DNA of 38,963 bases from a virus (Duplodnaviria > Caudoviricetes), in IMG/VR virus record IMGVR_UViG_3300020044_006241, positions 1 through 38,963 of that record; one strand, 5' to 3'. Position 1 is the first letter of the stretch; each line of letters starts with the position of its first letter. This document shows, piece by piece, positions 1 to 38,963 of this stretch. The translations under genes and the position numbers were made by a program. The notes beneath the pieces were generated by a model. It did no database searches and was not told the DNA's origin. It worked only from the letters and a program-made list of their open reading frames with translations.

Positions 1-139
1 ACGGGTATTTCACACGACATGTAGATACGGCAAAGTTTGGCAAACAGAGGGCGAACGTAACAATTTACGGCAGGTGATGCTGTGAAAACGCATCATGTAG
101 AACTTGTGGTGTATGTGCCTAATCAGCGCCGACACTCAC

Positions 140-660
140 ACTGCACACTGGGTGATTACCAGTGCCTGCCGCCCCGTTCCGAATAAGCCAGCAAAGTAAC
201 CGAGTAGCCCTCACATTGAGTTGTGAGATTAGCTTCGGCGAGTGCACTGGAGTATCGGGTAGCCCTGACAGACGGCGAGATAGTCTGTCGCTCTTTCAAA
301 CTACGGTGACCTTTCTGGCTAGAATTGTCCGCCGATAGTTTCCTCCCGCTGACGTGTGTCAGAGTGGGAGGTTTTCCTCTTGCCCACAAAGCAACCTTGT
401 TCTATGTATGCCTTAGAACATTGTAATAGAAGTCCTGGGCTAACTCCAGACGCAATAATCTCGATTGACGGCGTCTTCTTATGATAGACCCTCAGGCACG
501 TTGTTGGACGAAGTAACCAACTACCCGCATAACATGGAATTGCGCTTGCAATCAAGCTCTTGTTATGCGGGACACTTTAGGCTGACAGTGTGACAATTAA
601 CCTACGCCTCGCAAGCGATAGCAATTACATGTGCGACATGTATTCACTGTCAGCCATTTA
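140..660 (+). ncRNA. Putative structured non-coding RNA region (several stem-loop domains)
   Basis: No credible ORF. Long stems: ~186-207 with ~301-320 (agccag/ctggct, aaag/cttt, gtag/ctac); cctccc..gggagg ~342-370; cccgcataaca 524-534 / tgttatgcggg 561-571; ggctgacagtg 580-590 / cactgtcagcc 645-655. Confidence 0.5.
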
Positions 661-811
661 CCTTTGACAAACACAGTGGCGGAATTGGAAGACGACTATC
701 TCACTAGATACTTGCACGGATAAGTCCCTCTAGTGCGAAAAGAAGAATGAACGTGTAAGAATTCTTCATGCAGGTTCGAGTCCTGCCTGTGTTTGTCATT
801 TACTTTTGACA
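655..811 (+). repeat. 15-bp direct repeat CATTTACYTTTGACA at 655-669 and 797-811 flanking the tRNA-like element
   Basis: catttacctttgaca vs catttacttttgaca, 14/15 identical. Confidence 0.8.
665..798 (+). tRNA. tRNA-like RNA (Leu/Ser-type D and T arms, aberrant extended anticodon arm, no encoded CCA)
   Basis: Acceptor-like stem tgacaaacacag 665-676 / ctgtgtttgtca 787-798; TGGCGGAATTGGAAGACG D-arm-like segment; canonical T arm GCAGG-TTCGAGT-CCTGC 770-786; variable arm gaagaat/attcttc. Confidence 0.65.
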
Positions 812-835
812 GCAGTATAAAAACAAGCCTAAAAT

Positions 836-1048
836 ATGAAAATCACACCCTTCCTACGTAAGTTGATGTTGCGTGAATCACAGCTAAGCAAGCTTACAGA
901 GTTTCATAAGTTTGCGCCTAACTGTATTGAGTGTATAGGCTGGCTTGGACATTCAGTATATATTGTCCGTCTATGGGAAAATAATGACACTTACAGTTTA
1001 GAGATGTTCCCGCTGTTACATACCATTAAAATCTCAAAGAAACCTTAA
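836..1048 (+). CDS. Hypothetical protein
   Basis: 70-aa ATG ORF, A-rich leader, first in + strand gene run. Confidence 0.5.
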   Translation: MKITPFLRKLMLRESQLSKLTEFHKFAPNCIECIGWLGHSVYIVRLWENNDTYSLEMFPLLHTIKISKKP

Positions 1049-1061
1049 CACCTCAAGCACT

Positions 1062-1556
1062 ATCCAGACCTTTCTTCCCTATCCCGACTTCGCACAATCT
1101 GCACACTGCCTCGACAATAAACGCCTAGGTAAACAACGTGTCGAGTGTTTGCAGATATTGAAGACTCTCGCTAAGGGTCCAACAGAAGTTGTCCAGAAAA
1201 TTGATAGACGAACTGGAGATACTGTTGCTATTCACCGCAAAACGCCTTGGTATAACCATCCCGCAGTCCAGCAATGGAAGGGACACGAATACTTATTGTA
1301 TCACTCCTATTTCGCCTCCGTGTGCGGCGAATGGTTGCAACGAGGATTCAAAGATACATGCTACGAAAAAGCTCGACTTGTCATGTTATCTACAGACTGG
1401 CCTTGGCAACGTCTCGATGAACCATCTTGGCTCGGCAACGAAGCCTATCACGCATCTCACCGTTCTAACCTCTTACGGAAAGACTTCGCGCACTACTCTC
1501 AATTCGGATGGACTGAACCTGCGACTTTGCCGTATGTCTGGCCATCTAAACTATAA
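1062..1556 (+). CDS. MSMEG_6728-family / pyrimidine-dimer DNA glycosylase (T4 endonuclease V-like); start appears to be ATC at 1062
   Basis: In-frame translation from 1062 gives IQTFLPYPDFAQSAHCLDNKRLGKQRVECLQIL, the family N-terminus; also HPAVQQWKG, EWLQRG, PSWLG..HASHRSNLLRKD. Confidence 0.85.
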   Translation: MQTFLPYPDFAQSAHCLDNKRLGKQRVECLQILKTLAKGPTEVVQKIDRRTGDTVAIHRKTPWYNHPAVQQWKGHEYLLYHSYFASVCGEWLQRGFKDTCYEKARLVMLSTDWPWQRLDEPSWLGNEAYHASHRSNLLRKDFAHYSQFGWTEPATLPYVWPSKL

Positions 1557-1562
1557 CACACT

Positions 1563-1877
1563 ATGGGCTACCGATCAACATTCATCACAACAGAATCATG
1601 GGTCAAGCTTCCAGAGTGGTTCGTAACTAAATACGAACGCGTAATCTGGATGGCTGACAACATTGACGGTTTAACCCCATACAAGACCTTACCTATCGCA
1701 AGCAAACAAGAAGGTAAGATGTATGGAATGTTCAGTGAACTCATTGAAGACTTACAGCATGTTCTCGACGAGCAGACTGGACGCTTTAGCACTAGACTAA
1801 CACTCATGGTCTTGCACGAAGACGGACAGTATGAGAAGCACGATCTCAAAAAGAAACAGTTCAGCCTAACAGCATAA
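1563..1877 (+). CDS. Hypothetical protein
   Basis: ATG in taacacactATG context; tightly packed. Confidence 0.7.
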   Translation: MGYRSTFITTESWVKLPEWFVTKYERVIWMADNIDGLTPYKTLPIASKQEGKMYGMFSELIEDLQHVLDEQTGRFSTRLTLMVLHEDGQYEKHDLKKKQFSLTA

Positions 1878-1878
1878 C

Positions 1879-2085
1879 ATGAAAACAGGACTAAACGCAA
1901 CATCAGCCGCATCACCTCGCTACTTCAAGAAGGGCGAGATCAAATCAACCTACAAACAAGTCGATGAAGCCCACAAGCGACTCGTCAAACAACCTCACCC
2001 GTGGCGAGGGACTCGTCCACTAAGCGACGAGGCGAAAGCGAAGCGTGCAGAGTATCTCAACAACGAGCGTCAACAGATAATGTAA
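1879..2085 (+). CDS. Hypothetical basic protein
   Basis: taacATG coupling to upstream stop. Confidence 0.65.
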   Translation: MKTGLNATSAASPRYFKKGEIKSTYKQVDEAHKRLVKQPHPWRGTRPLSDEAKAKRAEYLNNERQQIM

Positions 2086-2091
2086 CCCACT

Positions 2092-2364
2092 ATGCCAGCC
2101 TACGTATTCGCCGCCAAACCAGACAAGACCAAGAAACCAAACTTGTCGCTTGCCGCTCACGCATTCTCACGCAACGACAACCGCGAATGCGATGCACTCG
2201 CCGCGTTCAACATCCGTAATCTCGCATCATGGAGCGGAATGAGCCACGAAGAAGTCGAGCGTCGTGTGAAGTTGCGAATGCAACAACTCATGGATGAACT
2301 CGACATCGAAGAGCGTTCGTTCTATGCACGCGAGGACATTGACGAGACATGGGACATTGACTAA
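2092..2364 (+). CDS. Hypothetical protein
   Basis: taacccactATG context; acidic C-terminus. Confidence 0.7.
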   Translation: MPAYVFAAKPDKTKKPNLSLAAHAFSRNDNRECDALAAFNIRNLASWSGMSHEEVERRVKLRMQQLMDELDIEERSFYAREDIDETWDID

Positions 2365-2378
2365 CACACTATCCGCAT

Positions 2379-2394
2379 TGGCATACCCTTTGCG
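2379..2394 (+). promoter_or_regulatory. Sigma54 (-24/-12) promoter
   Basis: TGGCATACCCTTTGCG: GG-N10-GC, intergenic, oriented toward 2489. Confidence 0.75.
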
Positions 2395-2488
2395 ACACTC
2401 TCACCTGCACGACAGAGAAAGCTGGACGCTGATAGTGCAGATGATAAACCAAAACAACAAGTAATGGTCTAGCAGAACAAAACAACAA

Positions 2489-2986
2489 ATGAGCAACGAA
2501 ACGCAATCCCCTGAAGCCGCCGCAGAATCTGAAGTCTCCAACCCTTATGTTGGTTGCTTCGGTGAACGCAACGGCATCAAAATTCCTTGGGTGCGTCGCG
2601 CAGTTGTGCGCGGCGCCGCGAAGCGCACGCCGTATATCACCCTCGATTACTCCGGTTTCTCCGGTGCTGATCTCGTCAAGGCCTTCGGCGAAGAGAAGCT
2701 GAAGGAGTTGATCGAGGCGAAGATGAATGTCGCTGGCCGAGCGATCTGTCAGGACATCATCGGCGAAGACCGCGAGAAGGCTGGTTACACCGTCGACAAC
2801 ATGACGGACACGGAACTTCAAGAGTTCCAGAACTGGGCCGACGGCAAGGTCGAGGATCGCACTCCTCTGGCCGTTCTGCGCCAGCAGATGAACGAACTCG
2901 TCCTCAAGGGCGATCTCGAAGACCCCGAAGTGCTCATGCAGCTTGTCGGACTCAAGCGCGAGATCCTGCAACGCCAGCGCAAGTAA
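2489..2986 (+). CDS. Hypothetical protein, monocistronic, probably highly expressed
   Basis: 165-aa ORF between a sigma54 promoter and a terminator; A-rich leader; visibly C/G-ending codon bias. Confidence 0.85.
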   Translation: MSNETQSPEAAAESEVSNPYVGCFGERNGIKIPWVRRAVVRGAAKRTPYITLDYSGFSGADLVKAFGEEKLKELIEAKMNVAGRAICQDIIGEDREKAGYTVDNMTDTELQEFQNWADGKVEDRTPLAVLRQQMNELVLKGDLEDPEVLMQLVGLKREILQRQRK

Positions 2987-3024
2987 GTCAGACGTGCGTG
3001 ACAACACGCACAGTTTGCAATGCA

Positions 3025-3064
3025 AGCCCATCAGTGAGCGATCCTCACTGGTGGGTTTTTGTTT
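3025..3064 (+). terminator. Intrinsic terminator
   Basis: agcccatcagtgag-cgatc-ctcactggtgggtt stem followed by T run. Confidence 0.8.
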
Positions 3065-3072
3065 GCACATTG

Positions 3073-3088
3073 TGGCACGAATCCTGCT
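3073..3088 (+). promoter_or_regulatory. Sigma54 (-24/-12) promoter
   Basis: TGGCACGAATCCTGCT: GG-N10-GC, directly after terminator, before 3127. Confidence 0.8.
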
Positions 3089-3126
3089 TATGCTTGTGTC
3101 GTAGGAAATCGAATTAACTACCTCGA

Positions 3127-3744
3127 ATGTCAGCTACAGTTAATCCTCTAACATCACTCTTCGGACTTACGGTTAAGACTAGAAGTCCAGATAACGCATC
3201 ATCGAAACTTAAAGAAGCACGGAAACTAGGAATCAAAATTCTAACGGAAGAACAAGTGTTCAAGCCAATGAAAACTAAAACACCAGAGAGTGAAATCGAA
3301 TGGGCCGCACAAGCGAACTGCAACGATCAAGCGATGGGGCGAATCGGATTGTTCTCTTTGTTGCGATTGATTGCATCAGCCGATGGCGGTCATGGTTACA
3401 TCACGATACACAAGGGAGTATCGAGCACGGTCTTGTTCGCATTGAACGAGGCTGATCCGAAGATGGTCCATTGGTGTGTGACAGAACACACGGACTACAT
3501 CAAGGTGTGGCGGCGAAAGGAATGGAACGAAGCATACGAGAAGGTCGTTGCCGACGAAGTGAAGAAGAGTATAGCGATACTCAACGAACAGGAGTATCAA
3601 GAGGCGAAGGCGACAGTGATCAACTTCTTCCTCGAACTGTTCGATGGCAATCGCAAGATTGCTGAGGCGATGTTCGCACCGATGGCAAACAATCACGAGA
3701 AACTAGTCAAGAAAGCTAACGCTATACGCAACGTCATCAAATGA
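3127..3744 (+). CDS. Hypothetical protein
   Basis: 205-aa ORF, ATGA overlap with next gene. Confidence 0.8.
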   Translation: MSATVNPLTSLFGLTVKTRSPDNASSKLKEARKLGIKILTEEQVFKPMKTKTPESEIEWAAQANCNDQAMGRIGLFSLLRLIASADGGHGYITIHKGVSSTVLFALNEADPKMVHWCVTEHTDYIKVWRRKEWNEAYEKVVADEVKKSIAILNEQEYQEAKATVINFFLELFDGNRKIAEAMFAPMANNHEKLVKKANAIRNVIK

Positions 3745-4739
3745 GCGCACCACCAAACAAGGCTATCGCCCTACACAAGGGCCGCACATTCGCCACACAA
3801 TCTGAGGAAGCAAAGATTGCGTTCGCGAAGAAGTCGTATGAGACTACAGCACAAGTGCTGCGGTTCTCATTCACACTCGGCAAGGTAACGTCACTGTTCG
3901 CAATCTGTGACACGCTGAAGATTGCACCAGTCGGGCCTGATCGACACGTCTCGAAAGAGGAATTGACAGCGTTGGTTCTTCGAGGACGTGAAGAACTCCA
4001 CGCGAAACTGGCCGAGCCCAAATCCACAACAGTTGAGCCAGTCGTTGAGGCTCCGGTCGTTGAGGCTCCGGTCGTTGAGACGGTTGACGACAAAGGCGAC
4101 GAGACTATCCCAATGCCTGAACTCACGGACAACCCGCGTGTGCAAGCATTCGGATTCCAAGTTCGCAAGGGCCGCGAGTTGTTCAGGAACCTCACGGTCA
4201 AGGGACATCGCGCTAACTTGCTTCTCTCGCAGACTGGCAGCGGTAAGACTTACATGCTTGGCGCAGTGATGGCGGCCATGAAACGCACTGGATACTTCGA
4301 GGACTACGCGGGTATGTATCCGATGCTCTACGTGACGAAGGCTTCAATCGTCAATCAAACGCAGAAAGTTCTGACGGAATGCTTCGGACTCGATGACCTT
4401 GATGTGATGGTCACGAACGTTGAACAACTACGTGCGATGATGGGCCGCATCTTCCTCACGGAAGAAACGATTATCGTGCAAGGTCAAGAGCACATCGTGT
4501 TCAAGTGGCGAGTGCGTCCGATGCCACGCTTGATTGTGTGGGACGAGGCGCAGATACTCAAGAACATTGATTCGACGCAGTCGAGGATAGCCCAAGCGTT
4601 GAACGATGTGACTGAGTTGTCGCACGGTAAGGAGGCTAACAAACTTCGACAAGTCTTTGCGTCAGCGACACCGTTCATGCGTCTTGTTGAGACGAAGGTG
4701 TTTGCGGCAGCGACGAAGTCAGAGATGGAAGGGATGTGA
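3741..4739 (+). CDS. SF2 helicase, N-terminal ATPase (RecA1) half
   Basis: Motif I SQTGSGKT, motif II VWDEAQ, motif III ASATP; ends shortly after motif III. Confidence 0.85.
   Translation: MSAPPNKAIALHKGRTFATQSEEAKIAFAKKSYETTAQVLRFSFTLGKVTSLFAICDTLKIAPVGPDRHVSKEELTALVLRGREELHAKLAEPKSTTVEPVVEAPVVEAPVVETVDDKGDETIPMPELTDNPRVQAFGFQVRKGRELFRNLTVKGHRANLLLSQTGSGKTYMLGAVMAAMKRTGYFEDYAGMYPMLYVTKASIVNQTQKVLTECFGLDDLDVMVTNVEQLRAMMGRIFLTEETIIVQGQEHIVFKWRVRPMPRLIVWDEAQILKNIDSTQSRIAQALNDVTELSHGKEANKLRQVFASATPFMRLVETKVFAAATKSEMEGM
4032..4086 (+). repeat. 15-bp tandem repeat encoding a (VEAPV)n linker
   Basis: gtcgttgaggctccg repeated, with degenerate flanking copies. Confidence 0.75.
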
Positions 4740-4742
4740 TGT

Positions 4743-4994
4743 ATGCCAAAGATACCGATACATCTACAGAAGAAACGCGGCCCGAAGCCGAAGAAGAAAC
4801 AGTGCTTGTGCAGCAGGCCAATGTTCCGCATGAAAGGTAAGTATGCGGTTTGTGAGTGGTGTAGTAGTCTTGAGAAAGCGGGTGAACAGAAGCGTCACAC
4901 AGAAGGACTGCGGCGAAGGGCTGATGTTGGTTTGGCTGTGGTTGAACCGTATGGTTGGTATGATGGTGGAATGAATGGGAGGTATAACTTATGA
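4743..4994 (+). CDS. Small basic Zn-finger-like protein
   Basis: CLC...CEWC, Lys-rich N-terminus. Confidence 0.6.
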   Translation: MPKIPIHLQKKRGPKPKKKQCLCSRPMFRMKGKYAVCEWCSSLEKAGEQKRHTEGLRRRADVGLAVVEPYGWYDGGMNGRYNL

Positions 4995-5281
4995 GCGAGA
5001 CACCAAGAACAGATGCGGCATGGTATGCCTCAGAAAGTGGTGCAGGCTGCGAACCACTTCTTAAATGCTCGCTTCAACTCGAACGCGAACTGCGCGAGTC
5101 AGAAGCAAGTGCGGCGGTGATGCGGGAGGCGTTGAACGACATTCCGTTTCCGTGCCCATGTTGCTCATATTCCACGATGCACGCCGGGAATTGCACAATT
5201 GGGATCGCCCTCTCCACCAACGCCGGGCGCAAGTTGGTGGACGCCATCCTCGCAGCATGGTCGGAGGCGAACAAGATATGA
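4991..5281 (+). CDS. Hypothetical phage protein (SETPRTDA N-terminus, Cys cluster)
   Basis: 4-bp overlaps on both sides; CPCC..H..C. Confidence 0.65.
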   Translation: MSETPRTDAAWYASESGAGCEPLLKCSLQLERELRESEASAAVMREALNDIPFPCPCCSYSTMHAGNCTIGIALSTNAGRKLVDAILAAWSEANKI

Positions 5282-5562
5282 AAACAGCAGAGGAAATGCT
5301 AGATGAGCACTACGAAAATCTGAATGGTAACGCTTCAGATATAATAGTGGCCATCAAACAAATCCAACTCGACGCCATGCGTGAGGGTATGCGGAGGGCG
5401 GCAGAGATAGCTGAAGCAAGACACGGGTGGCGGAATGAACCTCAGATGAAGCATATCCTCTCCGCAGCAGAACAACTAACCGAGAAAGACTTGAGTGTGG
5501 AAATGGACGCGCCGCAGCGCACGCCTCATGGCAACAACGAACCATCGCACTGTGCAAGGTGA
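5278..5562 (+). CDS. Hypothetical protein (MKTAEEM...)
   Basis: Internal ATG of ORF 5065..5562 overlapping the upstream stop (ATGA). Confidence 0.6.
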   Translation: MKTAEEMLDEHYENLNGNASDIIVAIKQIQLDAMREGMRRAAEIAEARHGWRNEPQMKHILSAAEQLTEKDLSVEMDAPQRTPHGNNEPSHCAR

Positions 5563-5578
5563 AAGGAGTTGAGATTGT

Positions 5579-5938
5579 ATGATGACCACCGAAGAAAAAC
5601 GAATCAAGATTGCGGAGGCGTGCGGCAAAGGCTGGACCCTTGCAGATGATGGATGGTGGGATGGCCCTTCAGGGCTTAAAGAGGGATTACCATTTGAAAC
5701 GATGGTCGAGAGGCTCCCAGACTACTTCCACGACCTCAACGCCATGCATGAGGCGGAGAAGGTGCTGGGCGACAAGTGGATGCCTTATGCACGCAAGTTA
5801 TTGGAAATCACAACCGGATGCGGAGATAACATGCCGCTTGGGTTTCTGAACGGTGCAACTCTCTGCTCGGCTGTCCACGCCACCGCCGCCCAACGCGCCG
5901 AAGCATTCTTGAAAACAATCGGTAAATGGAAAGAGTAA
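5579..5938 (+). CDS. Conserved small phage protein (PDYxxDLNAMHEAEK motif; ABA-sandwich-like)
   Basis: Motifs IAEACG, PDYFHDLNAMHEAEK, ATAAQRAEAFLKTIG recognised from phage hypotheticals. Confidence 0.65.
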   Translation: MMTTEEKRIKIAEACGKGWTLADDGWWDGPSGLKEGLPFETMVERLPDYFHDLNAMHEAEKVLGDKWMPYARKLLEITTGCGDNMPLGFLNGATLCSAVHATAAQRAEAFLKTIGKWKE

Positions 5939-5942
5939 CACT

Positions 5943-6152
5943 ATGAACAAGTTCTACACATGCACTGCCTCAGACTCAGAACACTGTAACGATCGCAGCA
6001 AGCGCTTCGATACATTAGCTGAAGCAGAAGACGCCGCAATGAAACGCTTGACTATTGCACCCTCGTTACACGGCGTCGTTATCATGGAAGCCGTTAAAGA
6101 GATTACACGCAAGCCGATTGAGATACCATTCATCATCAAACAAATACACTAA
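5943..6152 (+). CDS. Hypothetical protein
   Basis: taacactATG context. Confidence 0.65.
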   Translation: MNKFYTCTASDSEHCNDRSKRFDTLAEAEDAAMKRLTIAPSLHGVVIMEAVKEITRKPIEIPFIIKQIH

Positions 6153-6156
6153 CACC

Positions 6157-6351
6157 ATGCAAATCCACCAACTAATCGAACAACTCCTCGATCTCGCAGT
6201 CAAGAACCCAACCGCAACAGTAGTCAACGGAGCAGAGCTAATACATGATCCATCACTAGACGACAGTGACGCACTCGAACCTATCGTCTATCAACCAATC
6301 GAACGCGTAGTCTACAACGCCGAAGACAACACAATAATCATTGACCCCTAA
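6157..6351 (+). CDS. Hypothetical protein (MQIHQLIEQL...)
   Basis: taacaccATG context; internal start of ORF 6055..6351. Confidence 0.65.
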   Translation: MQIHQLIEQLLDLAVKNPTATVVNGAELIHDPSLDDSDALEPIVYQPIERVVYNAEDNTIIIDP

Positions 6352-6358
6352 CATACCT

Positions 6359-6733
6359 ATGAGTCTACAAACATGGATGGAAGAGTTCATGCCAGAGCCT
6401 GCATCTGATGCAGTTACATCTGAGCAAGAGGCAATCGAACATTGCCTACGCAAGTGGAAAGGATTCCGGTCTGAAGCGAAACAAAGGCATCAGTTCTTTC
6501 ACATGCCAACAGGCAATGCGAACTGTGCATTGTGCTTGAGGCATGATGACGACTGCGAGAAGTGTTCACTAGCACTATCACGTGGTGATACTCCGTGTGA
6601 TGCTCCTACGGATGACGAGGCACGATCACCGTATCATTCATACGGCTCCCCACAAAGCGGCGAACTACCTGACCCCGAACCAATGATCGCCGCACTCGAA
6701 GCCGCGTTAGTCTACGAGAAACTGAACCGATAA
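6359..6733 (+). CDS. Cys-rich hypothetical protein
   Basis: taacatacctATG start; CALC..CEKC..PC. Confidence 0.7.
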   Translation: MSLQTWMEEFMPEPASDAVTSEQEAIEHCLRKWKGFRSEAKQRHQFFHMPTGNANCALCLRHDDDCEKCSLALSRGDTPCDAPTDDEARSPYHSYGSPQSGELPDPEPMIAALEAALVYEKLNR

Positions 6734-6737
6734 CACA

Positions 6738-7952
6738 ATGAGCGCTAAACTAAACAACCAATCGTGGGCACCGTGGGCGGCAGCAATCGCCGCACCTGCA
6801 TCCATTCTCGACTACTCGCCGCCAGCAATGGAGCGTTTCATGAAAGCAATGAAGCCCTATGTTGTCGACGTGAAGGGAGTTCGACCGAAGTTTCCTGCAC
6901 GCAATCGCGTGAAGAAGATTCCATTCGACAACCCCGAACAACGCAAGCAATACGATCTCGCTTGGGAACGATACGAACGTGAGATGATCCTACTCAAGGG
7001 CGGCATGAAGGAACTCGGTCAGTTCCAACAGCTTGTCGCCATGATGAAGTTCTCACAGGCCGCCGAACTTATTCGAGCGGAGTTCTTTGCGCGTGACTTG
7101 GACCGCATCGTTCGTGAGGGGAAGGCCGGCGTCCTCGCGATCAAGTTCAAGGAGACAGCGGCAGCGACTATCAAACTTCTCGTGACGAAGTTCGGTTACT
7201 CACGCGAGGACATCAGTATCATCTGGGGTGGAATGGGCGGCATGTTCACGGCAGATGGTAAGGTTAAACTCCGTGAGAAGAAGGTGCCTGAGACTGCATG
7301 GGCTATGATGGGTCCAGAGGATCTCGACATGTTGAAGACGCTCAACATCCGTGTGCTTGTCATGAGCAAGGATAATCCTGAGAAGGTTGTGAAGGAGATT
7401 GAACTCTCGTCGGAGTTGGATGAGCGAGAGAAGCTGAACAAGGCGGGCATGAGCAGCATCGGTGCGGCTGACTTGAGTGAGCTTCGACTTGGCACGCAGA
7501 ACGCGAAGAGTCGTCAGACTGAGATCGACAAGTTCCAAACGGGCAAGTCTCGCATCTGTATCTTCACGTTCAAGGCGGGTGGTGTTGGTCTGTCATTGCA
7601 TCATCACGACAAGACTTGCATTCAGCGTGAGTCAATCATCGCTCCATGTTACAGTGCAATCGAGATGGTTCAAGGGCTTGGCCGTGCGCCGCGTCTCACG
7701 TCGTTGTCTGAGACTGTGCAGACAATGGTATTCTTCAAAGGCACCATCGAGGATCACATTGCCGACAAGGTGAGCGAGAAGCTCAAGTGTTTGCGTGAGG
7801 TTGTGAGACAGCGTGAGTCATGGGAGGATATCATTGTTGATCCTTCGGGACTTCCGATGAAGAAGTTTGACGAGGACGGTAACGATGTTGTCGAAGTCAT
7901 TGACGACGGCAGCGCTAACGATGAGGTTGACGATGATGACGAGGATAATTAA
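6738..7952 (+). CDS. SF2 helicase, C-terminal (RecA2/HelicC) half
   Basis: Motif V AGGVGLSL, motif VI QGLGRAPR; no Walker A/B; own taacacaATG start; acidic tail. Confidence 0.85.
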   Translation: MSAKLNNQSWAPWAAAIAAPASILDYSPPAMERFMKAMKPYVVDVKGVRPKFPARNRVKKIPFDNPEQRKQYDLAWERYEREMILLKGGMKELGQFQQLVAMMKFSQAAELIRAEFFARDLDRIVREGKAGVLAIKFKETAAATIKLLVTKFGYSREDISIIWGGMGGMFTADGKVKLREKKVPETAWAMMGPEDLDMLKTLNIRVLVMSKDNPEKVVKEIELSSELDEREKLNKAGMSSIGAADLSELRLGTQNAKSRQTEIDKFQTGKSRICIFTFKAGGVGLSLHHHDKTCIQRESIIAPCYSAIEMVQGLGRAPRLTSLSETVQTMVFFKGTIEDHIADKVSEKLKCLREVVRQRESWEDIIVDPSGLPMKKFDEDGNDVVEVIDDGSANDEVDDDDEDN

Positions 7953-8280
7953 CATTCGGCTGGCGAACGCGGCCCATATCGGATGGGAGAATGAATTCGG
8001 AATGGTTGTGCATAGCACAACGAAACCAGTTGCAACATATCTCGGTTCACCTGCACACGAACGCAGGCCGCCATCAACTCACGATCACTGGAGGTTCTTC
8101 GTGATCTTTACATACGGATACGGAACGGAATACAAGTTCTACGGCAAGCGAGCAACGGACTTGTGGAATCTTTGGAAGTCAGAACAATTCAACAAACAAT
8201 CCCATGGAAAACGAAACACCAAACGCAGTAAGCGCAGCACCAACCGCACGTCAACTCCACAACTCGTCCTGCTTGTCTAG
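7936..8280 (+). CDS. Hypothetical protein
   Basis: Fills the gap between helicase-C and activator; start uncertain (7933/7936); 3' end overlaps next gene. Confidence 0.45.
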   Translation: MTRIINIRLANAAHIGWENEFGMVVHSTTKPVATYLGSPAHERRPPSTHDHWRFFVIFTYGYGTEYKFYGKRATDLWNLWKSEQFNKQSHGKRNTKRSKRSTNRTSTPQLVLLV

Positions 8281-9187
8281 CACGCCACTTGTCGGTATCG
8301 CCGCACGCATAGCAGCAGCGCGAGCGTTAAGTGAGGGGGCGAAGCGTCGTCTCGACAACATCAACTTGATGAAGGCGGAGAACGTCATCTCGAATGATGA
8401 AGCTCGTAAGCTAACACGACAAGTTGAGAGTGCAGCGAAAGAGGAACGCTTGTCACAGCCTGCGACACCAGCACAACTTCAGCCGGGACAGATGGCGATG
8501 AAGATGTTGGACAGGTTCGTCACGTGTGACCCTGACCTGATCAAAGTGAAGGAGCGAGTGAAGACGCTGGCGACTGTTCACTATCCAGTGTTGATTCGTG
8601 GTGACTCTGGCACAGGCAAAGAGTTAATCGCACGTGCATTGCACGGCAATCGTGTCGGACCATTCGTAGCAATCAACTGCGCCGCCATCTCCGAGAACCT
8701 GATCGAGTCTGAGTTGTTCGGTCATGTTAAGGGTGCGTTCACTGGTGCATTCAATGACCGCGCTGGCTTGCTGATTAAAGCGCGAGGCGGCACAGCGTTC
8801 CTCGATGAGATCGGTGACTTGCCGTATGCACTACAGGCCAAGCTGTTGCGAGCATTACAGAATCGAGTAGTGCGTCGTGTCGGATCGAACGATGACGAAG
8901 AGATTGACTGTCGCATTGTTGCAGCTACACACAAAGGCATCGAGTCATCTCTCAACGACACGTTCCGGCTTGACCTCTACTACAGATTGAGCACGTTCAT
9001 CCTCGACCTCAAGAAGATGGGTGAGCGAACATACGAAGACTTCGAGTTGATCTCGAAACACTTCGGGGGTGATGACGAGGACACGCAGCGACTGTGGGTT
9101 AATCGTGGGCGAATGAAGGGTAACTTCCGTGACATCGAACAATACTTTATCCGCAAGAAGGTTCTTGGAATACTCTCCTACGAATAG
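8204..9187 (+). CDS. Sigma54-dependent enhancer-binding protein (bEBP, AAA+) lacking receiver and C-terminal HTH
   Basis: GDSGTGKE Walker A, INCAA, ESELFGHVKGAFTGA, FLDEIGDL Walker B, QAKLLRALQ, RIVAAT, FRLDLYYRL R-finger, GNFRDI sensor II; protein ends ~15 aa later. Confidence 0.95.
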   Translation: MENETPNAVSAAPTARQLHNSSCLSSTPLVGIAARIAAARALSEGAKRRLDNINLMKAENVISNDEARKLTRQVESAAKEERLSQPATPAQLQPGQMAMKMLDRFVTCDPDLIKVKERVKTLATVHYPVLIRGDSGTGKELIARALHGNRVGPFVAINCAAISENLIESELFGHVKGAFTGAFNDRAGLLIKARGGTAFLDEIGDLPYALQAKLLRALQNRVVRRVGSNDDEEIDCRIVAATHKGIESSLNDTFRLDLYYRLSTFILDLKKMGERTYEDFELISKHFGGDDEDTQRLWVNRGRMKGNFRDIEQYFIRKKVLGILSYE

Positions 9188-9198
9188 CCTTAGAGTTA

Positions 9199-9214
9199 TG
9201 GCATACGAAATGCT
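9199..9214 (+). promoter_or_regulatory. Sigma54 (-24/-12) promoter heading the replication/recombination operon
   Basis: TGGCATACGAAATGCT: GG-N10-GC in the 48-bp gap after the bEBP gene. Confidence 0.75.
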
Positions 9215-9235
9215 TATACTATACTCAGCAACACT

Positions 9236-9871
9236 ATGTCTATACTATTAGAAACTCCCGAAGCATTTATGCAGGGATCAGAACCACCTATTAAGCGTGG
9301 TCAAGTTCGCAAGGTGCGAGCAGGAGCACGCTATGGTGACAGGCCGCCAGCGTATTACAACGAGGGCTATGCGAAAGCATTGTTGCCGACGCTGATCGAG
9401 ATGATTAAATCGCGGCAAGACAAAGAGTTCATGCGCGAACGTATCTCGACTGACACACTCTATCAACGAGTGCATCAAGCGTTTGCGTATTGCATTGATC
9501 ATCTTGATGAGGCCGGCCTACTCGATACTCTGCGGCGTGAAGTTCAGATTCGGCGCACGCCAAAGGGAATCGTGATGTGCTTCATGGAGAACTCTTCACG
9601 ATACGACCGGCAAGCGACAGCGCATTCAGTCTCGGCTCGGCCCGATGCGTTCAAGGTTCGCAACGCAATCAGTGTGAACTGGCACGAGGCGGTCCATGAG
9701 TTTGTCGAGAGTGACGCGAGAGAGCTTGTGCTCAAGGATGGGTTCGCACTCACGCCGCAAGAGCAGTCGGATATTCGGGCGCTGATTAGTCTTGTGCCTG
9801 AGGGTGTTGAGCCAATCAGTATTGTGATGCTCAACGGTTTCAACATTCACCTTCGTCGTGGCACGCAATGA
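9236..9871 (+). CDS. Hypothetical protein
   Basis: caacactATG start, 211 aa. Confidence 0.8.
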   Translation: MSILLETPEAFMQGSEPPIKRGQVRKVRAGARYGDRPPAYYNEGYAKALLPTLIEMIKSRQDKEFMRERISTDTLYQRVHQAFAYCIDHLDEAGLLDTLRREVQIRRTPKGIVMCFMENSSRYDRQATAHSVSARPDAFKVRNAISVNWHEAVHEFVESDARELVLKDGFALTPQEQSDIRALISLVPEGVEPISIVMLNGFNIHLRRGTQ

Positions 9872-10140
9872 CCATCGAAGAACTTCTCGAATTACCGCCC
9901 GAAGGACTGGAAGCTCTGACTGATGAGGCTCTCGTAGCACACCTCAGTAAATACTTCCAGTTCTCTCGGCCGCAACAAGACCTCCGTGTTCTCGTTCCGA
10001 ACTCACCAGTAGGCACACGCAAACCTTCTATCTCACGTCCTGCTCAGAGCGCAATGGCAAAGGCAGTCGTCGATAAGTTTATGTCTGACCCTGACATGCC
10101 TCTTGAGAAACTTCTTGCAATGCGAAAGCTAGTATCATGA
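9868..10140 (+). CDS. Hypothetical protein
   Basis: ATGA overlaps on both sides. Confidence 0.7.
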   Translation: MTIEELLELPPEGLEALTDEALVAHLSKYFQFSRPQQDLRVLVPNSPVGTRKPSISRPAQSAMAKAVVDKFMSDPDMPLEKLLAMRKLVS

Positions 10141-11078
10141 AACGACACATCCGATTAAACTCTTCAGCGATTCGACACTCGTCCTGTATCCGCAAAGTCC
10201 AGTATGTTCTCGACGGCTATCACGAAGTAGCAACCTCGAACGACATCGTGTGGGGGAATTGCTTCCACGACTTTGCCGCAGAATTCAAACGCAACGGCGG
10301 CGTGTTCAATGACGCCTGCAAGAAAGGCTGGGCGTTTCGTGATACAGTCGAACGTATCTACACGAAGTATCGCAAGGATCATCTCAATGACTTCGCGTTC
10401 TTCAAGCAGGTCTGTTTCTTCTGGTCACTCGAACACTCGTCGTGGAACACAGTGTCAGTTGGAGGCAAGGCTTGTGTTGAACTCGGTTGGTTGTTTCCGT
10501 TCTACGCTGGTGAGCATGTTGACATCTCGCTTTGCGGAACGATTGATGACATCTGCCTGCACAAGGAGAATGCGGGAGCGGTTGCGATTCGTGACTACAA
10601 GACAACCTCTGCGTCTGACCCTGCTGATTACTTCAACAAGTATCGGTTGAGTTCGCAGTTGATGACGTATTACTACGGTCTGACACAAGTTGCGAAGCGC
10701 GGCCTCGCGGCTAATGCGACAAGCGAGCTAGCTAAACTCTGGCTCAACGCGTCGAGTCGTCATGTGTTCATCGAAGGAATCTTCCTTGCGACTGACCCGA
10801 CGAAGACAAAGTTCATGACGAGTGATGCGTTTGAGATTAGTGATGAGCGTATTGCGGAATACGAAATGCTTGTCATGGGCCTGTGCAAACGTCTCGATGT
10901 TCCTCTTGAGCACAAGCATCCACGTGAGGGATTGATCACACGCGGGTGTGAGTCGGAAGGTTACGGTCGCAAGTGTTCCTTCTTTGAAGTGTGCGCTGCT
11001 GCGACGGATGACGAAGCACAGATGAACTTGACAGGAATGTTTGCAAAGGAAGAAGACTACAACCCACTACTAGCATGA
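10137..11078 (+). CDS. PD-(D/E)XK nuclease, Cas4/RecB-like exonuclease
   Basis: GNCFHD, GTIDDI, IRDYKT, QLMTY; N-terminal C plus C-terminal C..C..C cluster. Confidence 0.85.
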   Translation: MKRHIRLNSSAIRHSSCIRKVQYVLDGYHEVATSNDIVWGNCFHDFAAEFKRNGGVFNDACKKGWAFRDTVERIYTKYRKDHLNDFAFFKQVCFFWSLEHSSWNTVSVGGKACVELGWLFPFYAGEHVDISLCGTIDDICLHKENAGAVAIRDYKTTSASDPADYFNKYRLSSQLMTYYYGLTQVAKRGLAANATSELAKLWLNASSRHVFIEGIFLATDPTKTKFMTSDAFEISDERIAEYEMLVMGLCKRLDVPLEHKHPREGLITRGCESEGYGRKCSFFEVCAAATDDEAQMNLTGMFAKEEDYNPLLA

Positions 11079-11398
11079 ACGCAGATAAACTACAACGACT
11101 GAACGACGCAATCCGTGAAGTGATCACGGACATCGAAGGGCCGCAACCCTTATTCAAAAACGAGACGCGAACTTGGATGGTTGAAGTTCTCGCAGACAGT
11201 GTGATTCGGCGGGCGGCTAAGTTCGCTCGCGGTCAAGCTGAACATGGTGGTGACTTCCTCACGAACAAGATGAACGTCATCGGTATGATGGAGGAAGAGA
11301 TTGACGACCACTTCTTTTATTTCGAGCGGTTCAAGGCTGACGTAGCGAAGAGCATTGCTCGAATGAACAGAACCAACCCAACCACAACCAACAAGTGA
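11075..11398 (+). CDS. Putative all-alpha nucleotide pyrophosphohydrolase-like protein
   Basis: KFARGQAEHGG and EEEIDD..FY resemble MazG/dNTP-diphosphohydrolase-like phage proteins. Confidence 0.45.
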   Translation: MNADKLQRLNDAIREVITDIEGPQPLFKNETRTWMVEVLADSVIRRAAKFARGQAEHGGDFLTNKMNVIGMMEEEIDDHFFYFERFKADVAKSIARMNRTNPTTTNK

Positions 11399-12102
11399 TC
11401 ACACTACCAACAACTATCACCGGACCAACGCACACTAACCCTAAGCTAACACTACTGTATGGGCCGCCGAAAGTCGGCAAGACTACCGCTCTGAGCGAAC
11501 TCGAAAACTGCCTCATCATCGACTGCGAAGACGGCTCTGATTACATCAGTGCGCTCAAGGTAAAAGCGAACAACATCGAAGAGCTTCGTGAAGTGTGCAA
11601 AGCGATTCGTGGTGCAGGTTCACCATACAAGTTCGTAGCGGTTGACACGATCACTCGCGTTGAAGACTGGTGTGAGCGTTACGCAACGTCACTCTACAAG
11701 CAGAGTGTCTTGGGCAAGAGCTTCACTGGGGGGAGTGTTCTTGAGTTACCGAATGGTGCAGGATACGGACACCTTCGTGAAGCGTTCTCGTCTGTGCTAA
11801 TGATGCTGCACAACATCGCGCCGCATGTGATTCTCGTTGGACATCTGCGCGAGAAGTTCATCGGCGGCAAGGACGCGAAGGTTGACAGTATGGTTTCGTC
11901 GAAGGACCTTGAGTTGACCGGCAAGATCAAGCAGATCGCCTGCTCCCGTTCGGATGCGATTGGTTATGTGTATCGTAACTTCGAGGATGGCTTCAAGTTG
12001 TGGATTTCGTTCGAGAGCACAGAGCAGATTAACTGCGGTGCGCGGTGTGGTCATCTGAAAGGTAAGCGTATGCCGCTTAACTGGAAGGAGATTTACAAAT
12101 AA
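11395..12102 (+). CDS. AAA_24 / Sak4-like ssDNA-annealing ATPase
   Basis: LLYGPPKVGKTT, IIDCEDG, VAVDTI, GAGYG, ILVGH; flanked by nuclease and SSB. Confidence 0.85.
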   Translation: MITLPTTITGPTHTNPKLTLLYGPPKVGKTTALSELENCLIIDCEDGSDYISALKVKANNIEELREVCKAIRGAGSPYKFVAVDTITRVEDWCERYATSLYKQSVLGKSFTGGSVLELPNGAGYGHLREAFSSVLMMLHNIAPHVILVGHLREKFIGGKDAKVDSMVSSKDLELTGKIKQIACSRSDAIGYVYRNFEDGFKLWISFESTEQINCGARCGHLKGKRMPLNWKEIYK

Positions 12103-12169
12103 CAATTTCCGCCCTAAGGCGGCAAGGCTGGTATCCTCACTACCAAAAACAAAAAACAAAACAAAACAA

Positions 12170-12739
12170 ATGAGCAACAGCAATAACATCCTGACCCCAG
12201 CACCTGTCGACGCGTCACAACCTGAACAGCTGAACAGCAGTGTTAAACTGCCGCGTGGTAACTATGTGGTTCGGTGCAAGAAGGCCGAGTTCCAGTTCTC
12301 GCGTAAGGCTGGCAACCCCATGTTCGTTCTGACGTGGGAGTTGTGCAAGCCTGAGACGGTGCGAGTTGAAGGCCGTGTGTATTCGATCGCCGGCGTTGAG
12401 TTGCGCAAGCAATACTTGACGTTGACGCCCGAAGCGGCCAAGCGCACGTTCGAGCTTCAGTCACTGCTCGGACTCGAACAGAAGGTGGACCTCGACAATC
12501 CGCTCGAAGCGGCGAACAAGTTCGTTGGTCAGGTGGCCAATGCGTTCTGCGGTAGCGATGAGTATGTGAAGCGCGCAGACCTGACGGACGAAGAGATTGC
12601 CGATGGCAAGACTCCCGATCAAGCGGCTCCGATCACCTATGAGGACGGCTCACCGGTGAAGGGTTACACTCGTGAACTCCTGCAAGTCTTGCAGAAGTCG
12701 AGCGTGACGTTGCCTCCGTTGACTGGCGAGTCGATGTAA
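12170..12739 (+). CDS. DUF669-like single-stranded DNA-binding protein
   Basis: LPRGNY.V....AE...SRKAGNPMF.L.WE; follows Sak4-like gene; long (AAAAC)n leader. Confidence 0.7.
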   Translation: MSNSNNILTPAPVDASQPEQLNSSVKLPRGNYVVRCKKAEFQFSRKAGNPMFVLTWELCKPETVRVEGRVYSIAGVELRKQYLTLTPEAAKRTFELQSLLGLEQKVDLDNPLEAANKFVGQVANAFCGSDEYVKRADLTDEEIADGKTPDQAAPITYEDGSPVKGYTRELLQVLQKSSVTLPPLTGESM

Positions 12740-12754
12740 TCAGTGAGTTCTTGT

Positions 12755-12788
12755 CTGGCTGTTGTGGTATGCACGCCATAGCAGCCAG
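12755..12788 (+). other. Intergenic RNA hairpin (processing or attenuation site?)
   Basis: ctggctgttgtggt / gccatagcagccag, 14 bp with G-U pairs on + strand; no U tail. Confidence 0.6.
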
Positions 12789-12802
12789 CAAAGAAACCAT
12801 TC

Positions 12803-14353
12803 TTGACCATGACAAAGTTTCGTCACAAACCTAAACTGCCCTACTGCGGCCTGACGATTGTGTTGGCGAATCCCTCACGGTTTGACACACGTGAGTTGTT
12901 GACTGGTAATGCTGGCACATGGTTCCTTGACACACTTCGTCAGGCCGCCAACGGTAAGCTAATTCGATTTCACTGTGACATCCGCACATCTAACACGCGT
13001 GACGAAGGCTTGCTTGAAGGGACACGTGTTGTGTTCTGCCTCGGTGAGACAGCGCAGCATGAATGGTTCGCACCACAGACTGAACTGAAAGCACAACGAG
13101 GCTCGCCGCACGTCGCACACGACGACATAATCTATCTGTCATCGTTTACCCCACAAGACTCACACGACTTCCAAGCATATGAGCAACGACTCAACGCTAA
13201 CTATCGAGGTGCTCATGACGATGATGCGGAAGCAGACGATAGCGAGGTTAAGGGTCACAAGGGTGCGACAAAGCGAACGAACTACAAGTTCTGGCTCGGA
13301 ATGGATACATACAAATGTGTCCGACTACTTAATCAAGGATTGGCCAACACTGGTCGATGTGCAGTATCAGTCTATCCTGATGCAGAGCGAGTTGTCAGCG
13401 AGCTACAAAGCACGAAGAACTCTACGCTCTATCTGGATATCGAAACTCTGTTCGACCGAACGCTCACGTGCATTGGATTTGCTTTTGAGGGGCGACCTGT
13501 GTATGTCTTCCCGCTACGTCGTTATCACGGAGGACTGGCATATGATGTTTTGAAAACGTGCAAGATGATGGCCGCGCTTGGGACGGCAATGCGTGACAAC
13601 CTGTGCGTGACACACAATGGACATGCGTTCGACTGGTTAGTTCTCGCTCACCATTATCGCATCCCATTTGGCCGCCGTCTATACGATACAATGATCGCGC
13701 AGAATCGTTGTTGGCCTGAGGCGGAGAAGTCACTCGGGCATTGTCTCTCGCTCTGGACAGATGAAGCGTATCACAAGGACGACGGAGTATTCGATCCGCA
13801 CAACACTCAACAGGAGGAAGCTCTGTGGAACTACAACGCAAAGGATGTTCATGCGTTGCGCTTACTCAAGGCCGCATTCGACAAGGCTGGGGTTGATGAT
13901 CCCGGTCTAGGTGCAAGCATTGAGCAAGGCCAGCAGATGATTTATCCGTATATGGTGGCGGCCCTTCGCGGTATTCGAGCGGACGCGGCTAAGATCACAG
14001 AGATCGTGACAGAGAATGACCGACTGCTCACTCAGTATCTGAGGATCGCTAAGGTTCTGATTGGCCCCGATAACTACGCTATACTCAAGGGCAAGAGCGA
14101 AGCGGGGTTCCTGTCCTCGAACAAGCAGGCGGCCAAATACTTCTACGAGATTCAGAAGTATAAGTGTCCTCACAAGACTGACACTGGTGAAGATGCGGTT
14201 GATGTGAAGGCCATGCTGAAGCTAGCGATTGCGCTCAAGAAGAAGGGTATTGAGAACCCTGTGATTCCGTTGCGGTTGAAGTTTGCGGAAGTGAAGAAGG
14301 AAACGTCGATGCTGTCGAATCTTAACCTCTGGCCAGAGAAGGCTTATCTATGA
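12803..14353 (+). CDS. polA: DNA polymerase A, N-terminal part: degenerate uracil-DNA-glycosylase-like domain + 3'-5' exonuclease
   Basis: UDG-fold-like IVLANPS..LLTGNAG, FCLGETA, QRG, SFTP; ExoI YLDIET, ExoII HNGHAFD, ExoIII YNAKD; RGI and thumb start; ATG 12809 is the probable start. Confidence 0.8.
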   Translation: MTMTKFRHKPKLPYCGLTIVLANPSRFDTRELLTGNAGTWFLDTLRQAANGKLIRFHCDIRTSNTRDEGLLEGTRVVFCLGETAQHEWFAPQTELKAQRGSPHVAHDDIIYLSSFTPQDSHDFQAYEQRLNANYRGAHDDDAEADDSEVKGHKGATKRTNYKFWLGMDTYKCVRLLNQGLANTGRCAVSVYPDAERVVSELQSTKNSTLYLDIETLFDRTLTCIGFAFEGRPVYVFPLRRYHGGLAYDVLKTCKMMAALGTAMRDNLCVTHNGHAFDWLVLAHHYRIPFGRRLYDTMIAQNRCWPEAEKSLGHCLSLWTDEAYHKDDGVFDPHNTQQEEALWNYNAKDVHALRLLKAAFDKAGVDDPGLGASIEQGQQMIYPYMVAALRGIRADAAKITEIVTENDRLLTQYLRIAKVLIGPDNYAILKGKSEAGFLSSNKQAAKYFYEIQKYKCPHKTDTGEDAVDVKAMLKLAIALKKKGIENPVIPLRLKFAEVKKETSMLSNLNLWPEKAYL

Positions 14354-14772
14354 CCCCATTCACCATCCCAGTAAACCTCACTCGAAAGTTCGTCGACTCG
14401 AACCCGAGCACAATGTTCCTAATTGGCGGCCCACTTAGCAACATCTTCAGCGAAGGTGAGCCTGCTCCATACGTCGGATGCTCCAACATCTTTCACGTTC
14501 CGATCAAGATCAAATGCTGTATGGATTCGTCGGCCTTCTTCACTGACTCGTTCCTCGACATCTTCGAGTGGGAACTAGAGAAGGCCGCCAACGGATTGCT
14601 CACGCACAAGTTCACTCACGGACTTAACCAAGTGGTTCCTGATCCACGATTAGCCCGAACGAACTGGGCCGGGCCAATGCATGTGACTGCTCCGAAATGC
14701 CGCGCTGCTCTTGACAAGTGGCTTGAGCGATATTGCTCACCGTATGTCATTGACTACACCTTTAAGATATGA
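14350..14772 (+). CDS. Hypothetical protein between the two polymerase halves
   Basis: ATGA overlaps on both sides; weak resemblance to a phage family with R..V..NP...F.FG / PN...IP.K / FFTD / APK pattern. Confidence 0.7.
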   Translation: MTPFTIPVNLTRKFVDSNPSTMFLIGGPLSNIFSEGEPAPYVGCSNIFHVPIKIKCCMDSSAFFTDSFLDIFEWELEKAANGLLTHKFTHGLNQVVPDPRLARTNWAGPMHVTAPKCRAALDKWLERYCSPYVIDYTFKI

Positions 14773-15791
14773 GCCGCCTCACCTGTTGTTACCGTCTCGC
14801 CAAGACCAACACCTTTCGTCTTGGAAGTGGTAAGCTATTCCCACAATCCAAAACGAACAAGTCGGCTTGCGGTCCTGAGTTTGGCGGTAATATGCAGAAC
14901 TGGGAGAAGTCGTTGCGAACCCTAGCTCTCGCGGATGAAGGCTGCTCGTTCTGTCAGGTTGACCAAGCGGGCGCTGAGGCATTGATCGTTGCGTATCTCT
15001 GTCCTCCCGGTCGCTATCGTGATCTGTTCTTGCACAGCATCAAGCCTCACGTCTACATCGGTGTGTTCTTTCCGTCACATTGGGAGCGTGAGTTTCCAAT
15101 GGTGCGAGACTTCGTGAGCATTCCGATTGCTGAACTCAAGAACCATCCACAATGGCCAGCATTCGCCAAGCTCGTTGCGAAGTCAGACTCGAACCCGTCA
15201 GCGACTCGATACTATTACTTCTACAAGCAGACCTGCCATTCTGGGAATTACGGCATCATGGAGAACACCTTCATCGAGAACCTTCTCTCGAAGAGCGGCG
15301 GCAAGGTAAATCTATCGGCCGCCGAAGGAGCGCAATTCTTAGGAACGTATCGTGACGTGGCATTCCCTGAGCTTCACTCGTTCCACAACTACGTCAACCG
15401 TCAGATCGAAACTAAGCATGAGCTTCGTAACTTGTTCGGCTACCCTCGCAAGTTTCGCTCACTCAAGTTCGACTCGAAGGAAGCATACGCTTTCATCCCA
15501 CAGTCAACCGTCGGATGCATCACGAACAAAGCAGTCGTGATGATGCAGGAACATATCTTTACGCACAAGCTCAACTGGATAATCCTGAACAACTGCCACG
15601 ACTCTTACCTTGTGCAAGCGCCGACGAGTGAGATTATGGAGTGCGCGAAGTTGATGAAGCAGTTCATCGAAGTTCCGCTCGTTGGCATTCGCGGCGAGAA
15701 GTTTAACATGCGAAGTGAAGCGTCGGTTGGTCGTAACTGGGGACCATACAGCGACAAGAACCCTGACGGACTGAAGGAGATAAAGATTTGA
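14769..15791 (+). CDS. polA: DNA polymerase A, polymerase domain
   Basis: TNTFRLGS, NMQN, motif A QVDQAGAE, motif B KQTCHSGNYG, PQSTVG, motif C NCHDSY, VGRNWG. Confidence 0.9.
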   Translation: MSRLTCCYRLAKTNTFRLGSGKLFPQSKTNKSACGPEFGGNMQNWEKSLRTLALADEGCSFCQVDQAGAEALIVAYLCPPGRYRDLFLHSIKPHVYIGVFFPSHWEREFPMVRDFVSIPIAELKNHPQWPAFAKLVAKSDSNPSATRYYYFYKQTCHSGNYGIMENTFIENLLSKSGGKVNLSAAEGAQFLGTYRDVAFPELHSFHNYVNRQIETKHELRNLFGYPRKFRSLKFDSKEAYAFIPQSTVGCITNKAVVMMQEHIFTHKLNWIILNNCHDSYLVQAPTSEIMECAKLMKQFIEVPLVGIRGEKFNMRSEASVGRNWGPYSDKNPDGLKEIKI

Positions 15792-17341
15792 AACACATTG
15801 AACACTGGAACAATTTGTTGCGCGACATCGAAGCTCCACAAGAGTTCATCGACTGGGCCTTTCGTTGGCTCATCTGCGCCTCGCTTCAACGTCGTGTCTG
15901 GGTGTCGCTTCGCGGCAAACAGTTATACCCAAACATCTACCTGTTTCTCGTAGCCGAACCCGGTATCGGCAAGAGCATCACACTCTCGCCCGCGAAGGAG
16001 TTGTTGTCATGGCACAAGTATCACGACAAAGGGCCGCATGACACAGAGACAATATACCGCAAGCTCATGTCGGGTGCAGGCATGACCGCTGAGGAAGTGG
16101 TTGATCGCATCATGGTTCCTCAGAACGACACGAACAAACAGACCGATGAGGAACGCAAGAACATGCCGTTGTTCGCAGTCGGACCTGACAGCACTACCTA
16201 CGAACAACTCGTGCAGGACATGGCTGGCAATCCTCGCATGATTCGCTATCAAGCAAAGCAACGAGACGGAACGACAAAGCCGCAAATCATGACGCACAAT
16301 TCGTTTTGCTTCGCTTCGACGGAGTTGTCGAACTTGATCAAGAAAGGCTCTGACAGTATCGTCAACCTGATGCTCGAAGCCTACGACTGTGCTGAACGCT
16401 ACGAGTATCGCACGAAACACCACGGCAAAGATTGCGTGCATCGCGTGTGCTTGAACTTCGCGGCCGGAACGACGCCAGACTACATGTCGCGCACGTTCGA
16501 TGACTCGTTGCTCAACGAAGGTATCTCATCGCGCAGCTTCTTTATCTTCGCGTTCAACAAACGCTTCTATCGTCTCGAAACCGGAAGTCACACTGACGAT
16601 CAGATTCGCAGCAAGGCTTCGCTTCTCGCTTGGCTTCGTGTTCTCGGCTCGCTCTATGGTGAAGTGACGATGACTCCTGAGGCACGTGACTTCCTGAAGT
16701 TCTGGTATGAACAGATTCATCCGACGGCTCGTCCGAACAAGGACCCGAAGATGATTCACTACTACTCACGCAAAGAGCTTCACGTTGTGAAGACGGCGAT
16801 GGCAGTTCACTTCGCGGATAGCACTGACCTTGTTCTCACGCTCGAAGACTTCCAGAAAGCGTTCGAGATTCTCGAACACGCGGAGAAACGAATGCACCTT
16901 GCGTTGCAAGTCGGCACGAAGAATCCTCTGGCGAACATTGCCCGCAAGATTATCCGTTGGTTCGTAGCTCGCGGAAACGAACACGCAACTCAGAACGAAC
17001 TGATTGCGGCGTTCTATTCGGAAGCTCGCTCGTCTGACTTGATCGAGGTCATTCAATACATGATGTCCACGAACAAGCTAGTCGTCGAGCGCACTGGCCC
17101 GCAAGACTACTTCAAACTCAACCCGTTGCGGGCGGCTGAAGATGAGATCGAAACGAGAAGCGACACAGCATTCATCGAGACACGACAAGTCGTTCACGAC
17201 TCGCTGGATCGGCGTATTCGCTGGGGAAGAGGCGGCAAAGTCATCCTACCTCGTGACTTGCCGGGACCGGAGTTGCTGAAGTTGCGCACGCTTATGCGCG
17301 ACAAACTCGTCAGCGGAGTTAGCGCGATAGCGTGGGAATAG
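15788..17341 (+). CDS. DUF3987-like P-loop ATPase/helicase with C-terminal winged-helix-like region
   Basis: LYPNIYLFLVAEPGIGKS, AYDC, AGTTP, GISSR. Confidence 0.75.
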   Translation: MKHIEHWNNLLRDIEAPQEFIDWAFRWLICASLQRRVWVSLRGKQLYPNIYLFLVAEPGIGKSITLSPAKELLSWHKYHDKGPHDTETIYRKLMSGAGMTAEEVVDRIMVPQNDTNKQTDEERKNMPLFAVGPDSTTYEQLVQDMAGNPRMIRYQAKQRDGTTKPQIMTHNSFCFASTELSNLIKKGSDSIVNLMLEAYDCAERYEYRTKHHGKDCVHRVCLNFAAGTTPDYMSRTFDDSLLNEGISSRSFFIFAFNKRFYRLETGSHTDDQIRSKASLLAWLRVLGSLYGEVTMTPEARDFLKFWYEQIHPTARPNKDPKMIHYYSRKELHVVKTAMAVHFADSTDLVLTLEDFQKAFEILEHAEKRMHLALQVGTKNPLANIARKIIRWFVARGNEHATQNELIAAFYSEARSSDLIEVIQYMMSTNKLVVERTGPQDYFKLNPLRAAEDEIETRSDTAFIETRQVVHDSLDRRIRWGRGGKVILPRDLPGPELLKLRTLMRDKLVSGVSAIAWE

Positions 17342-20300
17342 CAGCTGACTTGAGGGAGTTCAGCTTCGTCTGACGAAGGTAGTCTTGAACACGAGCGTCA
17401 GCTTCTTCCGCACCGTAAGCCTTCGTGAGATACGCGTAGTATTTGCGAGCATCCGCGATGTCACGTTGAGGCGAAGGGAACGTCTGATACGAGTTCGACT
17501 TGAGACGACGTAACGCTTTCGCCATTGCCGCCGGGTCGTTCTTGTATTCCTCACGGAAACGATCCAACACTCCACGCAACTTCTCAGCCGCATCCAACGG
17601 TTCCGTCGAACGCTTGAACTCGCGTTCATCTGCACGGAACGCACTGTTCGCTTGCGGAACCTCAGACGGAACCTCTTGTCCGGTGGTCTGCTTATACACT
17701 CGCAGGTCACGGAACTTGTTCGTGCGTTCGACTTCGTCGCGATTAGCCCAGTAGTTTCCGACACGATACGCTTGCCATTGTGACTTGGCCAAGTCGTTCA
17801 TCAAACTCTGGATCGCGTCGACAGGGTTAGCCCCGTCTTGAACCGCACGCGAGAACTTCGTCATGTTACCAATTACTCCCTCCGAGATGAAGTCTGCGAG
17901 AGGAACACTGTATCCACGGGGTGTGTTGCCTTTGTAGAGGTCAGCGCCAACCTTGACCATGTCACCAGTCATTCCAAGGAACGAACCGAGTTGCATGACA
18001 TTCGCCAAGCGCAATGCTTCCTGTTCGATGCCGCCGTCAGCCGCTTCGATCTCTTTCCAGTTCGCATTCTGAGACTTCTTTCCGGCTTGCAGCGCTTCGT
18101 TCAACGACTCGATTGCTTCGCCAGTGAGCCAAGTCCCAAGCGAGTAGGTCAACAACGGCAGGTAATTCTCGCCCTTGTATGCGGGCTTGATTACATCCTG
18201 CCATGTGACGTTCGCTTTCTCAAGACTCCAGCGAGCCAGAGCGAACCAAGGTGCGGCCATTCCATCAACCGCAACAGCAGGCAATCCTCGCCCACCGTAG
18301 GTTCCTTGCACACGATCTACGAAGTTACTCGCCATGATGTCAGTGTCCCACTTCACTTTGCCGTCCGATCCCTTCACATCAGCGAGCGTCCCAAACTTCT
18401 TCAAGAACGCTTTGTTGCCAGAGAGCACCGCTTGATTCGCGAGTTGTTTGCCAATCGAATACGTCCAAGCGCGGTTGAACTGTTCGATAGCATCACGCCC
18501 ACTCCACTTACGCAAGTTCTCCGAAACAACATTCGCCGCGTTCACGACGTTGTCGGTTCCGAGCGGAGTGGCGATAGCGTCTAGCGGATGCGCACCAGTG
18601 CGAGCACCATACTCTAGCGACTTACGCCAAGCACTCTTCATGTCACCGAGCGACGTGATGAGAGTTGGCAAGTCTTGAACACGCATGTAAGGCAGAGAGT
18701 TAGCCGCGATGCTAGCCGCATCACGAACTCCTGAGAGCGGCCCGAGAATTGAATTCGTCACAACACGAACAGCCGCAAGCAAACGCGGCGACTTGTTGAT
18801 CTCGAAGTCACCGTCGATAAACTTCATCGCGTCACGAACTTCTTGGTGCGTCAAGATGTCGTTTCCATCTTCCGGTTCAGCACGCTTGCCAGTCTCAGGA
18901 TTCTCTAGGCGAAGCTTGCCACGAACATACTCGTCCGACTGCAACCCTTCAACCTTAGCTAGCAACCGAGACGAACGCCGACCGTAGCGTTGCATGACAC
19001 GCATCAAGTTACGCTCGCGCATCTCTTCAGGAAGCCCGTAACCGGCAGCTTTCGTGAGCGCACCAAAGTCTGCGGAATGCGCACCATTGCGGCCAATCGC
19101 CGCCACGAAATCGTTAATCTCGTTCATCGCGTCTTCCATGCTCACTGGCTTGTCAGCAGACGCCGACATCTTCACAACGTGTTCAGCCCATTCACGCTTC
19201 ATTCGCGTGGATTCACTGCTATCAACGCTCTTCGTGAACACGTCAATCGCTTTGTCGTTCAGCATCTCTGGCGCATACGACTCGCTCAACTTCGCTTTAC
19301 GACGGAGTCCTTCGCGAGTCTCAACGAACATATTCAGGCGTTGTTGATGCTCACGAGTTGGCTGCGAGATGCGTTCGTTCCAGAAGTTCGCCATCGCTTT
19401 CTCGCGTTCGCTGAACGCCGTCTCATCGACAGACTCAGGGTTGCGATACTTCTCCAGCGCGTAGTCATAGGCCCGCTTGAGTTCGCGTTCATTCGCGCCG
19501 CCGAACTGTTTCCGGAAGTCGACTAGTGGCGTGTTCAGATAGTTCGCCTCGTTAAGGCTCTTGATCTTCTCAGCACGCTCGAATGCGTCTGCGACCTTAG
19601 AGTCAAACTTGCGGACTTGATCGAATTGTGGAGCTAGCTTTTCGAGCGGGCCTTGTTTGGTTTGGTCTGTGGAGGTTCGGATTGGATCAACGTCGTCGCC
19701 CTCAGGCCGTGAACGGCGGATGTCAGGATTCGCTGGGTTAAAGTTCCCGTCGTTGCCAGTGGCGGATTTGATCTGAGTGGGATTGAACACTGCATATTGC
19801 TTTCCAGCGATGTCAAAAGCCTGACTAATGATTCCGTCAAACCCTTTGCTTTGAAGATAGTCGTTCACTACATCTGACGAGGCTCCGTCAGCCATCAAAT
19901 TATAGATACGCTTCGCCGGTTCAGTCTTCCCGAGCCACCGCAACTCAGATTCTAGTCTTCCTTTGGAATACTCTGTTAGGTTAGGAGTTGTGTCTAAAAA
20001 GTTTTTGACCAGTTCTCGAACTTCTTTTGCTGGGAGATCTTTAGTCAAGTCAAACGGGCGGTCCATCTTTAGGTAGACAGGATAAACAGCAGCCTTGTCT
20101 CCAGACTTTTCGTTTAGGGCAAACCCAGAAGCTTCTCTGGCAGACTCCGCAAAGTAATTAGCCTTCCCGAGGAAGTCAACGAAACCTGCTTTTCTGGCTC
20201 GTTCTCTGTCGTGAGTTCTAGCTTTGTCAAACACAGTGAAACCATCATTCTCGCTGCTTCCATGATACACCACTAGCGGCTTCCCTTCCTCATCAACAAC

Positions 20301-23300
20301 TTTCGAGTCTCCAAACCAGCGTTTGAATTCTGGTGTTGACGTGAAGCCTTCGCCCTCAGGCCGCGAATACCGGGCAGTCGCCTGCGCGTCAACCGAATCA
20401 TCAGCTCCAATCCCAGCATCACGCATCCGATCCAACACACCACGCTTGATGTCTGCATCAGGAACACCACGCAACTTCAGTTCAGTCGAAACCTTCACAG
20501 CGGCCTCCATCACATCAGCCGCGTCCACTCTGCCGAATTCATATTCGTCAAGAATCTTAGTCCAAGCAGCAGCGATACGTTCATTCGACATCGCTTCAGT
20601 GGCCCTGACAATACCAGTCTGTGAGCTAAGTTCAGCCTTCTTCTCAGCGATGCGATCAGCAACAGCCTTTATCAAGTCTTCGTCACCCTCAGTGGACGCA
20701 CGCTCGCCAGCAGGAACAAGTCTCTGTGATGTGCTGTTAGGATTAGCCCTGACTGCACCACGCGGCGCATCCGTTGACGCACTCTCGTTTATGTTGCGAG
20801 TCTTCAACACATCAACATCATCACGCAACATACGCTCCGCAATGCGTGCAGCGTTCTTGAATATCTTATCGTCGAAAGTCGCCTTGTCGTCAAGGCCGCG
20901 CACGTTCAGTCCCTCTTTCGCCATTGCACCATACACTTCAGCCGTGACGCGCTTGACGTAGGCTTCAGTTTGAATACTGCTGCCCCAACGATTCTGGCCT
21001 TCAGTGACTGCAAAGCGAGTGCGTCCACGGCGAGCCATCTCACCCGAGTTCTCTTTCGGGAACAGTGCGGTGCGAACGCCAGCTTCAATCGCCGGCAGGT
21101 ATGTGTCTTTGTTGCTGAGTTCGCCGCTCACGGTCGCATCCATGTCCAGCTTCTCGTTGAGCGGACGCTCACGCATTAACGGGCGGCCAGTGTCTTCATC
21201 ACGAACAGCCTTGCCGCGAACTCCCTCACGTCGAGGAAAGTTGATTGGCTTGTATTGGTTCTCGTTGACGACAGTGTTCCAGTCAATCTCACGAACACTC
21301 TTCCCCTGACGTTCAGCGTAAGCGTATATGTTACGCTTCGTGACGCCAAACCAATCAGCAAGTTCTTGTAAGCGCCATTCATTCGGCTCGTAGAAGAACT
21401 TGAGCTTACCATTCTCGTCGAAGTCTGCGAGCAATGGGTGCTTCTTGACGAATGCGCGTTGACCTTCAATCGTGCTCGTCTTCAACTCACCCTCAGTGCG
21501 AACACGTTGTTCTTGACCGCTAACGATTGGAGTGACGTCTTCGGCTGGAGCTTTAACCTCGACAGGCTTAGCCGCAACCGGAGTTTTAGCCGCAACACTA
21601 GGCGTAACAATCGGCTCACCAACGAAACGATTGCCACCAATGTTCCGTAATCCACGCTTTGTGTAGAACTCCGTGAGTTGAGCTTGCGACAGTCCTTCAC
21701 CTTCAGACGCGTTAGCCTCAAGGATCACTGGACCTTTGCGACGCAACTCATTCAACAAGCGCGTAGCTCCACCTTTACCTTGGCTCTCAGCTGGGGTATC
21801 CATGCTCAACACGAACAACCCTTCCGGAGTGCGAACGTAATCAACAGTCGCACCAGTTGCAGTGTCGAGACTCGTCTGACGCCCTTCTTCTACGTTCTCA
21901 ACATTGCGCCGGCGGCGAGCCATAGCGTAAGCTTCAGCCCGCTCGAACGTCTTGTTGTTCTCTTCCTCTGGTTTCGAGAAACGAAACTCATTCTGAGCAG
22001 GCCGCGTCTCTGGGCCAAAATTAGGCTTCTCGAAGTCCGCAACATTCTCACGTTGCCACTTCGTCAATGCTGTCCCTTCCTTCGCCATCGGAAGGTCAAG
22101 CTGCTCTGTGTTCGGTTGCTCTTCAACTCGCTTGATTTCCTTCTCGACATTGGACGCAAGAGAGTTGCGGGCTGGCGTTGTGCTGTTAGGATTAGCCCTG
22201 ACTGCACCACGCGGCGCATTCAATCCATTGTCATAACGCCACTTCATCAACAGCACCGTGTCAGCATCGTCAGCGGTTGCTTTGCCCTTCTGAACATTAG
22301 CCAGAGCCTTGCGTTCAGCACTCCACGAACGACCTTCATTCGATGGATTCTTCGCAAACTTCTGTGCAGCACGAATCGTAGCGTATTCATTCCAGTCAAA
22401 GTTCGCATCAGGACGTTTCGCCTTCGCTTCCTTGAATCGTGGATCATTCTCATAGGCCGCACGCAACTGCTCACCGAGTCGGGACTGCGACGAAATCTCA
22501 GAGTTGATCACGTTATACAACTCAGCGTGAACCGTCTCGTGTGCGCCAGTTGTGGGAACTCCTTGCAAGCCTTCGGGAAGATTCGTCTTGACGCCCTTCG
22601 TTCCAGCGTAGGTGTTGACACGAATCTTAGTTCCATCATTCGAGAACGAACCGTATCCTTCAGCCGAGTCAACAGTCTGTCGGCCTCCCTCGTTGAACGT
22701 AGTGTCCTCGACACCTTTCTGGGCCGCCTTCGCTTTCGTAAACTCCATCGACTCAGGCGAAGCGACAAAATCCGTAGTCGTCTTCTCTTCACCCTTCAGA
22801 ATCTTGTTCAACTCTTCATTCCTCGCTTTGAGTTCCTTGAGTTGAATCTTCGCTTGAGTGACAACTTCAGTGTGCTTGGCCGCCTCTGATTCAATACGAA
22901 TCTTCTCAAGCTCACCAATCTGCGAGTTGAGCGATTCAATCTCTTTCGCCACGCGCACAGCCTCATCCCCAGTCGCCGCCTCTTTCGTGCGAACAGTGCG
23001 AGTCATTTCGTTCACGCCGAGCACAGCAGGCGATGGTTCCGCTAACGGTTGCCCGCGATACGGAGCGTTCTTTAAGCCGGGGAACCGTCCAACGTATTCA
23101 CGCGGCGTAGACACTGCACCTTGCAGCACAGTGTTGAGCAACGCTTTCGGAATGTCAACCTCCTTGTCAGCGAGCTTGTCTTCGACAACACTCGAAATGC
23201 CACCGACACCGCCAGAGATCAGAACGTCCTGTGCAGCTTGACTCGTCGCCAGCTTATTCGCCAACATTCGCGGCCCCTGCTGCGCACCTTCAGTGGTGAG

Positions 23301-23834
23301 AGCGTGCCAAGCGTCCTTGAGAACTTTACCGTCAACCTTCATCGTCGGCAATGAGCCAGCGACATCACCCACAACCGACATGTATGGACGCTCTTCACGA
23401 AGTGCCGCAGACTTTTCGAGATACTCTCGGCCGCCTTGGAATTGTTCGAGAGCTTTCTCTTGAAGTTTGCTGGCGGCCATTGACGATACGACGCCAACGC
23501 CAAGTCCAGTCGCAAGACCAGCAACAGGCGGAATCCATCCGGTGAATGGACCACCAGCGAACAGTGGTGACAATGCGGTTGTGACAGCACTGCCAGCGGC
23601 AATAGAGCCGGGAAGCGAGACAGCGGAAGGGATTGCCGAGAGTGACGCTTGGCGAGCTATCGTTTCGAGCGCTCCTGTGGTCTTCGGTTTGTCAGCCGGC
23701 TTAGCCGTTGACATTGTCGGTTGAATGCGATTTCGCGGGCGGATTTCGCCGGTAATACCGTTGACTTCAACTTCATCAGGGTTGAAACCCTTCAGCGTTG
23801 CATACTCACGTGTCTCTTCGTAGGTGAGGGGCAT
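17319..23834 (-). CDS. Giant ejection / polyvalent protein (HExxH zincin-like, GNAT, ADP-ribosyltransferase-like domains)
   Basis: 2171 aa, last gene of the virion module; HETVH; QGKGGATRLL..FYTKRG; FKRWFGDSKVVD..PLVVYHGS..YFA..VYPVYL..GFDGII..VFNPTQIKSA. Confidence 0.85.
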   Translation of the reverse strand: MPLTYEETREYATLKGFNPDEVEVNGITGEIRPRNRIQPTMSTAKPADKPKTTGALETIARQASLSAIPSAVSLPGSIAAGSAVTTALSPLFAGGPFTGWIPPVAGLATGLGVGVVSSMAASKLQEKALEQFQGGREYLEKSAALREERPYMSVVGDVAGSLPTMKVDGKVLKDAWHALTTEGAQQGPRMLANKLATSQAAQDVLISGGVGGISSVVEDKLADKEVDIPKALLNTVLQGAVSTPREYVGRFPGLKNAPYRGQPLAEPSPAVLGVNEMTRTVRTKEAATGDEAVRVAKEIESLNSQIGELEKIRIESEAAKHTEVVTQAKIQLKELKARNEELNKILKGEEKTTTDFVASPESMEFTKAKAAQKGVEDTTFNEGGRQTVDSAEGYGSFSNDGTKIRVNTYAGTKGVKTNLPEGLQGVPTTGAHETVHAELYNVINSEISSQSRLGEQLRAAYENDPRFKEAKAKRPDANFDWNEYATIRAAQKFAKNPSNEGRSWSAERKALANVQKGKATADDADTVLLMKWRYDNGLNAPRGAVRANPNSTTPARNSLASNVEKEIKRVEEQPNTEQLDLPMAKEGTALTKWQRENVADFEKPNFGPETRPAQNEFRFSKPEEENNKTFERAEAYAMARRRRNVENVEEGRQTSLDTATGATVDYVRTPEGLFVLSMDTPAESQGKGGATRLLNELRRKGPVILEANASEGEGLSQAQLTEFYTKRGLRNIGGNRFVGEPIVTPSVAAKTPVAAKPVEVKAPAEDVTPIVSGQEQRVRTEGELKTSTIEGQRAFVKKHPLLADFDENGKLKFFYEPNEWRLQELADWFGVTKRNIYAYAERQGKSVREIDWNTVVNENQYKPINFPRREGVRGKAVRDEDTGRPLMRERPLNEKLDMDATVSGELSNKDTYLPAIEAGVRTALFPKENSGEMARRGRTRFAVTEGQNRWGSSIQTEAYVKRVTAEVYGAMAKEGLNVRGLDDKATFDDKIFKNAARIAERMLRDDVDVLKTRNINESASTDAPRGAVRANPNSTSQRLVPAGERASTEGDEDLIKAVADRIAEKKAELSSQTGIVRATEAMSNERIAAAWTKILDEYEFGRVDAADVMEAAVKVSTELKLRGVPDADIKRGVLDRMRDAGIGADDSVDAQATARYSRPEGEGFTSTPEFKRWFGDSKVVDEEGKPLVVYHGSSENDGFTVFDKARTHDRERARKAGFVDFLGKANYFAESAREASGFALNEKSGDKAAVYPVYLKMDRPFDLTKDLPAKEVRELVKNFLDTTPNLTEYSKGRLESELRWLGKTEPAKRIYNLMADGASSDVVNDYLQSKGFDGIISQAFDIAGKQYAVFNPTQIKSATGNDGNFNPANPDIRRSRPEGDDVDPIRTSTDQTKQGPLEKLAPQFDQVRKFDSKVADAFERAEKIKSLNEANYLNTPLVDFRKQFGGANERELKRAYDYALEKYRNPESVDETAFSEREKAMANFWNERISQPTREHQQRLNMFVETREGLRRKAKLSESYAPEMLNDKAIDVFTKSVDSSESTRMKREWAEHVVKMSASADKPVSMEDAMNEINDFVAAIGRNGAHSADFGALTKAAGYGLPEEMRERNLMRVMQRYGRRSSRLLAKVEGLQSDEYVRGKLRLENPETGKRAEPEDGNDILTHQEVRDAMKFIDGDFEINKSPRLLAAVRVVTNSILGPLSGVRDAASIAANSLPYMRVQDLPTLITSLGDMKSAWRKSLEYGARTGAHPLDAIATPLGTDNVVNAANVVSENLRKWSGRDAIEQFNRAWTYSIGKQLANQAVLSGNKAFLKKFGTLADVKGSDGKVKWDTDIMASNFVDRVQGTYGGRGLPAVAVDGMAAPWFALARWSLEKANVTWQDVIKPAYKGENYLPLLTYSLGTWLTGEAIESLNEALQAGKKSQNANWKEIEAADGGIEQEALRLANVMQLGSFLGMTGDMVKVGADLYKGNTPRGYSVPLADFISEGVIGNMTKFSRAVQDGANPVDAIQSLMNDLAKSQWQAYRVGNYWANRDEVERTNKFRDLRVYKQTTGQEVPSEVPQANSAFRADEREFKRSTEPLDAAEKLRGVLDRFREEYKNDPAAMAKALRRLKSNSYQTFPSPQRDIADARKYYAYLTKAYGAEEADARVQDYLRQTKLNSLKSAAIPTLSR
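19696..20367. repeat. 18-bp direct repeat TCGCCCTCAGGCCGYGAA (19696-19713; 20350-20367) bracketing the ART-like domain
   Basis: 17/18 identical; spacing 654 bp = 218 codons; both encode SRPEG. Confidence 0.8.
20730..22219. repeat. 41-bp perfect direct repeat (20730-20770; 22179-22219) with internal 11-6-11 imperfect palindrome
   Basis: tgtgctgttaggattagccctgactgcaccacgcggcgcat twice; spacing 1449 bp = 483 codons; encodes APRGAVRANPNST. Confidence 0.9.
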
Positions 23835-23845
23835 AGTGTTTTGTG

Positions 23846-25081
23846 TTAGTAGCCACCGTAACGATACGGATTATTGTATTGGCCCGCGCTTGGAGGAGAA
23901 GGAAGAATAGGTCCAACTGGAGCGCGATTACCATACAGAAAGTCTGCAAGCCAGTTGATTTTGCTCTCGCTCAATAGCGGTTGTCCAGTAAACACCTTTT
24001 TGATTGTGTTAAGTGCGGTTGATCCAGCATCCTCTATCCCACCAATGAGGCCGGGTCTTTCAGTGGCTTGAGTCTTCTTAGGCTCAACAACACTGAACCG
24101 TTGGTCAAGCGGAGGAACATCACTGTCAGCACTCATAGCAGTCGATCCGACTGGCGGCGCTGCTTGCATAATCGGCGTTGGAGGCGTAGGAACAAAGTTG
24201 GGATCAACATACTGGTCGATTGTTCCAAGCCCGCTGGGATCAGGCACCTTATCAGTTCTGCCGGGAGTATAGACGCCAGCCTTGACAGCAGTTGAACCGG
24301 GAAATCCCGGAACAGCAACGCTTCCATCACCAAGATTTATGGTGCCATACCGTTTCAAGTAAGGTTCTGCAAACATTGCCTCACGACCAGCACGTCGCGC
24401 AGCGTCATATTGAGGTTGACCGACAGCAGACTTGAGGAACCGAAGAGCGTCGGCTTGTTCGATTCGTTGTTGCTCATTGAACAGTGTGCGCTGTTCAACA
24501 TCATCTGGATCAAGGTTGTTCTTGGCCGCAAAGTCAAGCCAACCCTTTTGACCAGCAAGGGTTTTATCTGCGCTCAACTTTTGTTCAGCAGTCAGACGAT
24601 CTTCCGTTCCCCGTTCAGCAATAGCAGTGCTTCCCCAACGACCTTTCCTGTCTTCAAGCTCCAAGTTAGAAGCTATTAACTCTCGCTGCAACCGCTCCGC
24701 ATGAGCCTTCTGCTCTCGCAGATTCTCAAGCTCCGCCTTAAGTCGAGCATCCTGCAAAGCGCGAGCTTCTGAAGACGCTTGCGTGCCGAGTGCAAGCTGA
24801 GAATTCATCTGGTCGGCCATGGACTCTTCTCCACGCAAAGCTCTGCCCATACGAGCAAGCCAGTTGCTTTTATCCTCAAACCCAACCAATTCACCTCGTT
24901 GCTCAGACATTGTAGGAGCACCATCTGGTGTTGGATTGCTCTCAGGATCAGCAGGCATAGACGTGCTTTTTGCCTGTGCATAGACAGGAATAGCAGCACC
25001 GCTCATTGTTGAACCTCCACCAGACCAGCTGCGAATGGGGATTGGATCGTTAACTTTACCGCCGCGACGTTCTCTTGGCAT
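23846..25081 (-). CDS. Putative ejection (internal virion) protein
   Basis: Position; coiled-coil plus Pro/Gly-rich low complexity. Confidence 0.6.
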   Translation of the reverse strand: MPRERRGGKVNDPIPIRSWSGGGSTMSGAAIPVYAQAKSTSMPADPESNPTPDGAPTMSEQRGELVGFEDKSNWLARMGRALRGEESMADQMNSQLALGTQASSEARALQDARLKAELENLREQKAHAERLQRELIASNLELEDRKGRWGSTAIAERGTEDRLTAEQKLSADKTLAGQKGWLDFAAKNNLDPDDVEQRTLFNEQQRIEQADALRFLKSAVGQPQYDAARRAGREAMFAEPYLKRYGTINLGDGSVAVPGFPGSTAVKAGVYTPGRTDKVPDPSGLGTIDQYVDPNFVPTPPTPIMQAAPPVGSTAMSADSDVPPLDQRFSVVEPKKTQATERPGLIGGIEDAGSTALNTIKKVFTGQPLLSESKINWLADFLYGNRAPVGPILPSPPSAGQYNNPYRYGGY

Positions 25082-25096
25082 AAGGTGTAGTGTGAG

Positions 25097-26191
25097 TTAC
25101 TGCATTACCGCGATTCGTGAGTCCATCCAGCGGCGTATCAAAGCTTTGATTTTTGGCTTATCCTTGATTTTCGAGGCAAACCATTCGCCACGGGTCATGT
25201 AAAGATTGTAGAACCAACGAGGAGCCTTGGACATCAACCACACGCGGAACAATCTCCAGCGAGGATTGCAGTCACCGTAGACTTCACGAGCAACCCAACA
25301 ATCGCGTCTAGTGACTGCCCCAATGCCATTCATGACCGTTCCAAATGTGGCGCCAAACCGATCAAGGCTGTCACGACGCTGAGAGTTGATATTCTGACTG
25401 AGACGTTGGTTCTCTCCAGCCTGACTGAGAAGATTCGTTGTCAAGCCCATCGTATTCTGACCCAAACCAGAGGTCTGTGACCCAGCGAACTTGTTCTCGC
25501 CAGTATTACCAGAGAACGCCGAACGACCAGTCGCAACTTGGAACGGATCGAAGCCAGACTTGGTTCCCTGCATCGCTTGCGAGGTTGTCGCCAAGGCTTG
25601 CGCGAGTGAGTTCCTGCGATTCTGGCCAGCTTGACCGAAAGTCATCGCGTTCCTTATGGCAGCTGTTGGTGAACCAATGTCATTCACGCCGCCAGCGACA
25701 TTCGTTCTGTTCAGGCCGCGCGCAATCTCTTCGCTCTCCGAACCCGACAAGCCTGCGCCGCCGAACGACTCCAATAATGAGGTTCCTTGGCGGCCCAACG
25801 CCTCACGCATCTTGTAGAACTCAGGGTCAGCTTTACGCTGAAGAGCGAGAGCAGCGTCAACGAGGCCAGTCTCATTCGCTTTCGCGAGCGTAGCAGCATC
25901 AGAACCGACAGCGGCTAGCTGATTGTCGCGGGAGATTTGATTGCCAATCTGGTTGAGGATCGGACCAAACTGGCGATACGTGTCGAGTGCTAGTTGATTC
26001 TCCTGAGGGGTAATTGCACGAGAGGCGTTGATGCGGGCTTGTTCGAGAGGAAGAATATTCTCACCGGTGACTTGCGTCAAGCCGGGAAGGTTCTTAATCA
26101 ACGCCGCCATCATCGCGTCGGTGGATTCGCCACCCGATTGAGGAGCAGGATCACCTCCGCGAAGGACTCGAAACGTGTTAAATAGAGACAT
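25097..26191 (-). CDS. Putative DNA-transfer/ejection protein with CWVAREVYG C-terminal domain
   Basis: Gly/Ala/Gln/Asn-rich body; CWVAREVYG..RW..FR.WL...AP.WF...Y...GE. Confidence 0.65.
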   Translation of the reverse strand: MSLFNTFRVLRGGDPAPQSGGESTDAMMAALIKNLPGLTQVTGENILPLEQARINASRAITPQENQLALDTYRQFGPILNQIGNQISRDNQLAAVGSDAATLAKANETGLVDAALALQRKADPEFYKMREALGRQGTSLLESFGGAGLSGSESEEIARGLNRTNVAGGVNDIGSPTAAIRNAMTFGQAGQNRRNSLAQALATTSQAMQGTKSGFDPFQVATGRSAFSGNTGENKFAGSQTSGLGQNTMGLTTNLLSQAGENQRLSQNINSQRRDSLDRFGATFGTVMNGIGAVTRRDCWVAREVYGDCNPRWRLFRVWLMSKAPRWFYNLYMTRGEWFASKIKDKPKIKALIRRWMDSRIAVMQ

Positions 26192-26579
26192 AATTAGAAG
26201 CTGTTAGTTGACTAAGGTGAGAAAGTCGTTGAATTCGCTTGTAATCAACAAGCGACTTACCCTCAACTTTCTTTCGACGAAATCCTCGAAGCGTCCAGCC
26301 TCTAAAACTACCTTCAAAGAGAAGCAGAAGGTGTGCTAAGTCACGCGGCGAAGCACACACGATCTGCGTTACATCGAATACTCGCTCTGTGTGACGCGGC
26401 ATTCCGAAGCAGAACCCAGTGAGTTTGCCGTTGGTGACAACACAACCGAATCCGCCACGTTCGATTGCGTGGACAATGCTTAGTGCGATAGAACCATCGC
26501 TCCAGTTGCGGAGAACTTTCTGTTCTCCGCGAATGGCGCGTTGTGCGTGAACGAATTCGATTACGTCTTGGACGGTCAT
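26178..26579 (-). CDS. GNAT-fold-like virion assembly protein (T7 gp13 position)
   Basis: Lies between nozzle and ejection genes; VVTNGKLTGFCFG beta pattern. Confidence 0.5.
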   Translation of the reverse strand: MTVQDVIEFVHAQRAIRGEQKVLRNWSDGSIALSIVHAIERGGFGCVVTNGKLTGFCFGMPRHTERVFDVTQIVCASPRDLAHLLLLFEGSFRGWTLRGFRRKKVEGKSLVDYKRIQRLSHLSQLTASNYVSI

Positions 26580-26583
26580 GATA

Positions 26584-29571
26584 TTACACGGTTATATAAA
26601 CGGTGCCCTGTCCCCAAACACCGTCCACAGCAACCACACTGCTAATTACGAATTCACAAGGTGTGGTAATAAGGCTAACCTCGCCAGAAGACGACATTGA
26701 CGGCACAGAACCGCTTCCAGTTACAGTTGCAGTTAGATACCAAACACCTAAGTGGCTTGGATCATCTTTAACCAAAGTCACATCAACTCTGCAGCTTGTG
26801 CTCAAGCCACCAGAAGGACAGTCAGGGAAATCAAAATAACCAAAACCAACAAACCTGCACATTCCGTTGACTGTTTCTTTCAGCAGGTTGAAAGGAGCGT
26901 TAATCTCACCGTAAGAACAGGCTCCTAAGCCTATGTAACTCGCAGCGTCTATAAGAATAGACGAAGGGTAACTGCTGTCACACGGATCTTCAGGCTCAGG
27001 CTCAGGAGCAGGACCGGGTGCGCCGCCTACGCCATTACCAAAGTTCACGCAGATGCTGAACGACCCAAGATCAAACACAACAATACCACTGTCACCGTCA
27101 AAAGATTGCCCCATAGCCGCGAGCGATCTGGTCGAGCTGTATAAGGTTTGCGTTGACCCAGCCTCACTTAGAAGTGGTGTGACAAAGCGAAACGATCCGT
27201 CACTCTGTTGAGTAAAATATAACCCAGCGAAGGATGCATTTCCTCCTACTGCTGCATTATAGGCCGCCGAAACATCCAGCACAAACAGGGTTGTGTTGAC
27301 TGGGCTCAGCGGTGATGAGCTTGAGTTCAGCGAAATCGGAAAGCATGATGCAGCCTGAGAGTTGCCAGATGGAACATTCCCATCAAGCGGGCCGCCAGTT
27401 GTCTGACTCGGATCGTTCACGATAACCATCGGAGGCTGAACACCCGCCACACCTGAAGGATCAGAACTGCCTGTTTGCGGCAATGCAAACAAACTACCAC
27501 CAGCGCCGCCGATCCATGTGTTCACGCTTGCTACGATGTCAGCTGTGGTCCTTGCTGAGCCGTCAGAGTTGACGTTGCTAAGAACAGAAGGAGGAACAAC
27601 AAGAACCAGACTGTTGTTACCTAATCCATCATCGCTAGGGTCAATGCTCCACGTGAACGAAGAGATTCCACCAGACGAGTCTGTTGATGTAATGACAATG
27701 GTCGAGATTACAGCGGAAGGAACCCAGTCAGCCGGGAGTGTGACGATAATCCAGCCATCATCCATGATCACAAACGACGTGATCGTGAAGTCGTTTATCA
27801 CTATGCTTGTCACGCCACTAAAGCCGACGCCGAACAAACTTACAGATGAGCCGGCGGGCGTGTTGGAAGCAAACGAGATTGCGGTGATCTCAAACGAATC
27901 AGCCCCAACAGCGGCCTGTTGTTCAATCGCGTTGTTCGCTGTTTCAGTGTTCGAGATTAACTTCACCGAGGCGAGCTTTGCAGAAAAGTTCCAGCGAACA
28001 TATAAGCCGCACTTCCAGCAGGTTCGGCTTGTATTCAGCAACGGAATTGTAACTGATCGCACCTTGTCTTGTTCACCATACAACACCGGCGGCGTATTGC
28101 TCAACGCATCACTACTCACATTCGTCACACGGCTGAACTTCTGCACACCACGTTTGCCGTCTTCCACTGGAAGCACAAACACACTTCCCGGTGAGAGAAC
28201 GTCGACAAACGTCATTTTAGCGAATACCGCCTTCTGGCGAATAGCACTGTCACCAGACGAGAACTCTGGTGTGTAGTAGCCAGCAATGTGTGATTCACCG
28301 TCCGGCGAGTAAAGCTCGAACAATGACGCGCGAGTGATGCACAGTAGCTTGCGGGTTATCGTTGTCCTCACCTCACAGAACATCAGAATTGGATAAACTC
28401 CAAGCTCCTCATGCAAATCAAGCGCCGACCACTGTTGAGTAATCGTATCAAACACCATGATCGCATTGCCGAACACCGTGCTCACGTAGAACAACGCGTA
28501 GTTATCGAACGAGACTGCGGCTGGAGCAAGTTGGACTTGTCCGTCGAGAAGCTTGTTGATTCGTGCCGAGAACGGAGAGTTCTTGCCGTCGACACGATAC
28601 TGTTTGACAGCGTTGAATGAGCGAATGCCGCTGTAATCAATCAACGCCATGTCACCGAGCACGTCACAGAGGCTAAACTGATTCGCCGCACCAGTTGAGA
28701 ACAAGAAGACGTTGTCGAATGAAGGCTCACCGTAGGGCGTCACATCAAAGTTAGGCCGCACCATGTAGGATGTGCGAGCGGTTGACACATAGAAACTACC
28801 GTCTGGCGAGTTGATCGAGACGAGAGCTGTGATTGGAGCGTAGTCAACCTTGTGGCTAATCTGCGCCGCACCACCGTCTGCCTCACTTGGGAGCTTGTTA
28901 GCGTTCGCGTCAACAATAACCATGAAATCCAGAGGACGTCCACTGACGCTACGATAGATTTGCGTCCCGTCGGCCGACACGATGTAAAGAATCCCACCAC
29001 TCAGCAACATCTGGCGACCAATCGGAACGTATTCACGATTAGTCGTTAGCCATTGGTTGTAGTTATGCGTGACACGCGCAGTGCCATCAGGAAAGATAAC
29101 CCAAGGTTGTGACACGCCGTCTTGCACAAGAAGACACTGTGGAGATGGAGCATCACCTGACGTGAAGTTAATTCCACCGTTGACGTTGTTCCCGCTCTGT
29201 AACGCTCGACGAGAGTTGACAGTGCTTGCAGGAACGGGACAAGCGAACAGTGTCTTGGCAGAAGTCGACATCAAGAACCCGACAACTTGATTATAGGAAC
29301 TCCCAATGACCGACTCGTCACGGTAGTAAGCGCGGCCAGATGCGAATAGAATCGAATACGAACCGGCCGCATACACACCTTGCATGTATGTGACACCAGT
29401 CGGAGTCCGGTCGATTGGTTTCGTGACTGGATCAACAGTTCCGTTTCGAGTGCGACCATTGACTAGCAGCGGATACTCATTCGCTCCGACACGTGAACCA
29501 TCAACCTGCTGGTTCATTCCGCCGCCGAACGAATCTTGTGCGAAGATAAGAGGATTACTCATTGTTCCCAC
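26584..29571 (-). CDS. Tail nozzle / tubular protein B-like with C-terminal IPT/TIG-like and Cys-rich extension
   Basis: SFGGGMNQ..LVNGRTRNG N-terminus typical of podovirus nozzles; beta-rich; PAGSSVSLFGVGFSGVTSIVIN..IIVTLP. Confidence 0.7.
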   Translation of the reverse strand: MGTMSNPLIFAQDSFGGGMNQQVDGSRVGANEYPLLVNGRTRNGTVDPVTKPIDRTPTGVTYMQGVYAAGSYSILFASGRAYYRDESVIGSSYNQVVGFLMSTSAKTLFACPVPASTVNSRRALQSGNNVNGGINFTSGDAPSPQCLLVQDGVSQPWVIFPDGTARVTHNYNQWLTTNREYVPIGRQMLLSGGILYIVSADGTQIYRSVSGRPLDFMVIVDANANKLPSEADGGAAQISHKVDYAPITALVSINSPDGSFYVSTARTSYMVRPNFDVTPYGEPSFDNVFLFSTGAANQFSLCDVLGDMALIDYSGIRSFNAVKQYRVDGKNSPFSARINKLLDGQVQLAPAAVSFDNYALFYVSTVFGNAIMVFDTITQQWSALDLHEELGVYPILMFCEVRTTITRKLLCITRASLFELYSPDGESHIAGYYTPEFSSGDSAIRQKAVFAKMTFVDVLSPGSVFVLPVEDGKRGVQKFSRVTNVSSDALSNTPPVLYGEQDKVRSVTIPLLNTSRTCWKCGLYVRWNFSAKLASVKLISNTETANNAIEQQAAVGADSFEITAISFASNTPAGSSVSLFGVGFSGVTSIVINDFTITSFVIMDDGWIIVTLPADWVPSAVISTIVITSTDSSGGISSFTWSIDPSDDGLGNNSLVLVVPPSVLSNVNSDGSARTTADIVASVNTWIGGAGGSLFALPQTGSSDPSGVAGVQPPMVIVNDPSQTTGGPLDGNVPSGNSQAASCFPISLNSSSSPLSPVNTTLFVLDVSAAYNAAVGGNASFAGLYFTQQSDGSFRFVTPLLSEAGSTQTLYSSTRSLAAMGQSFDGDSGIVVFDLGSFSICVNFGNGVGGAPGPAPEPEPEDPCDSSYPSSILIDAASYIGLGACSYGEINAPFNLLKETVNGMCRFVGFGYFDFPDCPSGGLSTSCRVDVTLVKDDPSHLGVWYLTATVTGSGSVPSMSSSGEVSLITTPCEFVISSVVAVDGVWGQGTVYITV

Positions 29572-30557
29572 TGGTTAGTGTTAGTCGGACGGATTCCATT
29601 GCGGGCTGCATTGCTAGCCGCCTGAAACGAGGCAATAACCGGATTCTCACCGAACGCAAACTTCATCTCGATCTTGGATGCAGAATTCGCTAGGATGTTG
29701 CTCAAGAGCGCTTGCGACTTAGCGGCGGCCATCAGGGCTCGGTCTTCTTTACCCTCTTGTTTCGCTGCGATGAACTCAAGAGTCTTCCAGTAGATCGCCT
29801 TGTCGTAAAGCTCACCAGCCGTGAACACATCAGTATCGTTCACCATCGGCTCGAACACATGCTTGTAGCATAGCTCGATCAGCTGCGACTCTGTGAGGTT
29901 GTCGTTCCTGTCTAACACCTGAACAAGCACGAACTTTGCCTTGGTCAAGTGTGATGGAATGTCTGACACTTCAGTTCCATCCAGTGTCGTGACGACAAGA
30001 TCGTATGTTGTAGCCGCAGACTTAACGATACTCGTGACATTCGAGAAGAAGTTAACCGTTGACTTCGTAGCTTCGCCAGCAGCAAAACGAACACGCTCAG
30101 TGATTCGAGCGGCCAACGATGAAGACCCAACAATGAACACGTCGAATGCAGTCGTAGCTACAGCCGGAAGCGTGATCGTCAGCGTTCCTTCATCGAGTAT
30201 GTTGCGTTTCAACGCCGATTCACCTTTGCGCCGCCACTGACGCATTGGGGTTAATTGCGATTGACGAGTCCAACTATCCCGCAGGTAACGCGGCCTCATG
30301 TCAACCTGCTGAATCGGATCGAGAGAGTCGTAATCACGCAAGCCGATGATGTCTCCGACATACCACGGAAGCGCAATCTGCTGCTCGTCAACATCGAGCA
30401 CGAAAATCTGCTCACGCTCTGACCCTGTGAGATCAGCAGTGTTGTAGATTTCACGCGCGGCGTGGTTAATCTGCGAGACAATCCAAGCTCTGTCACGTGA
30501 GCTTGCACTGTCGGAACCGATGTCTTCGGTTACTTCTGTGAGAATGTCGTAGAGCAT
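29559..30557 (-). CDS. Tail adaptor / tubular protein A-like
   Basis: Start MLYDILTEV at 30557; IN.AAREIY helix; upstream of nozzle. Confidence 0.6.
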   Translation of the reverse strand: MLYDILTEVTEDIGSDSASSRDRAWIVSQINHAAREIYNTADLTGSEREQIFVLDVDEQQIALPWYVGDIIGLRDYDSLDPIQQVDMRPRYLRDSWTRQSQLTPMRQWRRKGESALKRNILDEGTLTITLPAVATTAFDVFIVGSSSLAARITERVRFAAGEATKSTVNFFSNVTSIVKSAATTYDLVVTTLDGTEVSDIPSHLTKAKFVLVQVLDRNDNLTESQLIELCYKHVFEPMVNDTDVFTAGELYDKAIYWKTLEFIAAKQEGKEDRALMAAAKSQALLSNILANSASKIEMKFAFGENPVIASFQAASNAARNGIRPTNTNQWEQ

Positions 30558-30561
30558 AAGA

Positions 30562-31686
30562 TTAACGAGCGACGTAAGCCTTAAATTTCCAGTTAGCATG
30601 AGTCAAAGCCACCTTGGCTCCAGAAGTTTTATGGATTACATACAAGAATCCAACATCATTGAATGTATCATTCCAACCAACAATAACATTTGTAGCATCA
30701 TATGCATATGAGAAAGGCCGAAGTGCAGCACTATTAAAAACGCTATTCAAATCTACCTCATCATCAGCCTCGAAACCTGTTGTGGCAGAGTCATCTATCG
30801 TGCAAACGATAACAACACGAACCAGTTTTGGACGTGCAGCTAAAGTATGAGCCAGCTTACGAACATTATCTCCACTGCTAGGAACTGTAGACCCATCAAC
30901 AACATACGTAGCATTAGTGTAAGGAGGAAGCGCCCACTCCAAAGCGGTGCCGGCAGCGTTGACTCGAAGTGTTGTTAGAGCAGACGTTCCGCTTAGACTG
31001 AGGTTAGACAGTATAATCCCCCCAGTCGCAATGTTCGTGCTCGTAATCGTCCCGTTTGCAACATTCGACCCCGCAAGCGCAAACCCATTCGTCAACATGT
31101 AAGTCCCAATCGAATTCGCCGCAATCTTATCGCCAGTAATCGCCGCCGCAGCAATGTTCGCGCTCCCGACTTGCAGATTGCCGATGTTCGCGCTCGTGAT
31201 CGTTCCGACTGCGATGTTCGTACTGGTGATTGTTCCAGTCCCAATCTTCGTTCCAGTGATCGTCGCGTCTTGAATCTTCGCGTCAGTCACCGCGTTGTCT
31301 GCAATCTTTATCGTCGTGACAGCATTCGTTGCGATCTTGTCGGTTGTCACGCTGTAGTCAGCAATGACAGCAGTCGCAACGATGTTGGTCCAATAACCGT
31401 TGGTGTTCCAGACCTTTGGTGTTGGCAACGCTGTGCTCGTGTCAAGCCACAGGTATCGTTGATACTTGGTGATGACGGATGCGCTTGGATAGCCACTCGT
31501 GTAAATAATCATACCACGATAAGGCCCGACGTAGGCGTTATCGACAAGCTGATTAAGCTGTGACGGTGTGAAACTAGACGCTCCAGTGAAATCCACACCT
31601 TTCACAAGGTCAGGATCGGCGGCGTGGAGTGAACCACAGGCCGCCAAGTAGAGGCTAATAAACGAGTTGAGCAGTGTCTTTTTCAT
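30562..31686 (-). CDS. Tail fibre-like protein with ~10-aa IT..KIA repeats and N-terminal signal-peptide-like sequence
   Basis: MKKTLLNSFISLYLAACGSLHA|ADP; repeats VTTDKIATNA, VTTIKIADNA, VTDAKIQDAT, ITSTNIAVGT. Confidence 0.7.
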   Translation of the reverse strand: MKKTLLNSFISLYLAACGSLHAADPDLVKGVDFTGASSFTPSQLNQLVDNAYVGPYRGMIIYTSGYPSASVITKYQRYLWLDTSTALPTPKVWNTNGYWTNIVATAVIADYSVTTDKIATNAVTTIKIADNAVTDAKIQDATITGTKIGTGTITSTNIAVGTITSANIGNLQVGSANIAAAAITGDKIAANSIGTYMLTNGFALAGSNVANGTITSTNIATGGIILSNLSLSGTSALTTLRVNAAGTALEWALPPYTNATYVVDGSTVPSSGDNVRKLAHTLAARPKLVRVVIVCTIDDSATTGFEADDEVDLNSVFNSAALRPFSYAYDATNVIVGWNDTFNDVGFLYVIHKTSGAKVALTHANWKFKAYVAR

Positions 31687-32897
31687 AGAGGGGCATTGTC
31701 TAACCAAGCTGAACCGTCGTTGAAGGCGATAGGGAAAGGAATTTCACCGAAATGATACCAACGAAGGTAGCTTTGAACGGCAAGATCAAAGGCTGATCCT
31801 TGAGACTCAAACCTGTCCTTAAAGATCAAAACTTCTGCAATATCCAACCGACCATCATTAAGTCCAGTCTTTTCGGTGGCGAGCGCAAAGTCGAGAGACC
31901 CTGTCACAGGAGTAATTGTTGCATCACTAGAGCTACCGCCCCCAAGTTGATCAATCCTACCGTTCATAAACGTAGAAGGACTGGCAAGTCGTCCAACTGA
32001 GAAAATGTGTGGTAGGCTGTCTGGAATTGTCTGGTCAAAATAACCTGAGTTTTGTCCACATCGTAGTTGATCAGTGTTCCCAACAGCCATATCCAAAAAG
32101 TTTGTCATGCGAAGCAGCGTGCGCTGTAAAGCTCCACCTAGCGTAACAGCACCAACAACATAGAGCATCATACTATCCCAAGTCGAGTTAGGGAAAGTCG
32201 TATAAAAGTTACGGGCAGAACCATCAGTAAACTTCCATCGTCCACGCAGCCATGTAGAGTCTGGAGACTCTAAATATGGAGCCGTTGGAGTTCCAATAGA
32301 ACCAGCGGTCGAAAATTGAACTCCAGCTATCGAATCAGTCCAAGGAATCGTGGTGTTTGCACCGTCACAAGTCCATCTGTGTGAAGGCGTAGCAGGAAGC
32401 GCCACAGTAACAGTGTTAGTAAAGCTCGTGAACTCAGCCCCAACCGCAAGCGCATAATCCGCAATCGAACGGAAGTCTGTCGGCGCAGTGCGAACGCTCG
32501 TAATCATCCGAATCGTGCTTCCTTGCACACTCGCAGTTCCCGGGAAGCTCCACACTTCGAGGACGAAGTTGGCCCGCACTCGTTGTTTGTTATACAACGT
32601 GACAACATCCGTCAAGTTGAACAGAGGGTCCTCCCACAACTTGTAGCGATACACCACATCACCAACACGCCATTTGATGCACAAGCCGTAGGTCACACCT
32701 GTCGGCTTAACTGGACGTGTCGCGAGGAAGAAGTCCCTCGACGCCGAGAAGTTGAACTGAGCAACGATAACGCTCGCATCACCGGCAGTTCCTGCCGAAG
32801 AATACGAGAACGCAGGCAGATCAATATAAGCCCTAGCGTTGCGAACAACACCAGCAGGCCTAAACGTCAGCCAATCCGTTAGATTCATGTCGCTCAT
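31683..32897 (-). CDS. Virion protein with probable lectin/ConA-like C-terminal domain
   Basis: PSHRW..D, W.DSI, DIAEVLIF..V..YL pattern; tail region. Confidence 0.55.
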   Translation of the reverse strand: MSDMNLTDWLTFRPAGVVRNARAYIDLPAFSYSSAGTAGDASVIVAQFNFSASRDFFLATRPVKPTGVTYGLCIKWRVGDVVYRYKLWEDPLFNLTDVVTLYNKQRVRANFVLEVWSFPGTASVQGSTIRMITSVRTAPTDFRSIADYALAVGAEFTSFTNTVTVALPATPSHRWTCDGANTTIPWTDSIAGVQFSTAGSIGTPTAPYLESPDSTWLRGRWKFTDGSARNFYTTFPNSTWDSMMLYVVGAVTLGGALQRTLLRMTNFLDMAVGNTDQLRCGQNSGYFDQTIPDSLPHIFSVGRLASPSTFMNGRIDQLGGGSSSDATITPVTGSLDFALATEKTGLNDGRLDIAEVLIFKDRFESQGSAFDLAVQSYLRWYHFGEIPFPIAFNDGSAWLDNAPL

Positions 32898-32955
32898 ACA
32901 GAGTAGTGTCTAGCGTGCAACAGGGACTTCTGGCACAACAAGCGTATTTGTAGTT

Positions 32956-33417
32956 TTACAAGAACACATCATGCAACACACAATCAGCATCAGCAAGCAA
33001 ACACCAGCGTTCGTTTTGAGGTTCCCAAACATATAGTTCAATGGTTTGTTGATCTTTTGTTACTGCGATTAAAACTGTATCATGGCCACCATCCGACACT
33101 GCGTTGACTGGCTTACTGCCAATTGACATCCGCACTTCGAATGCTCCAGCGGTAACATCAGCGTTTCGATCACGTTTACGATTACTCCGCAGAAACTTCG
33201 CAATAGCCTCCATTGTGAACTCTTCGCACATTCCGCTGCCCGGCTCATACACGAAATCATTCGCAAATTTCCACTTCCTCCAGAATTCATTCCAATCATC
33301 TTCAATGAAATCCTTGGAGAAGACAAAGACATCATTCGATCTGACCATGAACGGAAAGCGCGGAAACTGATCCGCGTCAAAGATCAGGTTTTTGATTACA
33401 TCAAGTGTCGTTATCAT
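32956..33417 (-). CDS. Putative papain/transglutaminase-fold Cys peptidase (endolysin candidate)
   Basis: CEEF, GGHDTVL, YVWEPQN resemble the C(D/E)(D/E)F / H / EPQ pattern; last gene of lysis cassette. Confidence 0.55.
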   Translation of the reverse strand: MITTLDVIKNLIFDADQFPRFPFMVRSNDVFVFSKDFIEDDWNEFWRKWKFANDFVYEPGSGMCEEFTMEAIAKFLRSNRKRDRNADVTAGAFEVRMSIGSKPVNAVSDGGHDTVLIAVTKDQQTIELYVWEPQNERWCLLADADCVLHDVFL

Positions 33418-33629
33418 TTCGTATCTTGTTTCAGCAATTCCATGTTCAGAGCTTCGCCAATCTGGAGCATTCTTGCATCAGGCACAAAATATCCATCACG
33501 TTCCGCTTTTATTTTCGTCCCTTTTTTGACTCGTAGAATTTGTTTGTCCGAGTCTAGCACCCTGTATCTCTGACAACCGCTTGTCAAAGTAATCATTGAT
33601 GCTACGAGAATTACCAGAACCAATCGCAT
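33414..33629 (-). CDS. Outer-membrane lipoprotein (o-spanin-like)
   Basis: MRLVLVILVASMITLTSG|C lipobox; overlaps the upstream gene in another frame. Confidence 0.65.
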   Translation of the reverse strand: MRLVLVILVASMITLTSGCQRYRVLDSDKQILRVKKGTKIKAERDGYFVPDARMLQIGEALNMELLKQDTK

Positions 33630-33762
33630 TGTGAAGTTCTGCTTCATACTTGCTCATCAACTCTTGCTTTGTATCAACATGACTGACACGTCGTTTCCAA
33701 TACCAGAGCACAAACCCCAGTATTGGAACGACGATGCCAGACAATATGAGAGTAGTCGTCAC
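33496..33762 (-). CDS. Inner-membrane protein (i-spanin-like)
   Basis: Single N-terminal TM followed by a helical region; overlaps the lipoprotein gene. Confidence 0.55.
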   Translation of the reverse strand: MTTTLILSGIVVPILGFVLWYWKRRVSHVDTKQELMSKYEAELHNAIGSGNSRSINDYFDKRLSEIQGARLGQTNSTSQKRDENKSGT

Positions 33763-33966
33763 TTACTTGTTATTCACGTCTTCGGATGACTTATCATTAT
33801 CACGGGCGAAAATCAATCCGAAGCCGGCGGTAACAGCCGCGATAGTTCCAGCCCAGTCAGGATTCGTCATGGTGTTGCCGTCCAGCAATAGTTGCGCGGC
33901 GCTTGCGACTGCGGCAATGATTGCTGCAATACCACTTCCAGTTGTTTTCCACGATGTGTTTTTCAT
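33763..33966 (-). CDS. Holin-like protein (2 TM)
   Basis: MKNTSWKTT.SGI..II; GFGLIFARD pattern. Confidence 0.7.
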   Translation of the reverse strand: MKNTSWKTTGSGIAAIIAAVASAAQLLLDGNTMTNPDWAGTIAAVTAGFGLIFARDNDKSSEDVNNK

Positions 33967-33976
33967 GTGTTTTATT

Positions 33977-34222
33977 TTACTGACCACCAAACAATTTACT
34001 CAATCCTGCAAAGATACTACCAGATCCAATACCCGCGCCAGCAGCAATTCCAATTAACTTTTTCTTATCGCCTTCTAAGGATGACACACGATTTTCAATA
34101 ACTGTATCACGAGCATCTTTAGCATTGCGATATCTTTGAGTATCTTCAATATGGCATTTCAACAGCGTATGTATTTCTGTGATTACAGAATCTGTTGAAT
34201 GTTTGTCGTATTGGTCTGGCAT
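33977..34222 (-). CDS. Small membrane protein (coiled coil + C-terminal TM; holin/antiholin-like)
   Basis: RVSSLE..KKKLIGIAAGAGIG. Confidence 0.6.
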   Translation of the reverse strand: MPDQYDKHSTDSVITEIHTLLKCHIEDTQRYRNAKDARDTVIENRVSSLEGDKKKLIGIAAGAGIGSGSIFAGLSKLFGGQ

Positions 34223-34287
34223 AGATTAGTATATCAGGTAGACTGAAATCGAGCATTAGGGCAGCTCTAGGAGTAGGGCGAAGCGGG

Positions 34288-34704
34288 TCACTTGAGCGCG
34301 TCCAATTCCTTTTGCTTCGCGGCAAGCTCCGCCGCAAGTGTCGCCCGCTTGCGGTCGAGGTCTGGCAACTCCGCTTCCGTGATGACGCTGAAAACAATCG
34401 CCCGCGATGCTTCCGGCAACTCGGCGAGTTTGGCTTTGGCCTTGGCGATCAACGCGGCCCGCGTCGCAAGGGCGGCGTCCAACTTCGACTGCACGGCGGC
34501 GAGCGCGGCGGCTTGTTCAGCCTCGCGCTTCTCAAGTGCCAGTTGAATCGCGCTGGCTAGTTCGGGCCGGTTTCGGATGGTGTCGGCTGGCTTCCCGACC
34601 GGTTGGCCGTTCACGGTGACAGACGTTGCAGAGACGACCACGACGACATCGCTGGCGTGGAGCGTGGAGGCGCAGAGCGCGACGGCAAGGAGGATGGTTT
34701 TCAT
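34288..34704 (-). CDS. Signal-peptide-bearing coiled-coil protein
   Basis: MKTILLAVALCASTLHA|SD; Ala/Leu heptads. Confidence 0.7.
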   Translation of the reverse strand: MKTILLAVALCASTLHASDVVVVVSATSVTVNGQPVGKPADTIRNRPELASAIQLALEKREAEQAAALAAVQSKLDAALATRAALIAKAKAKLAELPEASRAIVFSVITEAELPDLDRKRATLAAELAAKQKELDALK

Positions 34705-34709
34705 GGTTT

Positions 34710-35564
34710 TTAATGACTGATGACCGTTACACGGTAAGTGTCCGAGGCTGGATCAATGGCAACAGAGCCAGCATTGTTGCAGCGCACTGTCACGGTGTTT
34801 GACGCTGACACCCATGCGTTGAAAACCGCACCAGACAAAACAGTTGCCGGAAGACCTAACGTAACAGCGTCGTTCACTGCCGCGCCCGTGACTGTAATAG
34901 TCAAATCTTCGGAGGCAGTCGCAACAATGTTTCCGAAGTTCAGCGTTGCCGTCGCGGTAAGAAAGTTTTTAACTACTGACCCGGAACCAATTTTTATCCC
35001 GCCGGACGTGACTTGGAATAGATTGGCGTCACCGGCGGATGAGTCCTGAAACTGAAATCCGTCTGAACCTCCAAACCTAATTTTGGAGCGGGTGCCATCC
35101 CACGGCACCATCGTCAAGTTGGCATTAAATTGCAGCCCGTAGCCAGACGCCACCCCGATGGAGCTTCCAACCGACCCGATGCCAGCAGGGAAATAGTGGG
35201 CCACTTTACTTGTAATTGGCCCAAGGTTATCCAGCCCGAACGTGAACAGGTCCGCAGCGGTCCCGGAGTCTGAAATTTGCTGCAAAACAGCATAGCCAGC
35301 CTCCATCTTGATTCGGAATATGCGCCGGTTCGCAGTTCCATCCGTGTCGCTCATGGTGAACACGGGGTTGGTGCTTTGTATGAGCAGGTTGGTGGCCGTG
35401 AGCGTGTTAAAAGTATTCGTAGCCGCCGTGAAAACATTGGTCCCGTTCAGGAGGGCCACGTTCGTGCTTCCACCGGGAATCACTGTTCCGCCACCACCTG
35501 ACGGACCGACAGCGGCAAAGCCCAACGTCGAACAAACGAAAAGTAATGCAAGTGAAAGCTTCAT
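34710..35564 (-). CDS. Fibre/spike-like protein with N-terminal signal-peptide-like sequence
   Basis: Start MKLSLALLFVCSTLGFA at 35564 (GGAGG upstream); C-terminal TATLNFG.I..TITVTGAAVND.V..WVSASNTVTVR..DPAS domain common at fibre ends. Confidence 0.7.
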   Translation of the reverse strand: MKLSLALLFVCSTLGFAAVGPSGGGGTVIPGGSTNVALLNGTNVFTAATNTFNTLTATNLLIQSTNPVFTMSDTDGTANRRIFRIKMEAGYAVLQQISDSGTAADLFTFGLDNLGPITSKVAHYFPAGIGSVGSSIGVASGYGLQFNANLTMVPWDGTRSKIRFGGSDGFQFQDSSAGDANLFQVTSGGIKIGSGSVVKNFLTATATLNFGNIVATASEDLTITVTGAAVNDAVTLGLPATVLSGAVFNAWVSASNTVTVRCNNAGSVAIDPASDTYRVTVISH

Positions 35565-35568
35565 AGAA

Positions 35569-36003
35569 TTAGACTCCTCCGGAAACATTAGCCATGACAA
35601 GAGACAGCTTAATGTCCGCTGCACCGAGAGTAAGCGTGGTTTCTGTGGTAGAAACGACATACACAAACTTCGTGATAAATCCCATTCCTCTGGGACCGGG
35701 AACATCCAACCAAAAATTACCGTTAGCAGGAAGAGCGAGGATCATAACTGCGGTGGCAACTCCATTAGCAGGAACATCGGACAAATCGAAAAGATGAAGC
35801 CATTGTGCCGCTCCTTTGTTATAGCCAAACAAAGACTTGAGATATATCACAGCTTCTGTGGAAGGAATTGAAATAGTTCCAGAAGCACTCCAAAGCGTAG
35901 AGGTGACTGACTGCGGAATCAGAACTGGTGTCGGCTGATTCGCCACAAACACGCTACGAATGTCCTGCGGATTGGAAAACTGTGGGAGTAGAAGCTCTGA
36001 CAT
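35569..36003 (-). CDS. Putative head decoration / structural protein
   Basis: Beta-rich; WLHLFD...VPANG pattern; two genes after capsid. Confidence 0.55.
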   Translation of the reverse strand: MSELLLPQFSNPQDIRSVFVANQPTPVLIPQSVTSTLWSASGTISIPSTEAVIYLKSLFGYNKGAAQWLHLFDLSDVPANGVATAVMILALPANGNFWLDVPGPRGMGFITKFVYVVSTTETTLTLGAADIKLSLVMANVSGGV

Positions 36004-36101
36004 AAAGGGGAAGCGAGGTTTTGTTGACTTGAGGTTAACCTCTTCCTCAAGGTTTTGTGATCAATGCTGGACGCTTTTCACACAAAACAAATTGTTGCGG
36101 T

Positions 36102-36596
36102 TTAGTTCAAGCGACGATAGTTAACCGTCAACGTTGCATTCGTGCTAGCCGTAACAGCAAGCCCGCGCACCGTATTCAAGTTAACCGTAAACGGTCCACT
36201 CACACTAGACGCCCCAGCAGAATAAACTGCGAGGGACGGCCAAGTATTCGTATTCGCAGCTACCGAAGCGGTAGTCGTGAACACACCGACGAACGTATTC
36301 GTCTGAAGATTACCAGCAGAGTTGGTAATCGTGGACGTCATGTTCGTGGTATACGACGTAGTCGTAGTATACGTGGCGTTCGTGTAAGTCGAACTGGCCG
36401 CCGAGTTATCGAACAACGTCACCGTGGTGGCACCCGCTGAAGTTCCAGCAACCGTGATGCTGGAAATCTGCAACGGAAACGCCAGACACAGAGATGTGCC
36501 CGCCGAAAGGTTGGTGCTGAATGTGGACTGAGCATTAACGCTCATGGACACACAAAGCAACCCAACCGCGATCAGAGACTTGAGGAGTTTCTTCAT
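36102..36596 (-). CDS. Thr-rich beta protein with signal peptide (decoration-like)
   Basis: MKKLLKSLIAVGLLCVSMSVNA|QST; directly after capsid gene. Confidence 0.7.
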   Translation of the reverse strand: MKKLLKSLIAVGLLCVSMSVNAQSTFSTNLSAGTSLCLAFPLQISSITVAGTSAGATTVTLFDNSAASSTYTNATYTTTTSYTTNMTSTITNSAGNLQTNTFVGVFTTTASVAANTNTWPSLAVYSAGASSVSGPFTVNLNTVRGLAVTASTNATLTVNYRRLN

Positions 36597-36659
36597 ATTT
36601 GATTTCTGTTTAATAGTTGTCAGTGGTTAATGAGGCTTAGTTACTTCGCCTCACATTGA

Positions 36660-37961
36660 TTACGCAGCGACCGGATTACGAGCGCCACGGAAACGACGGA
36701 ACAGAATCGGGAGAATACCACGCTTCTGAGTTCCAACGATGCCAGTCGTCAGATGCGAGATAAGTTGGAGATACTCCTTATACTTATTCGTGTCCCACAC
36801 AGTGTTGCCACCTTCGTCAGTGCAAGGAACATTCACGTCATCAGTCATGATAACGCGGCCATTCCAAGGCATGTCACCGAAGTCCTTCGGGGGAGGTCCA
36901 ACACGAAGCATCTCGTATGGAGCGCCACCAGACACGAGGAACGCGACTTCATACTCAGCGTTCACGTAGTCAGGATTCGGGATCGTCTCACCGTAGTTAT
37001 TCGCATTCGGATTCAACTCAACAGTCTCAGGAGCAGGCCACGTGATGTAGGCAGCAGCGCCGGGATTCTGAGTAGAATCGAGCTTGATACGCAACGGCAT
37101 GTCTTCGAGTTTGCACATGACGCGACCAAACAGATTGCCCTTGAAACCCTTCGTGAGGATGTTCAGATCAATCTGCTTATACTCAAGCAGGAACGGATCA
37201 TACATGAACTGGTTGTAAGCATCGCTGCCAATAACCAGTGCATACATCGAGTTGAGCGGCGAAGAGTCACCGTTAGGCAACTCACTACCACTGAACGGCC
37301 GCATACGCTGATCGTCGAGGTGAGAACAAGCGAGGTTAATCGCGTTCAAACTCAACGGACCGACGTTAGCGATACCATTCAACTTCGCGCCGAGGTAAGT
37401 ATTAGTCTTACCAGCGGTTCCAGCGGAGTTACCTTCAGCACCCCACGGAGCATCCGTCAACACGCCATCACCGGGAGCGCCGGGAATCATGAGGTAACGA
37501 GATTGGTGGAAAACATAACTGCGGGCCATCACGTCATTGAAACGTGTAACCTGATCGTTAATGTTCTCAAGCGTGAACTCGATGGAGTTCTTCAAGAAAT
37601 CCTGAAAGGACGGCAAGAAGTTGAACATCGGGGATTCAAACTTGTGGTGCTTCGGAGCGAACGAAGTGGAACGCTCGCGTGTGATCACGAGGTCTTTCTT
37701 CGCCGAGTCGGTGAGTGCATTGGGGAACGCATGAGCGCGAAGAACAGGAGAGAACTGTTTCTGGATCACCTTACCGGTGGAACCCATGTTCTGATCCCAT
37801 TTTCGTTCGCCGAGAATCTTGGACCAAATGGACCAAGTTTTCAAGTGTTCAGCTTGCTTCGCTTGAAAGAAGTAGGGGAGCTTGTTGTAGAAGTCCCGAT
37901 CCAATTCATTCCAAGACGTGCAAGCCTGATTATCAATAGAGGGCAGTGTAGCTGCTGACAT
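36660..37961 (-). CDS. Major capsid protein
   Basis: 433 aa after scaffold-like gene; own promoter; composition and position typical of an HK97-fold MCP. Confidence 0.75.
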   Translation of the reverse strand: MSAATLPSIDNQACTSWNELDRDFYNKLPYFFQAKQAEHLKTWSIWSKILGERKWDQNMGSTGKVIQKQFSPVLRAHAFPNALTDSAKKDLVITRERSTSFAPKHHKFESPMFNFLPSFQDFLKNSIEFTLENINDQVTRFNDVMARSYVFHQSRYLMIPGAPGDGVLTDAPWGAEGNSAGTAGKTNTYLGAKLNGIANVGPLSLNAINLACSHLDDQRMRPFSGSELPNGDSSPLNSMYALVIGSDAYNQFMYDPFLLEYKQIDLNILTKGFKGNLFGRVMCKLEDMPLRIKLDSTQNPGAAAYITWPAPETVELNPNANNYGETIPNPDYVNAEYEVAFLVSGGAPYEMLRVGPPPKDFGDMPWNGRVIMTDDVNVPCTDEGGNTVWDTNKYKEYLQLISHLTTGIVGTQKRGILPILFRRFRGARNPVAA

Positions 37962-38113
37962 AGTAGGCTGAGTCGAGTTTCGCTGCTTTTATTCAGGCAA
38001 CAGCGGATTCCTGTCGTTGTGAGATTCTGTCACAACAGTCAGGTTGCTGCCCTGCAACGCATTCGAGGCTGATTGGTGCTGCCCTACACCTACTATGAAG
38101 CTATCTATGATAG

Positions 38114-38129
38114 AGCATGGAGCGTGCCA
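38114..38129 (-). promoter_or_regulatory. Sigma54 (-24/-12) late promoter upstream of capsid gene
   Basis: Reverse complement TGGCACGCTCCATGCT: GG-N10-GC, intergenic. Confidence 0.8.
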
Positions 38130-38140
38130 GATGTGTCCCT

Positions 38141-38178
38141 AAACACAAACTCCACGCCATCATTACAACAGCGTGGAG
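38141..38178 (-). terminator. Intrinsic terminator after scaffold gene
   Basis: - strand ctccacgctgt-tgtaatg-atggcgtggag-tttgtgttt. Confidence 0.65.
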
Positions 38179-38208
38179 CAAGTGTGGAGTGAACTATGCC
38201 GCTAGAGC

Positions 38209-38963
38209 TTATCGCCTAGAGTTGAACTTAGCAAGGACATCGTCGTATGACAACTTGCTGAAGTCGTCTCCATTAGAAGGTTTAGACGCCGCTCCGTTGT
38301 TGACACGTGACATTGTAGGCCCAGCCAGCTTCGCGTCTGACGCGGCCTTAGCTTTCATGTTCGCCGCCGCCTGCAACTTCTGGTTGTTTTCGTGCAACAG
38401 CCTGATTGTATGCATTGCCTTCGCATAACCAGAAGCCAGAGGGTGATCACGAATATCCTCAGGAATCACCTGCAACAGAGCGTCAATGGCCGCCTTGTGT
38501 GGGTTATTTTCGCCCTCGAAGAAGTGGAAGAATTGCTTCTCGTAGTTACGAACACCCTCAACGATTGCGTTGCGGCGTTGTGCAAAACCGCCTTGAACTT
38601 CCTGCAAGCGTTGCTGGTGGATGCTGTGCTGGTGTGTGGCTTGTGTGAGGTTACGAAGCACGTCAGCTTTAGCCTGTGGAGTTGCATCGACTGGCTTGCC
38701 CTCGAAAAGCTCGCCGGTCTTTGTGTCTCGCATTAGCGGCCTCCACTGTTCTCCAGATTCGATGGCGGCCAACTGCTTGGCCCAGTAGTCACTCTCGAAC
38801 CGAAACGCTTCCGCAGTCTGGTGAGCTTGCTTGAATTGCGGTGAGAGGATGTAAGCGTGTTCGTTGTCGAACACTCCCTTCGGCATCGCGTTCACGGCCT
38901 TCTTCTCACGCTCCGCAATCTGAGCCTCACGATCCGCAATCTTCTTGTGCTGCTCGTAGATTG
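38209..38963 (-). CDS. Putative capsid scaffolding protein (5'-truncated by window edge)
   Basis: Frame open to the window end (IYEQHKKIADREAQ...); helical, charged; upstream of MCP. Confidence 0.6.
   Translation of the reverse strand, partial: IYEQHKKIADREAQIAEREKKAVNAMPKGVFDNEHAYILSPQFKQAHQTAEAFRFESDYWAKQLAAIESGEQWRPLMRDTKTGELFEGKPVDATPQAKADVLRNLTQATHQHSIHQQRLQEVQGGFAQRRNAIVEGVRNYEKQFFHFFEGENNPHKAAIDALLQVIPEDIRDHPLASGYAKAMHTIRLLHENNQKLQAAANMKAKAASDAKLAGPTMSRVNNGAASKPSNGDDFSKLSYDDVLAKFNSRR

Follow-up and report, generated by a model that had tools for sequence, protein, structure and literature searches.

How a phage with no visible RNA polymerase or sigma factor of its own times its gene expression is the question raised by a 38,963-nt stretch of DNA from the Caudoviricetes (IMG/VR record IMGVR_UViG_3300020044_006241; hereafter the window). 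The window is a partial genome, from which the terminase, the portal and the divergence region of its relatives are absent. Sigma-54 holoenzyme stays closed on -24/-12 sites until a bEBP hydrolyses ATP (PMC3844500). A sequence-only reading of the window had proposed that the phage times blocks of its genes by supplying its own activator for the host sigma-54 holoenzyme. The analysis reported here makes it likely that a minimal GAFTGA AAA+ activator opens host sigma-54 polymerase at the -24/-12 sites of the phage family, and thereby runs most phage genes.

The starting premise was borne out. No match to an RNA polymerase or sigma factor was found among the 44 window proteins or among 70 additional proteins from two near-complete relatives. 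The giant virion protein was considered as an RNA polymerase and rejected, as the polymerase catalytic motif occurs in 0 of 18 members; its atlas neighbours are polyvalent proteins.

Sigma-54 sites and terminators in the window

The pattern TGGCAY-N6-TGC matches the window exactly four times. P1 (2379..2393, plus strand, predicted +1 at 2405) precedes a 165-aa ORF of unassigned function (2489..2986, plus strand), and P2 (3073..3087, plus strand, predicted +1 at 3099) heads the operon that leads to the activator gene. P3 (9199..9213, plus strand, predicted +1 at 9225) starts 12 nt past the activator stop and heads the replication block. P4 (38115..38129, minus strand, predicted +1 at 38103) lies before the putative major capsid gene. 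All four fit the TGGCAC-N5-TTGC consensus with the fixed GG-N10-GC spacing. As the sequence-only reading had claimed, they are all intergenic and each faces the next gene. Fully intergenic 15-mers make up 5.1% of those in the window, giving P ~7e-6 for four out of four. By chance, a mean of 0.80 matches is expected, and at least four were obtained in 1 of 100 shuffles.

The pattern was post hoc; therefore, a matrix was rebuilt from relatives, using 34 capsid-upstream sites for training and leaving the window out. With this matrix, P1-P4 hold ranks 1, 2, 3 and 5 in the window. The scores were 21.2 bits for P2, 16.1 for P4, 14.5 for P3, 12.4 for a variant site at 26338(-) and 12.2 for P1, the next score being 7.7. 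Only 2 of 200 Markov simulations yielded at least four sites scoring at least 12.4 bits. A loose consensus scan allowing two mismatches was not enriched on its own (29 vs 23 expected). Chance as the origin of the sites was rejected on the independent matrix, the positions and the cross-genome controls.

The variant (26323..26338, minus strand) carries an A instead of the first G in the GG and lies within an ORF, about 130 nt before the gene at 25097-26191. It recurs at the same place in two relatives (G001 and G002), and canonical sites are found 34-382 nt upstream of the orthologue of 25097-26191 in four others (G016, G017, G019 and G035). It may be a weak promoter or a coding coincidence.

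Two sites had been described as directly following intrinsic terminators, and this was confirmed. T1 (3024..3064, plus strand, stem 3024-3058) lies directly upstream of P2. T2 (38141..38179, minus strand, stem 38179-38149) follows a putative scaffold gene and lies directly upstream of P4. Each came out as the best match of the terminator scan. At the position of T1, G001 and G002 carry a different hairpin and T-run at the same spot. As predicted terminators, T1 and T2 show P2 and P4 to be insulated.

A minimal activator

The activator gene (8204..9187, plus strand) encodes 327 aa with an exact GAFTGA at 177-182 and matches Pfam Sigma54_activat (PF00158, 6e-58). Walker A (G133-E140), the switch Asn (N158), Walker B (F199-E202), the arginine fingers (R255/R261) and sensor II (R309) can all be assigned. 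The predicted structure (pLDDT 91.7) has the AAA+ fold of bEBPs including the lid. The best matches of the fold search were FleQ, NtrC4, FlrC and PspF (E 1e-23 to 1e-18), and the model superposes on the FleQ AAA+ domain with an rmsd of 1.6 A over 233 columns.

The gene had been called a complete bEBP gene. The ORF is indeed intact and none of the AAA+ motifs is missing, but the HTH and any known sensor domain are. The chain stops 18 residues past sensor II. Neither a C-terminal HTH (HTH_8) nor an N-terminal receiver, GAF or PAS domain was detected in any of 55 family members. What precedes the AAA+ core is a helical hairpin (residues 29-84), predicted as two helices at 29-58 and 64-84. The product is thus, by its domain content, a minimal rather than a complete activator, and a predicted hexameric sigma-54-remodelling ATPase.

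Sixty-five short activators of this kind were compared. By strict patterns, 59-62 of them retain the bEBP catalytic motifs. Loop L1 reads GAFTGA in 21 and GSFTGA in 27, with other variants in 10 and 7 unmatched by the pattern. The window gene is under purifying selection (dN 0.010, dS 0.104 against L004). In a FastTree phylogeny with 94 full-length bEBPs, 66 short proteins and P0094, which likewise lacks an HTH, form one clade (support 0.93). Among the sequences in this tree, which does not include FleT, the short form is shown to have a single origin.

Conservation of the gene and its sites

The activator is a core gene. It is present in 30 of 30 family genomes chosen by capsid or terminase and in 18 of 18 in another count, and no family genome without it was found. 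Phage genes surround it in every family genome, and bacterial contamination was rejected on this ground.

The sites are conserved with it. In 36 family genomes, 267 pattern matches were counted vs 18 with reversed-pattern controls. A sense-strand site upstream of the capsid gene occurs in 34 of 35 dereplicated relative loci (antisense 2, coding controls 4). A site within 100 nt past the activator stop was found for 36 of 65 short activators, vs 0 on the antisense strand and 3 of 72 full-length bacterial bEBPs. The matrix scan for intergenic enrichment proposed in the sequence-only reading gave 170 sites in 24 genomes vs 15 controls, the capsid sites overlapping the training set. As predicted, they are enriched: 101 of the 170 are intergenic, though intergenic DNA accounts for only about 11%. 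P1, P2 and a terminator are retained at orthologous positions in G001 and G002. Gene and promoters are hence conserved jointly at orthologous positions, although the flanks diverge. As an outgroup, 12 terminase-only loci without the activator (~175 kb) gave 5 sites vs 3 controls; in terminase-related prophages without the activator, site density equals the background.

Relatives keeping the gene without the promoters had been named as an observation that would count against the proposal. Joint conservation holds family-wide, and the proposal was not refuted by this check. Sites are, however, scarce in one subclade, where the base at -14 is a variant A. The strict pattern finds no site in G043, G049 and G063, and a variant pattern finds 3-4 sites vs 1-2 controls, none directly after the activator. 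Moreover, for 13 of the 65 short activators the 700 nt downstream contain no site.

Gene organization, RNA contigs and a proposed programme

The operon downstream of P2 (3127..7952, plus strand) contains the halves of a split SF2 helicase (3741-4739 and 6738-7952) and small ORFs, and the activator gene comes next. The scan found no terminator between P2 and the activator, and in G001 the activator is translationally coupled to the upstream genes. Positive feedback, with P2 (P3073) driving the activator's own operon, is therefore plausible from this gene arrangement. P3 is followed by the replication block (9236..17341, plus strand), with conserved 211-aa and 90-aa ORFs, an exonuclease, a Sak4-like ATPase, an SSB-like DUF669 protein, a split family A polymerase and a primase/helicase. 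The putative major capsid protein (36660..37961, minus strand), to which library searches gave no match, was assigned from conservation and the order terminase-portal-scaffold-capsid. A candidate sigma-70-type start-up promoter (806..835, plus strand; 11/12 match) is the sole strong site of its type and abuts the ATG of the early ORF 836-1048. No such strong early site was seen in G001 and G002, and several relatives have a site of the sigma-54 type as the first of their early arm.

The following programme would fit this arrangement. Transcription of the earliest genes would start at 806-835 with host sigma-70 polymerase, and the first activator would be made by read-through past T1 or with the help of a host bEBP. 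Host sigma-54 holoenzyme would meanwhile be parked at P1-P4. Acting from solution, the activator would then fire P2, with positive feedback on its own operon, as well as P1, P3 (replication) and P4 (capsid); in relatives, it would also fire terminase and tail promoters. The result would be an all-or-none switch from a sigma-70 to a sigma-54 phase, because the activator has no DNA-binding domain. As a by-product, sigma-54 promoters of the host would be switched on. Since it lacks both HTH and sensor, the activator would work without an enhancer and could not, acting alone, place middle genes ahead of late ones. Finer order may come from promoter strength, terminators, RNA stability or copy number. 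The proposed timing of gene blocks is supported by the joint conservation of gene and promoters, except that a middle-before-late order would not come from the activator alone.

RNA contigs from one metatranscriptome study, which show neither starts nor strand, offer no more than a hint, in that some begin near the predicted P1 and P4 starts. In run X18, a contig at 2410-3036 (depth 51.5) begins 5 nt past the predicted P1 start, and no contig falls in the bin upstream of it (1801-2400). A second (35693-38083, depth 24.3) begins 20 nt past the predicted P4 start; the contig upstream of it has a depth of 4.3, and DNA run X1 is continuous through 35725-38963. A third (9257-9918, depth 4.7) begins 32 nt past the predicted P3 start. 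P2 has only low-depth coverage in this run, and the contig at 12120-12742 (depth 29.1) is preceded by no sigma-54 site. Contigs of X17 (2921-3998) and X20 (2987-3189) cross T1 and P2; X19 and X20 hold small shares and carry little weight.

Alternative explanations

Of the other explanations, the one that survives best is compatible with the main one and differs in the control. The activator could be gated by its N-terminal hairpin or by a phage or host partner, which would turn the programme into a conditional go/wait switch. The helical extension is kept in all members, FleT, the sole natural bEBP without both domains, is exceptional in its class, and positive feedback with an insulating terminator favours bistability. 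Nonetheless, the N-terminal part shows little conservation of either sequence or length (full-length members 241-355 aa), and no integrase or repressor was found among the 44 window proteins and the 70 of the two near-complete relatives. Such gating is possible but rather unlikely.

A second explanation holds that the sites are genuine sigma-54 promoters on which bEBPs of the host mainly act, as is presumed for phage YuA, the phage protein chiefly reprogramming the host sigma-54 regulon. Phage YuA has sigma-54 promoters and no bEBP match, an HTH-less activator would also act on host promoters (as the DctD250 precedent suggests), and genomes whose first early site is of the sigma-54 type need some host input at start-up. 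However, host bEBPs normally need enhancers, yet the DNA upstream of P2-P4 is coding or terminator. Shared upstream 9-mers, a crude enhancer test, did not exceed shuffles in 14 relatives and were borderline in the window. The gene is also core and promoter-linked (30/30 and 36/65), unlike a patchy auxiliary gene. We regard this explanation as improbable.

It is very doubtful that the protein counteracts host sigma-54 activators, as a decoy or a dominant inhibitor, with the sites being silent roadblocks or sigma-54 sinks: many bacterial sigma-54 binding sites are indeed not promoters (PMC3844500), but the catalytic motifs are largely intact, the sites invariably face genes and come after terminators, where the next genes require a promoter, and deep RNA contigs begin shortly past P1 and P4. 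Equally remote is a reading of the motif by another factor, be it sigma-70 together with a regulator of the TyrR/HupR kind or a phage polymerase or sigma factor that escaped recognition. Most phage proteins here are unannotated and some bEBP homologues work with sigma-70, but these lose GAFTGA and keep the HTH, the reverse of the phage protein; the motif is a textbook sigma-54 consensus with fixed spacing, and neither the window, the two relatives nor the giant protein gave a polymerase or sigma match.

Relation to known systems

A phage programme made of its own sigma-54 activator and matching promoters was not found described in the literature searched. This agrees with the sequence-only reading, but phage sigma-54 promoters as such are already known. 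Pseudomonas phage YuA, like the window phage, is reported to have sigma-54-type promoters and no RNA polymerase of its own (Ceyssens 2008 via PMC10914365), and ONT-cappable-seq is reported to have recovered just one sigma-54-like TSS (PMC10914365). YuA has no detectable bEBP, because no Pseudomonas phage is among the 65 records matched by the activator. Here, unlike in YuA, the activator and several sites occur family-wide.

FleT of Rhodobacter sphaeroides, without both flanking domains, is termed the only known bEBP of its kind, and FlgR and CtcC lack the DNA-binding domain but keep the receiver, according to the review text available (PMC7175178, PMC3162934). All three are natural and resemble the phage activator in having no DNA-binding domain, but they are chromosomal, and in the comparison made here the phage proteins fall into a clade of their own. 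FleT works with a partner. Closest in architecture are DctD250 and PspF(1-275), which are engineered laboratory truncations; these AAA+-only fragments are described as constitutive, promiscuous and enhancer-independent activators (PMC3844500). The phage protein would be their natural counterpart, with a helical hairpin added. Htm/Gp204 of Mosigvirus AV110 is an HTH-less, bEBP-like AAA+ protein proposed to act on sigma-54 polymerase. It differs in having no GAFTGA loop and a changed Walker B, its effects are shown on host genes, and phage sigma-54 promoters are absent from the available part of its account (bioRxiv 10.64898/2026.10.06.757011).

Phage proteins that steer the polymerase of the host to middle or late phage promoters are familiar from T4 MotA/AsiA, and phage sigma factors, Mu Mor/C and P2 Ogr do the same. 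These act with sigma-70 or replace sigma; we know of none that spends ATP on opening a sigma-54 closed complex already in place. If true, the mechanism would be a new takeover of host transcription, the ATP-gated opening of polymerase pre-parked on phage promoters, combining a tight off-state and a fast on-state with no need for a phage polymerase. There would be dozens of natural sensor-less, HTH-less activators, vs one (FleT) in the reviews as far as their available text goes. They could help with the open question of enhancer-free bEBP action and give synthetic biology a source of compact switches. We also consider it reasonably likely that this aquatic/sediment phage family conducts nearly its entire life cycle on host sigma-54 polymerase under a self-amplifying, enhancer-free AAA+ master switch. 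This would be a class of phage transcription programme distinct from the use of a phage polymerase, a phage sigma factor, sigma-70 appropriation or antitermination; the family would hold the largest natural collection of domain-minimal bEBPs, and its activator would switch on the host sigma-54 regulon wholesale.

Phage family and hosts

The family comprises uncultured, widespread aquatic phages with genomes of 40-65 kb. Searching GenBank 'phage' records with the activator gave 65 matches, mainly host fragments and below 60% identity, and the putative capsid had no match there; no cultured member was therefore found. The gut phage MT121960 was rejected as a carrier of the same system, since its 304-aa GAFTGA protein has a broken Walker A and its genome zero strict sites. 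The conserved ORF 9236-9871 after P3 was considered as a DNA-binding partner of the activator and not upheld, its fold matches (winged-helix/R3H-like and IF3-like) being weak (best Z 5.7-6.1).

If the proposed mechanism is true, hosts must carry rpoN; the host range would therefore be narrower and rpoN a resistance locus. The closer terminase matches sit on small contigs whose bins are mixed. A Verrucomicrobia MAG is the listed source of one close activator, but its cluster-mate is listed under Proteobacteria. The relatives that share only the terminase (27-33% identity) are Verrucomicrobiota prophages, and rpoN is present in five of five of those genomes.

Sigma-54 sites in the window

The combination of an activator and promoters in this phage is real, family-wide and coherent, and consists of known parts in a new arrangement. 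The positions claimed in the sequence-only reading for the four sigma-54 sites and two intrinsic terminators are all correct. P1 (2379-2393, plus strand) precedes ORF 2489-2986, P2 (3073-3087, plus) the helicase-activator operon, P3 (9199-9213, plus) the replication block and P4 (38115-38129, minus) the putative capsid gene. Terminators T1 (3024-3064, plus) and T2 (38141-38179, minus) stand before P2 and P4, respectively. Enrichment by count alone is modest: four strict sites were found against 0.8 expected by chance, four being reached in one of 100 shuffles, and a scan of the window with a loose consensus showed no enrichment. Position is the strong part of the evidence, as all four sites are intergenic and face genes, where 5% of window positions are intergenic.

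The matrix scan proposed earlier bore the sites out. A matrix derived from 34 sites in relatives places P2, P4, P3 and P1 at ranks 1, 2, 3 and 5, with a score gap beneath. The fourth-ranked site, at 26338 (minus) within an ORF, is a variant in which A replaces the first G. It is also present in the relatives G001 and G002, and 4 of 24 other entries have canonical sites ahead of the corresponding gene; it may be a weak site or a coding coincidence. In the P1 leader, a 9-nt motif (2422-2430) is identical across the window, G001 and G002, while its flanks have diverged. The leader of the putative capsid gene (37962-38103, minus) is long and structured (z -3.1), relatives retain 130-280 nt there, and it is possibly a translational control element.

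The activator protein

The activator (8204-9187, plus) was described as a GAFTGA-bearing bEBP, the ATPase that activates sigma-54. Every catalytic and sigma-54-contact motif is indeed intact, and the confident structure model matches the AAA+ domains of FleQ, NtrC4, FlrC and PspF. It is, however, not a complete activator: two helices stand at the N-terminus where the sensor would be, and the C-terminus is formed by 18 residues beyond sensor II. No HTH or receiver was found in any of 55 aligned relatives. This short form accounts for about 100 of the best 120 matches, many on 40-57 kb contigs, and is under purifying selection. In a quick tree, without a root test, the short forms make up a single clade (66 plus the protein P0094, support 0.93). 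PHROG 7998, annotated as unknown function, matches the activator. Separately, the unrelated gut phage MT121960 (L032:22349-23263) encodes a 304-aa GAFTGA protein with Asp for Gly in Walker A, and has no strict sigma-54 sites.

Conservation across relatives

The window, a single record of 38,963 nt, covers part of a tailed-phage genome. Two arms converge in it: on the plus strand, small early genes, split helicase, activator, exonuclease, Sak4-like ATPase, split family A polymerase and primase; on the minus strand, the virion genes. Core genes and their order are common to 18 relatives of 40-56 kb, which carry in addition a terminase (PHROG 2), a putative portal and the divergence region between the arms. 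Capsid, portal and scaffold are putative names based on gene order; these proteins had no match in the libraries searched. A comparison of the putative capsid with GenBank phage records found no cultured member. At least half of the sampled window words occur in each of 16 public runs, whose habitats are freshwater, river, estuary, sludge and sea.

Among related phages, the activator gene and the promoters occur together. The activator is present in 30 of 30 records of at least 40 kb picked by capsid or terminase searches (80 loci each) and absent from the activator match lists. Since genomes with the activator supplied the query alignments, this defines a core gene of the phage family, not of a wider group. 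In 36 genomes, the strict pattern matched 267 times and its controls 18 times. After dereplication of 79 loci, a sense-strand site lies within 450 nt upstream of 34 of 35 capsid loci (antisense, 2; coding controls, 4). Dereplication of the short activators, excluding the near-identical L004, left 65 whose flanks were long enough; a site follows the stop codon within 100 nt in 36 of these and within 700 nt in 52, as against 3 and 22 of 72 full-length bEBPs. G001 and G002 retain P1, P2 and a terminator despite diverged flanks. The terminase block of relatives is also preceded by sites, often as a divergent pair. Twelve loci sharing the terminase alone, mostly Verrucomicrobiota prophages, show background site density and had no activator nearby.

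Three genomes (G043, G049, G063) speak against this rule, as the strict pattern has no match in them. They retain GAFTGA and, behind the scaffold gene, a GG-N10-GC site whose -14 base is A; such sites number only 3-4, against 1-2 in controls. The variant is also seen in G042, G046 and the P1 orthologues of G001 and G002. Perhaps these variants follow another host's sigma-54, or are weaker promoters.

RNA contigs

Expression evidence consists of assembled contigs, the longest ones listed, from one metatranscriptome study, and is therefore a hint. The deepest listed contig of run X18 (2410-3036, depth 51.5) begins 5 nt past the predicted P1 start and ends inside T1; the bin before it has no coverage among the contigs listed. 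Another (35693-38083, depth 24.3) begins 20 nt past the predicted P4 start, upstream of which the depth is 4.3, in a stretch that the DNA run X1 covers without a break. A shallow contig begins 32 nt past the predicted P3 start. Other contigs count against the sites as promoters: P2 is weakly covered, contigs of runs X17 and X20 cross T1 and P2 in the manner expected of DNA or of read-through, and a deep X18 contig over an SSB-like gene (depth 29.1) has no site ahead. Hairpins at 12109-12125 and about 12755-12790 (plus) flank this gene, and RNA processing or stabilisation is possible.

Proposed regulation

That the sites and the activator run most of the phage programme is the best explanation and probably correct. 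Phage YuA reportedly drives virion genes from three sigma-54 promoters, checked in an rpoN mutant. No bEBP was detected in YuA, whereas the window phage encodes one; Htm is a bEBP-like phage protein without the GAFTGA that the activator carries. YuA depends on sigma-70 as well as sigma-54 (PMC10914365), and FleT is named the sole bEBP without both flanking domains (PMC7175178, PMC3162934). A phage-encoded bEBP with its own promoters was not found in full-text searches of the main texts of mostly non-subscription papers; supplements could list family members as 'sigma-54 interaction domain protein'.

Closed sigma-54 complexes require ATP hydrolysis by a bEBP (PMC7175178), and an AAA+-only fragment is described as constitutive, promiscuous and enhancer-independent (PMC3844500). 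A crude search for shared 9-mers gave no enhancer-like motif beyond the level of shuffles upstream of the sites in 14 relatives, and a borderline result in the window. A two-phase programme is inferred. Sigma-70 early genes would come first from 806-835, the only 11-of-12 sigma-70-type site in the window. The first activator would be made via read-through or a host bEBP; it would then amplify itself through P2, after which all sigma-54 sites would fire. A non-specific activator is itself unable to order middle before late genes, so the earlier proposal that the phage times its genes by supplying the activator would be more aptly worded as a gate. Start-up is the weak link of this programme: strong early sigma-70 sites are present in some relatives (G026, G016, G008) and were not seen in G001 and G002. 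Verrucomicrobiota as host is a lead only.

Additional observations

The window helicase comprises two ORFs (3741-4739 and 6738-7952) 2 kb apart; many relatives have it undivided, in one ORF coding for roughly 700-780 aa. Most family members also have a divided polymerase (12803-14353 and 14769-15791 in the window). Directly 3' of P3 lie two unannotated plus-strand ORFs, 9236-9871 and 9868-10140, each in 17 of 19 genomes; by fold comparison, the product of the former consists of two small alpha/beta domains, which weakly resemble winged-helix/R3H folds. Region 17319-23834 (minus) encodes a polyvalent virion protein of 2171 aa that contains an ART-PolyVal domain and is conserved in its C-terminal part alone. 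ORF 1149-1556 is pyrimidine dimer glycosylase-like, and G001 encodes an Acb2/Tad1-type anti-defence hairpin protein (L190:14687-14932).

A tRNA-like element at 670-794 (plus) has an acceptor stem, a D-arm-like start and a perfect T arm, and a variable middle of 35-75 nt replaces the normal anticodon arm. It scores 25.7 bits with the Rfam tRNA model, under the cut-off, was not called by ARAGORN, and is possibly a tRNA mimic or decoy. Similar elements occur in G001, G010, G026, G028, G031 and others, for instance on the minus strand as a tandem pair in G001 (L190:10776-10909 and L190:10653-10765) and at L206:7109-7221, L222:18640-18734 and L225:4038-4157.
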